Shown: positions 1-64,000 of the stretch, piece by piece
How the letters are laid out: every line of letters starts with the position of its first letter
How positions within the stretch are numbered: the stretch's first letter is position 1
DNA from: Candidatus Bathyarchaeota archaeon
Lineage (GTDB): Archaea; Thermoproteota; Bathyarchaeia; Bathyarchaeales; Bathycorpusculaceae
Direction: 5' to 3'
Length of the DNA stretch: 64,000 nt
Assembly: GCA_963715865.1 (NCBI GenBank)
Contig: OY970280.1
Coordinates: 832,001 to 896,000 of the forward strand
Translations under genes and position numbers: made by a program
The notes under the pieces: generated by a model
What the model was told of the DNA's origin: nothing
The model's database searches: none
The model's input: only the letters and a program-made list of their open reading frames with translations

Positions 1-290
1 TCAGTTTTATTGCCATTGCTAAGGTAATTTTTGCTTATTACAAGGTGACCATCGGAGCCGTCCACATACATGTAGCCGCCAACCCAGCTGAGCTCAACCT
101 TGAGGTGATGAAGAACTTCCTCGGTCTTTTCGCCAAAAATACCTTTTACTGAGCCAAGTTTCTCAAAATCCTTGAAATACTCTGCGAAAATTACAGTGGA
201 GCTTCCAATGCTAAGTACGTTAACGGGGAGTCTTCTAAACAAACGCAATATTCTAAATGTGACGTATTCTACTGCTGGCAAAGCATACAA
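1..290 (-). CDS. Hypothetical protein, runs off the left edge (MYALPAVEYVTFRILRLF...)
   Basis: Hand translation: TTG at 290 preceded by GGAG Shine-Dalgarno just after the stop of 297..1658; frame open to position 1. Confidence 0.65.
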   Translation of the reverse strand, partial: MYALPAVEYVTFRILRLFRRLPVNVLSIGSSTVIFAEYFKDFEKLGSVKGIFGEKTEEVLHHLKVELSWVGGYMYVDGSDGHLVISKNYLSNGNKT

Positions 291-296
291 CCGCTC

Positions 297-1658
297 CTAT
301 TTGAAATCGAGATACTCAAGCCTCATTCCTCGACGCACCAAATCAGCAAGGTTTTCTACGGTTCCTACACTGGCGTCAATGTTACGGTGTACTGGGTGAC
401 CCCACATGCCTTCTGGGGCAAGGTTAAACTGTAAAGGTACTTCCGTTATAACGTTATATTTTTGGTTCAAATTTTTAATCAATTTTCCCTCTCTGCAAGC
501 AGTACGGGCACAAGAGTAGCTTTGCAACAATTGAGGAGAAGCAAAGGCACCGACGCCATGCCAAAGCGCCGCATCCTCAGGTGAACCTAAAGAATAAAGA
601 AAGAATTGGGGTGTAGATGGCGTCTCCGAAAAACTGTAATCGGCCAGTTTTTCTCCCACTATAGTGAAACTATCCTCTGCTTCTGCAACCGCAATATCAG
701 TTGGGTCGATGCCGTTGGGGTAAAGCATAGTGGTTTTGTATTTGACCACAACATCCAGCAGCTTGCTGCCTTCAAAGTGTATTTTGCCGCGAGCTGCCCG
801 TTTGGAGCCATAGCCTTTCTTTGAATGAGGCACCGTCAGCAGAGTGGTTCGTTTCGTCATGCTTCTGCCCATGCAAGAGTAAGCTTGTTCGACAGCTTCG
901 TAATCGCGGTGACTCTCACTGATAATGTAATGCAGTAAGCCATCTTTTCTTTCTGCTTGCAAGGTTGAAAGAGGCATGCGTAGGGCACTAAGTGACAGGT
1001 CCATGCCTAAAAATTCAGATAGCTTCTCAAGCTGGTTGTATTTTAGCGAATCAACAAAATCCAAGTAAGAACCTTTAGCGTCCTTAAGGCTGTTGCCAAT
1101 TAGTTCTGCTTCTTTTTTAGAGATTAAAGTTCCGACATACTTTCTCACGAACGCCTCATCAACTTTTAGCTGGTCAGTTTTTACATATACTGCAGGAAAC
1201 GCGCTTTGCCCACTGGCTACAATGGAATATTTCAGAGGATTCATGGAGTACCGGTCTGGCTCCACATCATCAGTATTCAGCAAGAAAGGAACAGCACAGC
1301 CTTCAGGCGTCTTCTTCAACATCTCGCAAAGCTGAACAACATCGCTGCCGTTTGGTTCATGCAGACCATACTCGACAAAGTAGTTTCCGCAAACTTCAAG
1401 CAGGCGTACACCAATAATTCCCTGAACTTCCTCAACGGTCAACTGAGGATTCGTGTACTCAACTGAGCTTCTTAAAAAAAACCGGTTACCCTCAAATTGA
1501 ACGTTGACTTTTTGATCATTAACATAACGAAATAATGTTACCTGCCTGGTGCGTTTCTCCTCTCTGAAACTGCTTAGCTTTTCAACCATGACTTTTACGG
1601 TTGACCAAGAATTCTTAATAAAATCTTCAAGCAAAATCTTACAGTAATCTTCATGCAT
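297..1658 (-). CDS. Hypothetical protein, 453 aa, family not recognised
   Basis: Long ORF with protein-like composition, 5 bp from the GNAT gene, operon-like. Confidence 0.85.
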   Translation of the reverse strand: MHEDYCKILLEDFIKNSWSTVKVMVEKLSSFREEKRTRQVTLFRYVNDQKVNVQFEGNRFFLRSSVEYTNPQLTVEEVQGIIGVRLLEVCGNYFVEYGLHEPNGSDVVQLCEMLKKTPEGCAVPFLLNTDDVEPDRYSMNPLKYSIVASGQSAFPAVYVKTDQLKVDEAFVRKYVGTLISKKEAELIGNSLKDAKGSYLDFVDSLKYNQLEKLSEFLGMDLSLSALRMPLSTLQAERKDGLLHYIISESHRDYEAVEQAYSCMGRSMTKRTTLLTVPHSKKGYGSKRAARGKIHFEGSKLLDVVVKYKTTMLYPNGIDPTDIAVAEAEDSFTIVGEKLADYSFSETPSTPQFFLYSLGSPEDAALWHGVGAFASPQLLQSYSCARTACREGKLIKNLNQKYNVITEVPLQFNLAPEGMWGHPVHRNIDASVGTVENLADLVRRGMRLEYLDFK

Positions 1659-1663
1659 AAATA

Positions 1664-2503
1664 TTAACCTCTTTCTAAAGATTCAGCCATGTATATACAA
1701 TTTTTCGCAACAGCTTGACCTAAAAACATTCTTGATACACAAAAACCTTCCTTAAAACCAAAACTTGAAAGCATATCCGCAAGAGCAGACTCCCTTTTTG
1801 GTAGAAACACGTAAACGCTCAAGCCGGTTAGTTTTCCAAGAACCGTTTTAAGAAGCGAAGCAGCGACATCAACATGACCCTCTTGGCATATTAATGGTCC
1901 AATCTCAGCCATTTTCTCATAAACCTTAGCCGCCACATACCCCACAACCTCATTATCCGCAAACTTACAATAGCTTAAATTACCCGCTTCGAGAATGATG
2001 GATTCCAGCAGTTTTTTCCTGTTTCCACCAAAACATCGGCTATCAAACTCTGCTATTGCCTGAATTTGCTGCGTTCCCACTTTTGGCAGAGTTTCAGCAG
2101 TCAAGGAATCAAGGGTTTCTGCACGCAAAACGGAAAAATCCTCATCACGTTCGAAACCAAATTTGCTGTAGAAGCCAATCAGGTTTGGATAAGCGTAAAG
2201 CCCAATGGTTTCGACACCTTTGCTTTGCAAATAGTTTACTGCGTGCTTTACAAGTAGGCTTCCTACACCCTTGTTTCGATATTTTTCTTTAACTATTAAG
2301 TTGCCAAACCAGCCTACTTTGCCGTAACTGATGCTTGTAGCTATGCCTAAGCGTTCCGAACCCTGAAAAACAACAAAACAGCCCTCTGGTTCAAGCGAAG
2401 ATAGAAACTCAAAATCTTCTGTTGCCATGTTCCAGTTCATAGTGTTGGCTAGTATAGTTGCAAACGGAAAATCATCAAAGCTCATTGGCTTCACTTGAAA
2501 CAT
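1664..2503 (-). CDS. GNAT family N-acetyltransferase (two-domain, YitH-like)
   Basis: Acetyl-CoA motif A 'LIVKEKYRNKGVGSLL', 'FYSKFGF', second GNAT-like domain. Confidence 0.9.
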   Translation of the reverse strand: MFQVKPMSFDDFPFATILANTMNWNMATEDFEFLSSLEPEGCFVVFQGSERLGIATSISYGKVGWFGNLIVKEKYRNKGVGSLLVKHAVNYLQSKGVETIGLYAYPNLIGFYSKFGFERDEDFSVLRAETLDSLTAETLPKVGTQQIQAIAEFDSRCFGGNRKKLLESIILEAGNLSYCKFADNEVVGYVAAKVYEKMAEIGPLICQEGHVDVAASLLKTVLGKLTGLSVYVFLPKRESALADMLSSFGFKEGFCVSRMFLGQAVAKNCIYMAESLERG

Positions 2504-2709
2504 AAAAAATACACTGTTATCTCTAGGAATTAAGTATTTGAACCTAAGTAAAAGTTTTTTCCACTATCTATAATAACTGTAGCTAGGTTTTCATTTTCTA
2601 ATATACAAATGACAAATAGCCACAATGTTGAGTTGACTTCAGTCTCAGTTCTTACCGCTGGTGGATCAAGCTTTACGGTTAGTTATCTAGCAGGCAGGTA
2701 AAAAGTAGA

Positions 2710-3240
2710 CTATTGGCCAGCAGAAATGGCTGCTGAAAGAGCCTCAGAACTCTTCTGAATTTCCTTTGTTACACTTGAGAGCAGTTTTATGCGGTTCTCT
2801 AATTTGCGTTTTTGCATGCTTGTTAAACTCTTGAATTTTGGCATGACATCTCCGACAACTGCCATCATAAGGTCGCGGTTTTTTTCTTCGCTTAAGTCTT
2901 TGAGCTCGAGGTGGCCGTCTTCAAACTGTAATACCAAGTGTCCTGTTGGATCAACATGCGCCTGAACTACATCTCCAACTTGAGCTGGAAGTGCTAATTG
3001 ATTTACAGCTATCGAGGGAGCTAGGGGTTGCATGAGTTTAAAGAGGGATGAGAAAAATTGAGCTACCAGTATTTTTTCTTCAGAGCTAAGTTCGCTTATT
3101 TGGCCAATGTCGTCAGCTGTGCTTTTTAGGGATTCAACAAGTTCTTGGATTGTCACCTGCTTTTTCTTCTCAGATTGTTTGAGTTCTTGTGAAGCGAAGA
3201 GTTCTGCAGGCTCTTCCTTAACTGCCACTTCTTGAGTCAA
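2710..3240 (-). CDS. Hypothetical coiled-coil protein
   Basis: 176-aa ORF, helical N- and C-termini, divergent from the MoxR gene. Confidence 0.8.
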   Translation of the reverse strand: MTQEVAVKEEPAELFASQELKQSEKKKQVTIQELVESLKSTADDIGQISELSSEEKILVAQFFSSLFKLMQPLAPSIAVNQLALPAQVGDVVQAHVDPTGHLVLQFEDGHLELKDLSEEKNRDLMMAVVGDVMPKFKSLTSMQKRKLENRIKLLSSVTKEIQKSSEALSAAISAGQ

Positions 3241-3441
3241 TGTTGATCGAATGGTGATAGCGTTTCCTAGACAGAAAAGTGCTTGTATGTCTCAGAGTCT
3301 ATGCACAGAAATTTTAGGCCCTTTCCTGCAATGTGGAAGCAGGATTGAATAGTACATGTTACGGCATATACCAAGTAGTAATACATAATACTTATCTATC
3401 TGATTGCGAAACCAATTAACACATAGAGGCGGCGCTTCCCA

Positions 3442-4467
3442 ATGAGTTATGGACACCAAGGACTTAAAGAAAAAGCAGATGCAAGCAGGGTACAAGAGGT
3501 TTCCTCTCTTAAAAAGGACAAGTTTAAGGTAACCGTATCCTTGGATAAAGAGCGCCCCATGTCCAAATCACCATTATACGAAAAATACGACATACAAAAG
3601 TATGACCTTATTCCGAACTTCAATTTTGCCCACTTAGACGGCATGATACCGAAAAACACGCCTGAATACATTGACCATGGACAACACTATGTTGAACGCA
3701 TCGTGCGTGCACTGTACTATTTCAAGCAATGCAGCTTAATCGGACCATCAGGAACAGGCAAAACTCACATTGTTTACCTAGTGGCAGAACTCACAGGCTT
3801 GCCAATTTGGGAAGTCAACTGCGGCTTATCAACATCTTCATTTGACCTTATCGGACGATTCATCGGTTTAGGAAAAGAAAACTGGGTAGATGGACTGCTA
3901 ACCCAATGGCTAAGAAAAGGCGGCATCATGTACCTCGACGAAGCTAACATGATGAAGCAGGACGTTGCCACCAGATTAAACCCAGTTTTGGATACTCGAG
4001 GCCACCTAGTGCTAAACGAAAAAGACAGCGAAGTAATCGAGCGCCATAAGTACGGGTACCTGATCATTAGCATGAACCCTGCGACAGCTGAATTCTCAGG
4101 AACAAAACCGTTAAACGCTGCCATGAGACGACGCATGGCTGTCTGGATAAACTTTGATTTCTTAAGCGTCGGAGAAACCATCTCACCACATGAGGTGGAG
4201 ATGCTGCGTAAAAGAACAAAGATTGATCAGGATATGGCTTATAAAATCATTCAAGCTGGCGCCGAGTTAAGAAGACAATACAAAGCTGGCGACTTGCCTT
4301 ATGGGCCCTCTTTAGGTGACTTAATCAATTGGGCTACTTTGGTGAATGATGGAAATACTCCTTTAGACGCAGCTGAGGAAACTATAATCGGGTTAACCAG
4401 CGATAACGTTGAAGTTCAAGCTGATGTGAGGAGAATCATCGAGGCAGTTTTCAATAAATCGCAATAA
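3442..4467 (+). CDS. MoxR-type AAA+ ATPase (CbbQ/NirQ/NorQ group)
   Basis: Walker A GPSGTGKT, Walker B MYLDEAN, sensor 'SMNP', arginine finger 'AMRRR', C-terminal helical lid; followed by a vWA gene. Confidence 0.92.
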   Translation: MSYGHQGLKEKADASRVQEVSSLKKDKFKVTVSLDKERPMSKSPLYEKYDIQKYDLIPNFNFAHLDGMIPKNTPEYIDHGQHYVERIVRALYYFKQCSLIGPSGTGKTHIVYLVAELTGLPIWEVNCGLSTSSFDLIGRFIGLGKENWVDGLLTQWLRKGGIMYLDEANMMKQDVATRLNPVLDTRGHLVLNEKDSEVIERHKYGYLIISMNPATAEFSGTKPLNAAMRRRMAVWINFDFLSVGETISPHEVEMLRKRTKIDQDMAYKIIQAGAELRRQYKAGDLPYGPSLGDLINWATLVNDGNTPLDAAEETIIGLTSDNVEVQADVRRIIEAVFNKSQ

Positions 4468-4484
4468 TCCGGAGTTATTGTATT

Positions 4485-6203
4485 TTGGGATTAATTGATT
4501 ACGCTTGGTCGGTTTCTTTCCAGAAAGATAACACTAAAGTAAAAATTCTTCAGGACGCAGCCCTAGTTCAGCCTGTTCTCCAGATTGATAATTTTGGGTT
4601 TACTATCAAACTCCCAACAGTTCACTTGTTGGAAGATGGGAATATTTCATTCCTTGGATACAAGTTTGCCGCAAACAATTCAGGTAAATCTAAAGTGGGG
4701 CGGTTATTTAGGGCGTCAGTTTTACACCTGACAACTCACACTTTTGCTCCGTTTCCCAAAGAAAAAATCGCTCCTAAAGAATCAGACCCAATCACCGAAG
4801 CATTCGCCAAATCGCTAATCAACGACACTTACATCAACGCCTATATTCAAGCGTTGTATCCCGATAGATTTTTTGACATTGCTTATGCAAATGCGCTGGC
4901 TTACCAAAAAATAAAATCGTCAGAGAGAATCTTTACCTCTTCAACAAAACTTATGGCGGCTTTACTAACAAAACTTAACACAGGCTTAATCAAAAATTCT
5001 CCCGGCGTAGAAGAAGAGCAAACAGTAAATCAATTATTCAACGACTTAATGGCTCTCAAGGAAACGTTCTTAGTTTCGATAGCTGGCGAACAGATTAAAC
5101 TGGAAGAATTATTCGACGAAAAGGTTAAAGATATAAAGCGTTTGCTTGAGCCTTTTGGCCCATTTTTGGAAGCACCCTCACTTCGACACACTGAAAGCAA
5201 CGGGCGCTGCAGTATTTACAGCGAAACGGAAACATCTGGAGATAATGATTTTGAAAGCCTATTTGCGCAATCCCTCATGAGCTTAGGCGGCACTGTACCT
5301 GCCTTAGATAACATAGACCAATGTTGGAGACCAGAACAGGACGCAGAGGCCTTACAAGCATTTAATTCTGACCATTACCAGAAGCAACGTGAGGCAAAAA
5401 TACTTTCAAAAATCAACCCCTATATAGCTTTGACTAGATTTAGGTCAGTTTCTTTTCCTGAGGAAGATTACACTCAATATCTTAGAGCTAGAAGTTTGGT
5501 GCAAGGGGCAAGCCGGCGACTTCTTGATATCCTTCGCTCAGGCTTTAATTATCTTGATGAGGACCCAAGGCAAGAGATGGGTCAACTAGATTTAGCTGCT
5601 GTAATTCAATCCTTGGCAAGTAACAAACCAGCGACAGATGTGTTTTTCCTTGATGAGTATCTTAAGCCAAGTTTCGCTTGGTCCTTAATTTTTGACGTCA
5701 GCAGCAGCATGCAGGTGAAAGGAGAAGATGGTCGAGCATTAGCTATAGCTGCGGCTGAGGCAGTGAAAGACTTAATGACTGATCCGACTTCCTGGTCATT
5801 CTTCGCTTTCAGCGACAAACTCTACATACTTAAGGATAGTACGGAATCTTATTCAAAAAGGGTTAGTGCTAGAATTGGCGGCCTGAAATTTGAAGGGCTC
5901 ACTTTCATTCCTGATGCGGTTCAGATGGCGGGAAAAATGCTGGCTAAAAGGTTTGAAGAACAGCGCTGCTTAATAGTTATCTCTGATGGTTGGCCATATG
6001 GCTATCCCAACATGCCACTAGCATTGAAGGAATGTGTTGATGACTTATTAAAGAAAGGAGTTATAGTTATAGGAATTGGAGTAGAAACAGAGAGAATGGG
6101 CAATTTCTTCCGAGTGCACGCCTCTGTTTACACTCAAAAAGATCTCATCAACAAGTTCGGCGCAGTATATGCTAATGCGTGTGAAAAAGCACTTGAAACA
6201 TGA
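4485..6203 (+). CDS. vWA-domain MoxR partner (NorD/CbbO/CobT-like)
   Basis: C-terminal MIDAS 'DVSSS', 'GLTFIPDA', 'VISDGWP', 'IGIGV'; N-terminal degenerate HExxH (HLTTH). Confidence 0.88.
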   Translation: MGLIDYAWSVSFQKDNTKVKILQDAALVQPVLQIDNFGFTIKLPTVHLLEDGNISFLGYKFAANNSGKSKVGRLFRASVLHLTTHTFAPFPKEKIAPKESDPITEAFAKSLINDTYINAYIQALYPDRFFDIAYANALAYQKIKSSERIFTSSTKLMAALLTKLNTGLIKNSPGVEEEQTVNQLFNDLMALKETFLVSIAGEQIKLEELFDEKVKDIKRLLEPFGPFLEAPSLRHTESNGRCSIYSETETSGDNDFESLFAQSLMSLGGTVPALDNIDQCWRPEQDAEALQAFNSDHYQKQREAKILSKINPYIALTRFRSVSFPEEDYTQYLRARSLVQGASRRLLDILRSGFNYLDEDPRQEMGQLDLAAVIQSLASNKPATDVFFLDEYLKPSFAWSLIFDVSSSMQVKGEDGRALAIAAAEAVKDLMTDPTSWSFFAFSDKLYILKDSTESYSKRVSARIGGLKFEGLTFIPDAVQMAGKMLAKRFEEQRCLIVISDGWPYGYPNMPLALKECVDDLLKKGVIVIGIGVETERMGNFFRVHASVYTQKDLINKFGAVYANACEKALET

Positions 6204-6305
6204 CTAGGTTAAGACTTTTTTGTGGAGTTCTGATTCGAGAATAAAATATGAATTCTGGATTCAGATTTTGAAGTCGTAATTATAAAATATATAATTTGTC
6301 AGTAT

Positions 6306-7235
6306 TTGGTAGTCATATCCGAATCGGAGAACCAAAAAATGAACCCCCAGATAGAGCTTGCAATGGAAAATGGCGAACTTACGAAAGTGTACGATAAACA
6401 AACTGAAGCATGGAAACTAGTCAAAAAAGACCAAACCTACAACAATCAACTAACAACTATTGAAGAAACACTTTCAAGGTTTGGACTGCTCAAAAACGAG
6501 ATTAAAGTCTACTTGCATCTTGCAAGAGCAGGTGAAAAGAAGGCTGGAGAGATAGCCGAAGCAATTTCGCTTCACCGAACTGAAACCTACCGAATCTTAA
6601 GGGATTTAGAGAAAAAAGGAATAGTTTTTTCTATTTTCGAGAAACCTCTAAAATTCACAGCTGTTCCCTTGGATAAAGCTATTGATTTGCTTGTAAATGC
6701 ACAAAAAATAAAGATTAAGCTTTTAGAACAAGAAAAAGCAAGCCTTGTAGAACTCTGGCAATCCATGCCTCAGCCGAAAGTTGCAGAGACGAAAAAAGAG
6801 CTTTTCCAAATGCTCGAGGGTGAACAGCAAGTACTAATGAAAGCTAATGAACTACTTGAAAGAACCGAAAAAGAATTTCAAGTATTCGCTTCAGCTGATT
6901 ATTTGTCTCAGCTGTACTACAGCGATTTTTCTGACAAGCTGAAGAATCAAGCTGACAAAGTTAATGTCACTTTGGTTACTGATAACTCGTTAAAAAGCGC
7001 TTATTTCATGGGGCAACTGCAATGGCTAAGTGAATCAAATAGAATCGTTGATGACCAAAACTTGCCGTGCTTTATGATTTCTGACAATAAAGAAGTGTTA
7101 ATCGCTTTTCATGAAAGAGACGCAACAAACGATGAAGATGTAAAAAAGAAGTATAAAACAGCGGCTATATGGACAAACTACGATGCCTTCGTTAAGGTCT
7201 TGCGAATGCTATTCTCTAAACTGGCGGAAACATAA
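6306..7235 (+). CDS. TrmB family transcriptional regulator
   Basis: wHTH 'FGLLKNEIKVYLHLA...RTETYRILRDLEKKGIV', 'PLKFTAVP', C-terminal PLD-like effector domain. Confidence 0.9.
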   Translation: MVVISESENQKMNPQIELAMENGELTKVYDKQTEAWKLVKKDQTYNNQLTTIEETLSRFGLLKNEIKVYLHLARAGEKKAGEIAEAISLHRTETYRILRDLEKKGIVFSIFEKPLKFTAVPLDKAIDLLVNAQKIKIKLLEQEKASLVELWQSMPQPKVAETKKELFQMLEGEQQVLMKANELLERTEKEFQVFASADYLSQLYYSDFSDKLKNQADKVNVTLVTDNSLKSAYFMGQLQWLSESNRIVDDQNLPCFMISDNKEVLIAFHERDATNDEDVKKKYKTAAIWTNYDAFVKVLRMLFSKLAET

Positions 7236-7249
7236 ACCGTGAAGTGCAA

Positions 7250-8617
7250 TTAACCAACACCTTTTATGCCATCTAAACTTTGATTGTTACCTCGTTTTTT
7301 GCGAAGTTTAAGCAGCAAAAATAAAGCCGCCAGTAAAATCCCAAACACCGTGACTGCGTAAGCGATAAACTGGAAACTTAGCCCATTGCGGTCTTGGGGA
7401 ACGCTGAGTTTAACAACGTAGAAATCATATAGAGCCTTGCCAATTAAGGCAGGTTGCCCAAACGGGTCCGTCCACCCCACCATAACATACTGGTTTTCGC
7501 CGGCTTCAATGACGCTGTAAGCCTCTTGGAAACCCTCGTTGCCTTGAGTACAACTCCATAAAATTTGTCCAGAACCGTCGATTTTGAAGAGCCAAAAATC
7601 ACGGTTTCCTGCGCCGAAAGAGAAAGTGAAGCCGCCAACTAAGTAACCGCCATCCTCTGAAGGAGTGATACATGATGGTGAATCAGCGTTTTTGCCGCCA
7701 ACGGTTTTAGCCCATAACATATTACCGTTCAAATCAACCTTTACCACCCAAGCATGAATATCAGTCCCTGTCGATTGTGTATCCCCGACAATTACGTAGC
7801 CGTCAGGGGCTTTCGCCATTGCATGGGCTTCTTGCGTCCCTGTTCCACCGTAAGTTTTATTCCAAACCAAGGTTCCATCCGTGTCAATTTGCATAAGTAG
7901 AAAATCATAGCTTGCTCCTCGAGGGTTCGTGTAACCTGCCACCACATAATTGCCATCAGGAGCTAAAACACCGGTTCTTGCAACTGTGTCCACTGCGTTA
8001 CCGTAGGTTTTGCCCCAGACGACATTGCCATTTAGGTCAAGTTTAACTACCCAAGCATGAGAGTCTCCATTCGTGTCGTAGGAGGTTGAACCAACGAGTA
8101 CAAAGCCGTCTTGAGCGGCGAACGCTGAAAAAAGCTTGTTAACTCCTTCTCCGCCGACTGTAGCGTTCCATATTGGGGTTCCTTGAATATCTATTTTTAC
8201 AACGTAACCGTTAACGTCTCCGGACGGTAAGAACTCGTTGCCTACAAGCAAGAAACCGTCAGTTAAGTTAATGGCATATCTTAGTTCGGTGCCTGATCCT
8301 TCAAGGTAAGTTTTGTTCCAAACAGCGTTGCCGTCCTTGTCAAGCCTTAAAGCCCAACCCACGGTGGCGTTTGGCACAATTGATTTAGTTGAACCAACAA
8401 CCAAATACCCGTCACCAGCGGGCACCGCGTAAAATGCGCGGTCGTCACTTGCTCCGCCATAGGTTTTTGCCCAAATCACATTTGCAGGCAAAACGCTGAC
8501 TGACGTACCATCAAGCTTTGGAGATGAAGGATTCTCAAAAGCGCTAATGCTTACAGTCAAAATAATTAAAACCGCTAATAGCAAAACTAAAATCTTAATT
8601 GCTCGATTAGGATTCAT
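7250..8617 (-). CDS. Secreted beta-propeller repeat protein with C-terminal membrane anchor
   Basis: Signal peptide, repeated 'W.KTYGG...D/A....DG.Y...G.T' blades, C-terminal TM plus basic tail. Confidence 0.88.
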   Translation of the reverse strand: MNPNRAIKILVLLLAVLIILTVSISAFENPSSPKLDGTSVSVLPANVIWAKTYGGASDDRAFYAVPAGDGYLVVGSTKSIVPNATVGWALRLDKDGNAVWNKTYLEGSGTELRYAINLTDGFLLVGNEFLPSGDVNGYVVKIDIQGTPIWNATVGGEGVNKLFSAFAAQDGFVLVGSTSYDTNGDSHAWVVKLDLNGNVVWGKTYGNAVDTVARTGVLAPDGNYVVAGYTNPRGASYDFLLMQIDTDGTLVWNKTYGGTGTQEAHAMAKAPDGYVIVGDTQSTGTDIHAWVVKVDLNGNMLWAKTVGGKNADSPSCITPSEDGGYLVGGFTFSFGAGNRDFWLFKIDGSGQILWSCTQGNEGFQEAYSVIEAGENQYVMVGWTDPFGQPALIGKALYDFYVVKLSVPQDRNGLSFQFIAYAVTVFGILLAALFLLLKLRKKRGNNQSLDGIKGVG

Positions 8618-8678
8618 TCTGCCGCTTCTCTCCTCTCATTGAGCAATAAACAAAGCTTTCCGCATTTTAGATTTTTCA

Positions 8679-9440
8679 TTACCCCACGGAGCATGTTAAA
8701 TTCGCTCCAACAGTTATACCGCGTTGATCCTGACAATACATAGAAACAAGAAGAGTGCCGCTTGGCTGATCAGTTTCAGCAATAAACGATACTGCGTATG
8801 TTCCATTGCCAAAATTAGTTATGCTTGGCGAATCAACTTGTATCCAATCAGTTGCATTCTCGAAGTAAAAGGTGAAGTTTTGCGCTAAAGCAGGTTTGCC
8901 TTCGTTGAGTACGTTGACTGTTAAGTTTACTTGCTTAAAGGTGTCGTTAAGTTGCAAATAGTTTCCGCTCAAATTGACCGCGGAAGTTACATTTACCGCG
9001 TATTCCAAATTAGAAGTCGTGGATGAGCCTGAAGAGTTAAAAGCAAAATTGACATAAGCGCTTGAGACCCCATGACCATCCGTGCCCCATGAAATCCAAA
9101 TACCGTTTTGGTAAGGAGCTGCATTCAGCGGAGTGAAATCCATTTTGATTATGGCTTGGTATGAATTAGAAGAGATTGCTGAATTCAATTCGTTTAGGTC
9201 AGCGGTTAAAACGCCTGCGTCGCCGCCGTTGGTTACGTTTGCTAGTGCGCTAATTAGAGTGTTTCTTGTGCTTTGCTTGTACGCCGGGAAAGCGTTGTTT
9301 TCGTCGGTTCCGATTGTCGGTACTTCTTTTTCAGTTTCAATAATGTAGATGGCAGTGGATAGTAAAAGCAACGCTACCAGTAAAGCTGTGATTACAAGCA
9401 CTTGACCTGAGTTGTCGCGTTTTAGGTCGCGTTTTTTCAT
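8679..9440 (-). CDS. Minor pilin-like protein with class III signal peptide
   Basis: Start revised to ATG 9440: MKKRDLKRDNSG|QVLVITALLVALLLL. Confidence 0.75.
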   Translation of the reverse strand: MKKRDLKRDNSGQVLVITALLVALLLLSTAIYIIETEKEVPTIGTDENNAFPAYKQSTRNTLISALANVTNGGDAGVLTADLNELNSAISSNSYQAIIKMDFTPLNAAPYQNGIWISWGTDGHGVSSAYVNFAFNSSGSSTTSNLEYAVNVTSAVNLSGNYLQLNDTFKQVNLTVNVLNEGKPALAQNFTFYFENATDWIQVDSPSITNFGNGTYAVSFIAETDQPSGTLLVSMYCQDQRGITVGANLTCSVG

Positions 9441-9441
9441 G

Positions 9442-9864
9442 TTAATCCACCAGTGACAATTGCAGCCGCAGGATGTAGATTGTGTATGTGCTGTTTTGGC
9501 TTGCGCATAAATAGTCCATTGAAACGATTTTGTCACTTACGGCGCCAGCGTTGCAGATGGGAAAGTCGTTTATGCTATTCATGTCTCTGTCGAATACTGT
9601 TAAGTTAAACCAGACTGTAAGCGGAAGAGCAGATTCAACACAGTCCTTAAGCGCTGTCCAATTTCGGTTATCGACCAGGTTTGCCAAGTGTCCGTTGCTG
9701 TCTAAACTTAACAGAATGTTTTGAGCTGTTGAAACAAGATTTTCTGTTGAATCCTTCAAGCTTGACTGCGCAGGAATAAGCGTTAGACATGACATCAACA
9801 GGACTGAGGCTAAAAATGCTTCTATTATGCGCACTTGCCCTTTCTTGTCTTTTAGCAGTCTCAC
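9442..9864 (-). CDS. Minor pilin-like protein with class III signal peptide
   Basis: MRLLKDKKG|QVRIIEAFLASVLL: KG|Q prepilin cleavage motif plus hydrophobic helix. Confidence 0.8.
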   Translation of the reverse strand: MRLLKDKKGQVRIIEAFLASVLLMSCLTLIPAQSSLKDSTENLVSTAQNILLSLDSNGHLANLVDNRNWTALKDCVESALPLTVWFNLTVFDRDMNSINDFPICNAGAVSDKIVSMDYLCASQNSTYTIYILRLQLSLVD

Positions 9865-10910
9865 GAAACCACGTCTCCCAAACTTACATCAAGCCTATAG
9901 AGTACATCGTTTATTGTAACGACGTAGCTGAAGATGTTTTGTTCTGAACCCTCAAAGTTTGAACCTGCTCTCAATGGAATTTGAGGATAAGCGATCCATT
10001 CTTGAAAATACGTGCCGTTATTGAGACCGCAGATAACCATAATTAAGGGGCTTTTGTCAATTATCTCTGGAATTGGGCATTGAGTGGCGCCTTGCATGTA
10101 AGTGAGATTCTGCTGATACGAGTAAGAGAAGACGTAGCCTTTTTGAACCATTAAGCCAGACGAATTTGATGTGAAACTTAGCGTGTAATTAAGCGGACTT
10201 AAAACTAAAATGCCATTGCTCGGTGCTGATTCCTGCGTGGAATTAAGGAAATTGTAGATTGCATATGAGGTTATCCTGTCGTCAAAAGAGGCTCTTGCGA
10301 ACACAATGAGCATAGCGTTGCCAGTTGCTGCGCTTGGGATTTGAACGGTAACGTAGCCAACTCCAACGTTTGAAGTGCTGTTGGTTATGTCGCTCAGATA
10401 GTTGTTTGCTACAACATAGCAGTGTAGGTTTGCGCTTGTGGGTTCGGAATCAATGCTGGTTGAAATTCCAAAGGTAAAAGATACTTCGCTGCCTACTATC
10501 GTGCTGTTGCTAAGTTGCTCAATATTTATGGACATAACTTGAGAAACCATTATGCCCAAAGCTAAATTGTTTAGCTTAGCGGCGTTGGCCATGTCACCGT
10601 AGGATAATGAGTAGTTGTTTAGATTGTTCAACCTGCTGATTTTATCTATGTCTAGTTCATAGGGGATTGTGGAGGGGCTTGTTGCTAAACCGAAGTCAGC
10701 GGGAACACTGCTGCTGGACCCCCAGTTGATGGGGGCTCCAGAGTTTGTTATGAGGTGGTCGGCTATGGCTTTGAGGTAACTTTCTTTGTTAATGTCTTGT
10801 GTGCTGGTTATTCTGGTTTGCATTGTTGAGCATAGAAAAGCGGTTGCTATCAAAGCTGCGGCTACTATGATTGTGCATGCGAAGAAGGTATCCAAAGAGG
10901 CTGATGGCAA
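9861..10910 (-). CDS. Pilus-associated membrane-anchored protein
   Basis: N-terminal hydrophobic helix, S/T/N-rich beta body, overlaps neighbour within the pilus operon. Confidence 0.7.
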   Translation of the reverse strand: MPSASLDTFFACTIIVAAALIATAFLCSTMQTRITSTQDINKESYLKAIADHLITNSGAPINWGSSSSVPADFGLATSPSTIPYELDIDKISRLNNLNNYSLSYGDMANAAKLNNLALGIMVSQVMSINIEQLSNSTIVGSEVSFTFGISTSIDSEPTSANLHCYVVANNYLSDITNSTSNVGVGYVTVQIPSAATGNAMLIVFARASFDDRITSYAIYNFLNSTQESAPSNGILVLSPLNYTLSFTSNSSGLMVQKGYVFSYSYQQNLTYMQGATQCPIPEIIDKSPLIMVICGLNNGTYFQEWIAYPQIPLRAGSNFEGSEQNIFSYVVTINDVLYRLDVSLGDVVS

Positions 10911-10926
10911 AGGATTGCTCCTCCTT

Positions 10927-12432
10927 TTAGGTGGTTATTTTCATTCCGAAAGCGCCTGTAAGAAGTATTTGAGAGACAATCAAAGATACGTACGCAGTTG
11001 TTGCCAGCAAAGCTGAATGCTTGAATCCGGCGCCGAAGTTGCCTTCGCTGATTTTTCCGATGAAGAACCCTGAGATCCAGCATTGAATGATTATGCCCAC
11101 AGAGAAGGTTCTAAGTTGGTCTTGCATGGCTATTGAAGCGACTGCCGAGAGGTCTGTGCTGACAATGGTTGTCATCATGGACGAGGTTAAGGCTACTATT
11201 GTGGTTGTGACAGCGATTAATGCGCTCCAGATGAAAGCGAGAAGTATGTAAGGCTTCAAGAGTTCACGCCGATTGACTTGTAATTCGCGTTCTTTTTCAC
11301 TGTATTCGGAAAGTATCTCTAGCGATTGGATTGAGTTGCCGCCGATTTCAATGGTTTCCACCATCATGGCAAAGTTAACTATGACAAACCAGCTCCGAAT
11401 TTCCTTGCGTAGGTTATCAAAAGTTTTTCTTAAGGGTATGCCCCATTCGATTTGGCTGCGGATTAAATCTAAAAATTTGGAGAATGGTCCGTAATCTTTG
11501 CGTTTTGTAGCTTGCACTATGCTTTTTTCTGGTGAAAGCCCAGTTTTTTGTGATTCGGTTATGTCTCGGATGAAGCTGGGAATTGATTCTTCTGCGTTGT
11601 AGTTAATTCTGGCAATGCGCCAATATTGGATAGCAATCGGCAGTGAAGCAGCAACTAAACATATGGTGGTGATTTCAGGTAACCCCACTGGATTTAACGC
11701 TTTTGACAGCGAAGGAACCATTGAGAAGACAGCTATTATGGCGAATGCTGGGGCTATGAAGAATAAGGCTTTTTTGTAGAGGTCTTTTAGGTCGGGGAAA
11801 GCGCTTCTTTGCATGTTATGCGCTATCAAAATGAAGATGCCTGACATCACAGGCATAAGGATAAACGCTATTAGGTAAGACGTTGTGGGCGAAATAGAGA
11901 CAGAACTGCTTGAAAGCAGCTGCATAACGCTTGTCGATGCGAAAACAACAAAAAGAATGTACGAGCACAACACTACGATTAGCATGACCGAGTAGGCTTC
12001 AACCAAAGTAGCGATTCGCTCAATTGACCGGTTCAGGTTAATGTATCTCAGTTCAAAGATTGCTTTCAACTGGCTTTTCATGTAATCAACCAGTTTTCCG
12101 CCGCTTCTAATTGAAGAAACAAAGCCGCCAAGAAAGTTTCTGTATAGCTTGGAGTTCGTGTTTTCTGAGCGCTGTTGCATTACGGTTAAGGGGTCTTTGC
12201 CTAAAACTTCAACCTGTCGAACGACTTCGTCTGCTTCTTGTTTGAATGTTGGAAGGAAAGTAAGTTTTCGCATTTTTTTCCAGCTATCGTAGGGCGAGAT
12301 TCCGCTTGCAGCCATAAGCGTAAAAATCATTACAGCGAATGGCAGTTCCTGCTCAGTTTTCTCTTTTTCTTCACTAGTAGCCTTAGAAAGTAAACCGAAA
12401 ATTTTGCCGAGGAAACCGCCAGGAGCTTTCAT
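10927..12432 (-). CDS. Type IV pilus platform protein (T2SS F / TadC / ArlJ-like)
   Basis: Two T2SF-like domains ('ELPFAVMIFTLMAASG', 'PSFIRDITESQKTG'), multiple TMs, C-terminal 'GKISEG...GFKH'. Confidence 0.92.
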   Translation of the reverse strand: MKAPGGFLGKIFGLLSKATSEEKEKTEQELPFAVMIFTLMAASGISPYDSWKKMRKLTFLPTFKQEADEVVRQVEVLGKDPLTVMQQRSENTNSKLYRNFLGGFVSSIRSGGKLVDYMKSQLKAIFELRYINLNRSIERIATLVEAYSVMLIVVLCSYILFVVFASTSVMQLLSSSSVSISPTTSYLIAFILMPVMSGIFILIAHNMQRSAFPDLKDLYKKALFFIAPAFAIIAVFSMVPSLSKALNPVGLPEITTICLVAASLPIAIQYWRIARINYNAEESIPSFIRDITESQKTGLSPEKSIVQATKRKDYGPFSKFLDLIRSQIEWGIPLRKTFDNLRKEIRSWFVIVNFAMMVETIEIGGNSIQSLEILSEYSEKERELQVNRRELLKPYILLAFIWSALIAVTTTIVALTSSMMTTIVSTDLSAVASIAMQDQLRTFSVGIIIQCWISGFFIGKISEGNFGAGFKHSALLATTAYVSLIVSQILLTGAFGMKITT

Positions 12433-12435
12433 TTG

Positions 12436-14025
12436 TTATTGCTCCTTTGAAGCTTCTTTGGCGGCTAATTCCGCAAGATTAAGTGAACTGTTTAATGCTT
12501 TGTGGACGCTTCTGAAGTCACGAAGGTTTTTCTCAACCATCTTCAGCATAATTTGTTTTCTTCGCTCAAACTCTTCTTGAACAACGCTCAATGGAGCATC
12601 AAGGTTTTGGGCTATTTTGGATAGTAAGTAGCTTTTGTCCAGGTTTTGTTCGAAAGTGTCTGAGGACAAGTTCCAATTGAAAACTTCGTGGGGAACGCCG
12701 TTATTATCGATTTCAGCGACTTTAACAAATTTTCTGGATGACATTTTTCGTTCTTGCGGGTTGATATTTGAGGTTTTGACTTGCTTAACAACTATTACGC
12801 AATTCATCAGTGACAATATGGTTTGTGGAATGTTCATGGGTGGCTGTGTTAGCCTTTTAATGACTGTTTCCACGTCATCAGCGTGCATTGTGCATAATCC
12901 ACCGTGGCCTGTGGCTAAGGCTTGGAATAGAACGTATGCTTCCTCGCCCCTGATTTCGCCGACAAGGATCAATGCTGGTCTGTGTCTCACTGCTGACTTT
13001 ATTAGGTCGAAGAGTGTGACTTCGCCTTCACTGTCTCCTCCGAATCCTATTCGTGCAACGGTTGACACCCAGTTTTCTTGGGGAAGATTAATCTCTTGAA
13101 CTTCTTCAACTGAAATCATTTTAAAGTCTGGTCGAACTAGGCAAGCAATAGCGTTCAATGCGGTTGTTTTTCCTGCGCCTGTTGGTCCTACAATCATAAC
13201 TGACATTTTGTTTTCCATTAGCATCCAGAGGAAAGCGCCAATTGACTCGTCGATGGTTTCGTTTATTATCAAGTCAACGATAGTTAGTGGATCTTCTTTG
13301 AATTTTCTTATAGTGAAGCTTGTTCCGGCAGGGGTTGTTTCTTTTCCGAAAGATATTGCAAGTCTGTGTTTTCCTGGAAGGGTTACGTCTACTATCGGGT
13401 GGGCTATGCTTACGTGTTTGCCTTGTCTGTGTACAACTCGTGTTATGAAATCGTCTAATTCTTCCTCATCAGTAAAGATAATGTTGGTTCGTGCGTTAGC
13501 GTATTTTCTATGGTAAATGTATATGGGCTTGTTTGTGCCTAAACAACTTATATCTTCTATTAACGGATCGTTTATGAGTCCTTCGATTTTTCCGTATCCG
13601 ATTAAGTCTTTTTCAAGGTAGTAAATGATTTTTCTTAGACCCACTTGATTGGTTCCTTCAAGAGCTTTTTGGTGCTCTTCTAGTATGGCTGGAAGCTGCC
13701 TATGGAATGAATCGACTAAGGTTTCGTCTATTCTGGGGGCTTTCAGTTCGTATTCGAGGATGTTTTTTAGTTGTTTGTAGGATTCTCGCTCTTCTCTTGA
13801 CATGGGAAGTTCGTCAACAACGTAGAAGAAACTTCCTTCAGAGTCGTCTTGGAATATCCAAGCATAAGAGAACGGTGGATTGAGGGGGTAACTCTCGATT
13901 TGTGTGTAACCTTCAGGTACCTGGTAGCCCTGAATGCCTAAGTAGGCTATCAGTTCCTCGTCTGAGGTTTTTTCTTTTTCTTGGGTTTCTTCTTGTTTCT
14001 TTTTGCCGATTTTCATCTTAATCAC
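12436..14025 (-). CDS. Type IV pilus assembly ATPase (VirB11/TadA/ArlI-like)
   Basis: Walker A GPTGAGKTT, 'SFTIRKF', Asp box, 'RHRPALILVGEIRG', His box 'TGHGGLCTMH'. Confidence 0.95.
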   Translation of the reverse strand: MIKMKIGKKKQEETQEKEKTSDEELIAYLGIQGYQVPEGYTQIESYPLNPPFSYAWIFQDDSEGSFFYVVDELPMSREERESYKQLKNILEYELKAPRIDETLVDSFHRQLPAILEEHQKALEGTNQVGLRKIIYYLEKDLIGYGKIEGLINDPLIEDISCLGTNKPIYIYHRKYANARTNIIFTDEEELDDFITRVVHRQGKHVSIAHPIVDVTLPGKHRLAISFGKETTPAGTSFTIRKFKEDPLTIVDLIINETIDESIGAFLWMLMENKMSVMIVGPTGAGKTTALNAIACLVRPDFKMISVEEVQEINLPQENWVSTVARIGFGGDSEGEVTLFDLIKSAVRHRPALILVGEIRGEEAYVLFQALATGHGGLCTMHADDVETVIKRLTQPPMNIPQTILSLMNCVIVVKQVKTSNINPQERKMSSRKFVKVAEIDNNGVPHEVFNWNLSSDTFEQNLDKSYLLSKIAQNLDAPLSVVQEEFERRKQIMLKMVEKNLRDFRSVHKALNSSLNLAELAAKEASKEQ

Positions 14026-14465
14026 TCACTGGTTAATGTTAAAGTAACAGTTTGGTTCTCGGAGTGGCATTGCAGAAAAGCCCTGCCAGAACAGCTAATG
14101 AAAGACCCTGAAGCATCAATTTGGGCAGGTATGTAAAGGCGAGGGTAGCTTGGATTAACGGTTGTTCCAAAGCCTGATTCAACCCATGCACCAGACGAGT
14201 CGTTCGCTATTCGAATCCAGTAAATTTGATTTCCGATTTGTGAAGGAATATCCAGAAATTGAGTGGTATTTTGGTTGTTTTCGGATGCATGTGCTAGAAG
14301 GGTTAGGCTTTGTGTTGCTACATACTCATCAATGTTTGTTAACTGTTGGTTTTCTGCTTCATTTTTTATGTTTACCATTGAAAGGCTGCAGCTGGAAACT
14401 ATGATTGCGCCAACGATAAGGGCTGCAAACAGTGAGTACACGTAGCTTGGAATTATCGACGGCAT
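14022..14465 (-). CDS. Pilin-like small membrane-anchored protein
   Basis: N-terminal hydrophobic helix, pilin-like size, in operon. Confidence 0.7.
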   Translation of the reverse strand: MPSIIPSYVYSLFAALIVGAIIVSSCSLSMVNIKNEAENQQLTNIDEYVATQSLTLLAHASENNQNTTQFLDIPSQIGNQIYWIRIANDSSGAWVESGFGTTVNPSYPRLYIPAQIDASGSFISCSGRAFLQCHSENQTVTLTLTSE

Positions 14466-14466
14466 T

Positions 14467-15306
14467 TTACCTAATCCACCTCTCGATTGATATGTTGGAA
14501 ATGACGGTCTCTATGTTGATTATTGCGCCTTCAGGTGTGCTTGAAATCGGAACTGAAACGCTTCCGTTAGCGCCATCCAATTGTGAAGTTATCGCTAAGT
14601 TTTCAGGTTGATAGGAAACTTGGTAAGTTTCAGTGGTTAATTGTGTGCTTGTGCAGGAAATTTTTAGGGGAAGCTCGCCGTGTAATGCTATGGTGTCTGA
14701 AGAGTTCAAGTTAACTATGTAGATGCGAATTTCGGTGACGGCTTTACCGTTTTCCAATCCTGCAGTCGCATATGACACTGTTGGCCGATACCTCAACTGG
14801 ATTTCAGGCCCTTGGTTGCCGTTTGCTACATAAAGCTGACTTAGTGAGGAGCCGCTTTGATTGGTTATTGTTTGGCTGTCGCCTTTTAGGTAAAGTCCAG
14901 TTGCTAATGAGCCTAAATATGGAAGTTCATATGTGACTTCGCCTACCGATGAGTTAAAGATAGGTTCTTCAATGCTTGAGTTGTCATTGATGCTGATTGT
15001 TAGAACATTGCTGGTTGGCTGAATGTTTGTTAATCCGCCTGAATCAGTCAAGTCAAACGTAGCTGAGGAGCCAGGCTGCCATAAAGTTGAAAGAATAACA
15101 TCGTCCAGAGATAGAAAGTTTTGTTTGGCTGTGGAAACTTTGAGAGTTTCGCTTTGCGTATTGAGTCTTTCAACTGAAAAGTAATAGGTAACTGAAATGA
15201 TGCCTAGCGTCGACACTAAAAGTATCAAGAATGTAACGGGTAAAGCTAAAGCAACTTTAGATCGAACAAACCCTCTGAAGAGTCGATTATGCAAGACTGC
15301 GGCCAA
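14467..15306 (-). CDS. Pilin-like protein with probable class III signal peptide
   Basis: 'RSKVA|LALPVTFLILLVSTLGII' followed by S/T/N-rich beta domain. Confidence 0.72.
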   Translation of the reverse strand: MAAVLHNRLFRGFVRSKVALALPVTFLILLVSTLGIISVTYYFSVERLNTQSETLKVSTAKQNFLSLDDVILSTLWQPGSSATFDLTDSGGLTNIQPTSNVLTISINDNSSIEEPIFNSSVGEVTYELPYLGSLATGLYLKGDSQTITNQSGSSLSQLYVANGNQGPEIQLRYRPTVSYATAGLENGKAVTEIRIYIVNLNSSDTIALHGELPLKISCTSTQLTTETYQVSYQPENLAITSQLDGANGSVSVPISSTPEGAIINIETVISNISIERWIR

Positions 15307-15538
15307 TTACATCCTCTCGTATGTATGCATTACTATAGAAGAGCTGGAAGAATGGATTAAGCCGTTTGTGTGTATAAACAATTTACGTATTACTTGCAGG
15401 ATTCTACGTAAAAATTGGATAAGCACAAAATCAGCCTTTTTGAATTTAGCGAAAATTTATTTTTAAAAATAAAAAAGAAAGAGGGTGAGGGTTGTTTGGG
15501 GTAGATAACTCTTAGGTTACTTTATTCTAGCCCTTTGC

Positions 15539-16144
15539 TTATGCTGGTGCTACGTACGCTTGGACGTTTGCCTCTTGATAGTACATCGCTTGCGAAGTGA
15601 ACACCGTTATTCCAACAGTTAAGCCTATGTCATTAATGGTGACGCTATCTGGGCCTACAACGTAAACAACCATGCTATCGCCTGATTTCAATGTTACGTC
15701 GCCTGAAGCTACTGCCAATGTCATACCCGTTTTTATAGTATCTGCAGTTGTTAAAATAGCAACGGCATTGTTGGTTGTTCCATCTGTTCCCGGTACGTAT
15801 ACGAGGTCAGCAGTTACTGAGCCAACAGCAGAATAGACCTGAGCCCAGGGTGATGCTTGTCCTCGAACAGTGATTTTATTTATAACTACGTCTCGACCAC
15901 CAGTGTTAATGATTACAAAAGCCGCCTCAGCGGGATATTGACCATCGATTGCGCTTGCGGATTGTGGACACCATACGTGTAGCATTTGCATGGTTAAGCT
16001 TTCTTCTTGAACTCGGGTGCTGGTAACGTTGATAGCAAAGTAAGTAACGACGCCTGCGAGAAGCACTGAAACCACCAGAATAATCAGCGTAGTAACGACT
16101 GTACTTAGAGCCAAACGATTCTTCAGTATATTCTTCATTTTCAT
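15539..16144 (-). CDS. Major archaeal type IV pilin, paralogue 1
   Basis: Start revised to ATG 16144: MKMKNILKNRLA|LSTVVTTLIILVVSVLLAGVV; 'NTGGRD' block. Confidence 0.88.
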   Translation of the reverse strand: MKMKNILKNRLALSTVVTTLIILVVSVLLAGVVTYFAINVTSTRVQEESLTMQMLHVWCPQSASAIDGQYPAEAAFVIINTGGRDVVINKITVRGQASPWAQVYSAVGSVTADLVYVPGTDGTTNNAVAILTTADTIKTGMTLAVASGDVTLKSGDSMVVYVVGPDSVTINDIGLTVGITVFTSQAMYYQEANVQAYVAPA

Positions 16145-16145
16145 T

Positions 16146-16201
16146 TTTTGTTTCACTGAAAAACCAATCAGCAAATTTTAGATAAGTAAACTTGTGCATA
16201 C
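16146..16201 (-). promoter_or_regulatory. Upstream region duplicated in front of pilins 1 and 2 (second copy 16930-16984)
   Basis: Shared CACTGAAAAACCAATCA.CAAATTT.AGATAAGTAAACTTGTGC.TAC. Confidence 0.7.
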
Positions 16202-16355
16202 AAAAAAATACACATAAACAAGAACCAAGCCAAAAAAATAATAATTTATTTTCTTAAACGAAAAAACTTATTTTTTCAAAAAGAAAAAAAGAAGAGAGGG
16301 GGATTTTTGTGGGGGGTTTTAATGAGCTTTTATTGACCGCTGCCTTCTGCTATTA

Positions 16356-16928
16356 TCAGCTTGCTTGGACGTTGGCTTCTTGGTAGTACATCGCTTGCGA
16401 AGTGAACACAGTTATTCCAACAGTTAAGCCTATGTCATTAATGGTGACGCTATCTGGGCCTACAATGTAAACAACCATGCTAGCGCCTGATTGCAACGTT
16501 ATGTCGCCTGAAGCTGGTGTCAATGCGACATTATGACCTGAGGTACCGTCTACAGCGAGGGCAGATGCAGGAGCATCGGAATCTATGTATGCAAGGTCTT
16601 CACTTACGGTATGAGTTGCGACACCAGCAAAGACTGTTGCACCATCCCAAGCTGCTGCTTGTCCTCGAACAGTGATTTTATTTATAACTACGTCTCGACC
16701 GCCAGTGTTAATCATCAAAAATGCCGCTTCACCTCTACTATTAGCTGAATCGTACCATACGTGTAGTTTTGTTAATTGTAGGCTTTCTTCTTGAACGCGG
16801 GTGCTGGTAACGTTGATAGCAAAGTAAGTAACGACGCCTGCGAGAAGCACTGAAACCACCAGAATAATCAGCGTAGTAACGACTGTACTTAGAGCCAAAC
16901 GATTCTTCAGTATATTCTTCATTTTCAT
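16356..16928 (-). CDS. Major archaeal type IV pilin, paralogue 2
   Basis: Start revised to ATG 16928; 16798-16929 is identical to 16014-16145 of paralogue 1. Confidence 0.88.
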   Translation of the reverse strand: MKMKNILKNRLALSTVVTTLIILVVSVLLAGVVTYFAINVTSTRVQEESLQLTKLHVWYDSANSRGEAAFLMINTGGRDVVINKITVRGQAAAWDGATVFAGVATHTVSEDLAYIDSDAPASALAVDGTSGHNVALTPASGDITLQSGASMVVYIVGPDSVTINDIGLTVGITVFTSQAMYYQEANVQAS

Positions 16929-17058
16929 TCTTAATTCACTGAAAAACCAATCAACAAATTTAAGATAAGTAAACTTGTGCGTACGAAAAACGACACCTAA
17001 CAAAAAAGAAACAAAAAAGAAAGGATCGGAGTTTGTTTAACTTTACCCTTTTACGGGC

Positions 17059-17742
17059 CTAGACTGCTGGAGTTACTGGAGCGTATGCTTGAACGTTGGA
17101 TTCTACGTAGTACATTGCTTGCGCCGTGTAGAGCGTTAGGCTTACGGTTAAGCCGATGTCGTTTATGGTGATGCTGTCAGGGTTTATCACGTAAATTAGC
17201 ATTGTGTAGCCTGATCTTAGAACCAGGTCTGTTGCGGCGTAATTGAACGTATATGGAGTTCCGGGTACTGCGTCGTCAGGATTTAGAGATAAGGACTGCG
17301 TTGGTTTCACGGGTGGCGTTCCGGCTGGGGCGGTTTCGGCTAACATACCTTTCTGGAAGTACATGTCTGTGGATACAGGTTGGTTTGTTATCGAATAGAC
17401 TATGAATTGCGTATCCAGTGCTTCTAACCCAGATGTCCACGGGCAGTCTTGGCCTCTTACGGCTATCTTATTGATGACGACGTCTCTACCGCCAGTGTTA
17501 ACGACCCTTACTGAAGCCATCGAGTAGGTCGGGTCTCCTGGAGCGGCTGCAGGGTTGAGCCATACGTGAGAGCTGGTCATGGAAAGGCTTTCTTCTTGGA
17601 CTCTTGTGCTGACGACGTTTATGGCGAAGTAGGTGACTACGCTTGCCAGTAGCACTGAGATGACTAGGATAATGAGCGTTGTTACGACCGTGCTGAGAGC
17701 ATACTTGTTTTTTAATAATTTATGGAAAGAACTGTAATTCAA
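17059..17742 (-). CDS. Major archaeal type IV pilin, paralogue 3
   Basis: The GTG at 17754 lies inside the SD GGAGGTGA, so TTG 17742 is the likelier start; NKYA|LSTVVTTLIIL, same conserved blocks. Confidence 0.86.
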   Translation of the reverse strand: MNYSSFHKLLKNKYALSTVVTTLIILVISVLLASVVTYFAINVVSTRVQEESLSMTSSHVWLNPAAAPGDPTYSMASVRVVNTGGRDVVINKIAVRGQDCPWTSGLEALDTQFIVYSITNQPVSTDMYFQKGMLAETAPAGTPPVKPTQSLSLNPDDAVPGTPYTFNYAATDLVLRSGYTMLIYVINPDSITINDIGLTVSLTLYTAQAMYYVESNVQAYAPVTPAV

Positions 17743-17853
17743 TGTATTTTTCACCTCCTGCTTTCGGGGATGATTTGATGAGTTGCTGGAAGCTTTGGGG
17801 TTGTTTTCATGTTCGACATGTCCCTTATCTTTGAAATAGCAGTACGGGTTTTT

Positions 17854-17861
17854 CTTATAAA
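17854..17861 (-). promoter_or_regulatory. TATA box of pilin paralogue 3
   Basis: TTTATAAG on the minus strand with purine-rich BRE-like sequence upstream and a strong SD downstream. Confidence 0.55.
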
Positions 17862-18113
17862 TGTCTTCTGTAGCGAGATTTAATACACAATATAATGCTT
17901 ACAACTAAGGAAGACAAAGCCAACTCTAAAATATGAATTACCAATAAATGCCCTTGAACACCTTTAATTTTCAAGGGCCTATGTTGGGCTAATAGAACAC
18001 ATGAAAATCTGGCTAAAAGCAAAAGTTTCTACGGATAATTTGCTTTTAGAGCATAGAATCATTTTGAATCCAATTCTATTCTAAAAATATAGATTCAGCC
18101 TTCATAACCAATA

Positions 18114-19787
18114 TTGTCCACCACCCGAATATATAGCGCTTGCAGGCTGGTAGCCATGCATCTGAAAATCAACCCCCACACAAAAACCCTATCACTGGTT
18201 ACAATAGTAGTGTTAATAATCAGTCCCTTATTCATGGCTACAGCCTTCAGCATCCAATTAACTACCACTTCAGAATACACCAACTACGTACACAACTACG
18301 TCAACTCACCTCAAGGAAACTACACTTACATTGAAAAACCAATCTTCCCAGTGCTAATTAACAATTCTCAAATACAAATCGGCCAAAACTGGACCATCAT
18401 CTGCCCTCTACAAGAGGGCCATAACTACCACATTTACTGTTATGGAGCATGGATAAATACCTCATCCGCGGCAAAAACAGACTACAACATCTACGTCTAT
18501 GACCCACAGGGAAACTTGGAGAGTTCACACACTGAATCAGCTGGTCTTCCAGAACACTTAGGTACAACAACTGATGACGCGCTTTTTACGCCGGTGCAGT
18601 CAGGCAACTACTCGTTTGTTATAGTGAATAATCCAGTTGATAGCGCAGGTGCTCAGCAGGCGACTTTTATGATAATTGAAAATCTTGAATGCGACAAATG
18701 GTACACGAGTTACGTCGAAGGCACAATTGATAATAATTCAAGTTTCTACACAAACTGGGCGTACGAGTTCGTAACTAACGCGTCATATGTTGAATTGTAC
18801 ATAAAAGTTCCAGAAACGCTCGACATGTATGAAGCTAGGCTTTACTTGATGAATAACGCTAATTCTTCAAGCTTAAACTCTTATCCACTGCCTTGGGAAC
18901 CAGGCTTGTACGGCAACTTAAGCAGTCCTGTCGGCGGCTACAACTTTGAAAGCGAAGCCTACAGAGGTGTAGCCTACGCAAGCTGTGAACATATGGGTCA
19001 AGCGATGTTTCTAAATTACACGTCGCCTAAGAATAATGGAACAAATCTCTATCATTTAGCGCTCATCGGTGAAGTAGGTTCAGGGAATATAGAGTTCATG
19101 TTGAAGACTCATTTTGAAAATGCTTCCTTGATACCCTTAACTATTCCAAGAAGAGTCATTCCTGAAAATCAAACTGAACTCGCCTTCACCTCAAACAACA
19201 CTAATTTGGAGACGGCTCAACTGTCATACACTACCAATAATTGGACAGATATTAATACCGTTGATATGGAAGTCAGCAACCAAACATGCAATGCTACGAT
19301 TCCAGGCCAAAATGCAGGGTCATTAGTGCAATATAAAATTCAAGCAATTGACGTTCTAAAAAATAGCTTGAAAGCAGCAGGCAACTATACTGTAAAGGCG
19401 CCGTCAACTCTTAACATTACTGCAGTTGAAGAAAAAATAGGCCTTGGCGAAAACATCACAATTGCTGGAGTTCTGACTCCAAACGATAATTATTCTAGAG
19501 TTAATGTGCAGTTCAGCAGCATCAACTCCACCCAAACGGTAAATTGCACTGTGAACAGTAATGGTACTTTTGTTGCAACTTTCAAACCGGGCTCTTCTGG
19601 ACTTTGGGCTGTTAGTGCAACTTCGCCTGAAACCCAAACGTCTTACAGGTGCGATAGCCAAGAGTTAACGGTAACGGTGACCGAGCCGCCAATTTACGTT
19701 AAGTATTCTCTTTTTATTATTGCTGGGCTTGTTGCTGCTTTTGCGGTTGGTGGAGTGGTTTACTTTTTAAAGTTCAGAGAAAAATGA
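18114..19787 (+). CDS. Secreted, C-terminally anchored surface protein (Ig/FnIII-like modules)
   Basis: N-terminal hydrophobic segment, many N-x-S/T sequons, C-terminal TM plus KFREK; true start may be ATG 18156. Confidence 0.82.
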   Translation: MSTTRIYSACRLVAMHLKINPHTKTLSLVTIVVLIISPLFMATAFSIQLTTTSEYTNYVHNYVNSPQGNYTYIEKPIFPVLINNSQIQIGQNWTIICPLQEGHNYHIYCYGAWINTSSAAKTDYNIYVYDPQGNLESSHTESAGLPEHLGTTTDDALFTPVQSGNYSFVIVNNPVDSAGAQQATFMIIENLECDKWYTSYVEGTIDNNSSFYTNWAYEFVTNASYVELYIKVPETLDMYEARLYLMNNANSSSLNSYPLPWEPGLYGNLSSPVGGYNFESEAYRGVAYASCEHMGQAMFLNYTSPKNNGTNLYHLALIGEVGSGNIEFMLKTHFENASLIPLTIPRRVIPENQTELAFTSNNTNLETAQLSYTTNNWTDINTVDMEVSNQTCNATIPGQNAGSLVQYKIQAIDVLKNSLKAAGNYTVKAPSTLNITAVEEKIGLGENITIAGVLTPNDNYSRVNVQFSSINSTQTVNCTVNSNGTFVATFKPGSSGLWAVSATSPETQTSYRCDSQELTVTVTEPPIYVKYSLFIIAGLVAAFAVGGVVYFLKFREK

Positions 19788-19847
19788 TCATAATCGCGTT
19801 GTTTATTAAAGCAAACCCAGTGATTCTAAGACAAGGAGACAGGCAAG

Positions 19848-20390
19848 TTGGTTTTAGTCTTCGCGGCTGTTGGCGTAAGCGGTTCAGGCAAAACTACCAC
19901 ACTTGAGTATTTAATTTCACACCTGACCAGCGAGGGCTACAGGGTCGGCGCAATAAAACATATTCACCGCGAAAACTTCACCATTGATAGGGAAGGTAGC
20001 AACACGTGGAGATTCAGCAAGGCGGGCTCCAAAGTAACAGTAGCTATCTCACCCGAGGAAATAGCAATAATAAAAAAAACAAATGCCTCCCTCAATGATT
20101 TGGATAAAGTAGTTAAACTATTAGAAAGCGAAAAACTGGACATTATTTTCATTGAAGGATTCCACAGTTCCATTTCAAAGAGACCAGACATCGTTAAGGT
20201 TATAACCGCAAAGAACCCTGACGACCTAAATAGGACGCTGAAGGAAACTGTTCCGCCAATATTAGCAATAACAGGTTTGATTGCTAAAAATAAACCTCCC
20301 ACAAGCGAAATCCCCTTCATTAATTTACCTGACGAAGGAGCCCAGCTTCTAGAACTTGTAAAAAACCATTTAGCGCCAAGAGGAAATTAA
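19848..20390 (+). CDS. mobB: Molybdopterin-guanine dinucleotide biosynthesis protein B
   Basis: GVSGSGKTT, 'GYRVGAIKHIH', 'IFIEGF'. Confidence 0.92.
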   Translation: MVLVFAAVGVSGSGKTTTLEYLISHLTSEGYRVGAIKHIHRENFTIDREGSNTWRFSKAGSKVTVAISPEEIAIIKKTNASLNDLDKVVKLLESEKLDIIFIEGFHSSISKRPDIVKVITAKNPDDLNRTLKETVPPILAITGLIAKNKPPTSEIPFINLPDEGAQLLELVKNHLAPRGN

Positions 20391-20448
20391 GCATCATCAG
20401 GAAAATTAGATAAACTGCCTTTATTTTTCTACTAAACAAGGTAGTTGA

Positions 20449-21504
20449 ATGACTAGACGAGCAGCAATCATCCTAGCTGGAGGAAAAGCCCAAAGATTCC
20501 AGACCACTCAGGGAAAATGGCAAGATAAGGCTCTGGCTGAGCTTTATGGAAAGCCTCTTCTAGTCCATGCTATTGAGAATGCCCAAGATGTTGTTGATGA
20601 AACATTAATTGTAGTAAATGAAAATGAAAACCGAAAACCACAATATAAAAATGTTTTAGCAAAGTATCACGTTGAAAACGCCAGAATAATTACCGACATA
20701 AAAATCGATCATCTAAACGGACCTCTCGTGGCAATTTTAACTGGGCTAAAATCTGTCGATGCAGATTATTGCCTTACGGTTCCCTGTGACATGCCTTTGC
20801 TTAGTGGAAAAGTTGCTGACTACTTATTTAACGAAATCAAAGGTTCCTATGTTGCTGTTCCAATGTGGCCTAACGGTAGGCTTGAAACGCTTCTTATGGT
20901 TCTTGAGCGGTCGAGCACTATAGAAATAGCCAGTGCACTTTGCCTATTAGGTCGCTCTCATCCTGACGATATTATAAGAGGCGCTTTACACGTCTTGCTT
21001 GTTTCTCCGTTAGGCGAAATTAAAGCTTTGGACCCAGAACTGAAGAGTTTTGTAAACATTAACTCTCAAGAAGATTTAAGTCGGTTGCAACCCCGCCAAG
21101 GTCAAGGTTCAGTTATTGAGAATCTGCGGTTAAACCTTGGAACTCTGCCTATTGGAGAGTTACAACGTCTTCAGAAAGCGTCTTTGGAGCGAGATAATAC
21201 TGATTTTTTGGAAGCCGCAAAATTATTTTCAGCTTGCGCCGTTAATTTGGAGAAGGAAAACTCGTTTTTTTGGGCTGCCTTGAGCCGAGAGAATGAAGGA
21301 AAATGTTGCCTATGCTTGTCTAAGCAGCAGAGTAAGCTTGAATTCATCAACCTTGGTAAAGGCGCACTCTTAAAAGCCGCGAGTAACTACGGGTTGGAAG
21401 CTGAAATGTACGAGCATAACCGCTGTTACTTATTGGCTGAACGGGCAAAAGCTGACAAGTCATGGTGCGAATCACATGTTAAAAGCTTGAACATAATTAA
21501 ATGA
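20449..21504 (+). CDS. mobA: Molybdenum cofactor guanylyltransferase with C-terminal helical extension
   Basis: 'AIILAGGKAQRF', 'DKAL', 'GPLVAILTGL', 'VPCDMP', 'FVNINSQEDL'. Confidence 0.88.
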   Translation: MTRRAAIILAGGKAQRFQTTQGKWQDKALAELYGKPLLVHAIENAQDVVDETLIVVNENENRKPQYKNVLAKYHVENARIITDIKIDHLNGPLVAILTGLKSVDADYCLTVPCDMPLLSGKVADYLFNEIKGSYVAVPMWPNGRLETLLMVLERSSTIEIASALCLLGRSHPDDIIRGALHVLLVSPLGEIKALDPELKSFVNINSQEDLSRLQPRQGQGSVIENLRLNLGTLPIGELQRLQKASLERDNTDFLEAAKLFSACAVNLEKENSFFWAALSRENEGKCCLCLSKQQSKLEFINLGKGALLKAASNYGLEAEMYEHNRCYLLAERAKADKSWCESHVKSLNIIK

Positions 21505-22282
21505 TTATTCTTTCTGGCACAGTGTAAACGTTCAGGCGTTTTCCACGTACAAACCCAGCCAAAGTCAAATTCGATGCTTCAGCCATCGCTATACCCGAAG
21601 AAAGTGCCGCTGCCAGCGAAGCAACAATGGGCAAACCAACCTTAGCAGCCTTGAAAGCCACATCACCAGACATGCGCCCGCTCAAAGCCAAAAAGCACAT
21701 GCCAAAATCAACCCTGTTCAACGCAGCCATCCCAATCACTTTGTCAACGGCGTTGTGTCTGCCTACGTCTTCAGCCAACGCAACCAATGAGCCGTCGCCC
21801 TTGTAGATTGCGGCAACGTGAAGCCCGCCTGTTTGCCTGAAACCTTCAGCTTTGAAGTTCAGCTGGTTAACGCTGTCAAAAATGACCTTGGCGTTAACTT
21901 TTAGGTTTGATTCAACCTTAGGGTTTTTGCCTGCGTATTGGTAGGGTGAGCCGCCGCCGCAGGCTGACGTAATAACGCGAGCATGAAGCCTTGACAGGCT
22001 AATGCGGTCATCAACGTTAACGCTTGGTTTAAGTTTAACGTAGCAGGCGTTTTCCGCTTCTTTTAGGGTTACCTCCTCGATTTCATCGATTGACTTCAAT
22101 ATGCCCTCGGAAAGCAGGTGCCCGACTGCCAGCTCCCTGATGTTGGTTGGCGTGCAAAGAATGGTTACCCAAAAAGCAGTATCAACAAAAAGGTGAAGAG
22201 GACTCTCTTCAGCAACAAAATCAAGTTTTCTTTCAGCTTTTCCAGTTGAGAGGTCAATTTTTACAATGTCAACTTGACGCAT
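21497..22282 (-). CDS. fdhD: Formate dehydrogenase accessory sulfurtransferase
   Basis: 'VAEESPL', 'ELAVGHLLSEG', 'TGGLHVAA', 'EDVGRHNAVDKVIG'. Confidence 0.95.
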   Translation of the reverse strand: MRQVDIVKIDLSTGKAERKLDFVAEESPLHLFVDTAFWVTILCTPTNIRELAVGHLLSEGILKSIDEIEEVTLKEAENACYVKLKPSVNVDDRISLSRLHARVITSACGGGSPYQYAGKNPKVESNLKVNAKVIFDSVNQLNFKAEGFRQTGGLHVAAIYKGDGSLVALAEDVGRHNAVDKVIGMAALNRVDFGMCFLALSGRMSGDVAFKAAKVGLPIVASLAAALSSGIAMAEASNLTLAGFVRGKRLNVYTVPERIII

Positions 22283-22640
22283 AACTCTGTCCTCTTGTGC
22301 TGTTGTGTTTTGAACTCAGCGCTGTTGATAAGGCATTCGGCTACCCAAATTATGTATAATGAGGTTTCAAACCTTTAAAAATTGAATTAGGGAATTAGCA
22401 GTTTGCCACCGCACATAGGACAGAAAAGCTTATGCAAGTACATTAGCTCAATCCAGCATGTATAGCAAAAGTAAATTTGGCATTTTGAGCATATTGAAGC
22501 CAGCGCCTATGAACTTTCCGCAAGAATCGCAAGGTCGAGTTAAAACAAAAATGGTAGTTTTAGAGGATTAAACGTTTTATAAAACAAGTGAAGAAACGAT
22601 GTTTTAGCACAGTAGGGGCTTTATTGAAAGTAAAAACTAG

Positions 22641-22657
22641 GCAAAAAAGCGCAAAGA
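22641..22657 (+). repeat. 17-bp direct repeat GCAAAAAAGCGCAAAGA (second copy 23685-23701)
   Basis: Exact match read from sequence; brackets the 22685..23608 gene. Confidence 0.8.
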
Positions 22658-22684
22658 GCAAACACTAAGACTTTTTTTGCATCC

Positions 22685-23608
22685 TCAGTTTGGTATTTCC
22701 TTTACCTTTCGATACATTCTAACTAATAGGTCACTATACTTATTGATTGAAGGCTTCAATTCTTTGATTTCGTTGTAGTCTAAGCAGGGTTCAATAGAGT
22801 GTGCACCTGCATTTCCTTCTTCTTTTACGTCAAATAAGAAATTAACAAATGATTCTTTCTCTTTCTCTAATTTGAAGAAATCGTAAGGCTTGAAATCGTC
22901 TAATTTATCCCTCAAATTAGGAATAAGTGTACTCAAATTAAGAAATCCATCGGAATAAAAAAGCTCCTTTCGAGCCATACCGTACTTTTGCCTAAGTAAA
23001 TCAATTATTAATCTCTCAAATAATTTTCTAACTAACACCATAGTGGCAGTATATAGCCCTACACGGAAGGTGGTGTTTATCTCAAATTTAAGGTCATCAT
23101 AGACCTTATCGTTAAACATGATATCTATTAATAATTCAGAATTATGTAGTGGCTCTCCACTAGTACCTTTTATTTCAAAATCCTTTGAGCCTTCAACCCT
23201 TTCCTCAGAAAAAATTTTGTTAGCCTCAGAACATAGTTGTGGTGGACTTGTGCCTTGAAAGCTCTTGTAAACTAATTCATCTATCTCTAATTCAAGCCCC
23301 ATATTTGCTTTTATTGCATAGTCTCTAACAAAATTGGGTGGAAGTAATAACCGTCTTAGGTAAGTTACATCATTACCGTTGCCAGTATACCATCCCTTTG
23401 AAACTACTCGAAAATCAAACGGTTTATTTATAACACGCTTAACACAGCAGTTTTCATCCACCAATATAGTTAGAGTACTTCTAAGGTACGTCTCGATTCC
23501 AGTATCAAGTTCATAATATTTGGCGATTCTTTCATCATCTATGTTAAGCTGAAGCATGAGTGGATTGTTATCAGTTCCTTCAATTTTCTTTCGAATAATA
23601 TAGGGCAT
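22685..23608 (-). CDS. Hypothetical protein with C-terminal DUF4145/HEPN-like domain
   Basis: 'ATMVLVRKLFERLIIDLL...GNAGAH' pattern. Confidence 0.65.
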   Translation of the reverse strand: MPYIIRKKIEGTDNNPLMLQLNIDDERIAKYYELDTGIETYLRSTLTILVDENCCVKRVINKPFDFRVVSKGWYTGNGNDVTYLRRLLLPPNFVRDYAIKANMGLELEIDELVYKSFQGTSPPQLCSEANKIFSEERVEGSKDFEIKGTSGEPLHNSELLIDIMFNDKVYDDLKFEINTTFRVGLYTATMVLVRKLFERLIIDLLRQKYGMARKELFYSDGFLNLSTLIPNLRDKLDDFKPYDFFKLEKEKESFVNFLFDVKEEGNAGAHSIEPCLDYNEIKELKPSINKYSDLLVRMYRKVKEIPN

Positions 23609-23752
23609 TTTAACCTGTCAAATCTTATAGATTGGTTTGCTTTTTCAACTTTTCTATTACAATTCAGTCAAGCAACTTAGCGATGCAAAAAAGCGCAAAG
23701 ACTAAAAACTAACGCATAAAGAGGGCTGCTTAGTTTTTTCATACTGCTTAAT

Positions 23753-24553
23753 TTACTGTAAAGCCATCTCGAACAATTTTTTTTGAACTGGAACTAGTCT
23801 GTCATCACACATTTTCTTTAAAAGGTCTTCTAACATCCGTATCAATTTCATGTCAATTATGCCTTCATTAAGTTTTTTCAAGATATCAGTTGACTTATCC
23901 TTTGAATCGAACTTCAATAGGTGTTCCTTAGACATTGAAAGCATAAGAGCCTCAATTATCTGGTCTAAAATGACTTTGAAATCATCAATTATTGCATTAT
24001 CGCATGAACGTATAACCTCTTTATGTTCTTTCAAGAAATCATAAGCAATATAATATGCCCTAATCTCATAGAGTAAATCTCCTAGTTCGATATGCTCGTT
24101 CTTAAAAATATGCGGAAGTACATAGAAATTGAAGTTTCCGCCAACTGCTGATGTTTTCACACTTTCCATTAATATATCAATGAGGTCTTGTGAATGTTTT
24201 ACTGTTACAAATTTTCCATCCGCTATAACCTGAATTTTTACAGGTGTAATGGTTAGACTTATACCTACATCCTTTGGGTTGTCATGGAGGTACGTTAACA
24301 CATCATCTCTCGAAAGGTCTAATGGACTTAGAATACCCACTTTAGCTGTTTTTTTGACTTCATCAATAGCCTGAATAATTGCTTTCGAGGCGGTCGCAAG
24401 CGTTTTTTTCTTTTCTGATTCTTCTTTTAGTAATCTAACTTGTTCATTTGAGCTTTTTGCTTGTTGGCTCGTATACACTAAGCTGATAATAGAAATTACG
24501 AAGGCAAGCGTGCTAAACACAATGGTAATTATGATTGTTATATCCATACTCAT
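23753..24553 (-). CDS. Hypothetical protein with N-terminal TM and coiled coil
   Basis: 266-aa ORF, AT-rich, N-terminal hydrophobic helix. Confidence 0.78.
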   Translation of the reverse strand: MSMDITIIITIVFSTLAFVISIISLVYTSQQAKSSNEQVRLLKEESEKKKTLATASKAIIQAIDEVKKTAKVGILSPLDLSRDDVLTYLHDNPKDVGISLTITPVKIQVIADGKFVTVKHSQDLIDILMESVKTSAVGGNFNFYVLPHIFKNEHIELGDLLYEIRAYYIAYDFLKEHKEVIRSCDNAIIDDFKVILDQIIEALMLSMSKEHLLKFDSKDKSTDILKKLNEGIIDMKLIRMLEDLLKKMCDDRLVPVQKKLFEMALQ

Positions 24554-24737
24554 CCGTTCTTAGTTTGAAGATTTTACTTCTATATGTTTTACTAATGCTA
24601 TAAGATTTTAGTCCCTACCACTTTTTGTGTTTTGACTTTTAAATTGAGCGATGCAAAAACTTAAACGCTAAAAAACTCAATTCTGCTACCAAGATAAAAA
24701 TGGCTCATAGAAATAGACGAGGAAAATCAATAATCAA

Positions 24738-25379
24738 ATGAAAAAACAGCGAGAAGAAGAACAATATTCAATGCAAAATGCTATGAATAAGCTTGCAGAA
24801 ATATGCAAAATTATTTTTGAGGACAATAAGCTTATTTTTCTCAAAAAAAGTGAAGAGATTGACGAAACTCTTCTTAAGACTCTTTCATTGTCATTTACGA
24901 CACTTTCTACCTTGTTTGAAGACGCTATAGAACATTGGTTTGGTTCAAAATTAAAAGGTCCTGACGCTGTTCAACCCTCGGAAAAATTGGAAGACCGAAT
25001 TGATATTAAGCTTTATCAAACTGGCAGTCTGGATTTCGAGCAGTTGAAGAGAATTATGGTTCGTTTGAATAGGATTGATGATGCATTGGGAGGCATCGAA
25101 AGAATAGCGTTCTACCTGACGCATTACGAGAATATCTGTAAAGCGAAAGGTCTTAACAAATATGCTGAATTGTCCGAATTATTCCGTGTTTATAGTATTG
25201 AAGAATTTGGTAAGAGCCTTAAAATGGAGGCAAGCCAACTTAGAGGTAAAGTTGAAAGAAGTAACTTATACTTTCAATCCAAATTAAACACAACGACAGT
25301 AAGAATAGCTTATTTTGCTTTAGCGATTTCAGTTTTGTCGGTCTTAATAACCATACTATGGCTTCTATTTGGAAAATAA
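24738..25379 (+). CDS. Hypothetical protein with C-terminal TM
   Basis: 213-aa helical ORF ending 'IAYFALAISVLSVLITILWLLFGK'. Confidence 0.78.
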   Translation: MKKQREEEQYSMQNAMNKLAEICKIIFEDNKLIFLKKSEEIDETLLKTLSLSFTTLSTLFEDAIEHWFGSKLKGPDAVQPSEKLEDRIDIKLYQTGSLDFEQLKRIMVRLNRIDDALGGIERIAFYLTHYENICKAKGLNKYAELSELFRVYSIEEFGKSLKMEASQLRGKVERSNLYFQSKLNTTTVRIAYFALAISVLSVLITILWLLFGK

Positions 25380-25559
25380 CGAATTTGCATTTCCTTAAAA
25401 CCTACAAGCGCAAAAAAAACCAAAAAGTGCATTTACAGTTTACAAGATACAGGAGCCTATTTGGGTCATACAGTGGACCGAGGGGTAGGGTGTGAGAGAG
25501 ACAGAAGGCTCTTGCTACTAATGCTTAAAGCGCCGTTTTGACTATTTGGGATGCGATTT

Positions 25560-25610
25560 CGTTTAGTATAGTAAACGCAATTCTTATATTTTCGTTTACT
25601 ATAGTAAACG
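25560..25610 (+). promoter_or_regulatory. Two palindromic operator-like sites flanking a TATA box
   Basis: CGTTTAGTATAGTAAACG (25560-25577), CTTATATT (25583-25590), perfect palindrome CGTTTACTATAGTAAACG (25593-25610), ATG at 25614. Confidence 0.75.
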
Positions 25611-25613
25611 AGC

Positions 25614-26909
25614 ATGGCAACAATCGAAGACTTCCGATACATAATGAACCTTTGGAAAAATTTAGAAATTCCCACAACGGTTAGACGAGAAATCGACATA
25701 GATATAAACGCTGACAAAATAATCACAGTTGCTGGAGTCAGAAGGTCAGGAAAGACAAGCCTAATCTTCCAATGCATAACAGACCTCCTAAATAATGGAG
25801 TAAAAAAGGATAACATAATTTATGTAAATTTTGAAAATGAGCGGTTAATGGGCGCAAAAGCTACAGACTTAGATAAACTGCTAATTGCGCATAACATGGC
25901 ATTCGCCCCAGAGCAAGGTATAATCTACCTTTTCCTAGACGAGATACAGATTGTAGAAAACTGGGACAAATGGGTAAGAAAAATATACGACCTTCACAAG
26001 CACCGAATTGTCATCACGGGTTCATCCTCTGAATTGCTAAGCATCGAGATAGCAACAGCTCTCGCAGGAAGAAACCTCTCGTACATAGTTTACCCCTTTT
26101 CATTTCGGGAATTCATAAAGGCAAAGGGCATAAAGGAAGAAAAAGAAGACTTAAAATACTCGGCGAAGAGAGGACTCGTACTTAAAGAGCTCGATGAATT
26201 TCTTGAATACGGGTCATTTCCAGAAGTGACTCTAACTAAAGATGACGGAAGGAAAATGGAACTTTTGTCTTCTTACTTTGACGCCATATTCTTTAGAGAC
26301 ATAGTAAAAAGATACAAGCTCAGGGAAACGGGCAACCTAAGTGTTTTCCTAAGAATATTGGCAAGTAACTACGCTGTCTACTTCAGCTCCAGCAAAGCCT
26401 ACAATTATTTTTCAAGTGTGGGCTTGAAAGTAAGCAGGAAAACCATTCTTAACTTCTTAGAGTATGCAAAATCAGTTTTCTTTGCGGCAATACTTGAACA
26501 ATACAGCAAAAGCCCCAAAAAACGGTTTGCAAGACAACAGAAAACCTACGTCATAGACATAGGGCTTTCAAAGTTGTTCGGCGATGTAGATAAAGGAAGA
26601 GCACTCGAAAACGCAGTCTTCATAGAATTATTGAGGCACAAAAAAATCGGAGAATCAATTTACTATCTAAAACTAAAATCAGGCAAGGAAATAGACTTTA
26701 TAGTGAAAGGAAAGAGTACACAATTACTACAGGTTTCATATGACGTATCCTCATCTGAAGCTCGGAAACGGGAGACTTCCGCTCTTGTGGAAGCAGCTAA
26801 AACATTCGGTTTAAGCAACTGTAAAGTTATAACATATGACTATGAAAATGAAGAAACGGTGGATGACTTAAAAATAAAGTTTGTTCCCTTTTGGATTTGG
26901 GCATTATAA
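25614..26909 (+). CDS. AAA_14 ATPase fused to DUF4143 PD-(D/E)xK-like domain
   Basis: 'GVRRSGKT', 'LFLDEIQ', 'ITGSSS', 'LENAVFIEL', 'EIDFIV'. Confidence 0.92.
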   Translation: MATIEDFRYIMNLWKNLEIPTTVRREIDIDINADKIITVAGVRRSGKTSLIFQCITDLLNNGVKKDNIIYVNFENERLMGAKATDLDKLLIAHNMAFAPEQGIIYLFLDEIQIVENWDKWVRKIYDLHKHRIVITGSSSELLSIEIATALAGRNLSYIVYPFSFREFIKAKGIKEEKEDLKYSAKRGLVLKELDEFLEYGSFPEVTLTKDDGRKMELLSSYFDAIFFRDIVKRYKLRETGNLSVFLRILASNYAVYFSSSKAYNYFSSVGLKVSRKTILNFLEYAKSVFFAAILEQYSKSPKKRFARQQKTYVIDIGLSKLFGDVDKGRALENAVFIELLRHKKIGESIYYLKLKSGKEIDFIVKGKSTQLLQVSYDVSSSEARKRETSALVEAAKTFGLSNCKVITYDYENEETVDDLKIKFVPFWIWAL

Positions 26910-26917
26910 ACCTGTGT

Positions 26918-26953
26918 TATGGTTTGAGGTGAAATATTTTCATCCGCTAAAAA
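26918..26953 (-). pseudogene. Remnant of DUF5615 PIN-like toxin N-terminus (FLADENISPQTI)
   Basis: Diagnostic FLADENI motif just downstream of DUF433; no start codon; ends at the convergent AAA_14 gene. Confidence 0.65.
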
Positions 26954-26962
26954 ATTCGGAGT

Positions 26963-27191
26963 TTAAGACACCGCGTACTCGAAAGCTTCTTCGTTCTTGA
27001 CAATTTGTGTCAGCGTAGTTAACTGCCGCTTTAATGTCCTCTTCCGTCAAGGTTGGGTACGCTGTAATTATGCGCTTGAAATCGTAGCCAGCTGATAATA
27101 GTTCAAGTATCAAGTACACAGGAATCCTAGTGCCTTTGATTACTGGTTTCCCGCCTAGAATTTTAGGATTCACTTCAATACGTTCGCTCAA
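26963..27191 (-). pseudogene. DUF433 antitoxin with a +1 frameshift near 27010
   Basis: 'NPKILGGKPVIKGTRIPV...YPTLTEEDIKAAVNYA'; shifted frame gives a natural tail 'TQIVKNEEAFEYAVS*' ending 26963. Confidence 0.75.
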
Positions 27192-27223
27192 TTCTCATCC
27201 CATAGATTGCTTGTGGATGATTA

Positions 27224-27242
27224 GAAATTCATTTTGAATTTC
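27224..27242. promoter_or_regulatory. Inverted repeat GAAATTCA-TTT-TGAATTTC, probable TA operator
   Basis: Perfect 8-bp arms ~33 bp upstream of the DUF433 start. Confidence 0.55.
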
Positions 27243-27403
27243 AAACCTTTAGTATTCAATTCATTACCAAAGAATTAAAGTTTTTTGGCTGAATTATAGG
27301 CACACAACTGCTAAAAACAGAAGCCTAGCCTAAACACATGCAATTTTACAGAAATAAGTATGGTATAAGCAGACGCTTGAAAGCGTTGCCCATTACTGAG
27401 AGA

Positions 27404-28219
27404 TTACAGGTATTTTTCGTATGTTTTAAGCTGCGGATTGTTGGCTTTTGAGACGAAGATTTTGCCTGTGCCGTGCTCAGCTAAGTCGCCTAGAAACACG
27501 TAGAATGGGCCTGCCGCTGATTCGGTGTCGTCAATTTTGACTTTAGGCTTAACATTGTCAATGGTAAACGTGGGCATTACTTCATCTATTTTTCCAGAAA
27601 CAACGATTTTTCCGCCAGTCATGTTCGTGCCGACTCTCGTCGTAGCATCTTTTTCAACGTGAATAATGCCATCGCGCATGTGGAAACCTAAGAATTGGCC
27701 AGTGTTGCTGCCTTTTATCTTGATTAATCCGCCGTGCATGTAGGCGCCTGAGTCGCTACCGACATTGCCGTCTACTACTATTTTGCCTCCACGCATGCCC
27801 TCGCTAGCTCCGCGGTAAGGTGAAGCTAAATAGTCATTTGCGTTTCCGTGAACTTCAATTAAACCGTTCTTCATGGCGCTGCCTGTCCATTGGCCTGCAT
27901 CGCCGTTTACCGTGATTTTGCCGCCTACCATTTTCTCGCCAAGGTGCATTCCTGCATTGCCGTTGATGACAATTTCTCCGTTTTTCATGCCTTGACCTAT
28001 CCGTCTTACTTCGCTTACGTCACCGTTGATGGTTATGCTCGGAGTTTCAGCGCCGTCTTCTTCTATTTTAAAGAGGTCGCTGAGCTTTTTCGGCTTGTTT
28101 CCTTCGTAAACGGGCAACTTTGCGATTTCAGCAGTGTCTTTACCCTGAAATACATCAGGACTTATGCATTCAGCTTGAACTGGAAACGTAAATTTTCTCA
28201 GCGGTGTTAAAGTTATCAT
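27404..28219 (-). CDS. fwdC: Formylmethanofuran dehydrogenase subunit C
   Basis: 'VQAECISPD', GXGXG beta-helix repeats. Confidence 0.96.
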   Translation of the reverse strand: MITLTPLRKFTFPVQAECISPDVFQGKDTAEIAKLPVYEGNKPKKLSDLFKIEEDGAETPSITINGDVSEVRRIGQGMKNGEIVINGNAGMHLGEKMVGGKITVNGDAGQWTGSAMKNGLIEVHGNANDYLASPYRGASEGMRGGKIVVDGNVGSDSGAYMHGGLIKIKGSNTGQFLGFHMRDGIIHVEKDATTRVGTNMTGGKIVVSGKIDEVMPTFTIDNVKPKVKIDDTESAAGPFYVFLGDLAEHGTGKIFVSKANNPQLKTYEKYL

Positions 28220-28220
28220 T

Positions 28221-29921
28221 TTAAACGTTCGCCTTCACAGTTATCGGATCTTTAACTTTAACGTAATGATCGTACACTGGATAATTGTCATATTCAACAG
28301 TCCAGTACTGCTTGAATTTGCTCTTCATGTCTTCGTCAATCTTGCATGGCTCATTTGTTTGCACGTCAAGCCACATGGTTCTGCCGTCGACATGCCCTAC
28401 TACTTCGCCGTCTTTAACAACGATTTTGCCGTCCTTAATAGTGTAAGCCGCATGCTTGAACGCTCTGCGCACAGTCTTGTACTTTCGGGCTATGTCGGAA
28501 GTTTCAGGATTAATGTTATATATTGCAATGTCAGCGTCAGCGCCTACGCCGAGGTGACCTTTATTTTTGAGCCCTAAAGCTTTGGCTTGTCCTGCACGAG
28601 TCATTATTGCCAACTCATAGAGGCTTAATTCACGGTTAATTGAGGGTAGCAGACTCTTTTTCTGTGCTTTCTTGTGGCACCTCTTTAACGTTGCCATGCG
28701 TGCATTCTTGCTCATGAGCCAAGCAAGGATTCTTGGGTAAGCAATGAATGGTCCACCGTTCGGGTGGTCAGTGGTCAAAAACATTTTCCAAGGATCATCA
28801 ATCAACAGCGCGAGTTCTAAGGCTATTGACCATTGTGTAGCGTTCACAGCGTTGTTACGTTTGTAATGGAATGGGATGATTCCTCCGCTTGTCTCCGTTT
28901 CCACGTCACCGTTAACCCATTTGTGCCCGCTTAACTGGTAGAGCGTGTACTCGAAGGGTCCGTCAGCCGTCATCGTTGTGGTGTCAGTGAAGATTACTTG
29001 TCCCATGTCAAAAGTCATGTGGCTATGATTGTTAATGTACTTGGAAATTTCTTCAGCGGCAGAACGCATGTTTCCCCAGCTGTCGCCTCCGAAACTGCTA
29101 AACTGCAAGTGAGTAATGTGACCAACGGGTCTGCCCTCATAAGGCACGCTTTCTAAAGCCTTCATTGTTTCCAGCGTAGTAACGTAGTTGCCTGGTAATC
29201 CAAGATTGTTAGTGTGAAGGTGAATGGAATGAGGCAGGTTGAGCATTTTGTTAACCTTTGCTAAGCCACAAATGATTTCTCTAGGGGTAATGCAGAAGTT
29301 TGGAACTTGATCGTCAATGCTATGAACATTGTGTCCGAAACCCCATGATTCCAATCCGCCTGGATTAACAATTTTTATAGCATAACCTTTAGTGGTGTCG
29401 AGCATCCAAGCGACATGCCTTGCGCACCCTTCCAAGTCACCTTTCTGCAGATATTCAAGGACAAACCACCAGTCGCCAATCAACGGGTAAGTGGCTTTGT
29501 CTAAGAGGGGTATGTCGTTTAATTCTTCATGGGTATGTTTAGCTTCCAGAGGCGCCATGGACGGATTCATCACAGTAGTGTAACCCATCTTTGAGTAACG
29601 ATAACCAGTAATGAAAGTCGATGGAACCGAGTAGCCAGTACCTGATCTAGTTATGGCTGTTTTGCTTACAGCATCTTTAACGTGATCTTCAGGTCGAACG
29701 ATTCGACCAGTGTTTACTTCGCCACCAGCAATATGAGTATGAATGTCTATGCCACCTGGCATTATGGTTAAGCCAGTAGCATCTATCGTTTTACCTCTAT
29801 GTTCATGCACTTTCGCAACGATTTTGCCGTTTCTAATAGCTATATCCATTTTTTCGCCGTTAATCCCATTTAAGGGGTCAAAGACGAAGCCGTTTTTAAT
29901 CAACAATTCAGCCATTTTCAA
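28221..29921 (-). CDS. fwdA: Formylmethanofuran dehydrogenase subunit A
   Basis: 'PGGIDIHTHIAG', 'KIVNPGG', 'HLHTNNLG', 'TTDHPNGGPF', 'HLGVGADADI'. Confidence 0.97.
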   Translation of the reverse strand: MKMAELLIKNGFVFDPLNGINGEKMDIAIRNGKIVAKVHEHRGKTIDATGLTIMPGGIDIHTHIAGGEVNTGRIVRPEDHVKDAVSKTAITRSGTGYSVPSTFITGYRYSKMGYTTVMNPSMAPLEAKHTHEELNDIPLLDKATYPLIGDWWFVLEYLQKGDLEGCARHVAWMLDTTKGYAIKIVNPGGLESWGFGHNVHSIDDQVPNFCITPREIICGLAKVNKMLNLPHSIHLHTNNLGLPGNYVTTLETMKALESVPYEGRPVGHITHLQFSSFGGDSWGNMRSAAEEISKYINNHSHMTFDMGQVIFTDTTTMTADGPFEYTLYQLSGHKWVNGDVETETSGGIIPFHYKRNNAVNATQWSIALELALLIDDPWKMFLTTDHPNGGPFIAYPRILAWLMSKNARMATLKRCHKKAQKKSLLPSINRELSLYELAIMTRAGQAKALGLKNKGHLGVGADADIAIYNINPETSDIARKYKTVRRAFKHAAYTIKDGKIVVKDGEVVGHVDGRTMWLDVQTNEPCKIDEDMKSKFKQYWTVEYDNYPVYDHYVKVKDPITVKANV

Positions 29922-31387
29922 GTAGCCTCCACTTTTTGCTTTGTCTTTTGAGATTTTATTACTCTGACTTCTTCAAGAATTTTCTTCAGGATTTCCTCGT
30001 CAGAAAGTATTCCCTTTGGGGGTTCAACAACTTTCTTAAGCGGAAGTGGCACGTTATCCATGCGGTAAGCTGTTCCTTCAACTTCTATGCCGACAAACGC
30101 AGCTGGAAACACGACGTCGCCAAGCATGGCTGTAGCGTTCATGTGCGGGTCAATAACTATCAATGGGTGCTTAACCATGTTTTCAACGGCTCTCTTAGGA
30201 AAGTTCGCGCCTGGATCAGACGCAATAATCAACGAGGCATCGTTTTCTCCTCGCAAGAGAACATCCATGCAGGTGGTTTCTCCAGGGTTATACCGTGGGT
30301 AACCCATTGAGAAGTCAACGCCGTATGGGTAGCCGCTTTGCCAAGCAGAAACCACGTTCGCGCCAGTAACATTGAAGTGCCCTCTCATGGGCATGATTAA
30401 GAATTTTGTCCGCATGTTCAAATCGCGAACCAGCGATATGGCGACTTCTACGTTTCTGAATTTGCCAGCGGTCTGCGTTAAGCCCATGCCGAAGAAGATT
30501 ACGCCGAACTCACAATTCACTAATGCATCAGCTACTTCTTTGAGGTATTCTACTGGAACACCGGCGACTTGGTCAACGTCAAGCTCTTGGTCTTGAATCA
30601 ACGCTCTTAACGCCTGCATCAATTCATAATCCTTGTTAGGCTCAACTTGAATGAAGTAATCAGCCATTTCAGCCGACATACTTTTCCGAACATCGATTAC
30701 TATTAGTTTGCGCCCGCCCTTTGCCATTGCAGGAGGAACTCCGCCAATATAACAAGCTTGAGGCTTTGACCGTTGGCCTTTCACGAAACCGCCTCTAATG
30801 GCGCTTTGAATTTTCTTTTGACCAGCCTGCGCCTTTAGCTTTTGCATATATGCTTTCCATTCGCTTTTCTCAAACCTGCCTTCCGTGAAACTGGTGTACC
30901 TTTCAAGGTGCCTTGGGTGTGCACTCCACGGGTCACATCCCCAATAAATTATGAGGTCTGCACGGTGCCTAATCTGCCCCAAAGTGCACGTTGGAATTCC
31001 TACTTCTTGAAGCCCCAAGATAGATGGACCGTGGCATACAACGGATGTGTTATCTAGAACGCCGCCGACTTCTTCGGTTAATTCTACGCCGACGCGTTGG
31101 GCTTCACAGCTAGTTGAGCTCCAACCGTACAGTATTGGATAATTGGAGTTAGCAAGAATTTCCGCGGCTTTATGCACAGCTTCGTCCATTGAGACTGGAA
31201 CCAACTTGCCATCCTTTCTGATAAGTGGCGTACGGATTCTGTGCTCGCCTTTGTAACCGAGAAATTTGGATTCGCAGACGGCGCAACCGTTCTTAACCTT
31301 GGTTACCTCATTGTTTTCAACTGTTAATTCGATGTCGTCGCATAAGCAGCCGCATATTGGACATGTTACAGATTTAACTATTGACAC
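29918..31387 (-). CDS. fwdB: Formylmethanofuran dehydrogenase subunit B (Cys form)
   Basis: 'CPICGCLCDD', 'VCHGPS', 'MRGHFNVTG', 'GTAYRMD'. Confidence 0.95.
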   Translation of the reverse strand: MSIVKSVTCPICGCLCDDIELTVENNEVTKVKNGCAVCESKFLGYKGEHRIRTPLIRKDGKLVPVSMDEAVHKAAEILANSNYPILYGWSSTSCEAQRVGVELTEEVGGVLDNTSVVCHGPSILGLQEVGIPTCTLGQIRHRADLIIYWGCDPWSAHPRHLERYTSFTEGRFEKSEWKAYMQKLKAQAGQKKIQSAIRGGFVKGQRSKPQACYIGGVPPAMAKGGRKLIVIDVRKSMSAEMADYFIQVEPNKDYELMQALRALIQDQELDVDQVAGVPVEYLKEVADALVNCEFGVIFFGMGLTQTAGKFRNVEVAISLVRDLNMRTKFLIMPMRGHFNVTGANVVSAWQSGYPYGVDFSMGYPRYNPGETTCMDVLLRGENDASLIIASDPGANFPKRAVENMVKHPLIVIDPHMNATAMLGDVVFPAAFVGIEVEGTAYRMDNVPLPLKKVVEPPKGILSDEEILKKILEEVRVIKSQKTKQKVEAT

Positions 31388-31390
31388 TTT

Positions 31391-31792
31391 TTACCTCCCA
31401 AATTCGCTTTTAAGAAGTTCCTCCAAGCTCAGAACTTGTTTACTTGGGGCTGGTTCAACTTCAGCTGGAGTTCCCTTGAATGAGGGCGTGCCAATGCTGG
31501 TAGTTTTGTCGCTGCAGACAGCGTTTGCCCATGGTCCATAGGGAATGTAAATTAAGCCCGGGGTGGCGGCGCGAGGGTATTTTACGGCTTTAAGGACAAC
31601 CGAGCCGTCAGCAGTTGTCACTAAAATATTAGTGTTATTTTTCACGCCGAGTTTCTTCATCTCTTCTGCGTCCATATAGCACATTGAACAGGCATCAAAA
31701 TATTCTTTTGAGCTTTTTCCTTTCTCTTTGCCGACGCCTTGCTCTATCGTGCGACCTGTAAGCAAAGTTACCTTTAACTTTTGCTCTACCAT
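31391..31792 (-). CDS. fwdD: Formylmethanofuran dehydrogenase subunit D
   Basis: 'LLTGRTIEQG', 'IPYGPWAN', 'GTPSFKG'. Confidence 0.95.
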   Translation of the reverse strand: MVEQKLKVTLLTGRTIEQGVGKEKGKSSKEYFDACSMCYMDAEEMKKLGVKNNTNILVTTADGSVVLKAVKYPRAATPGLIYIPYGPWANAVCSDKTTSIGTPSFKGTPAEVEPAPSKQVLSLEELLKSEFGR

Positions 31793-31994
31793 GATTACGA
31801 CCTTACCAATAGAATTTATATAGTTATATTTAAGAGTAAGTTTAGGAAAAACGCAAATTTTACCATCAAGGACAGCACATACGGAACCAACTACAGCATC
31901 AAATAGCCAGCGACTAAACGCCAGTCATTCGCAAACAAAATAGCCTTTTGTTTTTATCGAAAATTTAAAAAGCAAACGTTCCTTCAACTTAATT

Positions 31995-33059
31995 ATGAAG
32001 TTATCTTTTAAAATAGGCTCTGCATGGGGCATTCCAATTGAGCTGCACCTTACATTTATCCTGTTAATAATAGCGGTGTTTATTCTTTTTTATCCTCAAA
32101 TCTACTCTTTTGTCCTCATACTATTCCTGTTTGTTTTCGTAGTTTTCCATGAGCTTGCGCACTCAGTTGTTGCAAGACGCTACGGGATTAAGGTTCGTAA
32201 AATTATTCTTTACCCAATCGGCGGCGTGTCAGAAATAGAGGAAATTCCCGAAAACCCCTCAATAGAATGGCGAATGGCAATCGCTGGACCAGTCACAAGC
32301 TTAATACTTGGAGGCGCCTTTCTGGGCATAAACCAGTTCATATCAATACAAATACCGTTATCCACGGTTTCGTCCTCAATACTTTATTCGGGAAACCTGC
32401 TGCTTGACTTAGGATTCCTAAACCTGTTCCTCGGCGCATTCAACTTAATCCCAGCTTTTCCCATGGACGGCGGCAGAGTTTTCAGGGCTTTGCTGGCTGA
32501 ACGGATGAAGTTTTCTGATGCTACAAAATACGCCGCTTATATCGGCAGAATATTTGGCATTTTGATGGCTGTGGTGGGAGTTTTATTTAATTTTTGGTTA
32601 ATAATAATCGGCGTCTTCGTTTACATAGGTGCCAGTGAAGAAGCAGAGCAAACAATAGTCTCCACGACTTTAGCGAGTGTTCGAGTTAAAGATGTCATGC
32701 AATCTGAGGTGGGCGCGGTTCACCCTGACCAAACCATCGCTGAGACCTTGGAAGTTATGTTCAAATCCAGATATCATGATGCACTTGTCGAGAAAGATGG
32801 CGTTTTTCAAGGCGTGGTTATTTGGAATGAAATAATCAAGGTTGCACCAGAGCAACGTAATAACCTGAAGGTTGAGCAGATGCCCCTAAAGAACATTTCA
32901 ACCTATCCGGATGAAGCAGTTCTTGAAGTATACAAACTTATGACTAAAGAAAAAATTGACCTGGTACCTGTTGTTGATAGGGAAACGCCTACAAAAGTGA
33001 TAGGTGTCCTGACAAGTGAAGCTATAGCGAATGCTTATGAGAAAGCTAGGAATCGTTAA
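31995..33059 (+). CDS. Site-2 protease (M50) with C-terminal CBS pair
   Basis: 'HELAH', 'AIAGP', 'NLIPAFPMDGGR', two CBS domains. Confidence 0.95.
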   Translation: MKLSFKIGSAWGIPIELHLTFILLIIAVFILFYPQIYSFVLILFLFVFVVFHELAHSVVARRYGIKVRKIILYPIGGVSEIEEIPENPSIEWRMAIAGPVTSLILGGAFLGINQFISIQIPLSTVSSSILYSGNLLLDLGFLNLFLGAFNLIPAFPMDGGRVFRALLAERMKFSDATKYAAYIGRIFGILMAVVGVLFNFWLIIIGVFVYIGASEEAEQTIVSTTLASVRVKDVMQSEVGAVHPDQTIAETLEVMFKSRYHDALVEKDGVFQGVVIWNEIIKVAPEQRNNLKVEQMPLKNISTYPDEAVLEVYKLMTKEKIDLVPVVDRETPTKVIGVLTSEAIANAYEKARNR

Positions 33060-33170
33060 AAGCACTAACATTTGTTATACTGTTTGAGAATCTTATGTAT
33101 TACTACACAATACTTTTATGCTGTACAGACAAACTAAAGTCAAGACCTTTGCAACCAAAAAAGTCCACCC

Positions 33171-33347
33171 ATGGAAGAGGTTCACGTGGATCAGGGCAAG
33201 TATAAAATGAAAAGCAAACCAATTGAGCTATTAAAAGTTGGATCGTGAGCAACAATCAGCTTGAACGATTCAATACAGAGGGCGAGGGGGTTAGCTCAAA
33301 TTACTGCTTTTCGCAATTTGCCATGAAACCACAAGAACCTCTTCCAT
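33171..33347. ncRNA. Candidate structured RNA or fold-back element (~177 nt)
   Basis: Four nested complementary pairs: 33171-33183/33335-33347, 33195-33201/33316-33322, 33209-33216/33305-33312, 33223-33230/33292-33299; family not recognised. Confidence 0.5.
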
Positions 33348-33501
33348 CAGCCCAATCACGAGATGATGTTAATAACAAACTTTCTCAGACCGACTTTGAA
33401 AAGAGTATGTAATTTCTGCCATAGACAAATCCTATTATCCCAAAAATGACCATCTTATCCTACATCTAAATCTAACAGTCAATTGAAAATGTGAAAACGG
33501 A

Positions 33502-34074
33502 GTGAAAAATTTGGGAACAGAAATTCGCACCTTCACCTCACTAAAAGAATTAGCAGAATTCCTAGCAAACCAAACTCTACAGTATCGATCATTATTTGAA
33601 GATTACAGCCAATGGCTAGGCACATTACTGCGAGACTTCGAAGGCGCCCACAAAAACGAAGAATGGTACCAAAAATCAGCAGCCCTGCAAAAAAACCTGC
33701 GCAGTCAATCAAAGAAACCTCCAGAAACAGCAGAAAAAGGAAAAAAGGGTGCCAAGGGAAAAGAAGAAGCCTCATGCTGGGTTCAATCAGGCGACATCCC
33801 TATTTCATTTACTGAACAAGGACAAACAGAAATCTTGTTTGAAGCCATTGAAAAAATAAACACTAAAATTCAGGAAAATGAGAAATTTAAGACAACCGTC
33901 CAACAACTTGCACGTTTAGGATTAGGAACAACCGTCAACTACATAGTTTACATTGAAGAGGACATTCCGAAAAAAATTGTGTTAAAACCAAAAGCCAGCA
34001 ATAAAGGAGATGAAGCTTTCAAGTTCATGGCAGAGCTTTCTGTGCCAGCATTCTATAGCTGTGATAAACCATAA
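33502..34074 (+). CDS. Hypothetical protein
   Basis: 190-aa ORF with GGAG SD, coiled-coil and beta segments. Confidence 0.82.
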   Translation: MKNLGTEIRTFTSLKELAEFLANQTLQYRSLFEDYSQWLGTLLRDFEGAHKNEEWYQKSAALQKNLRSQSKKPPETAEKGKKGAKGKEEASCWVQSGDIPISFTEQGQTEILFEAIEKINTKIQENEKFKTTVQQLARLGLGTTVNYIVYIEEDIPKKIVLKPKASNKGDEAFKFMAELSVPAFYSCDKP

Positions 34075-34169
34075 ACCCTAACTTACCATTCTAATGGTGG
34101 TCAGATGCTGGCTGCATACAAAAGTTAAATATTAAAACTAACTGAAATGATGTAAGAGGGGAATCAGCC

Positions 34170-34688
34170 GTAAATCCACAGTATTCTGTCTCCGGAGTCA
34201 TCGTTTCCATCAGTCTCAATAGTTTACAGGCTGAACGAACTGGTGAATATCTCTCAACAGAAGAACTGTTTTTTGATGTGAACGCAAAGCTGGAAGAACA
34301 AAAAAAAGGCACTAACCAAATAACTCTCAACTTCGAGTTGGCGATTTCCACCAAGCCAAACGTTGTTAAATACAACACCACAGGCTCCGTAACTCTGGCT
34401 GGCAAACCAGACGACATCAAGAAAAAACTAGAAGTTAACCCTAAAACAAAAATTCCCCAAATACTCTTCACCATCTACCAGCACGTCTTCAACTCAATCT
34501 ACATGCTATCAGCCAACCTAAATACACCATATCCACCGCCAGACCTTCTTCATCCAATGGCAGAAAAAATCCAGATCCTATCAAGCACACCCCAAAGTCA
34601 ATCGCCGCCAGAAAAACCTGAAGCTCCAGCAGCAGCACCTGCGGCTTCTCCTGCGCAACCGGCAGATAAACAAGCGGCAAATAAGTAA
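34170..34688 (+). CDS. Hypothetical protein, SecB-like fold suspected
   Basis: Frame open from 34146; alternating beta pattern then helix ending 'PYPPPDL'; start uncertain (GTA 34170 behind GAGGGG, or GTG 34278). Confidence 0.65.
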   Translation, partial: VNPQYSVSGVIVSISLNSLQAERTGEYLSTEELFFDVNAKLEEQKKGTNQITLNFELAISTKPNVVKYNTTGSVTLAGKPDDIKKKLEVNPKTKIPQILFTIYQHVFNSIYMLSANLNTPYPPPDLLHPMAEKIQILSSTPQSQSPPEKPEAPAAAPAASPAQPADKQAANK

Positions 34689-34866
34689 ATTAATGAAAAA
34701 CCAAAAATTTGCTGATTGCTTGAATCTTACTCGGAAGAGCTAAAGTAACACAAATAACAATCATTCAGTCTTTTTTTGGACATATTCTCAAAAGGAAATA
34801 ATTAGAAAACAAGAATAACGTATTATAAGTTTTTCCGACAAAATAGGTATCGGGAAGGAGAAGACT

Positions 34867-35085
34867 TTGGAAACAACAGTAACCAGTTTACTTTTGGTAA
34901 CAGCAGCTGTGGTGCTTGCTTGCGTAGTTGTTAATTACGCTGTAAATATAGTGCAACAGGTTGCTAATAATGATAATATGCCTCAGCTTGACAGAATAAA
35001 AAGTATTGAAAACAACCTTCTGAACCAGACTGATCAATTATTTAATGAAACCCAACCGCAACTGCCAAGCATACCGTCGCCATAA
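34867..35085 (+). CDS. Small pilin-like membrane protein
   Basis: 'METTVTSLLLVTAAVVLACVVVNYA', SD GGAGGA and TATA upstream. Confidence 0.72.
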   Translation: METTVTSLLLVTAAVVLACVVVNYAVNIVQQVANNDNMPQLDRIKSIENNLLNQTDQLFNETQPQLPSIPSP

Positions 35086-35218
35086 ACTACCGCTTTTCTT
35101 CTAGTATAGTACTGGAGTGAAAGGCTTTTTCGAAGTGGAGCCTCTGTTAATTGGAAATACTGTTTCTAAATTCATAAATCCTAAAATGTTGAAGCGCCAA
35201 TTCCTCAGAGGAAGACTC

Positions 35219-35548
35219 ATGTCGACTACTCCAGCAGAGGTCTCACGGTTCGACGCCGAAAATGCAACAGCCATGACAACTGACTTCCTGAAAAGGTTAG
35301 GGTACAAGGGAAATTGGTTGCCAATGAAAGTTGCTCTTGATGGAGAATTATACGTTGTCGAAATGATGTTTCAAAAGTTAACGGCTAAAGTGCAGATAAA
35401 TTCTAAAACCAAAGAAATAAGAGAATACGAATTCCAAGAAGGCGAAGCAGCAACAAACTCGCTATTTAAATCAAAAGGAAAAATAATATTTCTGGTTGCC
35501 GCAATTTCAATAGCTGTTGTTATTGTAAAATTGATGGGCATTTTTTAA
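35219..35548 (+). CDS. Hypothetical protein with C-terminal TM
   Basis: Start revised to ATG 35219 behind GAGGAAG. Confidence 0.75.
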   Translation: MSTTPAEVSRFDAENATAMTTDFLKRLGYKGNWLPMKVALDGELYVVEMMFQKLTAKVQINSKTKEIREYEFQEGEAATNSLFKSKGKIIFLVAAISIAVVIVKLMGIF

Positions 35549-35655
35549 ATTCGCAGATTTTTTCCTACAACCAAGATGCAACCAAAAAAACAATTAAAAG
35601 CAATCAATAGCACCAGCAACAGCTAACCGCAACAAAAAGTAACCTATTTGCAAAA

Positions 35656-35702
35656 TGGTGGGGCTGGAGATCCTTGAACCCAAAAGGGTTCAAAACCTTA
35701 TT
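35656..35702 (-). repeat. tRNA-3'-like repeat plus hairpin, copy A
   Basis: TGGTGGGGCTGG then TTGAACCC-AAAA-GGGTTCAA-AACCTTATT; 35674-35702 identical to 54248-54276. Confidence 0.8.
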
Positions 35703-35750
35703 GTTGCCAAGTGGTCTTTTCTCTCAAGCTTCAAATTCAGCGAGTGTAGT

Positions 35751-35789
35751 GTGGACCGGACCCGGCTTACCCGAAACGGGTATGAACCC
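35751..35789 (-). repeat. tRNA-3'-like repeat plus hairpin, copy B (Ala-like end)
   Basis: GTGGACCGG...TACCCG-AAA-CGGGTA-TGAACCC. Confidence 0.55.
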
Positions 35790-35814
35790 TCGCCTAAACT
35801 TGAAGATTTAGTCT

Positions 35815-36501
35815 TTACCTATGCTTTTCTAACAGCATCTTTAGGACATCTTCATCCGTTAAGTCGTACCAGTTCACGTAGGCGTTTGCGACAGCGAATG
35901 ATGGCCCGCTTCTTATGTTGAGGCACACGATCTCATCTACTTCGGGAGCGAGCAGTTCGATAGCGCCTAAGGAAGCTGTGGGCACAGCGACGATTATTTT
36001 TTTAGGTGCTCTCTCCCTCACAGATCTCGCGGCAGCCAGCATAGTAAAGCCCGAGGCCAACCCGTCGTCGACGAGTACCACAACCTTGTCCTTTAAGTCG
36101 GGCATGGGTTTATCTCCCCTGAACTTTCTAAGCCTCTCTTGAATATTTCTCTTGGTCCTCAAGATTGACGTCTCCATCTCTTCTTCTGTCAGGTCTAACT
36201 GCTCAATCAGGCCTTCGTTTAGGACAATTTTGCCATCCCACGTTATCGCGCCAAATCCGGCTTCAGTGTTCCATGGAATTTGAACCTTCCTAACCACCAT
36301 CACATCCATCGGGACAGCGAGTTCCTTCGCGACCGTATAACCCACTGGAACTCCACCGGCAGGCACAGCCAAGACGATTACATTTCCGTTACCAGCGTAT
36401 TCTCGGAGTTTGTAGGCCAAAAGCTTGCCAGCCTGAAACCTGTCCCGAAATACAGATACGCGGTCTCTGTAAGCTGGATTCTCAATGATCTTCGCAGTCA
36501 T
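35815..36501 (-). CDS. Phosphoribosyltransferase-like protein
   Basis: 'FRDRFQAG', 'LAVPAGGVPV', PRPP motif 'VVLVDDGLASGFTM'. Confidence 0.92.
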   Translation of the reverse strand: MTAKIIENPAYRDRVSVFRDRFQAGKLLAYKLREYAGNGNVIVLAVPAGGVPVGYTVAKELAVPMDVMVVRKVQIPWNTEAGFGAITWDGKIVLNEGLIEQLDLTEEEMETSILRTKRNIQERLRKFRGDKPMPDLKDKVVVLVDDGLASGFTMLAAARSVRERAPKKIIVAVPTASLGAIELLAPEVDEIVCLNIRSGPSFAVANAYVNWYDLTDEDVLKMLLEKHR

Positions 36502-36651
36502 AACCTAAACCTTACAGGGATAAATTATGAACTACACCTGATTTATCCTTACCTTTCAGACTATGCCAGTTGCTGTTGTGACCCGAATCGGATCCAACAA
36601 GCCCTTATATCGCGGAAATCGGAAATGTTCTTGCTAATTCTGGTGGAACAA

Positions 36652-37180
36652 ATGAAAAAAATGTTAATTTTGGTAGAAAACGGCGTAGAGGATTCAGAAT
36701 TCATTTACCCGTACTATCGATTTCGAGAAGAAGGCTACAAGATGGACATTGTTGCGCCCAAAGCGAAGAAGGAGTACATCGGCAAACACGGCGTGCCATT
36801 TACTTCGGAGATTTCACCTAATGAGGTGAATTTGGATGATTACGATGCAGTGATCATTCCCGGCGGTCAAGCCCCTGACCGTATGCGTATCCATCGAGAC
36901 CTAGTGGAAATGGTAAGGGCAGCAAATAGCAAAGGAAAAATTATCGCTGCGGTTTGCCATGGGCCTCAAATGCTTATTGAGGCGGACATTGTTCGAGGAA
37001 AGACAGCTACGAGTTGGCCTTCTGTTAGAACGGATCTGAGAAATGCGGGTTTTAGATGAACCTGCCGTGGTTGATGGAAACATTGTGACTTCGCGCTCTC
37101 CCGATGACTTGCCAGATTTCTGCCGAACAACGATAAAGCTCTTGGCTACTTTACAGAAGGATTCGGAAAAAGACGTCTAA
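36652..37180 (+). pseudogene. pfpI: PfpI/DJ-1 family protein, frameshifted near 37050
   Basis: 'EDSEFIYP', 'IPGG', nucleophile 'AVCHGP'; tail 'DEPAVVDGNIVTSRSPDDLPDF' in another frame to TAA 37180. Confidence 0.85.
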
Positions 37181-37578
37181 ATAAAAGAGGAATCTGCGGC
37201 TCAACCATAGAAACGCTAATCGGTGAAGAATGCCATCTGTTTGCAAGCTATTTAAGAGATGAAAAGAAAGAAGGGTTCCAAGAGTAGGAATAACCGTCCA
37301 ACCAAAAATATACTCTCAGATGACCCGATTTCTCGATAAAACTCAATACTCTTAATGAGTAGACGTTTTTTTAGAATATTGTTATCTGAACGCTTTCACT
37401 TTTACCATATACTCTACTGTTGGGCAAGGTAGTTTGGTCATTCATTTATATGAGATTTGAGCCCTAAAGCATGCGTTTATAGATACCTAAAGAAACTACC
37501 ATAGCGCGTTTGATGGTTTTTAGGATTTGTAAAGTTTGTAATTGTTGACGTGCAGTCACAAATAGATATAGAGACGCA

Positions 37579-37977
37579 TTGAACAGTTTCTTAAATGGTT
37601 TTATAATGCTTGAAAGCCATATTGAGGAAAAACAGCGACCTAATTCTTCTGCGGTTGCCCAATCACGTAGAGCTTTGAGCGTTGTCAAATATGATTGTGG
37701 CTTCCATTTTTATATCACCCTTGGAAACTATACAGGGGTAACTGCAACAAGCCTTCAAGACTTAGCTCAAAAAATGCGGACAGTCAGTCTTGATTCTATT
37801 AAGTTCCATTTCGAGCGCGGAGATTTTCAAAGATGGATAAGATATATTTTCTGTGATCCTGAATTGGCAGAACGCATAGGGCTAATCAGCCCTGAGTTTT
37901 CAGCTGAAGATCTCAGAAAGGAGATCATAAATAAAATCGAAAGTCGCTTAATCCAATTGAAAGAGATTGCTAAATAG
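37579..37977 (+). CDS. DUF5752 family protein
   Basis: 'FHFY...TGVTATSL', 'SIKFHFERGDFQRWI', 'EDLR'. Confidence 0.82.
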   Translation: MNSFLNGFIMLESHIEEKQRPNSSAVAQSRRALSVVKYDCGFHFYITLGNYTGVTATSLQDLAQKMRTVSLDSIKFHFERGDFQRWIRYIFCDPELAERIGLISPEFSAEDLRKEIINKIESRLIQLKEIAK

Positions 37978-38043
37978 ATATGCCGCTCACGATGAGTTAG
38001 CCGTAGAAGGCATATATGGACTGTTGATTTAATCTGGCTTAAG

Positions 38044-39300
38044 TCAGAGCTTGGAAAGCCTAACCGATAAAAAGGGAATGATCATTTCTTCGCTTGTCAT
38101 GCCTCCATGCGTTCCTAACTGTTGATGAACCCTATCATCTTCAAAGAAAGGATACTGCAAAGCGTTTTGCCTAGTGCCTAAAGCTGTAAAGTCTCCAACT
38201 TTTTCCTTTAGCCCTTCAGGATCCATCGGTTGCCCGAAGGCACCCTTATCGATTAATTCATTAGAGGAAAAAAGCTTGAACCCTTCAATGTTCTTTTTGA
38301 AGGCATCTGGAAAAGACTTGAGTTGACCTGGCTTTGAAAAAAGAAAAGTTGCTCTGCTATCACCAACTGGAGGCAGCATCAGTCGCGCCATTACTTCACT
38401 AGCATCCTTTAAGAAGTATGTTTTTCGTGTTTCCGCTACTCCATGGTCAGCCGTCAAGAGCATTAACGTTTCCTTCTTTGTCTTCGCTGAGAGTCCGCTA
38501 ATAAAATTCCTAATATCATGTTCTAAAGAGGTTAATTCAAAAGTTACCTCTTCTGAGTATGGCCCATATCTATGCGCAAGAGTATCAATCCCACTATAAT
38601 ACATTACAAGTAAAACGGGCTCTTGCTGTTCGAGCGCCTTCCTTGATCGCACTAGCATGTCAGACCCCAACAGGTAAGGTATCAACTTTTGGTCTTTATG
38701 TATAACCTGAGACAACCCGCTTCCAGCAATCGATGCTTTAGTCGCAACTAACGTTTTAACACCATTTTGTTCCAGACGGGGTAGCCATGGCTTGATATTT
38801 TGCGAGTAGTCTTTAGCTAAATCAACTTGGCCACTGTAACCATAAACTGGCCTCATATTCAAAGTATCGAAAACCAAGCCGTATTTTTTAGAGAACATGT
38901 GATAGCCAAGTATTTGATGTTGCGCAGGTGACAGACCGGTGAATATGCTTGCTAAGACAGTTGAAGTTGTCGAGGGAAAAACTGTAGTTAAAGGTTTAAG
39001 AGTACCTTTCTCAGCCAACTCCATGAAAGTTCCGTCATGGCTGTTTAGATGAGAAAGAAAACGCTTATACCCCAACCCATCCAAAATAAGTAAAACAAGT
39101 TTCTTGACGTCTTGTAAATCATCAAAATAATCATTAGGAAAACTTGGCGCGCCATGAGAGGTTATACCAAAAATTGCTCCAATTTGAGGCAAAATATTCT
39201 TAACATTAAGCCTTTGATAGTCAGGCAAAACAAAATCTTCATCAAAAGACCGCTCCCTTGAGAGAATTTCCATTTGCTCTTTAAAAATATCAGTTCTCAT
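38044..39300 (-). CDS. Alkaline phosphatase superfamily / nucleotide pyrophosphatase-phosphodiesterase
   Basis: 'LILDGLG', 'TVFPSTT', 'DTLAHRYGP', 'TADHG', 'GTHGG'. Confidence 0.92.
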   Translation of the reverse strand: MRTDIFKEQMEILSRERSFDEDFVLPDYQRLNVKNILPQIGAIFGITSHGAPSFPNDYFDDLQDVKKLVLLILDGLGYKRFLSHLNSHDGTFMELAEKGTLKPLTTVFPSTTSTVLASIFTGLSPAQHQILGYHMFSKKYGLVFDTLNMRPVYGYSGQVDLAKDYSQNIKPWLPRLEQNGVKTLVATKASIAGSGLSQVIHKDQKLIPYLLGSDMLVRSRKALEQQEPVLLVMYYSGIDTLAHRYGPYSEEVTFELTSLEHDIRNFISGLSAKTKKETLMLLTADHGVAETRKTYFLKDASEVMARLMLPPVGDSRATFLFSKPGQLKSFPDAFKKNIEGFKLFSSNELIDKGAFGQPMDPEGLKEKVGDFTALGTRQNALQYPFFEDDRVHQQLGTHGGMTSEEMIIPFLSVRLSKL

Positions 39301-39339
39301 TAAGCTCTATCAAAATAATAATCCGTTAAGGAATATTAA

Positions 39340-39680
39340 CTTTGAACTCGTCAAAGCGAGCTCTCACTTGTTTAACAATAAAATCTCTTAAGGCTTCTCC
39401 TTTCAAAGTGGTTCTTCCCCTTATGCTTAACAAGCCAAAACAGAGTCTTCCAGTGTATCTCTTGCCCATCTTTCAAAGTCTCAACGATAATAATGAAAAG
39501 CCAGCGATAGATTATCGATTTTTTCTATTGCCTTAGCAAAATCTGCCAAGCTATTCGCTTTTTCCCCAATTGCGTGTCCTATGGCTTTGTAGAAATAGAA
39601 GCTTTCTTGATCAGAGAGTGTTCGTAAAACCTTGTTAACGTCAACCTGAAATGGTACTTGTTCGCCGCCACAAGATTCCA
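39340..39680 (-). pseudogene. Second DUF5752 gene, disrupted
   Basis: 'FYFYKAIGHAIGEKANSLADF...FHYYR*DFERW' (TGA for Gly at 39481), then a frameshift to 'LKGEALRDFI'. Confidence 0.8.
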
Positions 39681-39838
39681 GAACTGGAAATTGACTCATA
39701 ACAACATCCACCAAAAAAGCAGTCATCAAAAAGAACATACTAGCATTTGTGGCTACACAAACACACCAACATACACTCATAACACTAAGAAAAATTACCA
39801 AAGACATAGCCTTTTCAAAACTTGGCAGTGGATAGTGC

Positions 39839-40033
39839 TTGTTAGATAATAATGCATACAACCTACTAATGCAACTAACGCAGGAGCACAAGATGCTCTG
39901 GCGAATAAAAAACAGTTACAGAAAGATGCCAAAGCTTGCTCTGAATGCAAAGAATTTTGGGCTAAAACTCGAAAAGGAAGGAGAAGAACGCAATGAACGC
40001 CTCGAACAACTCCTAAAGCCACACATCAAATAG
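39839..40033 (+). CDS. Small ferritin-like/helical protein with two compensating frameshifts
   Basis: 'MLDNNAYNLLMQLTQEHKMLWRIKNSY'; shifted frame between ~39920 and ~39967 reads 'DAKACSECKEFWAK'. Confidence 0.65.
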   Translation: MLDNNAYNLLMQLTQEHKMLWRIKNSYRKMPKLALNAKNFGLKLEKEGEERNERLEQLLKPHIK

Positions 40034-40089
40034 CCCAAACAAAGCGATTGCTTACACTCTGTTAATTCTAATCTATAGGAGGTGGAAAA

Positions 40090-40641
40090 TTGACTGAAGA
40101 AAAAAAGAAAATGTACTACTACTATGGCGGCAAAGAAAAGAAAGCCGGTGAAATAAGAAAGCGAGAAGAAGAGATAGTTCCGTACTCTTTCCAACGAGAC
40201 TTTGACAGGATGATGGAAAGGTTCCAACGTGAATTTAATGACTTATGGCAAGGGCCTCCAAAAATGAGGCATTGGATACAGTGGAAACACGGATTTCCTA
40301 TGATGCCTTTCGGGCAAACAATGATGCCATCTGTTGATATAGAAGACCGCGGAAAAGATTTCCGGTTGACTGTTGACCTGCCTGGCTTCAGTAAGGAGAA
40401 TGTTGAAATTGAAGTTGCCGAAGACGCGATCATGATTCACGCTAAAAAAACTATGGCAGAAGAAGAGAAACAGAAAAACTATGTCCGCAAAGAAAGAGCC
40501 GCTCAAACATATTACAGAAGAATTGAGCTGCCTGAAAAGGTGCGCTCAGACGATGCAAAAGCAAGCTTGAACAACGGTGTACTTGAGATTGTCTTGCCAA
40601 AGAAAGAGCCTAAGGAAACCAAAAAACTAATCCCAGTGTAA
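40090..40641 (+). CDS. hsp20: Small heat-shock protein (Hsp20/alpha-crystallin)
   Basis: 'VDIEDRG...VDLPGFSKENVEI', 'ASLNNGVLEIVLPK'; GGAGGTGG SD. Confidence 0.95.
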   Translation: MTEEKKKMYYYYGGKEKKAGEIRKREEEIVPYSFQRDFDRMMERFQREFNDLWQGPPKMRHWIQWKHGFPMMPFGQTMMPSVDIEDRGKDFRLTVDLPGFSKENVEIEVAEDAIMIHAKKTMAEEEKQKNYVRKERAAQTYYRRIELPEKVRSDDAKASLNNGVLEIVLPKKEPKETKKLIPV

Positions 40642-40782
40642 ACAAAAAAGAGATCGTTCAACCTATCAAGGTTTTCCTTTTTTTTCAACCCTTGTAAGTG
40701 CTTAATAGCAACCACTTAGTCTTAAGAAATCTAAACGACAAACTAACTTTATTACCAAATTATTTAACTAACATCACACTAA

Positions 40783-41798
40783 ATGTTATTACGGTGTGCT
40801 TTTTTTGAGGTTCAAAACTGGAGCGGTCTTTTCTTGAAGAAGGGTTAGCGGACTGTGGCATTCGCCTGTTTAAAGAGGCATTGAACGGGGCAAACGTTGA
40901 TCAAGTTAAGGATTTTGAAGTCGTCTCAGTGTTCATTTACTCCAACCTAAACAGAAGTACTATTGATAAGCTAACTAAAGCCCGTTTAATCGCTACTCGC
41001 TCAACAGGCTTCGATCACATTGACCTTCAAGCTTGCAAGAGCAGAGGAATTTTAGTTTGCAATGTTCCTCTTTACGGTGAGGTCACGGTTGCTGAGCACA
41101 CGTTTGCTTTGATTCTTTCCCTATCACGGATGATTCATGATTCCTACCAGAGGACTCGTCAGGGAGACTTTACATGCGAAGGTGTTCGAGGCTTTGATTT
41201 AAACGGCAAAACCCTTGGCGTGCTGGGGACAGGGAGGATTGGCTCTAAAGTGATTGAGATTGCCAAGGGCTTTAAAATGAAGGTTTTGGCTTTTGACAGG
41301 TTTCCAAACTGGAATTTGGTAGATGCATTAGGATTTGAATACACGGAATGGCCGGATTTGCTGTCACAGTCGGATATAGTTACCCTTCATTTGCCATTCA
41401 ACAAAGACACATATCACTTTTTGAACAAGGATACAATCAGCCGCATGAAAAAAGGCGCCATCGTAATCAACACTGCAAGAGGAGGACTCATTGATACTCA
41501 AGCCCTTACTGAAGCACTGTTAAACGGTCACCTTGGAGGTGCTGGCTTGGACGTTTTAGAGGAAGAAGCGCTCATTCGTGAAGAGGCTCAGCTCCTTTTG
41601 GATAATGTTCCAAGGGAACGGTTAGCAACGATGCTGCGCGCGCACATTCTTTTGACTTTCAAAAACGTTATCATAACGCCACACTGCGCATTCAACAGCA
41701 AGGAATCATTGGAGAGGCTCGTTAATGCCACCATTGAAAACATTAAAGCCTTCATTGATGATAAACCGCAAAACTTAGTAAGACAATTACCTTCTTAA
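40783..41798 (+). pseudogene. D-isomer 2-hydroxyacid dehydrogenase (D-lactate dehydrogenase-like), 5' frameshift near 40820
   Basis: 'RSTGFDHID', 'GTGRIG', 'NTARGG', 'TPHCAF'; N-terminus MLLRCAFFEVQNW in another frame. Confidence 0.85.
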
Positions 41799-42133
41799 GC
41801 CGAAAAATAAAAACATTCGCAGACAAAGAAAAACCCTTGATTAAGGCATTAATTAAGATAAAAAGCAAAAATAAAGAGCTTAAGCTAGGCATACTTTATG
41901 CGATAGATAAAGAGACTAATGGAGGCTTCTTCACACAGAATAAACTTCTGGAAATAATCTGCAAGTAAATTGGTTGTTTCGATGGCTGAAGAGACGTAGA
42001 AGAGCGTTTTTTCGGCTGGGTTTGCCTTGCTCCTTGCCGTCAATGCGAGAAATAATAGATCAAAACCCATCTGGTTAACAAATCACCAATAATCTTTAAT
42101 CGAGAGATTGAAAAAAATAAGGATATATTTGTC

Positions 42134-42370
42134 TTAGTGGTCAATTATCATAAGTGTTAGTGAGCTGGTTACGCCGGCTATCTGTCTTATTCGTAATTTA
42201 ATTATGTCTTTTAGCTTGTCAATGGTTTGGGCTTTGATTTTGATTATGAGGTCGTAGACGCCGTATAAGCCATGGGCCTCTTCTACTCCCTCAATATGTT
42301 TTAGACTTTCTATTACTTCATCTTGGGATGACCCTAATTCCGTATTTACTAACACTACTGCAGATATCAT
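42134..42370 (-). CDS. Lrp/AsnC ligand-binding (RAM) domain protein
   Basis: 'AVVLVNTELG...EEAHGLYGVYDLIIKI...IRQIAGVTSSLTL'; start revised using the GAGGA SD. Confidence 0.9.
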   Translation of the reverse strand: MISAVVLVNTELGSSQDEVIESLKHIEGVEEAHGLYGVYDLIIKIKAQTIDKLKDIIKLRIRQIAGVTSSLTLMIIDH

Positions 42371-42517
42371 GCATTTTTCCTCTTTGTTTCGCATCTACTC
42401 GCGACAAGATAGTTAAGAGTGTGTTGTTGCACAACAGCAGTCACATGCTTTCTTATTTCTCAATGATCCTTATGCATGATTTAACTAAAAAATAACACAA
42501 AAAGGAGGAGTGGTTGA

Positions 42518-42865
42518 ATGGATTTTTGCTCAGAATGCGGGTCTCGTCTCACTCCAAAAAAGGTGACATCTGGAGGGCACGTTATGTTTGTGCTTGCATG
42601 CAGCAAATGTGGGCACAAGGTAAAAGACCCAAATGAAAACGTCAAATTAACCGGCAAGACAGTAAAGCACAGTCCAAAACAAATGGTTGCAATTATAGAT
42701 AAAGAAAAGCAACTTAGTACATTGCCGACAATACAAGTCGCATGCCCAAGGTGTGGAAACAACGCTGCTTATGCTTGGCAGGTGCAAACAAGAGGCGCAG
42801 ATGAGTCATCCACCCAATTCCTAAGATGCACAAACTGCGAATACACCTTTAGAGAGTCCACATAA
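42518..42865 (+). CDS. tfs: Transcription factor S (TFS/RpoM)
   Basis: Two Zn ribbons; 'QTRGADE' acidic hairpin. Confidence 0.96.
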   Translation: MDFCSECGSRLTPKKVTSGGHVMFVLACSKCGHKVKDPNENVKLTGKTVKHSPKQMVAIIDKEKQLSTLPTIQVACPRCGNNAAYAWQVQTRGADESSTQFLRCTNCEYTFREST

Positions 42866-43043
42866 GCCGTATTTAAGAAGACCTCAAAGTTTGTAACTGT
42901 GTACAGTCACATCATTATTTATCATTCAACATGGACTCATTGTTAATAACGCGCAGAAAGGATTAGCCTAAAAGCGTGAGGCAAATGGTTAACTTAGATG
43001 CAGGCGAACGATTCCCCCCTCTCTAGCGCGCGAAAAACAGGAC

Positions 43044-43418
43044 ATGCATATCTGCGAGAAGTGCAAGCCAACTGAGAATAAAGTCACAAATCTCTTGGAA
43101 AGAAGTTTCCGCTTCCGATGCTTAAAAATAGATGATCTTGCTTTGCGCAACATTATGGAGGAGAAGCTTGTTGCGGTCACGGTGCATGCGACCGTGAAAG
43201 GTAAACCCTTTGTCGTAAGCGTTGCTTTCTCCTTCGAACACTTGAAAGCTTGCGAGAAATGCGGGGCGTATCCGCTGAAAGTGATAAGTGACAGAACAAG
43301 CACGCAGGACGTTGGGAAGGAAGAGCACATTGTAAGGCTGGTTTATTACGAGTGCCCTGCTGGGCATCAAAGCCAGCTCAGAAAGGTTATCCAGAAAAGG
43401 TTTCCGTGGAGGAATTAG
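43044..43418 (+). CDS. Cys-rich Zn-finger-like hypothetical protein (mobile-element type)
   Basis: CEKC, CEKCG and CPAGH motifs; runs into the ATPase SD. Confidence 0.7.
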   Translation: MHICEKCKPTENKVTNLLERSFRFRCLKIDDLALRNIMEEKLVAVTVHATVKGKPFVVSVAFSFEHLKACEKCGAYPLKVISDRTSTQDVGKEEHIVRLVYYECPAGHQSQLRKVIQKRFPWRN

Positions 43419-43420
43419 AA

Positions 43421-44863
43421 TTGAGTTACAGGACGATACGAAATTTCAGTTACGCCAAGAAACTCAAGGCCAAGCCTGGCGTACACAACTTCAAATTTGA
43501 AGGCCAGCGAGCCAAGGGGCTGATAGCGCCAGACGGCAGGTCACTCAAAATCATTGGCGCTTCGCCAAGCGTCGCTAAACAAATAAAGCAGATTCCAGCG
43601 GGCACGAAGCTTGTGCCTGACGGAAACGTTCTGCGGAAACGGTCAACTTCCCCTGCGCCTGCAAAAGCTTCTCCCGTCTCTCCCGTCTCTACTGCTTCCA
43701 CCGTTTCTCCAACTTCTACTGCTTCTCCCGCACTAGTAACTCCTCCTGCTCCTGCACCAGCCGTAATCGTACCTGCTAAACCTGTGCAGACAGCGCAACA
43801 ACCCGATGAGGAAGAAGAATCTACTAGCAATATTGTGGCGCTTGCTTCTCCCCCTGTCTTGAGCGATAAGGATTGTGAGGCTGCAAGAGCCATTCCTATT
43901 CCAGCCACAGGGCCGATTCCTACGAAGTACATCGATTGGAATGCGATTCCAGAAAACTGTAAGGTCAAAGGCATTTCCTACTACGATTACCCAACTGATT
44001 CTGCTCCTAAAGGATTCCTGCCACTTTTGCGTGACTGTTTCAGGCTCAACAGGCTTTATCAGCATAAGAAACCGACGAATGTGATGATAGTCGGACCGCC
44101 AGGTACTGGAAAATCAACGTTGATCAAAAAGTTCGCTGAGGACACAGGTTTACCGTACTGGCAGATTATCGGACAAGACGGTTTGACAGCGGAAGACTTG
44201 CTGGGCAGATCGCACATGAGGGTGAAAAACGGGTCGACTGTGGATGTTTGGGAAGACGGCATAATTCCTAAAGCAGTGCGGAGCGGTGGCATTCTGCACT
44301 TTGACGAAGTGAACGTGTTCCCCCCTTCCGTTATGTTACGTCTTGACGAGTTGCTGGATGCTAAACGGCAGTTGAACATGCAGGACTTGAACGGCGAAAT
44401 CGTTAAGGCGCATCCTGACCTGTTCATCATATTCACGAAGAACCCTGACAACTACAACGGCGTTAACCCTGTGCCTCCTGCCGTTATAAACAGGACTAAG
44501 GTGCTTTGGCTACCATTTGCGCCTATGAATGTTGAGTTGAACATCCTGCAAAGCCAGCTTCGGGCTCTCGGCATAAAGGCCAACGAGTTCTCTGTTAATC
44601 CTAAAGGCGTCACTTCGGGCAAGATGGGGTCAGAAATAGCGGATTTCGTCAAGATCGTTGACAACCTGCGGAAGAACAAGCAATTACCAAGCCACCCAAG
44701 CATGAGGCAAACACTGGATTTCGCGCTTGCTTTACGGAACGGTGACAGCTTCCAAACAGCGTTCAACGGAACTATCAGAGACTACTACATTGCCCAAGAC
44801 GAGGAACAGTACGGCCAAGCAATGGATCAAGTGCTACGTGATGTGGGAAGATCAAAACCGTAA
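43421..44863 (+). CDS. MoxR-type AAA+ ATPase with extra N-terminal domain and P/A/S/T linker
   Basis: Start revised to TTG 43421 behind GGAGG; GPPGTGKS, 'LHFDEVN', 'TKNP', 'AVINR'. Confidence 0.88.
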   Translation: MSYRTIRNFSYAKKLKAKPGVHNFKFEGQRAKGLIAPDGRSLKIIGASPSVAKQIKQIPAGTKLVPDGNVLRKRSTSPAPAKASPVSPVSTASTVSPTSTASPALVTPPAPAPAVIVPAKPVQTAQQPDEEEESTSNIVALASPPVLSDKDCEAARAIPIPATGPIPTKYIDWNAIPENCKVKGISYYDYPTDSAPKGFLPLLRDCFRLNRLYQHKKPTNVMIVGPPGTGKSTLIKKFAEDTGLPYWQIIGQDGLTAEDLLGRSHMRVKNGSTVDVWEDGIIPKAVRSGGILHFDEVNVFPPSVMLRLDELLDAKRQLNMQDLNGEIVKAHPDLFIIFTKNPDNYNGVNPVPPAVINRTKVLWLPFAPMNVELNILQSQLRALGIKANEFSVNPKGVTSGKMGSEIADFVKIVDNLRKNKQLPSHPSMRQTLDFALALRNGDSFQTAFNGTIRDYYIAQDEEQYGQAMDQVLRDVGRSKP

Positions 44864-44877
44864 ATGGAGAATAGTTA

Positions 44878-45444
44878 ATGCCGTACAGTAGCACCGCCCA
44901 CACGCAATACGGCAACCAAAAACTGCCGATGGCTATTCAAGCCAACATTTCAGGCCTAACCCTTTTCCGATCCAAGTTTCTAAGCGGAAAAAACAACATC
45001 CTGATTTCGCCAAACAAAGATAGCAAAGGCTACAGCGTTGGCCGACAGAAACTGCAGAACGGCGCTACTATCTTCAACATAAACGTTCCCCATTGGGAAA
45101 CGTACATCCTTCCTTTGGATGACAAAGACAAATACCGCATATACGTGAACGGTTGCTGGCACGAATCGATGCATTGCAAATATACGCCAGACGAGGTTTA
45201 CAGTTTCGGGGCAACGGTGTCCACAGACCCCTATGAGAAGGGCGTAGTGACAGTGTCGCTCTGTCCAATCTGCAAGCCATCTGAAGACTGGCTTGGAAAA
45301 TATGCATATTCTGAAAAGGTGCGTAGTTCGGGTTTATGGAATTCTAGCTATGTCTTTGAAGCCGAACAAAGACTTAACCCATATGACCTGGAAAAACTTC
45401 AGGAGATAATAGGTCAAACTTTGAACCTTTGGAAAAGAGCCTGA
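44878..45444 (+). pseudogene. Chimeric ORF: N-terminal HExxH domain of a MoxR partner fused to an unrelated C-terminus
   Basis: 'WHESMHCKYT' but no vWA domain; 'SLCPICKPSEDWLGKY...RSSGLWN' resembles the tail of a different protein family. Confidence 0.6.
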
Positions 45445-45999
45445 CTATTTTTTGAATTTGTCCAAATCAAATTACTGTGTAATACTCTTTTGTGCCTTAT
45501 ATCTTACGAATTCATAACACTTTTTTCTAAGTGTGGCCCTTTATAGACAGGGTCATAGCAATTGGATAAGCGGCGCACTAATCCCGGCTCTTTATTGTAG
45601 CCGCCAAAAACATTGACTTGCTGCCCATTAACACCCATGGAGAGCGAATTCGTAGTCGTGTTTGGTGGAGGGCGAGGAATTGCTTGAATGGCACTCCCTA
45701 TGTTCATGGATGGTGCAGCGCTACGCCTATCCGATGTGTTAGTCGAGTTAAAGATAGATGCAGATGGTGTTCCAAATAGCACCAAAATTATGCAAATGCA
45801 TAGAAACCGATTAGTTAACTGGTTCAGTCTCTCTCGCCTGTTTTTTAATTTACTGGTTTCAGAAACTTGAGTATGTTTAGATTTTATATTTAAGATTAAC
45901 CTATTTGCCTCGTAACTTGCCGACTATAAAAAATCATGCAAATTTTTATCTGATGCCTTAAAGTACAATTTAAACCCCAAAAGCCCAAACAGCTTAATT

Positions 46000-46641
46000 T
46001 TAGCGCTTGCGTTTCTTGAAGTAGACCAGAAGACCAGCGCAAGCAACAGCAACCAGAGCTACAGAAGCAGTTATTACTAATGTTGTTGAGAAGGAGTTTT
46101 GAGCTACGGTGACATCGTGAGGTATGGTGAAATTTTGAAATATTATGAAGGTTATTGGTTCAGAGTCTGCATTCACTGGGTAACTATTAAGCGCTGTATA
46201 ACCATTATTCACGTAGAAGCTATCTGCTTCAGCGCTTACCGTAATGTTATGCGCTCCTGATGTCAAAGTTAGGTTAGCTGAAAAGTTCAAGGTTCGTGGT
46301 GGGTAATTATTGAAAGGAGAATCGATGTCATGCACTGTAATATGGCGTTCACCGCCGTCCACTACGTAATATACAGAGGTTACATTTCCAAAAACGTCAT
46401 AGGCACCAGTAGGATACCATGCGTCAGGTTTGATTACTGAGAAGTTTAGCCAAACGTTGGGCGAATCGTAAGTTTCATTTTGAGCAGGCGAGTTCACAAC
46501 AATTGTTGGCGGCGTCTTAATGGGGTTAGGAGGAAAGGGAAATAATGGTGCAGGATTAGCCGTTGTCAAACCAACAAATGCAGTTGTATAAGAAAGCAAT
46601 ATTGCCAATATTAGAGATAACCCTAATACTGTTTTCTTCAT
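46000..46641 (-). CDS. Secreted Ig-like surface protein with C-terminal anchor (LLVYFKKRKR)
   Basis: Signal peptide, 'PTIVVNSPAQNETY...LNFSV', 'GAHNITV', TM plus basic tail. Confidence 0.88.
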   Translation of the reverse strand: MKKTVLGLSLILAILLSYTTAFVGLTTANPAPLFPFPPNPIKTPPTIVVNSPAQNETYDSPNVWLNFSVIKPDAWYPTGAYDVFGNVTSVYYVVDGGERHITVHDIDSPFNNYPPRTLNFSANLTLTSGAHNITVSAEADSFYVNNGYTALNSYPVNADSEPITFIIFQNFTIPHDVTVAQNSFSTTLVITASVALVAVACAGLLVYFKKRKR

Positions 46642-46780
46642 GATTTTCTAACTCTTGCATCTCTTACAATAGCGTTGGAACCATATCAAATATAAGTGTA
46701 TTCGTCAAGGTTTCTCGACTAACCAAATGCTGACTGAGCAATTTCATTTCATATCTCCAAAAACCCAAACAACTTAATTT

Positions 46781-46939
46781 TCAGTGCTTGCGTTTTTTGA
46801 AGTAGACCAACAAACCAGCAACCACCACAACCGCTGCTGATGCTCCTGAAACAGCGGCAACAGTTGCGGTTGGAAAAGGCTCTATCTTTGTGTTAGGAGG
46901 CGTGACTGTGGGCGAAGGAGACGGCGAAGGAGTAGGCGA
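46781..46939 (-). pseudogene. Orphan C-terminal linker and anchor of a paralogous surface protein
   Basis: Hand translation SPTPSPSPSPTVTPPNTKIEPFPTATVAAVSGASAAVVVVAGLLVYFKKRKH*, no start; 3' flank resembles that of 46000..46641. Confidence 0.8.
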
Positions 46940-47303
46940 AGCAAGCCAGCATCTCAAACGGCGAGAGCCTCAGCAGGATAGTCCAAAATGCTACGTTGAG
47001 AACGGTTTCGGGTTACAGGATTGTGCCGCCGCTTAGTACAGGATCTGAAGCAAGACTACTGATGAACGAATATCTCAGACAGGTGTATCGTGGGCAATGA
47101 CGATTTTTGTACAACTGCTTGACTTGACCACTGGATTCATCAACTTCTATGGAACACTCGGTTGTGTCCAGCCGAGAAGAGTGGGCGATCTGCAACTCGT
47201 AAACTCGATAGCCATTTGATGTCGAGTAACCGAGACAAATTATTTATTAAATCACGCTGCTTTTGCGGGGCAGGGGTGCGACGAGCCGAACTTGAACCCA
47301 AAC

Positions 47304-47436
47304 CAGACTGCGTGAAAACTCAAACCGCGTTCAAAAAGTTGCGCTCTACGTGTATATGCAGCAGCGTCCTGCTACCAACATTTTTCACACAAAAAAAGCA
47401 TTTTCCTGAAACTCAATCGAGTTTTTACACAGTCTC
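47304..47436 (+). mobile_element. MITE copy 1 (133 bp), IS1182-like ends
   Basis: TIRs CAGACTGCGTGAAAACTC / GAGACTGTGTAAAAACTC (15/18), AAAC duplicated at 47300-47303 and 47437-47440, inside TTGAACCC...GGTTCAA. Confidence 0.8.
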
Positions 47437-47680
47437 AAACAGGTTCAAGCCCCAGACCAAACGCAAGCAGTTAAACTCTTGTTTAGTCTGTAAACTTAGG
47501 GTTTGCTAAATCTAGTCTCAGCCTTCACCGATTAAGAGTAAGTTGTTCTGCCATAAATGACCTTCGGCAAATTTAGTGTCGTTTCTGAAATTGTTCACAT
47601 GGGGTAACCTGAACTCCTTTTGTGGTCTGAGAACACATATTACAATAAGCCTTGGCAAAAGTTTCTCGCAAGTTGAAACT

Positions 47681-48745
47681 TTATTCAAATAGGGGTGAGA
47701 GATCTTGAATTCCATAATGAGATTCAACTAACGCTGTCGCTTTTTTTATAAACACATTTTCAAGAATACTTCTGAATTTTTCCAGATCTTCTAAATTCAA
47801 TTTGCAAGATGTTTTTCCATGAATGAGGTTGTTTCGCTCACTCCTTAATTTACGTATTAATTGTTGGTCGTTGCTCGTCAGAGATACACCCAACCTCTCC
47901 AGTAGCTTTTGCCATTTTACCATTAAAGGCGGTTCATTCACTTTCTTTAATGTCTCAACCAAGGCAACCTCTTCTTGAAGTGGCAAAGCAAGATTTTGAA
48001 CTGCCAAGATACTTTTGTTGATATTTTCCTTTTTAGCAAGTTTGGATACTTTTTCATTAGTGCATAGGAACTCGAACGCAATCCAGAGTTGAAGTAAATT
48101 ATCAATTAAAGATTCTATTTCGAAAGACTGCATAAGCCAACTGAGTGTTTCATATAGCGATTGAACACTTTCATTATACTGACTCTTAATTTGTTCCAGC
48201 TTGTCAAGCGTTGGAATTAATGGATCGAAGAAATCTTGAGGACTATGATGGAAAACTAACTGATGTCCAGATTGCACATTCAGTAAGTTGAAGACTGCGC
48301 CTTTTGTTATTGAATCAATAGCCAACCCATAAGGTATTAAATGACACTTTGAGAAAGCTTTACTCATGTTATAATTCAACAGTACTTTTTTGCCATTATC
48401 GTTTATAGAGGGTAAAGTAATATCTGTTCTAAATTGTATCCAATCCACCGCTCGTTTAGTAACTGTCTCAGCCTTAGTTAATGCATCTAAATAATGTTCG
48501 GCAGTCACTTCGACCACGGCAAACGATGGATTGCCCTCCCAAGGTTGATTTCCAAGTGTTTTAGAACCTCTTATTTTATCAGTTAATATTTTGCTGATGT
48601 CATTAGTAAATAGAACTTCCTGTATCGTAAACTCAGATGGAAGAATAAGCCCACGTATCGGAAAAATAACTTTGAAGTTACGTTGAACTAAAAGGGGCTG
48701 ATTACCACCATGAAAAATGGGGGGCAAGTTTGTTGACTTAGCCAC
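47681..48745 (-). CDS. HEPN-domain protein (ApeA-like), putative defence RNase
   Basis: 'LLQLWIAFEFL' helix and RxxxxH motif 'RNNLIHG'. Confidence 0.72.
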   Translation of the reverse strand: MAKSTNLPPIFHGGNQPLLVQRNFKVIFPIRGLILPSEFTIQEVLFTNDISKILTDKIRGSKTLGNQPWEGNPSFAVVEVTAEHYLDALTKAETVTKRAVDWIQFRTDITLPSINDNGKKVLLNYNMSKAFSKCHLIPYGLAIDSITKGAVFNLLNVQSGHQLVFHHSPQDFFDPLIPTLDKLEQIKSQYNESVQSLYETLSWLMQSFEIESLIDNLLQLWIAFEFLCTNEKVSKLAKKENINKSILAVQNLALPLQEEVALVETLKKVNEPPLMVKWQKLLERLGVSLTSNDQQLIRKLRSERNNLIHGKTSCKLNLEDLEKFRSILENVFIKKATALVESHYGIQDLSPLFE

Positions 48746-48797
48746 AAAATAAATAGCATCTTGGGGAGATCTTGAAAAAGGCGATGCAAGTGAAGAC

Positions 48798-49340
48798 TCA
48801 GTTCTGTTTCTTTGCTACGCGGTCTTCAGGTTTAGGCGTAGGCAAACACAAAGCTGAAAAAACACTTTCCTCTGTATCTCCAGCCACCGCAACTTTATCT
48901 TTTGTCAACCCTTCGCTGTACTTCAACCTAAAACCTTTTGACAGGGCATAACTCGCAAGCCACATGTTATGATCTGCTGAACCCGTACGGATAAGCTCTT
49001 GAATGCCAAACGTTTGCTCAGTTGCACGGTAAAAATCAACTTGAAAAAGGCTGTTTTCAAAGGGATAGTTTAGTTTTATCACGCTTTTTCCCGCACAAAT
49101 AACCTTAGCCTTCTTTAAGGCTTGAACAATTTTGCCCCAGTTACATTCAGTTCCAATAGCAACAAAATCCACGTCACCAACCGTTGGCCTCTGCCGTCTG
49201 ATGGAGCCAACTACCTCAAGCTTATCGCATAATGGCTTGACTACACTTTCAACTTGTTTAGCAAGTAGCTGTGCGTTTACTAACTCAAGCTTTGTTAAAA
49301 CATTAGGCTCTTCTTCGCCGAACAATTTAGCCTGCTTCAA
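48798..49340 (-). CDS. Minimal PolX / DNA polymerase beta-like nucleotidyltransferase
   Basis: 'VGSIRRQRPTVGDVDFV', 'QVDFY', 'RTGSADHN', 'TEESVF...LPTPKPEDR'. Confidence 0.85.
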   Translation of the reverse strand: MKQAKLFGEEEPNVLTKLELVNAQLLAKQVESVVKPLCDKLEVVGSIRRQRPTVGDVDFVAIGTECNWGKIVQALKKAKVICAGKSVIKLNYPFENSLFQVDFYRATEQTFGIQELIRTGSADHNMWLASYALSKGFRLKYSEGLTKDKVAVAGDTEESVFSALCLPTPKPEDRVAKKQN

Positions 49341-49373
49341 TGTTCCATTCTTCCCCAGTTCTCAACGGCAAAT

Positions 49374-49487
49374 TTATGATTTCTCTTCAATCTCCAAACG
49401 GAGCTGACAGTTTTCTTTCCCAATACAGTAATCGCAACTAACATATTCTTTTTGGGTTTGGCAATCAATCACTATTTGAGCATACAT
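49374..49487 (-). CDS. Small Cys-rich ORF (37 aa)
   Basis: MYAQIVIDCQTQKEYVSCDYCIGKENCQLRLEIEEKS with GAGG upstream, upstream of PolX. Confidence 0.4.
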   Translation of the reverse strand: MYAQIVIDCQTQKEYVSCDYCIGKENCQLRLEIEEKS

Positions 49488-49660
49488 ACTTTCTCAACCT
49501 CGGGAAGCAACCCTACTTGCAGAACTAGCTTATAGGCAATATCGACTAAATGACAGCACTATTTTAGCTGACTAATGCCTTTTCATCATCAATTGTAAAC
49601 AAAAATATGAGTTAAAGGTCTCTGTTTCCAGTCAACGATAATAGGCAAATGCCTCTAAAA

Positions 49661-49706
49661 GGTGGCGAGCCCGCTGGGATTTGACCCCAAATGGGGTCGG
49701 AACCTA
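49661..49706 (-). repeat. tRNA-3'-like repeat plus hairpin, copy D
   Basis: GGTGGCGAGCCCGCTGGGATTT-GACCCC-AAAT-GGGGTC-GGAACCTATA. Confidence 0.85.
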
Positions 49707-49802
49707 TAACATGGAATCAACAACTTCCGAGAAGACACTGGAAAAACAATACAAGCCCTCCGGCAAACAATTTTTCAAAAAAAACAATTCTGTTTTTTTA
49801 TA

Positions 49803-49842
49803 GCGGGTCCGATGGGATGCGCTTAAACTATTAAGCGAATTC
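49803..49842 (-). repeat. tRNA-3'-like repeat plus hairpin, copy E
   Basis: GCGGGTCCGATGGGATG-CGCTTAA-ACTA-TTAAGCG-AATTC. Confidence 0.8.
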
Positions 49843-49932
49843 CACGAGTTATGAGCATAGAAGCAGTCGTTCCTTTGTTAACGAAGGTCAATCTCTCCGT
49901 ATCTCTTGCTTTCAATAGATAGTAAGAGCAAC

Positions 49933-50065
49933 ATGATGAAGCGTTACGATTTCTGTAAGTGAAGAGATAGCAAAAAAGTTAGAGGAAGAGCGAAAGAAAC
50001 GTCTATTGGATTCGATTTCCGAAACAATAAGGGTGATATCGAGCGAATACTATTCAAAAAGATGA
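49933..50065 (+). pseudogene. CopG/RHH-like small DNA-binding protein, frameshifted just after the start
   Basis: 'VTISVSEEIAKKLEEERKKRLLDSISETIRVI'; ATG 49933/49936 out of frame. Confidence 0.55.
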
Positions 50066-51277
50066 CATTCCCACCACTTCTCCGTTCGCCATTTTATAAA
50101 GAGTATAAAGTCTTCCAAAACTGTCTTCCTTATTTAGTTTTTTTGCTTCTTCCATTTTAAGACGCAAGTAGGATACAATATCTTTGTGTTCTGAATCGTC
50201 TCTCTTCTTCAGTTGGTAAAAAGCGTCCCTGAAGTCGCTCCCAAGTGTTTGCCACTTCGGGTTGCTCCACAGGGTGCTGGCATCATCGATAAGTTTCATT
50301 AAGTAATTCTTGGAATATTCATGTAATTGTAGAAGTATGTTGAAAACATTGGAAATAGAAGTAGTGTCGTAATTAGGGTCATCGTAGAATTTGCCTATTT
50401 CTTTTAGCCATTTTTGGTTGATAGCGGTTGTAACTTGTTCGCTAAAATGATTGATAATCATGGCGAGAAATTGTATATACTTCTCGGCATGAGACTCATG
50501 GAAAAGTTTCTCAGGTATAACACATTCTAAGGTTTTCTCAATTTCGTCTTTCACTTCGTTCCATTTGTAGTTGTCGCAGAGAGTACGGAGCTTATCCTGA
50601 AAATTGTCTAGCATTATTGCTTTTATGTCTGTGTTAGATGCTTCCTGTACTGCGTCTGATGCTTCTTTAAACGCATTAATTCGATTCGTATATGTAGTAT
50701 TGCGCTTAGTAATAAGCAGTTGTTGAGATTTCCACATATTATAGAGTTCGTTTGTTGTAAACCAAGCAAAAAACGATAATAACCCGATACCAAAAAGAAT
50801 TAGACTTATCTTACCAACAAGAATTTGGTTACCCATATTAGGTAACGCAGGCGTGACTGACAAGCTAAAGGCAATAGCGATTACTGTTACGCCCATGATT
50901 AGCATTGTAATCATGGTAATCCAAACCATTGGTCTCTTTTCTTTCTCTATGGGCGGTCTTCTAAAAAACTTAGAAAGTGAATTTGTGCCTTTTTGGATAG
51001 GCGGTGATATTGTGACATTTTCGCCTTTGGCGCCCGCACGATTGCGTCGTGCGTGAATCTGATAACCCAGCCAAAGAGCAGAGAGAAAGAAAATCAACAG
51101 AGCCAAAACTACGAAGAGTATAAAGTAATTTGCCAAGAAATCAACTCCGCGAAATAGAGGTTCGGGTATAAAACCCAACAAAACCAAGAGCCACAGGATT
51201 GAGCCGATGTTGCTTGTTGCTGAAAGAAGAAATTTCAACACACTCATTATCTTGTGGGTTTCCATGGTCATCAACAT
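50054..51277 (-). CDS. Membrane protein (4 predicted TMs) with large helical cytoplasmic domain
   Basis: 407-aa ORF, two TM hairpins then helical repeats; AT-rich. Confidence 0.8.
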   Translation of the reverse strand: MLMTMETHKIMSVLKFLLSATSNIGSILWLLVLLGFIPEPLFRGVDFLANYFILFVVLALLIFFLSALWLGYQIHARRNRAGAKGENVTISPPIQKGTNSLSKFFRRPPIEKEKRPMVWITMITMLIMGVTVIAIAFSLSVTPALPNMGNQILVGKISLILFGIGLLSFFAWFTTNELYNMWKSQQLLITKRNTTYTNRINAFKEASDAVQEASNTDIKAIMLDNFQDKLRTLCDNYKWNEVKDEIEKTLECVIPEKLFHESHAEKYIQFLAMIINHFSEQVTTAINQKWLKEIGKFYDDPNYDTTSISNVFNILLQLHEYSKNYLMKLIDDASTLWSNPKWQTLGSDFRDAFYQLKKRDDSEHKDIVSYLRLKMEEAKKLNKEDSFGRLYTLYKMANGEVVGMSSF

Positions 51278-51431
51278 GTGCCCATTTAAATTTAACTTTT
51301 ACCCCGATAGTTACACTGACATTCTGAAACTCTCAAACCCCGAAAAATTATCCGAACCCCTTTTCGGTTGTTTTAAATAGCCCTTCTTTAGATACGAAGA
51401 AGTGAAAAGCAAAACGTAGGAACTAATAGAC

Positions 51432-52040
51432 TTGATGCCTAACACAAGATGTGTTAAATTTGATGTCCCCAAGGATTGCAAACTAAGAAAATACTCGGAG
51501 CAATTAGTGTACATTTTTAAAAACAAAGACTACAAAGAAGATTTCAATAACTTTAGCGACCAACTATTCCATGATAGCTTTGCTTTCGTCAAAAAAGAGC
51601 TAAAAACAGACAAGCATCCTGTTATAGTAGTCGAGTTCGTTTACACTCAAACAGAATATGAAAGACTTGAAAAACAAGTAAACCAATTTGTGTACCAAAG
51701 AGAGAAGCCAAAAATTAAAACTCTTGGGTTTACGATAACAAGTAACTTCAGCAACAAGATTTACATTAATTTTGAGCCTCTTTTTGGGCTAATAGAAAAA
51801 AATTGTTCCGCCTTCGTGTTTAATCTAGTTTCAACGCTAATTCATGAAATTTTGCATTGCTTCTATCGTGACTTGAAAGATGAGCAAGCAACTTACGACC
51901 TTCACTGTAAAATGCTTGAAGTCTTTTTAGGCATAACTTTACCCGATGAAATGAAAGAGACAAAAGCATCCGATTACTATACATCAAAGATGCAGAAGTT
52001 AAATAGCTTAGGTGACGATTTTTCAAATAGACAAACCTAA
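51432..52040 (+). CDS. HExxH metallopeptidase-like protein (SprT-like)
   Basis: 'NKIYINF...STLIHEILHCF'. Confidence 0.65.
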   Translation: MMPNTRCVKFDVPKDCKLRKYSEQLVYIFKNKDYKEDFNNFSDQLFHDSFAFVKKELKTDKHPVIVVEFVYTQTEYERLEKQVNQFVYQREKPKIKTLGFTITSNFSNKIYINFEPLFGLIEKNCSAFVFNLVSTLIHEILHCFYRDLKDEQATYDLHCKMLEVFLGITLPDEMKETKASDYYTSKMQKLNSLGDDFSNRQT

Positions 52041-52102
52041 AAAGCGTTGCCCCAAGTCACTCATGTAAACGAAGACGCACAGCAAAAAGAAAAAAGGAAG
52101 AT

Positions 52103-53101
52103 TTAAGATGATTCTCTTACAGCAAAGAGAGTTTCCATCTTTTTCTGGTAATCTCTAAAACCGAATCCTGGATAAATCAAAAGAGTTTTTGGTTCAGCGA
52201 CTACGCTTTTTAGATACCCCTCATAGATTTTCTTGTTGTTTTTATCTTCCAAGAAATCCATTATTTGATTTAGCTGTTTTTCTCCAGCTTCACCAAGCTT
52301 CTTTTCTATGTTATCTATCTTCTCATCAAAGTTCTCAGAATCTTCCGAGTAGCGAAGCGGATTAGTTAGCGAGATTTTAATGCTTCTGAATAAGTCTTCA
52401 AGGTCCCAAGGTTGAAATATGCTGTTTTCTGCTTCTTTGAGTTTTTTTAGATGTCGCATAGCTTCGTAATAAACTGCTTGATCCGTTGGTTCACCTTGCT
52501 CTGGAAATTCTTTCTTCAAGCTGAAACGTGCGACAAGGGCAACCTGATTCAATCTTGCTGTTTCCACTTCTTTCTGTTCTTGTCGGCAAACAAGATTATA
52601 GGCTTCCAAAAGTAGCTTTCTGTATCTTAATATGATTTCATGTTCCTTAGGACCGCGCTCTGAAAGAACAAATTTTTCCCATATGTTCATAATTCTTTCT
52701 TCGACTTCAATAAAAGGAGAACCCTTTGAAAAATCGTCATCAATTAGCTTTCTAAGAATTGGTGAATCTGTAACAATCAGCCAACGAAAGTAGTAAGAAA
52801 GCCCTAATTTATTTTTGTCCTTTTCATGCAGCTGTTTGGAGAATTGTTCATTCAAGAATTCAGAAATATCACTGAGGAACATAGACTCTAAGCCTATTGG
52901 CTTTCTCTCAAATTTACGGGTTTCAATATTTCTTTCAATTAAACCTAGACTTTGAAGATGTTTTAGGTAATCGGAAAGGAGCGTAGGTTGATGAGAAAAA
53001 CCAGACAATTCCCCTATCTCTTTATTCCTTTGTGGCCCTTTTTCCAGAGCCTTTAATATTCTTATTTCGCCAGGAGCCAGTTTCCTCTCCTTACTTTTCA
53101 T
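52103..53101 (-). CDS. Winged-HTH protein with long helical C-terminus
   Basis: 'RILKALEKGPQRNKEIGELSG...LLSDYLKHLQSLGLIER'. Confidence 0.8.
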   Translation of the reverse strand: MKSKERKLAPGEIRILKALEKGPQRNKEIGELSGFSHQPTLLSDYLKHLQSLGLIERNIETRKFERKPIGLESMFLSDISEFLNEQFSKQLHEKDKNKLGLSYYFRWLIVTDSPILRKLIDDDFSKGSPFIEVEERIMNIWEKFVLSERGPKEHEIILRYRKLLLEAYNLVCRQEQKEVETARLNQVALVARFSLKKEFPEQGEPTDQAVYYEAMRHLKKLKEAENSIFQPWDLEDLFRSIKISLTNPLRYSEDSENFDEKIDNIEKKLGEAGEKQLNQIMDFLEDKNNKKIYEGYLKSVVAEPKTLLIYPGFGFRDYQKKMETLFAVRESS

Positions 53102-53237
53102 TAACTACACCATAACTATAGAAACTACAGTATAAGTATATTAGTTTTTCTTGGATTTTAACTATGATTAATGAGAAGTAACAAATGCCAAACATTAGAA
53201 AATTAATGAAACTTTATTACGGCAAAGAACCACGCGA

Positions 53238-53768
53238 GTGGTATATACTTCACAGGTTTTTCGGAGGGATTCTTTGACTCAATCGTTTAATGTCATGATT
53301 TGCGCTTCTCAAGAAACGCATCCAGACTTCATTAAATGTGCTGAAGGTGTTTGCAAAAAGAGACGATATAATATGATTTTCTCTCCATACAAATCACAAG
53401 AAAAACTTTTAGAAAAATTCGAAAACAGTTTACCTGACGCCAATATAATTTTAATGGACGTAACACCTCAAGAGCTTAAAGATTCAGAAAATAAAACACA
53501 CTACATTACAAATCAAGGAGTACTGATCGAATTTGGGTATATCATTGCCTTAAGAGACTATTACAAATTTCTTTACATTTTTTGTGATGCAACTAAGCTA
53601 GAAAAAACACACCCATATGTTCGAAACGAAACCATCAACAAATATTCAAAAGACAATCTGAGAGAAAAAATTCTCGGAAAAGTTGACGAACGCCTAAAAA
53701 GAATACCTTGCGAGTACATTACAGATAGAAAACGAATTAAAAACCTAGAAGAAAAAATTCTTAGATAA
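53238..53768 (+). CDS. Nucleoside-deoxyribosyltransferase/TIR-like fold protein
   Basis: 'IILMDVT...NQGVLIEFGYIIAL' matches the D-x-T...N.(G/N)V..E.GY..AL signature. Confidence 0.65.
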   Translation: MVYTSQVFRRDSLTQSFNVMICASQETHPDFIKCAEGVCKKRRYNMIFSPYKSQEKLLEKFENSLPDANIILMDVTPQELKDSENKTHYITNQGVLIEFGYIIALRDYYKFLYIFCDATKLEKTHPYVRNETINKYSKDNLREKILGKVDERLKRIPCEYITDRKRIKNLEEKILR

Positions 53769-53771
53769 AGG

Positions 53772-53999
53772 AACGAGTTAGACGGCAAAGCGTTAACCTA
53801 CGAATGGACAGACATTCCCTCTATTGGTGCTCATGTTTTTGAACGCTTAGATTGCCCAACCAAAAAATCCTCTTGCTTCTAGAGAGAATATCCAAATTGA
53901 TCACGAGAGAGGGAGAAACTGTTCTTGACCCCTTCTGTGGTTGTGGAACTACAATTATGGCCTTTAAGGGATTGAAGAAACGGTGGATTGGTAAAGACT
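53772..53999 (+). pseudogene. Relic of a beta-class N6A/N4C DNA methyltransferase
   Basis: Two frames: 'WTDIPSIGAHVFERLDCPTKK' and 'LLERISKLITREGETVLDPFCGCGTT...KRWIG'. Confidence 0.8.
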
Positions 54000-54107
54000 A
54001 ACATAATTGGCAATTTCATTTATTCATTCCCGTCTGACCTCTGAGAAAGCACTGATGATCACTATAGCGGCGGGGTCAAATTACAGCATCCAACAAACGT
54101 TGCAAAG

Positions 54108-54181
54108 CGGGTCATACAAAGGATTCGCTTAATGTTATTAGCGGGTCCGATGGGATTTGAACCGTGTTGGGTTCAAGCCGC
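54108..54181 (-). repeat. tRNA-3'-like repeats, copy F preceded by a degenerate copy
   Basis: GGATTCGCTTAATGTTATTAGCG overlapping GCGGGTCCGATGGGAT-TTGAACC-GTGTTG-GGTTCAA-GCCGC. Confidence 0.8.
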
Positions 54182-54231
54182 ATTTATCGGACAACGCTTC
54201 TCCCGAACCAAACCAACATTCTATCTTGAAT

Positions 54232-54276
54232 GCGGACCCAGTGGGATTTGAACCCAAAAGGGTTCAAAACCTTATT
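54232..54276 (-). repeat. tRNA-3'-like repeat plus hairpin, copy G
   Basis: GCGGACCCAGTGGGAT-TTGAACCC-AAAA-GGGTTCAA-AACCTTATT. Confidence 0.85.
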
Positions 54277-54373
54277 CAAATAAGAAGGGATAATCTTCTC
54301 GTCTCAAATAGGAGCGGGCGGAAAAGAAGACTGACAACTCTGCTAATAAAATGTTAAGAATTATCCTCCAAAA

Positions 54374-54410
54374 GCGGGCCCGCTGGGACTCGAACCCCGC
54401 GGGGCGAATA
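54374..54410 (-). repeat. tRNA-3'-like repeat, copy H
   Basis: GCGGGCCCGCTGGGACTCGAACCCC-GC-GGGGCGAAT. Confidence 0.8.
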
Positions 54411-54482
54411 TGTACTATCCACCTTTTTCCATGCACAAAAATTTAAACAGAGAGCCGCTTTTCGTGTATTAGAGGAAACTAA

Positions 54483-54722
54483 GTGTCTGGAAAATGGCTT
54501 AATTCTCACACCTATGGCTTAATGGCTCTTCTGTCTGGTATAACAGGCATCTTGTCTATAGCGGTTTCGCGAGCCTATTTGCCTGCTGGTTCATTGTTTG
54601 CGTTGCCTCTTTTAGTTTTAGGTTTATTTCTAGTTGTGGTTTCGGTTGTTTTCTTGTTCTTTTTCTTTACGATGCAGTGGCGTTGGACACATGGTCAACC
54701 ACAGCCACGTCCATTGACCTAA
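54483..54722 (+). CDS. Small two-TM membrane protein
   Basis: 79 aa, two hydrophobic helices, GAGGA SD. Confidence 0.6.
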   Translation: MSGKWLNSHTYGLMALLSGITGILSIAVSRAYLPAGSLFALPLLVLGLFLVVVSVVFLFFFFTMQWRWTHGQPQPRPLT

Positions 54723-54759
54723 AAGCTAAATCGTTACGTTGTTACTAATCAGCCTTTTG

Positions 54760-55164
54760 TCACCCTTGCAAAGTTATTGTTTGTCCTGCAACATCATAGG
54801 AAATTACATTATACAAGTAGTTACCCAATAACAGAGTTTGATTAGAACCTAAGTCGTATTGAACAATTGGTTTACTATGTTCAAAAGTCGGAACAACAGG
54901 TGGCAGAAAACTTGCTACAGTTTGATTCATGTAAACTAACGTGTATTGAGAATCGTCTATCTCGTCCCCAACATGATAAGTTGCAGTAACTGGTATTTGC
55001 TTTTGAGAATTTTGAGCATTTTTAATTATCGGCTCTCCATACAGGACAAAGGTGAAAACTATGAGTGTCGTAACGACAATTGCTAGGATGATTTTTTGTT
55101 TATTTTTATCCATTTTTACCACCGATTTTAGCTTTTTCAATCTCCACTCGCTAGATGTTTTCAT
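54760..55164 (-). CDS. Small membrane-anchored secreted protein
   Basis: 'KQKIILAIVVTTLIVFTFVLY' then beta-rich domain; start probably ATG 55113. Confidence 0.65.
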   Translation of the reverse strand: MKTSSEWRLKKLKSVVKMDKNKQKIILAIVVTTLIVFTFVLYGEPIIKNAQNSQKQIPVTATYHVGDEIDDSQYTLVYMNQTVASFLPPVVPTFEHSKPIVQYDLGSNQTLLLGNYLYNVISYDVAGQTITLQG

Positions 55165-55230
55165 CTTTGAAGAATAGTGTTTGCAAGCGGGATTGCACGG
55201 AAATAGATGGGGTCTGAACTGCTTTTTTCT

Positions 55231-55488
55231 TTACGTACGACGTTTTCGTCGCCGAATTAAAATCATCACTCCGTACATCACTCCTCCAGTGAATAGCGAA
55301 ATAAAGACTCCTTGAAATAGATTATACGCCAGACTCTCACCATCAAAAAAATTAGAGATTAAACCAAACGATAAGAAGAAACCTACCATAATTATAATAA
55401 TTCCCGCGTTTGGAAGCTCTTGAATCTTGAAAAGTCGCTTTAACCTGTCTTCAAATGAGGACAAAGTAGATGCCACTACCTTCAACAC
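55231..55488 (-). CDS. Small two-TM membrane protein
   Basis: Two hydrophobic helices and basic tail RRRKRRT; start uncertain. Confidence 0.55.
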   Translation of the reverse strand: MLKVVASTLSSFEDRLKRLFKIQELPNAGIIIIMVGFFLSFGLISNFFDGESLAYNLFQGVFISLFTGGVMYGVMILIRRRKRRT

Positions 55489-55648
55489 ATTGTGAGAGCA
55501 GCAAGTATTTTACATTTTTCCCTGTCTTTGGGCAGAGCGAGTTTCTTGAATACCGATGGCGGAATACGCCAAGATGTACGTGGTAAGTTATCCCACGAAA
55601 AGCTTTCAAAAGGTTCCAGTCAAACGATAATGAGTAAATGTCTATGCA

Positions 55649-55692
55649 GGTGGCGAACCCGCTGGGATTCGTTTAATTATTTAAGCGAATCC
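55649..55692 (-). repeat. tRNA-3'-like repeat plus hairpin, copy I
   Basis: GGTGGCGAACCCGCTG-GGATTCGTTTAA-TTAT-TTAAGCGAATCC; first 20 nt match copy D at 19/20. Confidence 0.85.
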
Positions 55693-55715
55693 TTTGTCTT
55701 AACCACAAACGAATA

Positions 55716-55746
55716 GTGGATCGCTGGGATTTGAACCCTAGGACAA
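55716..55746 (-). repeat. tRNA-3'-like repeat, copy J
   Basis: GTGGATCGCTGGGATTTGAACCCTAGGAC; similarity reaches the variable-loop GTCC. Confidence 0.75.
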
Positions 55747-55895
55747 GTGGAGATATCTCCCGCGCCATCTTCCCTCTTTTTCTTTTGGCTAAAGAAAACT
55801 CGGTTTTTCATAACCATTTCATTTTTGATTCTCGGATAACGTTCGTGCTGGAGTCGCATTTTTTATTATTCATACTTGCAGCTACGCCAGTCTCG

Positions 55896-56108
55896 TTAGG
55901 GGTTTACTCTTCCAACTCTTCTCAACAGTACGTTGGCTATCAAAGCCACAGCCAAATCGGCTAAAATCCAAACTATGAACGTAATAACTCCTAAGAGAGC
56001 CAAAAAAGTGAACAGCAGCAGAAGAGCTATTGCAATTATGCCGATTCTTTTCTTTCTTCGGCGTAATTTATCAGGGGTCAAATTAGTTGCGGCAGGCATA
56101 TCCGTCAC
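55896..56108 (-). CDS. Small two-TM membrane protein
   Basis: Basic N-terminus and two TMs. Confidence 0.7.
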   Translation of the reverse strand: MTDMPAATNLTPDKLRRRKKRIGIIAIALLLLFTFLALLGVITFIVWILADLAVALIANVLLRRVGRVNP

Positions 56109-56168
56109 TTTTAACTCAATATCAAAGGTCTTAAAATATTAATCTTCAAGATATTCTAGATAATTGCT

Positions 56169-56740
56169 GTGCAATTACAGAAACTCAGAGAGGTTAGCTG
56201 GTCTAACCCTGATGTCCCGCTCAATGAAGTCAGATTACTTTTTAGTTTCATCAAAGGTTGGGACCGCTTTTTTCAAGGGGATGCTGACCACTTTAAAGAA
56301 ATCTATACAGAAGTTTTTCCTGCAATCGATAAGGTAAGAAAAGAGAAAATTGAAGAAATAATACTCACAGACGAAATGACTGTAGAAATTCGTAGAACCT
56401 TTGATAAAATAGCTAATTGCACAGGATTTGATAGATAGGATCCACAGATGCCTCCAAGATTCTTCATACTCTTGTCCCAAACTTCTTCATAATGTGGGAT
56501 GATCGTATAAAGGAGATGACCGTACAAGGTGGAAACAACGGAGCGGTTTATGCTATCAAGTTTTTGCCAAAAATGCAATTGGAGCTGAGAGAAGCAATTG
56601 AAACTTGCAAGAAAGATAATGGAACAACACGCGAAGAAGCGATTAGATACATCTGCGAGAAGTGCCACGGAAGAACTCTAGCCAAGATAGTTGACGAATA
56701 TAACTATATGAAATATACTAAAGGATATTCTACGCTCTGA
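56169..56740 (+). pseudogene. One hypothetical gene split by a -1 frameshift at ~56435
   Basis: Joined reading '...CTGFDR/IGSTDASKILHTLVPNFFIMWDDRI...TLAKIVDEYNY' is a continuous protein-like motif series. Confidence 0.7.
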
Positions 56741-56761
56741 GTGCAGCAAGAGTTGGTTGGA

Positions 56762-57400
56762 TTACATTTTAATTACTTGAAACTTCTCAGGAAGCTTCTC
56801 TCTTAATGCTTTAACAAAACTGTCTTCCTTTGCATAGGCAGCGTATTTCAATTCACCGCTAATTGAGCTGGGGAGAGGAGCTATAATCATACAGTCCAAA
56901 GGCGAGTTTCTGAAGATCGTTTTCTTGATAAGATCTGGAGAAGCAGAGAGTTCAGTGTAATGACATAAAGCCGCCAAAACAGTATCTATAAAAATGACAA
57001 CTATTTTCTTGAAGCCATTGAAGTCAGAATAGTCTTTTGCTGCTGCATGTTCAATTGCTCTGTCCACATCTCCAGTAAAATCTTCTTCGCCTCTTGTCCT
57101 AATTTGTTGAGTTACCTCTTCATTCTCAGCATATTGTATTGAAGTTATCTCGTACACTATTTTGCAATCGGGGATTTGAAAATCAGGTGTTTTCTTTATT
57201 GATGTTGGTATTTTGGTTGATTTGCCAAACTTGCCCATTATTCGCTTTGCTTCGTTTTCGCGAGTACCATCCATTACTTCACCATCAATATATTTTTGGT
57301 ACTTCTTTTTTCTCTCAGAATTAGCGGGTGTTGGGTTGTAGTAAATATCTTCCAAATCGGGCATATCTTTAGGAAGGAAGTTTTTTACCATATCCAGCAC
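56762..57400 (-). CDS. PD-(D/E)xK-like nuclease candidate
   Basis: 'KTPDFQIPDCKIVYEITSI'. Confidence 0.55.
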   Translation of the reverse strand: MLDMVKNFLPKDMPDLEDIYYNPTPANSERKKKYQKYIDGEVMDGTRENEAKRIMGKFGKSTKIPTSIKKTPDFQIPDCKIVYEITSIQYAENEEVTQQIRTRGEEDFTGDVDRAIEHAAAKDYSDFNGFKKIVVIFIDTVLAALCHYTELSASPDLIKKTIFRNSPLDCMIIAPLPSSISGELKYAAYAKEDSFVKALREKLPEKFQVIKM

Positions 57401-57734
57401 TTACATGCAGTTCCTTTATATGCCTTATCTGCTTGAGCAATTTTTAACATTTTAGCTTTCATTACCAGTTAATGCCAGACTTATCCAGACCTTGTGATGC
57501 TTGCGGTAAGATGATTGGCGGAGGCTTTAAGCACTGCCCAAGATTTCAAATCTACTTCTGCTATACCTGTTGGATTGAGCTAATGTATATTCAAAAGAAG
57601 CTTCCGCTTGAATGCCCTATGTGCGGTGGAAAGCTTATTATTCCTTAAACTACGAGCGCGCTTAAGCAACCAGACTCTCAAGCGTCCATACGAAAACTAC
57701 AAAAGACGTAAATCGCCGATTGGAGTAGTGCTCA

Positions 57735-58184
57735 TTGATATGGATGAAAGGCTTAAAATTAATTCCATTCGTATTAATCTCTTTAGTTTTCACCTTCCTC
57801 GCTCTTGGTGTAGCCTACGGGGAAACAACCTCTACTACAGTTCAAAATGTGCCTTCCGTGAATGATGTAACTACTTCAACAACAACGACTTCCACAACAA
57901 CAACTACATCAACAGTGACTACATTCACTGACTCAAATGGGATAGTACATCATGCCTACAATATATCGGTGTCAGAATTAACCCCCACTATGTTAACATC
58001 GGCTACCGTAACTACATCGAGTGGATTTATAGTACCTGCGCGTGATGCAGACTCAGATCCGTCCCAAGGATACGTTTTCGATTACTTGAATTTTGAATAT
58101 GCAGGTATCATGCTAACAGGGATTATTTCTGCATTACTACTGTTAAATGTACCTCATCCAGTTAAAACCTCAAAAGTAAAGTGA
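57735..58184 (+). CDS. Small surface protein with Thr-rich linker and C-terminal TM
   Basis: Signal peptide, TTSTTTTSTTTTTS tract, C-terminal hydrophobic helix. Confidence 0.78.
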   Translation: MIWMKGLKLIPFVLISLVFTFLALGVAYGETTSTTVQNVPSVNDVTTSTTTTSTTTTTSTVTTFTDSNGIVHHAYNISVSELTPTMLTSATVTTSSGFIVPARDADSDPSQGYVFDYLNFEYAGIMLTGIISALLLLNVPHPVKTSKVK

Positions 58185-58194
58185 ATCGCGCGCA

Positions 58195-58800
58195 TGCTTG
58201 TTCCGAAATTAGTTGGCGAAGTATCTAATGCTTCTCGTTTTGCCAATTTTGTTTGTGTTAACGGCGGCTTGAGCCGTAATCAGCATGATTAGAATGCAAA
58301 GTTGAGAATGAAACGTTAAATTGGTCAAACCTCGCAGATTGTGTTCTTTTAAGCCTGCTAGGTTCTTGAGTCTGCTGAAAACCCGCTCTACAGCCACCCG
58401 TTTCTTGTATGCTGATTTGAATTTTCGTGGTCCGTGACTCCTAAACTTCCGATCAACTCTCAATATGCCTTTAACGCCTTTACTCTGATTCCTCGGATAA
58501 GGAATAACCGGCAACGCTCCACACTCCAATGCTGTTTCCCTCAGATTTGCTGCGCTGTACTGTGAGTCAGCCAAGAGCTTCCTTGGTTTTACGTATTCTG
58601 ATGCTTTCGCAAACAGGCTTATGGAATGTTTCTTCTCGTTCTCGTTTGCCGAAACCACAATCATCGCAATCGGCAGCTCACTTTTGACGTCAACAGCCAA
58701 ATGAAGCCTGTAACCTAAGTCTTTGGATTTGACTGCTCTTCCAATCCTTGATTCAGGATCGCTATAGCCTGTGCGGTCAAGGTTTCGCCTTTTATCTCGG
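58195..58800 (-). mobile_element. 5'-truncated DDE transposase (IS4/IS5-like) with possible right end
   Basis: 'DPESRIG...LGYRLHLAVDV', 'LADSQY', 'YKKRVAVERVFSRLK'; frame hits TGA at ~58810; GCTTGTTCCGAAA just beyond the stop. Confidence 0.85.
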
Positions 58801-58975
58801 CTTTCTCAAAATCACGTAAAAGGTACATTTCAGGGTCTTGCCTCTCCATGATGTTAAGGCGCGGGTTATGTGTCTCTTGTTGGATGATTAGGCGATGAGT
58901 GGTTAACCAGCCTACACCATTTGCCAGCTTGAAGGATAAGATTGTTTTTTCGCCTGGGAAGCCGTCAAATTTCAT
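58715..58975 (-). pseudogene. N-terminal fragment of a PH-like small protein truncated by the IS fragment
   Basis: 'GVGWLTTHRLII' pattern; the 3' part is transposase DNA read out of frame. Confidence 0.5.
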
Positions 58976-59428
58976 AATGCTCTTTTAGTGGCTTACCACT
59001 ATTTTGATTTTTCCCATTTTTATCGACTATCTCTTAACAATCCGTAGGAAAGCATTGCTTTCAAGCGTTTAGCGAAAAGTATTTTGGTTCAATTCCAGGG
59101 CGTAACAGTAAGGGCAGAAAGTGTATAGTCAATCAGGACTAACCGCCAAAGTCGGCTTACTATACTAAGAAAAAAGCCATAGCGCCAAAACATCAAGCAA
59201 TACCTCTTTCTTTTTTAATTTATCTCGAAGGCAAAGTGTTTGTTCGTTTCTTGTCGTAATCACCATCTTTCCGCAAGTTTTATATTTGTCGTCACCATTC
59301 AATTTTCAATATTTTCACTATTTCCAAGGTTTTATAAGTAAGTTGGAGACAGAGAGGGCTCTATTGGGCGAGAGCATTTACGCTTCTTGCTCGATAAAAA
59401 ATAAAATTATAGGAAAGGAAAAACACAA

Positions 59429-62080
59429 ATGAAATTTGCTAAAAACAAAACTATTGCTATTGCAATCGCTATATTCTTAATGCTTTCAATGACAGCTTCA
59501 ATGATGCTAGTTCCGGCTAATGCTCACACACCGGCATGGCAGGTTCCTACATATGCATTCATCAATGTCGCACCTAACCCAATAGGGGTAGGGCAACAAG
59601 TCTCTGTAACATTTTGGCTTGATAAAGTCCCGATCGGTGCAGAAGGGCAATGGGGATCAAGATGGCATAACATGAAAGTAACTGCTAAGGATCCTGACGG
59701 AACCAACACAACAATAGGCACGTTTAACTCTGACCCCAACGGCGGTGCAACAACATATTTCACTCCGACAAAAACAGGCACCTACACTTTCTACTTTGAG
59801 TTCCCAGGACAGATAGCACAAAATGAAAACCCATACCCATACGTAGGATTCATCGGACTTGGACTTGACTACGTCAACGACACTTTCTTACCAAGCAGCG
59901 CCTCCACAACACTTACAGTACAGTCACAAGCAATCTCCTACGCTTATGGAGCATCCCCCCTTCCAACTGCATACTGGACACGTCCAATAAACTCCATGAA
60001 CAGAGAATGGGCACCCATCACTGGCAACTGGCTAGGCCTTGGAGCAACATCCTTTGGCGTAACCGGCATGTACACTGACACTGGAGGAGTAACCTCTGCA
60101 GGAGGAAACTTTGACCCATACTCAACAGCACCAAATAGCGCCCACGTCATGTGGACGCAACCTATAGCGTTCGGCGGTCAGATTGGAGGAGAATTCGGAA
60201 CCGGCGACGCAGCTATCTATGCCACTGGAACAGCTTACGAATGCAAATTCGGCGCCGTAATACTAAACGGAATTCTCTATTATACCGAGTATCCGGGCGC
60301 AGGAACCAACCCATCAGGTCTGAAGGCTGTTGACTTAAGAACTGGCGCAACAGTTTGGGACAAGAACATCACCGACCCGCTAAGATGCGGCATGGTAACA
60401 AACTTCCAAACCGGCGACCAATACGGAGGACACGCATACCTGTTCACTACAAATTCCTATGAAGGATTCGCTGAGCCTTACTCTGCACTCACCGCACCCA
60501 CTACTTGGGGAATGTACGATGCAATGACCGGAGACTGGATACTAAACATTGCAGGTGTACAAGCCTCTGATGATCTTGTAGAAGGTCCAAACGGAGAAAT
60601 ACTATGCTACTACGTTAACAGCTCATCTACAACCGGTGCAGCCTCCCTTAGCATGTGGAATTCATCTTTATGCATCGCGCAAGGCTCCCAGTCAAATCTT
60701 TTCTATCTTACTTACAGCGCTAAAGAAATTTGGCGACCCGTGCAAGGAGCAACTATCCCATGGAGTGCAGGAATCCAATGGAGCGTACCCATCGCGACCA
60801 GTATCAATGGTGTTTCAATGGCTCCATACACTTTAGGCGTAGCAGGGATCGACAACAACACCATACTTATGACCGCGACTACAGGAGGAATATTCGCCGG
60901 ACCACCAGGCGGAGCATCATTAGGCTTCAGATATGATGCAGGTTACAGTACAACAGGTCAACTGCTTTGGGGTCCAGTGAACCGCACGTTAACACCATTC
61001 ACTACACAAGTTCTGTCAGTTGGTGACGGAAAATACGCTGAATACACTCAACAAATGCTGACGTGGACAATGTACGATCTCAAAACTGGAAACAAACTAT
61101 TCACAACGCCACAATCGAATAGTTCCTGGAGCTACTATGACTTCACTGGTCCAAGCACTTTTGGATACGGAAACTTCTACACTTGGGGCTTAGGTGGAAC
61201 AGTATACTGCTACGATGACACTACCGGTCAACTTAAATGGAGTTGGTCCGCTGGAACAGCAGGTCTAGATACCCCATACGGAACCTGGCCTTTAGGTACC
61301 TGGTCAAGTCACCATATCCTTGCAGACGGCAAGCTCTATGTTAGAGCCGGACATGACTACACTCCACCAGTCTTCAAAGGTGCAAAGATTTACTGTATCA
61401 ACGCTACAACTGGAAAAGAAATTTGGGACTCACTTAGCTTCGACATCGTAAGTTCGCCTGCACTCGCAGATGGATACATGGTCTGGGATAACGGCTATGA
61501 CAACCAAATATACTCTTACGGCCAGGGACCAAGCGCATTGACTGTTTCAGCGCCTAGCGTTGGCGTGACAACCTCTACGCCTATAACTATAAGCGGCACC
61601 GTAACCGACATCTCTGCCGGAACAAAACAAGACGCGGTAGCATCGAACTTCCCGAACGGTCTTCCATGCGTTTCTGACGCAAGCATGAGCAGGTGGATGG
61701 AATACGTTTACCAGCAGCAACCATGCCCAACTAATGTGACTGGTGTTCCAGTTACCCTAAGTGTTCTTGACTCAAACGGCAACTACAGACAAATCGGCAA
61801 CACCACAAGTAATGCAGACGGCTTGTTCGCTTATACTTGGACACCTGATATTCCAGGCAGTTACACTGTCATCGCTAACTTTGCAGGTTCAGAATCGTAC
61901 TATCCATCATCCGCTGACGCAGCCTTCTATGCCAGTTCTCCAGCGCCAACAGCATCTCCATATCCAGTGACCGTTTTGCCTCCGACTGAAATGTACATTG
62001 GCGCAGCAGCAGCCGCAATAATAGTTGCAATAGCCATAGTCGGCGTTATAATAGTAATGATGCTTAGGAAGCGACCATAA
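59429..62080 (+). CDS. Large secreted PQQ-like beta-propeller surface protein with C-terminal Ig domain and TM anchor
   Basis: Signal peptide, 'NPIGVGQ', W-containing propeller blades ('LKAVDLRTGATVW', 'CINATTGKEIW'), 'WTPDIPGSYTVIANFAGSESYYPS', TM plus RKRP; TATA TTTTATAA at ~59331. Confidence 0.92.
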   Translation: MKFAKNKTIAIAIAIFLMLSMTASMMLVPANAHTPAWQVPTYAFINVAPNPIGVGQQVSVTFWLDKVPIGAEGQWGSRWHNMKVTAKDPDGTNTTIGTFNSDPNGGATTYFTPTKTGTYTFYFEFPGQIAQNENPYPYVGFIGLGLDYVNDTFLPSSASTTLTVQSQAISYAYGASPLPTAYWTRPINSMNREWAPITGNWLGLGATSFGVTGMYTDTGGVTSAGGNFDPYSTAPNSAHVMWTQPIAFGGQIGGEFGTGDAAIYATGTAYECKFGAVILNGILYYTEYPGAGTNPSGLKAVDLRTGATVWDKNITDPLRCGMVTNFQTGDQYGGHAYLFTTNSYEGFAEPYSALTAPTTWGMYDAMTGDWILNIAGVQASDDLVEGPNGEILCYYVNSSSTTGAASLSMWNSSLCIAQGSQSNLFYLTYSAKEIWRPVQGATIPWSAGIQWSVPIATSINGVSMAPYTLGVAGIDNNTILMTATTGGIFAGPPGGASLGFRYDAGYSTTGQLLWGPVNRTLTPFTTQVLSVGDGKYAEYTQQMLTWTMYDLKTGNKLFTTPQSNSSWSYYDFTGPSTFGYGNFYTWGLGGTVYCYDDTTGQLKWSWSAGTAGLDTPYGTWPLGTWSSHHILADGKLYVRAGHDYTPPVFKGAKIYCINATTGKEIWDSLSFDIVSSPALADGYMVWDNGYDNQIYSYGQGPSALTVSAPSVGVTTSTPITISGTVTDISAGTKQDAVASNFPNGLPCVSDASMSRWMEYVYQQQPCPTNVTGVPVTLSVLDSNGNYRQIGNTTSNADGLFAYTWTPDIPGSYTVIANFAGSESYYPSSADAAFYASSPAPTASPYPVTVLPPTEMYIGAAAAAIIVAIAIVGVIIVMMLRKRP

Positions 62081-62312
62081 AAATGCCAAACAAAATCCAC
62101 TTTCCCCTTTTTTAGTCTCTAGAAAGCAATGGAGAAGAAATGGGCTGAGAAGGCTCTGGTTAAATTAACGATTGACCAATAGCAAATCGAAATAGCATTT
62201 GCATTCTTTTCTCCTAAAGAGTGTTCCAGAGCCTCAGCAAACCCTAAATGCTCAAAGATGTCGCCAATCAGTCATTGTCTTTTTTTAGGAAACATGGTTT
62301 AGTCTTTCCAAG

Positions 62313-62346
62313 TGGCGCCGGGAGAGAGGGATGAAGATTTGAATCC
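62313..62346 (-). repeat. tRNA-3'-like repeat, copy K (Ser-like end)
   Basis: TGGCGCCGGGAGAGGG...TTTGAATCC; reverse complement ends CCCTCTCCCGGCGCCA. Confidence 0.7.
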
Positions 62347-62411
62347 TTGAAGCGTCAAAGGAAAATTCGAATTTAGGTAAATAATTTTTATGTAAGGTTC
62401 CACTAGACTTT

Positions 62412-62437
62412 GGGTTCGGAGCCCAGCGGCCCCGCCA
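62412..62437 (+). repeat. tRNA-3'-like repeat, copy L (opposite orientation)
   Basis: GGGTTCGGAGCCCAGCGGCCCCGCCA. Confidence 0.75.
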
Positions 62438-62501
62438 TTAAGAAAGCGATTTGGCTGACTCTAAAAAACTGTAAGATAAAGATTGCGGCTTGAACCCGTT
62501 T

Positions 62502-62631
62502 GAGAGTGTGTGAAAACTCAAATTTAGTTTTAGAAATTGCAGCTTATATCTAAAAACACGTCCTGGCACCCTACCGAATCGACGTAAAAGTAGCAATTTT
62601 CTGAAATTGAAACTAGTTTTCACACAGTCTC
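62502..62631 (-). mobile_element. MITE copy 2 (130 bp)
   Basis: TIRs GAGAGTGTGTGAAAACT / GAGACTGTGTGAAAACT (16/17), GTTT duplicated at 62498-62501 and 62632-62635, inside CTTGAACCC...GGGTTCAAG. Confidence 0.82.
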
Positions 62632-63197
62632 GTTTGGGTTCAAGTTCGGCTCGGCCCATATTAGACTCAACCCCGAAGCGGTCTGAGTCCCAATTTGTTA
62701 CGCCACTAGAAGTATAGGATTATAAGTACGTACTCGTTTCTTTGAAGGCGGATCATTTTAAGTAGCAAAAGCCACAGGCACAGATATTTAGTTTTTTCAT
62801 GTCTGTCGCCTGCAAATTGAAGACTCTAACTTGCTTATAAAATGAGCCGAAAGCTTATTCCATCTGCAAAAATGATGAATCCTTATACTGCATAGTAAGT
62901 TGCGAAAGTTATAAGGAAGTAGAGCGCGTGTGGTGCATCATATTATCAGAGAGAATATCGCAATTATTTCTAGGGCTATTCCGATGATGTGTAACTGATC
63001 AAACTTGTTGCTTCTCTTTACTGTTTCCATTTTTTCATTTCCCCGTTTTGCTTCTCAGCTGGAATGCCGAGACAAAGCGTACTTTCATCAATGTTGTTTG
63101 GAAAGGTTGTGATTCCTTAGCAAGTTTCGATTCACTTGGAACCTTTCGAGCTCGCTCCCTTAAACTGAAGGTAAAGGGCTGCTGGATTTGAAGAATT

Positions 63198-63521
63198 TTA
63201 GTATTCATCGAATTTTCCTCCTGGCTTTTTGAGCCTGCTGAGCTGAAGCCAGATCGGGACCCTGGCCAAAAACAAATCTACACTTAGCTCGGCGTTTTCC
63301 TTATTCAGAATTTCTTTCAGAGGCGCCCCCTGGGGAAAGGCTTCTTCAACAAAGGCCTTCAGTCTTGAAATCTCCACTTTACCTTTCGCACTATTTGTTC
63401 TTTTAAAATAAACTTCTGTGTTCTTTTTTCTTTTATTTTGGTTCTCAATACTTTGGTTCAAATACGACCCGAAAGATGAATAAGCCACAAAAATCTCTGT
63501 GTATTTAGCTGCTTTACGCAA
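63198..63521 (-). CDS. Small hypothetical protein of plasmid/virus type
   Basis: 'RLKAFVEEAFPQGAPLKEIL...FLARVPIWLQLSRL'; true start probably internal; followed by another SD-led small ORF at 63208. Confidence 0.6.
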   Translation of the reverse strand: MRKAAKYTEIFVAYSSFGSYLNQSIENQNKRKKNTEVYFKRTNSAKGKVEISRLKAFVEEAFPQGAPLKEILNKENAELSVDLFLARVPIWLQLSRLKKPGGKFDEY

Positions 63522-63570
63522 AAAGGGAAAGATTTTAAAGCTAAAAATAGCATAATGCTAATGGGTCTAC

Positions 63571-64000
63571 ATGGGCTACGTTGTGGGAGAACATTACTCG
63601 ATCGACGACAACACATTGTTGGGCATGGCTAAGATGCTCCCTGCAGGAGCCCGTCTGAAGCTGTTTAACGTGCTCTGTGAAGCTGTTGAGAAGCGACCAC
63701 TTGAACGAATATGGCTTGAAACTGGGATCAGAAAAACAGATCTATACAGGTATCTTCCAAAATCCAAATCAAGAAAGGGCGGGCTTGTCCCAAGCCCAAA
63801 AACCACAGTCAAAATAATAAGAGCATTACTAAGGTGCAGCAGGACTGAGACCGTAGTAAGAATACTCGACCAAGCTGAAAGCGAAATGCGAAACAGTTAC
63901 CTTACGTATTTCAAATGGAAACGATCTCTAAGAAGGCGCAATGTTATCTTCAACCCATGGTCACCAAGTGAAATGGACAGAATCAACAAATCAATGTATT
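63571..64000 (+). CDS. HTH (XRE-like) protein, runs off the right edge
   Basis: Hand translation from ATG 63571 open to the end: 'LERIWLETGIRKTDLYRYL...VPSPKTTVKIIRALL'. Confidence 0.7.
   Translation, partial: MGYVVGEHYSIDDNTLLGMAKMLPAGARLKLFNVLCEAVEKRPLERIWLETGIRKTDLYRYLPKSKSRKGGLVPSPKTTVKIIRALLRCSRTETVVRILDQAESEMRNSYLTYFKWKRSLRRRNVIFNPWSPSEMDRINKSMY

Follow-up and report, generated by a model that had tools for sequence, protein, structure and literature searches.

In Campylobacter, the flagellin genes flaA and flaB show concerted evolution (Meinersmann and Hiett 2000) and intragenomic recombination (Wassenaar 1995, Harrington 1997), as cited in PMC5126078. There, two tandem and separately promoted filament-subunit genes are kept partly alike by intragenomic recombination, their differences concentrate in exposed or glycosylated parts, and an anti-phage role has been proposed. 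The archaeal locus described here appears to resemble flaA/flaB in its tandem, separately promoted subunit genes, in the recombination that probably keeps parts of them alike and in the placement of their differences. However, archaeal type IV pilins rather than bacterial flagellins are encoded, two persistent loop islands divide the homogenised DNA into three tracts, and a third paralogue takes no part in the exchange. In the lpl cluster of Staphylococcus aureus, which consists of surface-protein paralogues in tandem, homologous recombination takes place within a conserved block (Tsuru and Kobayashi 2008, PMC2568036). The phylogenies of the variable regions that flank this block are incongruent, and the copy number differs among strains (PMC2568036). 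Besides belonging to another organism and another protein family, the lpl genes have a single conserved block in the centre and a variable region on each side of it, whereas here the layout is inverted, with three conserved blocks enclosing two variable ones.

Under concerted evolution, as defined by Wang and Chen (2018, PMC6053082), paralogues of the same genome resemble each other more than orthologues of different genomes do. The recurrent concerted evolution surveyed in prokaryotes in that study is comparable to the present case in that this relation holds in the constant blocks and recurs in several lineages, although the survey concerned whole genes of core pathways and the present case would be segmental conversion inside a surface-filament gene. 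[quoted passage not shown] Unlike the present genes, the PilA genes are dispersed and unlinked to pilB/pilC, and the conservation of their H-domain was described at the protein level, whereas here two further blocks, one internal and one C-terminal, are also common to the copies. Among the papers searched, no report of DNA-level homogenisation of PilA genes was found, and none was directly relevant to gene conversion or concerted evolution of type IV pilins or archaellins, or to pili of Bathyarchaeia. Finally, the pilE/pilS system of Neisseria gonorrhoeae (PMC13321361) shares with this locus type IV pilin genes in which conserved blocks flank variable segments, with recombination through the conserved blocks. 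Here, however, there are neither silent donor copies nor a single expression locus, there is no sign of high-frequency switching, and the conserved parts would be exchanged while the variable parts stay, the reverse of transfer from pilS to pilE.

The pilin genes and their neighbourhood

The window, that is, the whole analysed stretch of 64,000 nucleotides, comes from a peat Bathyarchaeia archaeon with a complete 2.35-Mb genome. This genome is labelled G000, and labels of the form L0xx denote other loci or relatives, obtained from scans of metagenomes and genomes. The genes of the locus are as follows.

15539..16144, minus strand: pil1, predicted type IV pilin precursor, 201 aa (MKMKNILKNRLA/LSTVV...); ORF, Pfam Pilin_N 21.5 bits, AF2 model
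16356..16928, minus strand: pil2, predicted type IV pilin precursor, 190 aa, probable old paralogue of pil1; ORF, Pfam Pilin_N 26.0 bits
17059..17742, minus strand: pil3, predicted type IV pilin precursor, 227 aa from TTG at 17742; ORF open to GTG at 17754
14467..15306, minus strand: 279-aa protein with N-terminal hydrophobic segment, candidate minor pilin or pilus accessory protein; ORF
14022..14465, minus strand: 147-aa protein with N-terminal hydrophobic segment, candidate minor pilin or accessory protein; ORF
12436..14025, minus strand: PilB/FlaI-type assembly ATPase; Pfam T2SSE, E=7.6e-33
10927..12432, minus strand: PilC/TadC-type membrane platform protein; Pfam T2SSF, E=9.9e-20, two stretches

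The three pilin genes are complete and in tandem; downstream of them follow two pilin-like genes and the genes for a PilC-type membrane protein and a PilB-type ATPase. A prepilin peptidase gene lies elsewhere in the genome (Peptidase_A24, PibD-like, at genome position 1160072-1160413, 46.2 bits). The 279-aa protein gave no match in the Pfam scan, and it is syntenic in L034, L035, L036 and L044 with 76-81% identity; the ATPase is 91% identical to its L035 counterpart. Each of pil1, pil2 and pil3 is full length with its own start codon, signal peptide and conserved upstream element, and a T-rich stretch follows each gene. Promoters, SD sequences and terminators are predictions read off the conserved upstream alignments. 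From comparison with orthologues, pil3 probably starts at TTG 17742 (MNYSSFHKLL...), 7 nt after GGAGGTGA, rather than at GTG 17754. As part of the whole explanation set out below, which is held with good confidence, the region is read as a type IV pilus locus in which each of three pilin paralogues has its own promoter.

The pilin identity was supported by signal peptide and fold, and the profile gave a divided result. For Pilin_N (PF07790), pil2 scored above the Pfam gathering cut-off of 25.2 bits, whereas pil1 and pil3 (20.0) scored below it; precomputed PF07790 matches are present in many close homologues. The N-terminus, MKMKNILKNRLA/LSTVVTTLIILVVSVLLAGVV..., is short and charged, with a predicted peptidase site (slash) before the hydrophobic H-domain, in line with the rule for prepilin peptidase sites of G, A or S at -1 ahead of the H-domain and a short charged N-terminus (PMC4371748). 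The canonical KKG/LSTV is found in more distant relatives. The AF2 model of pil1 (pLDDT 86.8) consists of a helix at 2-42 and eight strands forming a beta-sandwich, and its top Foldseek ranks were 6w8u, 6w8x, 6nav and 8tib, all archaeal type IV pili. By VIA, the alignment spanned the model from end to end, with Z 9.6 for 6w8u (rmsd 5.9, 129 aligned), Z 8.6 for 8fk7, and Z 8.2 for 6w8x and 8q30; pil1 is longer than the solved pilins, with 126-129 of about 186 residues aligned. In this uncultured organism, the three proteins are predicted to be processed and polymerised into a filament. An archaellin identity was not supported: none of the three had a PF01917 match at E up to 0.1, and the Z scores of solved archaellins against the pil1 model (6.3-8.4) stayed below the 9.6 of the best-matching pilus.

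Constant and variable blocks

Comparison of pil1 with pil2 divides both genes into shared tracts, delimited by windows of at least 85% identity, and two intervening variable segments, V1 and V2.

15990..16213, minus strand: tract 1, pil1 copy, compared with pil2; upstream element, signal peptide and N-terminal helix (C1)
16775..16996, minus strand: tract 1, pil2 copy
15840..15919, minus strand: tract 2 (C2, ..AAF.INTGGRDVVINKITVRGQ), pil1 copy; pil2 copy 16638-16721; 80 aligned, 8 mismatches
15555..15710, minus strand: tract 3 (C3, SGD.TL...QAMYYQEANVQA), pil1 copy; pil2 copy 16361-16515; 155 aligned, 10 mismatches
15926..15994, minus strand: V1 of pil1, residues 51-73; pil2 counterpart 16728-16778, residues 51-67
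15707..15856, minus strand: V2 of pil1, residues 97-146; pil2 counterpart 16512-16658, residues 91-139

Tract 1 covers about 69 nt of upstream sequence and about 51 codons, with 12 mismatches in 222 aligned positions. Within it lies a 132-bp block (16014-16145 and 16798-16929) in which all 132 bases are identical. A separate 57-bp block (15854-15910 and 16656-16712) differs at one position. Both had been reported in the first-pass annotation, all of whose sequence facts were reproduced. The variable segments differ in length and in sequence: V1 has 23 codons in pil1 and 17 in pil2, with 26 of 51 aligned nt different, and V2 has 50 and 49 codons, with 67 of 135 different. Most aligned codons of the variable segments show non-synonymous differences between pil1 and pil2. 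Where both genes encode the same residue, the codon differs in 10/112 cases in the constant blocks and in 7/17 in the variable ones (Fisher p=0.0018); thus, the contrast between blocks exceeds what chance or protein constraint would give.

Mean column entropy across the family is 1.9-2.5 bits in V1/V2 and 0.3-0.7 bits in the constant blocks. The loops are accordingly hypervariable, as had been suggested, across the family, but not between close orthologues. V2 of pil1 is mostly coil in the AF2 model (pLDDT 72-76), and both loops are predicted to be surface exposed. The resulting block map can guide structural and functional work: the N-terminal helix and two strand blocks are near-absolutely constrained, and two loops carry the isoform differences.

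As had also been described, pil3 keeps the protein blocks of pil1 and pil2 but is recoded in DNA, most synonymous sites being different. Its C1 differs from that of pil1/pil2 at 43/144 nt and from that of its orthologue L035_p3 at 16/144. Same-residue codons in C1 differ in 25/39 cases between pil3 and pil1, in 6-8 of 45-46 between orthologues and in 2/47 between pil1 and pil2. Synonymous sites in C1 are therefore free to vary, as pil3 demonstrates, and together with the orthologue comparisons this means that a fixed synonymous constraint does not explain the C1 identity of pil1 and pil2. By these sequence comparisons, pil3 appears as a separate, non-homogenised paralogue class; at about 70% identity in C1, its DNA is probably too diverged to join conversion.

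Orthologues and the history of pil1 and pil2

The syntenic relative L035 carries an array in the order p3-p2-p1a-p1b. As in the window, the two accessory genes and the ATPase come after it, and the divergent 557-aa gene borders its other flank. The flanking genes of G000 and L035 differ by a dS of 0.40-0.58. Each paralogue has its own syntenic orthologue, by the L035 array and by the variable-block tree, and the duplication is thus older than the species split. Between pil2 and L035_p2 (83% identity), V1 and V2 differ at only 8/51 and 28/141 nt, far fewer than between pil2 and pil1; V1 of pil1 differs from its orthologue at 12/69. The opposite holds for C1, where pil1 and pil2 differ at 2/144 nt and each differs from its own orthologue at 10/144. 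The same pattern was found in L037, where C1 of p2 has 1/144 differences from p1 of the same locus and 12/144 from pil2 of G000.

Trees of the two partitions were incongruent. The constant-block tree joins pil1 and pil2 (support 97/93), and the AU test rejects a clade of pil2 orthologues with p=0.0145; this p-value is modest, and the constant blocks amount to a short 363 nt. In the variable-block tree, it is the pil2 orthologues that group together (85/100), and a pil1+pil2 clade is rejected (p=0.0006, log-likelihood difference 92). In sliding windows along pil2, the nearest relative alternates between paralogue, orthologue, paralogue, orthologue and paralogue. The variable blocks are thus grouped by orthology and the constant blocks by genome. 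Between pil1 and pil2, dS amounts to 0.13 over all constant blocks, with 0.05 for C1, and reaches 0.86 over the variable ones, whereas orthologues have 0.30-0.44 in the constant blocks; in C3, the values are 0.19 for the paralogues and 0.36-0.52 for orthologues. Paralogues within the genome are closer than orthologues between genomes in the constant blocks only. In C2, dS is 0.19 here and 1.0-1.5 between the paralogues of L035 and between those of L037, so tract 2 was converted in the lineage of the window only.

The block-wise incongruence and the dS contrast indicate that pil1 and pil2 are old tandem paralogues whose core-forming parts were repeatedly homogenised by gene conversion in three tracts while the loops were kept apart, and we hold this explanation with good confidence. 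The pil1/pil2 duplication would predate the split from the related species, and later homologous recombination between the tandem copies, as non-reciprocal gene conversion possibly joined by unequal crossing-over, would have repeatedly overwritten three stretches in one copy. These would be C1, with the promoter-proximal leader, the signal peptide and the N-terminal helix, C2, the strand block NTGGRD...RGQ, and C3, the C-terminal strands. The tracts may end at V1/V2 either because these are too diverged for co-conversion or because convertants there were selected against, so that V1/V2 would keep separate, orthologue-like histories. The outcome would be pilin isoforms that hardly differ in the surfaces of the filament core and of assembly but do differ in their decorated loops, which may serve adhesion specificity or virus avoidance. 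The comparison involves two or three genomes, too few for the direction and number of events to be read. No new mechanism is revealed by the pil1/pil2 case; its value is that of a clean, statistically supported instance of concerted evolution acting on segments of genes from one archaeal type IV pilin family, in which orthologues allow conversion to be distinguished from recent duplication.

It is very unlikely that pil1 and pil2 are simply recent duplicates whose loops then diverged fast by point mutation, under positive selection or local hypermutation and without recombination. The prevalence of non-synonymous differences in the variable segments would agree with it, as would the position of the loops as the least constrained part of the family. 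However, the AU rejection of a pil1+pil2 clade in the variable blocks and the dS contrast of 0.86 against 0.13 within one gene pair contradict it, every variable segment has a close orthologue elsewhere, dN/dS of the variable blocks between orthologues is 0.27-0.56, below 1, and no reverse transcriptase or comparable mutator gene was found among the Pfam-scanned genes of the locus. The first-pass annotation had proposed checking orthologues for recombination and dN/dS, which yielded this incongruence and these ratios, and had reasoned that a simple duplication would leave uniform divergence and no extra partial copies. Uniform divergence was rejected; extra partial copies are indeed lacking, as described next. 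Of its suggested gene conversion or cassette exchange, the homogenisation of constant blocks against syntenic orthologues was borne out, while exchange of cassettes disagrees with loops that are stable in each gene.

Archaeal pili are receptors for viruses, and the layout of conserved and variable blocks resembles that of pilE/pilS. Both points would suit programmed antigenic or phase variation, in which a single expressed gene would frequently receive loop cassettes from the others; such a system had been proposed for these genes, and we give it hardly any credence. When the entire 2.35-Mb genome was searched at the protein level in six frames and at the DNA level by blastn with word size 7, the searches recovered only pil1-3 and one unrelated pilin (28% identity), with no silent, truncated or promoterless copies. 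Moreover, all copies have the start codons, signal peptides, upstream elements and T-rich stretches noted above, and, as judged from orthologous sequences, V1/V2 of all three genes appear to have been stably inherited over a dS of about 0.5, with the V-block dN/dS below 1. The process is ordinary evolution and not a programmed switching system.

Occurrence in other Bathyarchaeia

The same mosaic was found in at least six other loci of Bathyarchaeia, a globally abundant and essentially uncultured group. Ten within-locus pairs from seven loci have at most 8/111 differences in C1 in spite of an identity of 53-79% elsewhere in the protein, whereas only 6/2215 between-locus pairs are that similar in C1. 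In the Ca. Bathyarchaeum tardum enrichment, this family is present with an exact tandem duplicate (L080). Exact tandem duplicates occur in eight loci, and mosaics at the level of modules exist in the wider pilin family, which is large (more than 3,700 members at E<=1e-20), uncharacterised and widespread in Bathyarchaeia.

Some of these observations would also agree with pil1 and pil2 being recent duplicates whose V1/V2 were replaced from diverged alleles of other strains or species, by allelic or lateral cassette exchange with crossovers in the constant blocks. Across the family, a partial uncoupling of V1 from V2 is seen in P0045/P0059 (V2 100%, V1 50% identical), P0005/P0013 (V2 90%, V1 35%) and P0004/P0006 (V1 100%, V2 58%), and V2 types are common to lineages with different flanks. 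In L075, the most extreme relative, three copies are identical outside V2; monophyly of their V2 segments was not rejected by the AU test (p=0.116), and import of foreign V2 or very fast V2 change is therefore not separable from flank conversion at that locus. For pil1 and pil2, however, the relative at a dS of about 0.5 has the order p3-p2-p1 with V1 and V2 matching at each position, so import would need the same loops to enter the same genes independently in each lineage. In addition, the extent of the tracts varies by lineage, C2 being homogenised here and not in L035 or L037, which is better fitted by repeated local conversion. Loop import is accordingly regarded as improbable for this pair, and local conversion between old paralogues is preferred.

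More tentatively, and as a reading to which we assign a low probability, tandem pilin arrays of Bathyarchaeia may constitute a standing repertoire of isoforms. Conversion and unequal crossing-over would keep the core and assembly surfaces interchangeable, and balancing selection, for instance from pilus-binding viruses, would keep a small set of ancient V2 (and V1) types diverse and reshuffle them among copies and lineages. If this were true, the arrays would give an uncultured archaeal class a counterpart of antigenic variation that works on an evolutionary scale and without a programme.

As a separate observation, P0013, one of the closest protein relatives, is an apparent V1/V2 chimera.

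Three tandem pilin genes and their locus

Bases 15539-17754 were found to contain three intact type IV pilin genes arranged in tandem on the minus strand.

Tandem pilin genes
15539-16144, minus strand: pil1, 201 aa
16356-16928, minus strand: pil2, 190 aa
17059-17742, minus strand: pil3, 227 aa counted from TTG at 17742

The start of pil3 is most likely this TTG rather than GTG at 17754, which is the mechanical ORF start. The TTG is located 7 nt after the Shine-Dalgarno-like GGAGGTGA, and the GTG falls within the SD-like site itself (window 17742-17765). Moreover, the product starting at the TTG (MNYSSFHKLL...) shares its N-terminus with the ATG-initiated orthologues. All three products begin with a short basic segment, followed by A|LSTVVTTLIILVVSVLLAGVVTYFAINVTSTRVQEES, a hydrophobic helix of extreme conservation. 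Pfam PF07790 (Archaeal Type IV pilin N-terminal) scored above the cut-off for pil2 and just below it for pil1 and pil3. The genes directly downstream of the pilins encode two small proteins, each with a hydrophobic segment at the N-terminus, together with an ATPase (Pfam T2SSE) and a membrane protein (Pfam T2SSF); a peptidase A24 gene is present elsewhere in the genome.

The AlphaFold2 model of pil1, built with 113 homologues (mean pLDDT 86.8), consisted of a 40-residue helix and a beta-sandwich. Among solved structures, archaeal type IV pili matched it best; 6w8u, 6w8x, 6nav, and 8tib ranked at the top in Foldseek, and the VIA Z values were 9.6 for 6w8u, 8.6 for 8fk7, 8.2 for 6w8x, and 8.2 for 8q30. 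Based on PF07790, the T2SSE/T2SSF neighbours, peptidase A24, the model, and the fold matches, the three products are type IV pilins. The genes alternate constant blocks (C1, helix-coding; C2; C3) with variable loop segments (V1, V2). In the model, V1 formed the end of the first strand and a loop, and V2 formed a short strand followed by approximately 40 residues of coil (pLDDT 72-76). Since the solved archaeal pilins (131-140 residues) aligned with just 126-129 of the approximately 186 mature pil1 residues, the modelled V2 fits a decoration upon the sandwich. Over 3,700 members of the pilin family were counted at E<=1e-20; the family was found in 16 of the 24 same-genus genomes searched, and several further families of the order also have it.

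Two neighbouring regions were also noted. The divergently transcribed gene at 18114-19787 (plus strand) encodes a protein of 557 aa that has many N-x-S/T sites and a hydrophobic anchor at its C-terminus, and for which the Pfam search gave no significant match. It keeps its position beside the pilin array in L035, a relative's 224-kb contig obtained by metagenome scan, at 57-70% identity, and may be a surface protein functionally tied to the pilus locus. At 8679-10910 (minus strand), the PilC-type gene is followed downstream by three ORFs of 349, 140, and 285 aa, which likewise had no Pfam match and may belong to the pilus operon as additional components.

Homogenised blocks and orthologous loops

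The DNA comparison of pil1 and pil2 bore out both blocks reported in the first-pass annotation, the 132-bp block being exactly identical and the 57-bp block containing one mismatch. Using windows of at least 85% identity, three shared tracts were defined.

Shared tracts of pil1 and pil2
Tract 1: 222 aligned bases, 12 mismatches, taking in approximately 69 nt 5' of the start codon
Tract 2: 80 aligned bases, 8 mismatches
Tract 3: 155 aligned bases, 10 mismatches

Tract 3 and the upstream part of tract 1 correspond to the near-identical 3' block and the duplicated upstream region claimed in that annotation. V1 and V2 lie between the tracts and were, as had been described, diverged and unequal in length, with about half of the alignable bases differing. 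Among codons for the same residue, 10 of 112 in the constant blocks and 7 of 17 in the variable segments differed between pil1 and pil2 (Fisher p=0.0018), and the claimed recoding of pil3 was evident in the first block, where 25/39 such codons differed from pil1. By these counts, neither protein constraint nor codon constraint accounts for the pil1/pil2 identity.

The neighbourhood in L035 was the same as that of the window (divergent 557-aa gene, p3, p2, p1a, p1b, two accessory genes, ATPase), with a 91% identical ATPase and dS of 0.40-0.58 for flanking genes. In codon alignments, pil2 and its L035 orthologue differed at 8/51 nt (V1) and 28/141 nt (V2), compared with 26/51 and 67/135 nt for pil2 and pil1. 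In C1, the difference between pil1 and pil2 was 2/144 nt, against 10/144 between either gene and its orthologue; on L037, a third contig, p2 differed from p1 at 1/144 and from the pil2 of this genome at 12/144. Thus, the V1/V2 loops track orthology, and the constant blocks track the genome. In the constant-block maximum-likelihood tree, pil1 and pil2 were joined (97/93*), and a clade of pil2 orthologues was rejected (AU p=0.0145). In the variable-block tree, the pil2 orthologues were joined (85/100), and pairing pil1 with pil2 was rejected (AU p=0.0006, log-likelihood difference 92). A scan in 60-nt windows showed the closest relative of pil2 alternating five times between its paralogue and its orthologue. 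The proposed gene conversion between constant blocks is supported by the C1 counts, the trees, and the AU tests.

The dS between pil1 and pil2 was 0.05 in C1, 0.19 in C2, 0.19 in C3, and 0.86 in V. Since C2 was homogenised in this genome, unlike in L035 and L037 (dS 1.0-1.5), the tracts represent separate, lineage-dependent events. In C1, pil3 and pil1/pil2 differed at 43/144 nt, and pil3 and its orthologue at 16/144; pil3 takes no part in the homogenisation. Between orthologues, dN/dS was 0.27-0.56 in the loops and 0.02-0.2 in the constant blocks. The loops are relaxed by this measure and some of their sites may be diversifying, but they do not turn over rapidly.

Mechanism, control and known systems

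A variation system of the Neisseria pilE/pilS type was not supported. Protein and sensitive DNA searches of the complete 2.35-Mb genome, in which promoterless pilin fragments had been suggested as a check, detected no other full, partial, or promoterless copy that could act as a donor, and all three genes are intact. Moreover, the conserved parts swap here and the loops stay put, the opposite of what happens in pilS-to-pilE transfer. pil1 and pil2 are old paralogues in which homologous recombination between tandem copies most likely converts, repeatedly, three stretches still similar enough for pairing. The conversion tracts stop at the starts of V1 and V2; heterology may halt conversion there, or selection may act against convertants that lose a loop type.

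All pil1/pil2-class genes of relatives in several genomes carried a conserved upstream element of approximately 70 nt (window 16145-16213 and 16929-16996; L033-L039), …GCACAAGTTTACTTATCT…TTTTTC..AGTGAAA…ATG. The pil3-class leader was conserved but different, with a TTTATAAG box approximately 90 nt upstream plus GGAGGTGA. Given these two leader classes and the T-rich stretch 3' of each gene, the three pilins are probably separate transcription units under two kinds of control.

The closest analogue of pil1/pil2 comes from Campylobacter, where the tandem flagellin genes flaA/flaB evolve in concert, as cited in PMC5126078. Recombination via a conserved block is also described for the tandem lpl paralogue cluster of S. 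aureus (PMC2568036). The same protein-level logic is found in Haloferax volcanii PilA1-6, which combine a shared, conserved H-domain with differing outer parts, and any of which can be the major pilin (PMC4371748). By the criterion of Wang and Chen (PMC6053082), the pil1/pil2 constant blocks evolve in concert. In the library searched, no paper dealt with Bathyarchaeia pili or with such homogenisation among archaeal pilins. The pil1/pil2 pair adds a new, well-supported case to a known process and does not represent a new kind of variation system; it is of some descriptive value for an archaeal pilin family that is uncharacterised and very widespread.

Recurrence across Bathyarchaeia

The family survey covered 191 pilin genes at 113 loci. 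Ten within-locus pairs at 7 loci showed at most 8/111 helix-coding DNA differences with just 53-79% identity in the protein remainder, and this pattern was observed in only 6 of the 2215 between-locus pairs sampled. Exact or nearly exact tandem duplicates (99-100%) were present at eight loci, L080 (Ca. Bathyarchaeum tardum M17C-01, CP122380.1, 3530-4750), L009, L011, L060, L064, L067, L069, and L074, which points to recent duplication or whole-gene conversion being frequent in these arrays.

Across proteins, V1 and V2 identities were only partly coupled (r=0.52), and P0045/P0059, P0005/P0013, and P0004/P0006 were clearly discordant V1/V2 pairs. Thus, the loops have also been reshuffled through constant-block recombination over evolutionary time scales; the cassette exchange postulated earlier holds in this sense, but not as a pilE/pilS-type system with donor copies.

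The sharpest constant/variable cassette layout in the family was encountered in L075:398-2300 (JAOZIC010000209.1, Bathyarchaeota isolate DYS_4). Its three tandem pilins differ almost only in V2 (approximately 45 codons), with approximately 80 N-terminal codons and the last approximately 45 codons identical base for base; a single origin of the three V2 segments was not rejected (AU p=0.116). In L026 (G010:C4:33622-36801), a same-genus relative, in-frame stops interrupt the pilin array, open frames stop after 48-54 mature residues, and several fragments match just parts of pil1; this array appears decayed. In L054:3501-4052 (P0049), V1 and the constant blocks were normal, and V2 resembled out-of-frame sequence (HLHRSNQYVNSQRSHLSMQ), probably because this segment contains either two paired frameshifts or a misassembly.

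Follow-up and report, generated by a model that had tools for sequence, protein, structure and literature searches.

Dispersed tRNA 3′-end repeats in a bathyarchaeial genomic island are probably attachment sites of tRNA-targeting tyrosine-integrase elements

The dispersed repeats of a 30-kb island in a Candidatus Bathyarchaeota archaeon genome are most probably attR- and attP-type sites, whole or decayed, of tyrosine-integrase elements of Bathyarchaeia that target tRNA genes. Att sites targeting tRNA genes are already known in kind, and it is the mix of tRNA ends that is unusual here. The window, the whole stretch of DNA that was analyzed, is 64,000 nt long (positions 832,001–896,000 of a single-contig, 97.9%-complete genome), and the island runs past the window end, beyond which lie its integrase and a tRNA-Gly(GCC) gene; coordinates are those of the window unless given as genome positions. 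On the minus strand between 35.6 and 62.3 kb there are about 11 pieces that correspond to the T-loop-to-CCA ends of Arg, Pro, Val, Ala and Ser tRNAs, the matching genes for which are elsewhere in the genome and not inside the island. A sequence-only reading had listed at least 11 copies that share one orientation and then flip at ~62.35 kb; all 11 were located to within a few bases, and the flip is present, with site K (62412) and a Val end (62637) on the plus strand. The att-scar interpretation that it offered is supported by the tRNA 3′ ends with their arms, the integrase at the island end, the synteny edges and the attP-like units described below. What was a puzzling repeat family can be used to chart mobile DNA in a class of Archaea that is uncultured and globally abundant, and we suggest that annotators treat such fragments as att sites instead of calling pseudo-tRNAs or novel RNA genes. 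The sites and associated features are as follows.

35652–35705, minus strand: site H, palindrome TTGAAC-N8-GTTCAA (35674–35693) with tRNA-Pro(CGG) 3′ end including CCA (35656–35670)
35751–35790, minus strand: site I, Ala-like 3′ end with TACCCG/CGGGTA palindrome at the T-loop position
47277–47456, unstranded: putative att palindrome and Val-like end, interrupted by a ~130-bp MITE with TIR GAGTTTTCACACAGTCTC and a 5-bp CAAAC duplication
49659–49708, minus strand: site E, arm GGTTCCGACCCC-ATTT-GGGGTC with Arg(CCG)-like 3′ end including CCA; model score 52.9 bits
49801–49845, minus strand: site A, palindrome GGAATTCGCTTAA/TTAAGCGCATCC with 16 nt of the tRNA-Arg(TCT) 3′ end
54109–54184, minus strand: site B, arm GCGGCTTGAACC-CAACAC-GGTTCAA with 23 nt of the tRNA-Arg(TCT) 3′ end; 47.2 bits
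54226–54275, minus strand: site C, palindrome GGTTTTGAACCC-TTTT-GGGTTCAAATCC with Arg(TCG)-like 3′ end; best match to model R1, 58.2 bits
54277–54373, minus strand: 100-bp 'mini cassette', apparently a remnant P′ arm and integrase promoter region with the integrase gene lost
54372–54415, minus strand: site D, arm ATTCGCCCCGCGGGG with Arg(CCG)-like T-arm and acceptor strand
55649–55700, minus strand: site F, palindrome GGATTCGCTTAA-ATAA-TTAAACGAATCC with Arg-like 3′ end including CCA
55716–55765, minus strand: site G, truncated Arg-like T-arm after GCGGGAGATATCTCCAC arm (class 1)
62313–62350, minus strand: site J, Ser-like 3′ end including CCA, clear hairpin absent
62405–62441, plus strand: site K, Pro(GGG)-like T-arm, acceptor strand and CCA, in reversed orientation; 18 bits
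62484–62660, plus strand: putative att palindrome and tRNA-Val(TAC) 3′ end (62637–62658), interrupted by a second MITE copy with a 5-bp GTTTG duplication
63198–64000, unstranded: inner end of the integrase-bearing element, with the integrase and tRNA-Gly(GCC) just outside at window-equivalent 64107–65546

We compared the fragments with the 3′ ends of the same genome's own tRNAs, and the proposed likeness to a tRNA T-arm and 3′ acceptor strand, in several copies with CCA, is confirmed by matches to host tRNAs. The fragments at 54141 and 49803 are identical to the 3′ end of Arg(TCT) over 23/23 and 16/16 nt respectively, that at 35656 to Pro(CGG) over 15/15 nt including the CCA, and the 62637 fragment matches Val(TAC) at 21/22 nt; the 49663 fragment is Arg(CCG)-like (25/27 nt), and the ends at 62313, 35751 and 62412 are Ser-like, Ala-like and Pro(GGG)-like. 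Across these Arg, Pro, Val, Ser and Ala tRNAs the matches are either exact over 12–23 nt or 92% identical over 25–27 nt; in several copies the identity spans no more than 12–23 nt, and sites J, K and I are weak matches. There are seven tRNA-end matches with E≤0.01 in a 27-kb stretch of the island, compared with ~28 in the remaining 2.33 Mb, an enrichment of about 17-fold.

In the rest of the genome, about half of such fragments are on the strand of their own tRNA and 1–7 kb downstream of it, including those of Lys(CTT) (30/30 nt), Lys(TTT), Ala(TGC), Val(TAC), Arg(CCG), Gly(TCC) and Leu(GAG), and cognate pairs of an attL tRNA and an attR fragment are present at ~12 other loci of this genome as well as in the related genome G073. 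Against the att reading, no Gly(GCC) fragment was found within the island, which does not form a cognate pair with its own tRNA; an exact 17-nt 3′ end of tRNA-Gly(GCC) is at genome 673865 (plus strand), on the strand opposite to the tRNA.

Several of the units recur. The 29-mer reported to be identical at 35674 and 54248 is exact and has further copies at genome 197595 and 219231, and site I is kept in a duplicated copy at genome 219 kb. The site A unit, palindrome plus Arg(TCT) end, is present again at genome 197720 and 1585886, and sites E and F have a common downstream flank. In site B the Arg(TCT) end is followed by a half palindrome GGATTCGCTTAA (54121–54132, plus strand), and its left arm is the same as one at genome 1732491, where the right-hand continuation differs after ATCCCAT. 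The mini-cassette module is also at genome 197.6 kb and 1585.8 kb, and in the related genomes G003 and G038.

The absence of any full tRNA or integrase had been noted from the window, and this holds inside it; however, the integrase starts just 107 bp, and tRNA-Gly 1.47 kb, past its end, and the 'no integrase' premise was wrong because the window stops 107 bp too early. The integrase is 435 aa (genome 896107–897414, minus strand) and is 55 bp from tRNA-Gly(GCC) (genome 897469–897546, minus strand); a paralogue with 67% identity is 58 bp from tRNA-Pro(CGG). Structure prediction gives it a fold that resembles those of XerA, IntI, lambda Int and Cre (best match E = 9.5e-8). Pfam PF00589 sees it only weakly (E = 7e-4, below the cut-off), a departure from classical att systems that points to a widespread integrase family nearly missed by standard Pfam annotation. 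Aligned members have invariant Arg, Lys, His and Tyr residues in the recombinase-like motifs GLRxE, LRxYF, GHKG and RYTT, which we read as putative catalytic residues. Among 58 integrase loci drawn from Bathyarchaeia, Hadarchaeota and Thaumarchaeota, a tRNA (Gly, Ala, Pro, Met, Val, Arg, Ile or Lys) ends 55–70 bp before the integrase in at least 33, and most of the others have an intron-bearing tRNA at that position; the P′ motif is conserved across the related loci. It also weighs against the att reading that the host genome has only two integrase copies for ~50 sites; most sites are orphans. A search of the genome for integrase pseudogene fragments found none, and a search of viral contigs (with one protein and a 13-sequence profile) found no free, circular element with attP and integrase. 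Among sequencing runs, the best DNA sets contain 5–7% of the sampled words of the stretch, and no RNA set is listed.

In other metagenome-assembled genomes the arm types of the window, together with Arg fragments, are directly upstream of this integrase family. Locus L040 has a site D-type arm and core immediately before its integrase, and in L041 the integrase is preceded by a palindrome arm, GCTTAA-TTTT-TTAAGC, that is related to the site F palindrome; in both, the order is arm, Arg fragment, P′ and integrase. An informative comparison is between L041 and L042, in two different assemblies, where the same element is 99.98% identical from the T-loop onward, but follows a whole tRNA-Arg(CCG) in L042 and the palindrome arm in L041. 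Homology breakpoints fall inside the T-loop or T-stem. The mini cassette of the window aligns with the attP–integrase leader of L040 with a score of 100 (shuffles, 18.5 ± 3.1), and site D together with this 100-bp spacer aligns with the L040 attP. As an independent parallel, in G073 a tRNA-Arg(GCG) is accompanied by an integrase, and the cognate fragment is 60.7 kb away with other sites between.

These arrangements suggest an attP layout for the integrase family. A ~430-aa tyrosine recombinase would insert elements into the 3′ part of tRNA genes, and the integrated state would read from the tRNA to a P′ arm (N4–8, then TTTT-GGGTTCrrAACC, motif M), a TATA-like box and the integrase gene. The P arm at the far end would consist of an inverted M, a spacer of 4–6 nt, and a T-arm-like copy that continues into the target's acceptor 3′ strand and CCA, and what was first described as a hairpin would be the inverted M plus the T-arm. 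Consistent with this, the G073 P arm GGACTTGACCC is the inverse of the P′ motif GGGTCAAGTCC of the same element, and the same inverse relation holds between the Pro attR arm of G003, GGTTCTGAACCC, and the Pro P′ motif GGGTTCAGAACC. The L040-type element is an exception to this inverted-M rule, since its P arm and P′ motif are not inverses of each other. We infer that the integrase binds motif M, and strand exchange presumably occurs within the T-loop-to-acceptor segment. In the island, several elements would have been stacked, gutted and recombined, leaving clusters with Arg, Pro, Val, Ala and Ser ends, and also ghost elements in which a P′ remnant abuts the next P arm. Loose T-arm specificity and homologous recombination between related elements may account for the mixed ends and for chromosomal rearrangements.

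Classes of tRNA-gene att sites of tyrosine-integrase elements were reportedly set out by Williams in 2002. In Archaea, iMGEs are directed to the 3′ portion of tRNA genes, have short att sites and form arrays (PMC6563490), and the sites here share with known ones the 3′-distal target, an identity block of 12–30 nt and an integrase beside attL (PMC6563490; PMC8371274), as well as a core-like palindrome formed by the tRNA stem-loop and island edges made of a tRNA and a tRNA fragment (PMC6563490). The arms differ from those of classical systems in that their motifs mimic the T-arm, with the P-side copy inverted and the P′-side copy direct, and the island fragments are all from non-neighbouring tRNAs. 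Co-oriented sites between blocks of accessory genes and internal P-core-P′ junctions resemble tandem arrays and decayed stacks (PMC6563490), although classical arrays repeat one tRNA's end, whereas here there are at least five tRNA types and most elements have no integrase. With its mixture of tRNA ends and far more sites than integrases, this is a good test ground for archaeal integrase specificity.

Whether gene-content breakpoints fall at the repeats had been put forward as a check, and the outer edges of the island do coincide with synteny breaks relative to genus-level relatives: on the left, genus synteny ends at 35555, ~100 bp from site H, and on the right it resumes at genome 897656, ~110 bp beyond tRNA-Gly. 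Nothing between 35.7 and 64 kb is collinear in 40–60 relatives. Thus 35.66–65.5 kb is a 30-kb island between site H and the integrase with its tRNA-Gly, and it contains accessory genes, an IS fragment and two MITE copies. In relatives, its two flanks lie apart from each other. In G009 and G006 the left one is next to tRNA-Pro(CGG), and in G003 the counterpart of site H is 2.9 kb after the tRNA-Pro; site H preserves the former 3′ end of tRNA-Pro(CGG) with its flanking DNA, as the ancestral attR of this gene, which is now 636 kb away. The tRNA-Gly pair is similarly separated, by 224 kb, and the flanks of the Gly fragment at 673.9 kb and those of tRNA-Gly are on one contig in G009 and G007, but 42–73 kb apart, with the orientation wrong in G009, an arrangement that offers no clear proof. 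Single inversions, either between duplicated 3.8-kb blocks or between two attR sites, were considered, but neither restores the G009 order, and several rearrangement steps are therefore needed. Integrated elements drive inversions (PMC8371274), and the wide separation of attL from attR for both tRNA-Pro and tRNA-Gly is like the TKV2/TKV3 inversion by Int-pTN3 (PMC8371274), except that integrase catalysis is putative here. In these genomes, tRNA-linked islands stand out as rearrangement hot spots.

A hairpin was said to be fused to most copies, and this is true of most but not of G, J and K. As single-stranded DNA, sites H, C, B and F fold with z-scores of −2.1 to −3.7 (site C, −2.99; site F, −3.72), and sites E, A, D and I are marginal (−0.7 to −1.8; site I, −0.69). 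The further proposal that the arms vary while pairing is kept is unsupported in the largest class, class 3, where the percentage paired is no better than in shuffled alignments and the covariation of 0.172, matched by 70 of 500 shuffles, is not significant; pairing in this class is accounted for by the conserved arm sequence, and the claim of arm variation rests on ~5 distinct palindrome types. Spacing is fixed in the TTGAAC-N8-GTTCAA palindrome, of which there are seven copies in the genome, three of them in the window, and none with other spacings from 2 to 12. The hairpin most likely serves as a paired binding site for protein on double-stranded DNA, rather than as an RNA or single-strand structure.

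One might imagine the T-arm-like palindromes as a recombination network, in which a few resident integrases, loosely specific for any T-arm-like site, swap dozens of integrase-less segments in trans between tRNA-linked islands and rearrange the chromosome as a by-product, with a dedicated MITE parasitising the spacer. We regard this as unlikely; if true, Archaea would have a counterpart of integron cassette shuffling that is built on tRNA fragments. A related idea, that two resident integrases capture, excise and shuffle integrase-less segments through live sites as integron-like, trans-mobilised cassettes, has only a small chance of being right. It draws on the ~50 sites served by two integrases and on reassortment of site halves, in that one 35-nt core has four left and two right flanks and the same Arg core is joined to three arm types. 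Moreover, cores of 29–39 nt are identical where the flanking homologous DNA is 96% identical, ghost elements of ~100 bp are kept in three genomes, and some island pieces are 85–92% identical to other genus genomes, compared with ~70–80% for syntenic DNA. However, the integron-like cassette platform as first suggested is not supported, with multi-gene blocks between sites, genes on both strands, small 'cassettes' that do not move as site-bounded units, and no significant covariation in favour of a folded single-strand site. Pieces from 54.4–55.5 kb are present in five other genomes as 230–370 bp segments without matching flanking sites, the duplicated 3.8-kb block is bounded by a site on one side only, there is no attI/promoter arrangement, the integrase abutting a tRNA instead, and stacking and decay of ordinary elements gives the same pattern. 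The reassorted halves and the site excess do leave room for a weak form. The resemblance to attC arrays and CALINs thus extends to imperfect palindromic sites between gene blocks that outnumber integrases, and to an integrase fold like that of IntI, as for any tyrosine recombinase. It does not extend to attI/Pc, to cassettes of single co-oriented ORFs or to structure-only conservation, and the sites here are tRNA-derived and, in our reading, double-strand att sites.

Split and permuted tRNAs exist in Archaea, and several of the fragments have CCA, so the pieces could in principle be 3′ halves of such tRNAs, or T-arm/acceptor mimics acting as RNA processing or 3′-end signals. ARAGORN and Rfam searches of the window gave no tRNA and no Rfam match; ARAGORN does overlook some tRNAs of this genome, but each of the tRNA types seen among the fragments (Arg(TCT), Arg(CCG), Pro(CGG), Val(TAC), Ser and Ala) has a full gene. 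The fragment starts also vary, lying inside either the T-stem or the T-loop, and the flanks are element arms that are found beside integrases too, and such a role is very unlikely. A REP/BIME-like family, the other possibility first raised, in which a domesticated Y1 transposase of RAYT/IS200 type disperses structured palindromes between genes, shares with our sites the short, imperfect palindromes clustered between genes in both orientations, but can be dismissed as extremely improbable, since PF01797 (Y1 transposase) has no match in the 97.9%-complete single-contig genome, copies are few (7–16 per class, with seven of the exact TTGAAC-N8-GTTCAA form and 15–16 class-3 sites), only 17 of 60 other genus genomes have any site and 43 have none at E≤1e-5, and all copies are linked to a tRNA 3′ end and to islands.

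Two further candidates were rejected. An 883-aa multicopy protein encoded beside several of the sites was considered as a recombinase, but is a PQQ/Ig surface protein. The plus strand was also considered as resembling a primer-binding site, but an initial TGG is present in some copies only, and nothing points to a reverse transcriptase.

The eleven repeat copies that the sequence-only reading had named as resembling tRNA 3' ends are all present in the window (11 of 11), and they match ends of the genome's own tRNAs. Copies on the minus strand correspond to the T-loop, the 3' strand of the T-stem and the 3' strand of the acceptor stem, several with CCA, and two copies at 62.4–62.66 kb read on the plus strand. 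Comparison with the 44–48 tRNA genes of the genome (one contig of 2.35 Mb, 42.8% GC, with the window at 832001–896000) identifies Arg, Pro, Val, Ser and Ala ends, as follows (window coordinates; letters are our site names).

35656 (site H), minus strand, Pro(CGG) 3' end, 15/15 nt
35751 (site I), minus strand, Ala-like end
49663 (site E), minus strand, Arg(CCG/GCG)-like end
49803 (site A), minus strand, Arg(TCT) 3' end, 16/16 nt
54141 (site B), minus strand, Arg(TCT) 3' end, 23/23 nt
54232 (site C), minus strand, Arg(TCG)-like end
54374 (site D), minus strand, Arg(CCG/GCG)-like end
55658 (site F), minus strand, Arg(CCG/GCG)-like end
62313 (site J), minus strand, Ser-like end
62412 (site K), plus strand, Pro(GGG)-like end
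62637 (beside a MITE, additional to the eleven), plus strand, Val(TAC) 3' end, 21/22 nt

The source tRNA genes are all distant, and there are no tRNA genes and no Rfam matches inside the 64-kb window. At E≤0.01 there are seven tRNA-fragment matches in 27 kb and ~28 in the remaining genome, a ~17-fold enrichment. Of the ~50 tRNA 3' fragments genome-wide, about half occupy the classical attR position, on the strand of the tRNA they match and 1–7 kb downstream from it; among these are Lys(CTT) (30/30 nt), Lys(TTT), Ala(TGC), Val(TAC), Arg(CCG), Arg(TCT), Gly(TCC), Leu(GAG) and Cys ends. The remaining half, including every window fragment, are apart from their own tRNA.

The reported lack of a full tRNA or integrase holds inside the window, where a PF00589 profile search has no matches, but not beyond it. 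A weak PF00589 match (E = 7e-4, under the Pfam cut-off) begins 107 bp past the window end. The integrase and its adjacent tRNA are as follows.

Genome 896107–897414, minus strand, integrase, 435-aa ORF
Genome 897469–897546, minus strand, tRNA-Gly(GCC), 55 bp ahead of the integrase start

A paralogue (67% identity) at genome 231 kb has its start 58 bp past tRNA-Pro(CGG), and no further integrase copies or fragments were found in the genome. The invariant Arg, Lys, His and Tyr positions fall within recombinase-like motifs in an alignment of 13 sequences, and the predicted structure (mean pLDDT 76.7), which matches XerA (E = 9.5e-8), integron integrase, XerH, lambda Int, Tn1549 Int and Cre, identifies the protein as a tyrosine recombinase. 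No description of this integrase family was found in the literature searched, and it appears to be uncharacterised so far.

Related integrases were recovered at 58 loci in Bathyarchaeia, Hadarchaeota, Thaumarchaeota and others, and these loci put the genome within Bathyarchaeia, with MAGs from peat and soil. At least 33 of the 58 have a co-oriented tRNA (ARAGORN) that ends 55–70 bp ahead of the integrase, and in most of the others an intron-bearing tRNA precedes it; the adjacent tRNAs (Gly, Ala, Pro, Met, Val, Arg, Ile and Lys) are of the same kinds as the window fragments. The tRNA is followed directly by a conserved arm of N4-8, TTTT and GGGTTCrrAACC (motif M), referred to here as the P' arm, with the arm at the far end of the element as the P arm. 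Comparison of three loci with near-identical integrases (L040, L041 and L042) is decisive. In L042 the integrase is preceded by a complete tRNA-Arg(CCG), and L041 is 99.98% identical to L042 from the T-loop onward, with a palindrome arm, GCTTAA-TTTT-TTAAGC, replacing the tRNA body. The L040 arm, ATTCGCCCCGTGGGG, is the arm of window site D, and site D with the next 55 nt aligns to the L040 arm, core and P' leader with a score of 100 (shuffles 18.5 ± 3.1). The hairpin-plus-fragment units therefore represent the P side of attP/attR of this integrase family. A 100-bp 'mini cassette' at 54277–54373 consists of a P' arm with an integrase promoter that has lost its gene; further copies of this ghost module lie at 197.6 kb and 1585.8 kb of the genome, and in two other genomes (G003 and G038).

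The proposal that the repeats are att scars is thus borne out: they are att sites of tRNA-integrating archaeal elements, stacked and decayed. Such elements are known in stacked form (PMC6563490); distinctive here are arms that mimic the T-arm, the heterologous tRNA ends, and a MITE that seems to target the site spacer.

A palindrome lies ahead of the tRNA-like part and overlaps it in sites H, I, E, A, B, C, D and F. TTGAAC-N8-GTTCAA occurs seven times in the genome, three of them in the window, and never with any other spacing from 2 to 12. The class 3 arm (the largest site class) is an inverted T-arm-like motif, with 15–16 sites in the genome and four intact in the window; GGATTCGCTTAA/TTAAGCGCATCC has six full copies and one half copy, of which two full copies and the half are in the window; and the GCGGGnGAnATCnCCAC arm has ~25 copies, about half joined to a fragment. 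As single-stranded DNA, the H, C, B and F hairpins have fold z-scores of -2.1 to -3.7, and the others are marginal. The suggestion that arms vary while pairing is kept finds some agreement across classes, where about five different palindromes are suggestive, although the events are few. Within the main class (16 aligned sites scored against column shuffles) it lacks statistical support: pairing is not above shuffles, and the covariation score of 0.172 was matched by 70 of 500. What is conserved in the palindrome is therefore an inverted sequence rather than a structure maintained by compensatory change. In three independent cases the P arm is an inverted P' motif: GGACTTGACCC against GGGTCAAGTCC in genome G073; GGTTCTGAACCC (attR, G003) as the inverse of GGGTTCAGAACC after tRNA-Pro; and the window arm GGTTTTGAACCC (sites H and C) as the inverse of GGTTCAAAACC after tRNA-Gly. 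The L040 arm is an exception. Motif M resembles a T-arm, so that an inverted M beside a T-arm yields a palindrome, and the two would form a pair of binding sites for protein on either side of the exchanged segment. We note that AAAAAGAGGG-N6-8-GCGGGAGAnATC(G/T)CCAC is present ~25 times in the genome (e.g. window 55747; genome 648038, 1209963 and 1841240), a tRNA 3' fragment comes after about half of the copies and is missing from the other half; its opposite strand resembles a short stem and then a T-run.

Site halves are reassorted among loci. One example is a 35-nt core around TTGAACCCAAAAGGGTTCAAAACCTTATT, which four loci share without a difference and which has four distinct left flanks and two right ones. 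In a second, the site B arm equals that at genome 1732491 through ATCCCAT and diverges afterwards, and the Arg(TCT) end is found fused to three types of arm. Homology breakpoints fall within the T-loop to T-stem region, a position that would fit recombination at T-arm-like sites and also repeated integration of related elements. This reassortment, and the excess of sites over integrases, are what an integron-like platform with sites mobilised in trans has in its favour, but such a platform is improbable: several genes on both strands lie between sites, the pieces common to other genomes do not move as site-bounded units, and there is no covariation. The REP/BIME-like (REP/RAYT) alternative is rejected, as the Y1 transposase is absent from the genome, copies are few, and model R1 (class 3) detects sites in just 17 of 60 further genomes of the genus, with 0–7 each versus 15 here. 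Split tRNAs are very unlikely, given a full gene for every tRNA type concerned.

Relative to 20–60 genomes of the genus (~70–80% DNA identity), collinearity ends at window 35555, 100 bp short of site H, and returns at genome 897656, 110 bp past tRNA-Gly. No collinear DNA between these points was found in those genomes, and the island (35.66–65.5 kb in window coordinates, ending past the window) matches them only in scattered genes, an IS and a surface-protein family of many copies. Beyond the left flank, G009 and G006 have tRNA-Pro(CGG), an empty site in G009, and then a block found here at 231.5–241 kb. It follows that tRNA-Pro originally had site H as its 3' end and flank; the tRNA (231425–231502), with its integrase, is now 636 kb away. 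Similarly, an exact tRNA-Gly(GCC) 3' end is behind a class 3 arm on the opposite strand at genome 673865, 224 kb from 897469. These displaced ends indicate that the island is a chimera of at least one Pro-linked and one Gly-linked island, with Arg-type sites central. The chromosome is rearranged at tRNA-linked islands, and a single inversion is insufficient; archaeal rearrangements via integrated elements have precedent (PMC8371274). G073 independently has the same layout, with tRNA-Arg(GCG) and integrase, a 60.7-kb island and the cognate fragment at its far end; its interior contains mixed sites and the same MITE. Both genomic copies of that ~130-bp MITE (TIR GAGTTTTCACACAGTCTC) are in the window, in the spacers of two att palindromes and flanked by a 5-bp CAAAC/GTTTG duplication, and TIR-GTTTG-T-arm junctions recur in G073, another Bathyarchaeia genome (C1:273141 and 273289). 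The MITE and other island features are:

47298–47437 and 62503–62636, MITE
Within 47681–49340, Pol-beta-type nucleotidyltransferase, 180 aa, thumb and palm matches
Within 52103–53768, 332-aa protein, weak wHTH and PriX-like matches
Within 52103–53768, adjoining 176-aa protein, weak TIR (CAP12/Pycsar) match
58209–59270, DDE transposase fragment (IS), copies at genome 573.4 kb and 1119.6 kb (86–90% identical)
59429–62080, PQQ beta-propeller/Ig-domain surface protein, 883 aa
Elsewhere in the island, phosphoribosyltransferase, DJ-1/PfpI, phosphodiesterase, HSP20, 2-hydroxyacid dehydrogenase, TFS-like zinc ribbon and MoxR-type AAA ATPase

A 354-aa ORF without a family match adjoins the nucleotidyltransferase, with which it may form an MNT/HEPN-like toxin-antitoxin pair, and the 332-aa and 176-aa proteins may have served a now decayed element in replication and defence. 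The surface protein has ~20 paralogues in the genome, several beside att fragments. A 3.8-kb block (35668–39489) with the phosphoribosyltransferase, DJ-1/PfpI and phosphodiesterase genes is duplicated in inverted orientation at genome 216158–219265 (96% and 87% identity); one att palindrome opens both copies, and no site marks the opposite end. Outside the island, a ~790-bp unit is present three times in diverged tandem copies (93% and 66% identity) at 15558–17737.

Follow-up and report, generated by a model that had tools for sequence, protein, structure and literature searches.

Two gene-less elements at the centre of tRNA-end-like palindromes

The window analysed here is a 64,000-nt stretch of the genome of a peat-soil archaeon (Bathyarchaeia). 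It carries two gene-less elements, one of 133 bp (copy 1, 47304-47436, + strand) and one of 130 bp (copy 2, 62502-62631, + strand), each with TIRs of 17-18 bp. The TIRs of copy 1 are CAGACTGCGTGAAAACTC and GAGTTTTTACACAGTCTC; read off the sequence, they pair at 15 of 18 positions, and those of copy 2 at 16 of 17. With the ends excluded, the interiors are diverged yet alignable (61 of 99 alignment columns the same, z = 6.6 against shuffles). The ORFs that overlap the copies (47162-47509 on the + strand and 62438-62659 on the - strand) cross the repeats.

Each element is inserted at the centre of a palindrome with arms CTTGAACCC and (A/G)GGTTCAAG, with a direct repeat of 4 bp immediately on either side (AAAC at copy 1, GTTT at copy 2). 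The arms are complementary at 8/9 positions around copy 1 and at 9/9 around copy 2. In hairpin 1 the outer arm (47282-47299) is a tRNA-Val(TAC)-like 3′-end fragment (T-arm plus acceptor) on the minus strand, the last nine bases of which (47291-47299) form the left palindrome arm, CTTGAACCC. There follow the left AAAC duplication, which is the former hairpin loop (47300-47303), copy 1, the right AAAC (47437-47440) and the right arm AGGTTCAAG (47441-47449, + strand), of a class, GGGTTCAAGCC, that is also found at 54169-54181 and at genome position 197509. Hairpin 2 comprises the left arm CTTGAACCC (62489-62497, + strand; the GGGTTCAAGCCGC class on the other strand), the left GTTT (62498-62501), copy 2, the right GTTT (62632-62635) and a right arm on the + strand (62636-62658) in which GGGTTCAAG (62636-62644) is succeeded by acceptor-like sequence. 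This right arm is again tRNA-Val(TAC) 3′-end-like, positions 62637-62658 matching that tRNA at 21/22 bases. The conserved flank exceeds the 9-bp arm, as 47282-47303 is the reverse complement of 62632-62653 at 22/22 bases. Both sites retain both arms and have the loop duplicated; neither shows partial loss of the hairpin without duplication, in the style of IS1272. The element coordinates, TIRs, 4-bp duplications and individual letters given in the initial annotation were all reproduced.

The likeness to tRNA is confined to 3′-end fragments of 15-27 nt, which are the only parts to match real tRNAs. ARAGORN found no tRNA in the window and Rfam no family at gathering score, and a tRNA with an intron or a split tRNA was rejected on these grounds. 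Just outside the window, a weak integrase match adjoins a tRNA-Gly.

A scan of the whole genome for the TIR (17-mer end, up to 3 mismatches) returned 11 matches, four of which are the ends of copies 1 and 2 and one the end of a transposase relic. Matches at genome positions 1600462 and 1640764 were considered as single-end relics and dismissed as chance, since similarity does not extend past the end motif. The genome has only two MITE copies, and tabulation of their flanks places both inside tRNA-end-like hairpins, where the initial annotation had expected such copies to lie.

Unfilled hairpins

Three unfilled hairpins are found in the window. Those at 35674-35693 and 54248-54267 both read TTGAACCC-AAAA-GGGTTCAA, the left arm of the former being tRNA-Pro 3′-end-like. 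The third (54157-54176) reads TTGAACC-GTGTTG-GGTTCAA; its left arm is the 3′ end of tRNA-Arg(TCT) at 23/23 bases and its right arm is GGGTTCAAGCCGC. The initial annotation had presented all three as empty copies with the same architecture as the restored arm-AAAC-arm sites. The architecture does hold, as does the match of one flank to 54169-54181, which is GGGTTCAAGCCGC, but the loops are AAAA, GTGTT(G) and AAAA in order of position. A loop with a single AAAC, which the same annotation had predicted for empty sites, does exist outside the window at genome positions 197483-197519, where a tRNA-like arm is followed by one AAAC and then by GGGTTCAAGCCGC. This paralogous empty site is identical to the reconstructed copy 2 junction at 22/22 bases.

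When 1.4 kb around each copy was compared with 120 genomes of the genus, no orthologous site spanning either insertion was found; what the queries matched were further dispersed repeats and MITE copies, together with a repeated coding domain. In four public metagenome runs, where no more than 0.10 of the sampled words occur and the contigs from relatives over 44500-63500 are fragmentary, no contig joint skipping either element was seen within these small shares. One 255-nt metagenome contig carries a near copy of copy 1. Mobility at both sites is therefore deduced from paralogues and relatives.

Full-length relatives and their transposase

Three full-length elements (1628-1633 bp) whose ends are those of the MITEs were found in three related genomes of the same Bathyarchaeia genus (G047, G043 and G060), which supplies the autonomous transposase with the same TIR that the initial annotation had proposed to look for. 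Elements of the IS1182 family are about 1.3-2 kb long (ISfinder), and these three fall within that range. Each has a single ORF, of 444-486 aa, between its TIRs, two of the three being broken or shortened. The 486-aa ORF of the G047 element is intact. The product scores 391.2 bits over residues 8-472 against NCBIfam NF033551 ‘IS1182 family transposase’ (curated cut-off 270 bits), the scored protein being that of this relative rather than of the source genome. Searches against Pfam returned DUF772, DDE_Tnp_1_6 and DDE_Tnp_1 for the same protein. The guess that the window elements are non-autonomous members of the IS1182 family is borne out by these same-ended 1.63-kb relatives, as the transposase that they encode passes NF033551. 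Judged by their ends, both window elements can be assigned to the MITEs of the IS1182 family. However, the sequence shared with the full-length elements seen is limited to the terminal 17-18 bases, so the true parent of the MITEs may be a different IS1182 lineage.

The transposase is present in 55 of the 120 genus genomes, many with intact ORFs and some with several identically scoring copies. The source genome is without an intact IS1182-type transposase, and its sole remnant is a 57-residue C-terminal relic (74% identity) that retains the right end (2353899-2354203). Both copies are therefore probably stranded, immobile fossils, unless an incoming element brings a transposase.

Target duplication and hairpin preference across the genus

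Flanks were scored for 57 distinct elements of the genus (among them 53 distinct copies of 120-145 bp, collected from 80 loci, and three full-length copies) against a control of 19,995 random sites. A perfect 4-bp direct repeat flanks 33/57 elements, compared with 0.56% in the control, and a 3/4 match flanks a further 7/57. The 33 perfect duplications use 15 different 4-mers, and this variation from copy to copy indicates that the repeat is a real target duplication. The other 24/57 elements, including all three full-length copies, have no perfect duplication. Several elements have flanking 4-mers in inverted rather than direct orientation (e.g. AAAT/ATTT, TGTT/AACA), which a simple staggered-cut model leaves unexplained.

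The arms were complementary at ≥7/10 positions in 21/57 elements (control 0.53%) and at ≥5/10 in 42/57, with a mean complementarity of 5.65 against 2.59 at random control sites. The arms of the remaining 15/57 pair at fewer than 5/10, and about seven of these elements adjoin a different GC-rich half-site. Moreover, a T-arm-like arm (GGGTTCAA at ≥7/8 positions) adjoins the duplication in 33/57 elements (control 0.23%). The tRNA likeness of the arms differs among the genus copies (Val-, Gly-, Pro- or Ala-like), which argues that the arms are the target and not part of the element.

Palindromes with a 4-nt loop number 580 in the source genome, which is the chance level (243 per Mb, compared with 242 in shuffled sequence), and only 5 of them are T-arm-like. 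Given the strong excess of T-arm-like arms among the targets, the palindromes hit are not a random sample, and the proposal that any palindrome will serve as a target was set aside. The excess may partly stem from selection against insertions in genes, or from hitch-hiking on mobile cassettes, rather than from a preference of the enzyme. The initial annotation had conjectured that the element may use the repeat family as a safe harbour or may inactivate recombination sites. Targeting of hairpins, however, characterises this family of transposases in general, and no special tie to the tRNA-like repeat is needed. The initial annotation had given both 4-bp repeats and palindromic targets as traits of the IS1182 family. 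A preference for palindromic targets agrees with a statement in Furi et al. 2016 (PMC4923244), citing Siguier et al. 2015, while the 4-bp repeat as a family trait was not found in print and was seen in the genus data and in one Pseudomonas plasmid element.

Origin of the two insertions

We consider it very probable that IS1182-type MITEs inserted into the loops of hairpins in two separate events and are now stranded. A transposase would recognise the 17-18-bp TIRs, (C/G)AG(A/G)CTGTGT(G/A)AAAACT, and would favour DNA able to form a hairpin or cruciform. Within the genus the favoured targets are short palindromes that pair a copied tRNA 3′ end (T-arm plus acceptor) in one arm with GGGTTCAA-type sequence in the other; such palindromes sit between gene cassettes in islands rich in mobile elements. 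The ends of the element would be joined to the target with a 4-bp stagger across the loop, and repair of the gaps would leave the loop duplicated on either side. This insertion chemistry we infer, whereas the end result and the transposase family are directly observed. In the window, two MITE subfamilies would have entered two paralogous copies of one hairpin with a tRNA-Val-like arm and an AAAC loop.

The alternative that there was only one insertion, and that the filled hairpin was later copied and inverted (e.g. as the ends of a 15-kb duplicated or inverted block), is suggested by the tRNA-Val-like flanks, which are identical at 22/22 bases with AAAC included, and by the two sites being inverted and 15.2 kb apart. 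We consider it very unlikely. Despite the identical flanks, the two elements are just 63% alike over their whole length. Each is far closer to copies in other species, copy 2 being 94% identical to one in G055 and copy 1 80% identical to copies elsewhere (the best in G123), and in a tree copy 1 falls in MITE subfamily 1 and copy 2 in subfamily 2. Read on the + strand, both copies go from end A to end B, but the hairpins around them are inverted relative to each other, so the direction of the element relative to its hairpin differs between the sites. The call of orientation holds in 109 of 121 cross-subfamily comparisons; when copy 1 is compared with the 11 members of subfamily 2, the same orientation is better in 7, worse in 3 and tied in 1, so for copy 1 the argument is only moderately strong. 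The shared 4-mer is itself to be expected of paralogous hairpins with equal loops, and an empty paralogue with an AAAC loop exists. Taken on their sequences, the two copies in the window inserted separately, each belonging to a different MITE subfamily.

Two further readings dispense with transposition. A site-specific recombination module, in which a tyrosine or serine recombinase swapped palindromic sites and the 4 bp are the crossover overlap, or in which the arms are the outer part of a longer element, would formally give the same picture if both partners carried arm-4 bp-arm. The hairpins do resemble the core sites of recombinases, they are located in tRNA-anchored islands, and there is the weak integrase match by the tRNA-Gly just outside the window. 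Yet the 4-mer varies freely, with 15 kinds, and the variation of the arms among copies marks them as target. A circle of 130 bp is moreover a poor substrate for a recombinase. What the full-length elements bounded by these ends encode is an IS1182 DDE transposase, not a recombinase, and bacterial copies with these ends sit in unrelated palindromes, all of which makes the module highly improbable. A structured non-coding RNA gene in a tRNA-like scaffold, with the inverted ends as an RNA stem, is harder still to credit. Both copies, folded as DNA, do better than shuffles (z = -3.6 for copy 1, which forms a long hairpin, and z = -5.6 for copy 2), and one flank is tRNA 3′-end-like. Against this stand the absence from the window of any Rfam family at gathering score and of any tRNA, and the same ends bounding a transposase gene. 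Conservation is highest in the repeats at and just inside the ends, with a variable centre, as is typical of MITEs.

A more elaborate version of hairpin-loop insertion, which we regard as unlikely, treats the T-arm-like palindromes as live sites of recombination at the junctions of mobile cassettes, this IS1182 lineage as having evolved homing to them at the level of sequence, and the inverted 4-mers as reflecting a second, IS1272-like mode that replaces the loop. Were homing to occur, the transposon would have a landing site that does no harm and could travel between genomes on cassettes. Each insertion would also split and disable a cassette junction, and the transposon would in this way shape which cassettes still move.

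Comparison with known insertion sequences

IS1272 and TnSha1, which belong to the IS1182 family in staphylococci, insert into hairpins (Wan et al. 2017, PMC5678879; Furi et al. 2016, PMC4923244), and the latter paper includes independent repeated insertions into one hairpin in both orientations. According to both papers, part of the hairpin is deleted or replaced on their insertion and no duplication results, whereas here the arms remain and 33/57 elements show a duplicated 4-nt loop. The minority with inverted flanking 4-mers might, by analogy, reflect such a replacing mode. The bacterial insertion sequences IS1397, ISKpn1 and ISPpu9/10, which target REP/BIME repeats, have transposases of other families (IS3 and IS110). 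Such elements (Tobes and Pareja 2006, PMC1525189) are similar to the MITEs in homing to a host family of palindromic repeats in intergenic DNA. They differ in having bacterial hosts and in targeting REPs, not tRNA-end-like palindromes at cassette junctions.

The window MITEs reveal no new mechanism; as the IS1182 family is already known to aim at hairpins, they are a clean but ordinary case. They do document an archaeal branch of IS1182 and its MITEs with the hairpin-centred insertion known from bacteria. In the literature covered, no printed description of this archaeal family was found, although supplementary files may list such MITEs; by word look-up, IS1182 is absent from the main text of two MITE papers (PMC11602168, PMC10969869). 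The elements also mark the centre and loop of the tRNA-end-like palindromes in Bathyarchaeia islands, a family otherwise hard to account for, and supply dated, independent ‘hits’ of potential use in following the history of cassettes.

Over its full length, the transposase of the archaeal relatives shares 42-44% identity with copies on bacterial plasmids, the nearest of which PGAP labels ‘IS1182-like element ISPa7 / ISPa22 family’. An ISPa7-labelled element carried by a Pseudomonas plasmid has the same type of end, of the CAGACCGTGTAAAAAC form, and is flanked by a 4-bp duplication, GGCC. Apart from the archaeal host and the restriction of similarity between the 130-bp MITE and the full-length elements to their ends, a difference from the bacterial members lies in the targets, which here are A/T-looped tRNA 3′-end-like palindromes and in bacteria are GC-rich and REP-like with GGCC-type centres. 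Finally, in a scan of GTDB species genomes, 110/119 loci yielded 111 elements that share these ends and measure 119-149 bp; 75/111 are flanked by a perfect 4-bp repeat. Among the matches listed, the titles were mostly of bacterial MAGs with a few isolates. The element ends are nearly the same in the archaeon and at these loci, though the transposases are only about 43% identical.

Two MITEs in tRNA-like hairpins

The window spans positions 832001-896000 of a single-contig archaeal genome (2.35 Mb, 42.8% G+C) from the class Bathyarchaeia. Two MITEs in the window lie within hairpins resembling tRNA ends. Copy 1 (47304-47436) is bounded by AAAC repeats at 47300-47303 and 47437-47440, outside which are the two halves, or arms, of the target palindrome, CTTGAACCC (47291-47299) and AGGTTCAAG (47441-47449). 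Copy 2 (62502-62631) is bounded by GTTT repeats at 62498-62501 and 62632-62635, with outer arms CTTGAACCC (62489-62497) and GGGTTCAAG (62636-62644). Re-reading of the sequence confirmed the letters that the initial annotation had assigned to the elements, 4-bp repeats and arms at both sites. Both termini of each copy carry an imperfect inverted repeat of 17-18 bp. Each copy gives a long single-strand hairpin fold (z = -3.6 for copy 1 and -5.6 for copy 2) that beats 200 of 200 shuffles. A genome-wide scan for the end motif, allowing up to 3 mismatches, returned 11 matches and no third full copy. Copies 1 and 2 account for four of these matches with their ends, and a fifth belongs to the end of a transposase relic elsewhere in the genome. 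Two others were inspected, and there the similarity stops at the motif without extension.

Empty sites

The element-free form of both sites was rebuilt by script and searched against the genome. The rebuilt copy 2 form matched genome positions 197497-197518 across the junction at 22/22 bases, where a minus-strand tRNA-like 3′ end is followed by a single AAAC and then GGGTTCAAGCCGC. The expected empty form of this hairpin class, with a single AAAC loop, is therefore present in the genome, as a paralogue and not an orthologue of the occupied site. Three sites within the window had also been proposed as empty copies of the same architecture; they do share the build, but their loops read AAAA, GTGTT(G) and AAAA instead of AAAC. 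No orthologous empty allele was found in 120 genomes of the genus or in fragmentary contigs from four metagenome runs. Contigs from three metagenome runs contain a sequence like that at 54374-54386 and, 16 other letters further on, a MITE resembling copy 2. The same arrangement, joining the equivalents of window positions 54386 and 62503, occurs in two relatives of the same genus (G025 and G059, loci L036 and L016). The copy 2 subfamily therefore occupies another tRNA-like hairpin in other organisms.

Probable independent origin of the two copies

On their tRNA-Val-like side the two sites agree over 22 of 22 bases, in inverted orientation; similarity between the elements is only 63%. A tree of 53 copies places them in separate subfamilies. 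Identity to copy 2 reaches 94% in the relative G055 and 93% in the relative G025; for copy 1, the best identity to any copy from another species is 80%. Orientation is unambiguous within each subfamily (55/55 pairs in each), and the chosen orientation scores better in 109 of the 121 comparisons made across subfamilies; with copy 1 taken by itself, 7 of 11 cross-subfamily comparisons were won, 3 lost and 1 tied. These comparisons put both elements in the same direction on the + strand, in hairpins that are inverted relative to each other. The simplest reading of these sequence relationships is two independent insertions into paralogous hairpins.

An IS1182-type partner in related genomes

When 101 related genomes were searched at the DNA level, the element turned up in many species of the genus, often with several copies in one genome and in clusters on shared contigs. 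Reading of the flanks identified three longer elements (1628-1633 bp) that share the MITE ends, in the relatives G047, G043 and G060. A single intact ORF of 486 aa is present in the G047 element; in the other two the ORF is interrupted or shortened. The G047 protein scores 391.2 bits against the NCBIfam model NF033551 ‘IS1182 family transposase’ (cut-off 270), contains the Pfam domains DUF772, DDE_Tnp_1_6 and DDE_Tnp_1, and shares 42-44% identity, along its whole length, with IS1182-annotated copies on bacterial plasmids. A protein search found the transposase in 55 of 120 genomes of the genus. Because many of the ORFs are intact (486-499 aa) and some genomes hold several copies with identical scores, the family is probably active in these relatives. 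In the window’s own genome the transposase is reduced to a C-terminal relic of 57 residues and one end. The termini alone are common to the 130-bp MITE and the full-length elements seen. A 290-bp element in another relative (L015 1230-1519, G006:C27) matches the 1.63-kb IS at both ends beyond the inverted repeat, which identifies it, as judged from sequence, as an internal-deletion derivative of that IS, distinct from the 130-bp family.

Target duplications and palindromes across the genus

The comparison set was 57 distinct elements, drawn from 80 loci of the genus and made up of 53 elements of 120-145 bp, three full-length ones and one of 290 bp; 19,995 random sites in the same loci served as the control. 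A perfect 4-bp direct repeat flanks 33/57 elements, against 0.56% of control sites, and a further 7/57 match at three of the four positions. Arms complementary at 7 or more of 10 positions were found in 21/57 elements (control 0.53%) and at 5 or more in 42/57, with a mean arm score of 5.65 vs 2.59 in the control. On inspection, several of the 15 low-arm elements are palindromes shifted by one base and missed by the ungapped score. The 33 perfect repeats comprise 15 different 4-mers, mostly A/T-rich. In 33/57 elements an arm agrees with GGGTTCAA in at least 7 of its 8 positions (control 0.23%). Palindromes that have a 4-nt loop and are of similar quality number 580 in the window’s own genome, a chance level; only 5 of them resemble a tRNA T-arm, so the target set is not what random sampling of palindromes would give. 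Comparison with the genome’s own tRNA genes showed that the arms look like 3′ ends of tRNA-Val, -Gly, -Pro or -Ala, in some cases with the encoded CCA. The arms vary between copies and so belong to the target, not to the element. The tRNA-like palindromes themselves may be att scars, recombination sites or a repeat family.

A perfect duplication is absent from all three full-length copies (L027 622-2254, L025 3956-5583 and L022 3245-4873). The flanking 4-mers of a few elements, including L033 2992-3121 and one in L038, are inverted complements (AAAT/ATTT, TGTT/AACA), and the palindrome reaches the element edge. This pattern may have arisen through recombination between copies or through an IS1272-like, loop-replacing mode of insertion. 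A different, GC-rich half-site, representing a second class of target, adjoins about seven elements and the transposase relic. Outside the window, the right end of the relic (genome 2353899-2354220) adjoins AACA (TGTT when read on the opposite strand) and then a GC-rich sequence of the CATGCGCGC type. MITE ends in six loci from other species (L038, L031, L181, L194, L195 and L197) have the same AACA/TGTT and CATGCGCGC-type neighbour; the half-site lies on one side only in some loci and on both sides, as an inverted repeat, in L038.

The same ends in bacteria

Species genomes of GTDB were scanned for both ends set apart by the length of a MITE, which gave at least 119 loci (L053-L171). The 80 titles among the matches listed include five Bathyarchaeia, the others being mostly bacterial MAGs and a few isolates, from Nitrospirales, Gammaproteobacteria, Acidobacteriota, Verrucomicrobiota and other groups. 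These elements, of 119-149 bp, have nearly the same 17-bp ends as the MITEs, and 4-bp duplications. At least 111 were readable with their flanks; among the matches listed, the 4-bp repeat is perfect in 75/111, mostly GGCC, GGTC or GACC, and arms reach 7 or more of 10 in 29/111 (all sources pooled). Many lie inside obvious palindromes, often of a recurring CCGCTTTG-GGCC-CAAAGCGG type. A Pseudomonas plasmid element annotated ‘IS1182-like element ISPa7 family’ carries ends of this type next to a GGCC repeat. Loop duplication is thus a trait of the clade and no invention of the archaeal lineage.

Proposed mode of insertion

The window elements are IS1182-family MITEs showing the known targeting of that family. 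Furi et al. (PMC4923244) describe TnSha1 and IS1272 insertions as always lying in hairpins, and refer to Siguier et al. 2015 on palindromic targets of other IS1182 members. Here the host lineage is new and the class of palindrome distinctive. The data establish which family the transposase belongs to, that the ends are shared, that a 4-bp duplication of variable sequence is present and that the elements sit at the palindrome centre. In the proposed route, the transposase would bind the element ends and capture the target as an extruded hairpin or cruciform, or single-stranded at a fork; strand transfers would be made 4 bp apart across the loop, and repair would then double the loop on both sides of the element. 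Such a route is among the pathways drawn for IS1272 in Fig. 13 of Wan et al. (PMC5678879). In that paper’s account of IS1272, by contrast, the hairpin is replaced and the duplication is absent.

Neighbouring repeats and tRNA-like fragments

Two further short dispersed repeats flank copy 1 (46760-46890 and 47471-47575). Both are found again, with 75-94% identity, on numerous contigs from many genomes of the genus, one of them also in the window’s own genome (877977-878038), and are probably further MITE-like families. Between the two MITEs lie tRNA 3′-end-like fragments of 15-27 nt, detected by tRNA comparison and all in minus-strand sense (49663-49689, 49803-49818, 54141-54163, 54232-54256, 54374-54397 and 55722-55738), one of which matches tRNA-Arg(TCT) at 23/23 positions. 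The right half of the window may represent a stack of elements integrated at tRNA-Gly(GCC). This gene, on the minus strand, and an adjoining frame of 435 aa with a weak, below cut-off match to Phage_integrase (21.7 bits) lie 0.6-1.5 kb past the window end (genome 896560-897546).
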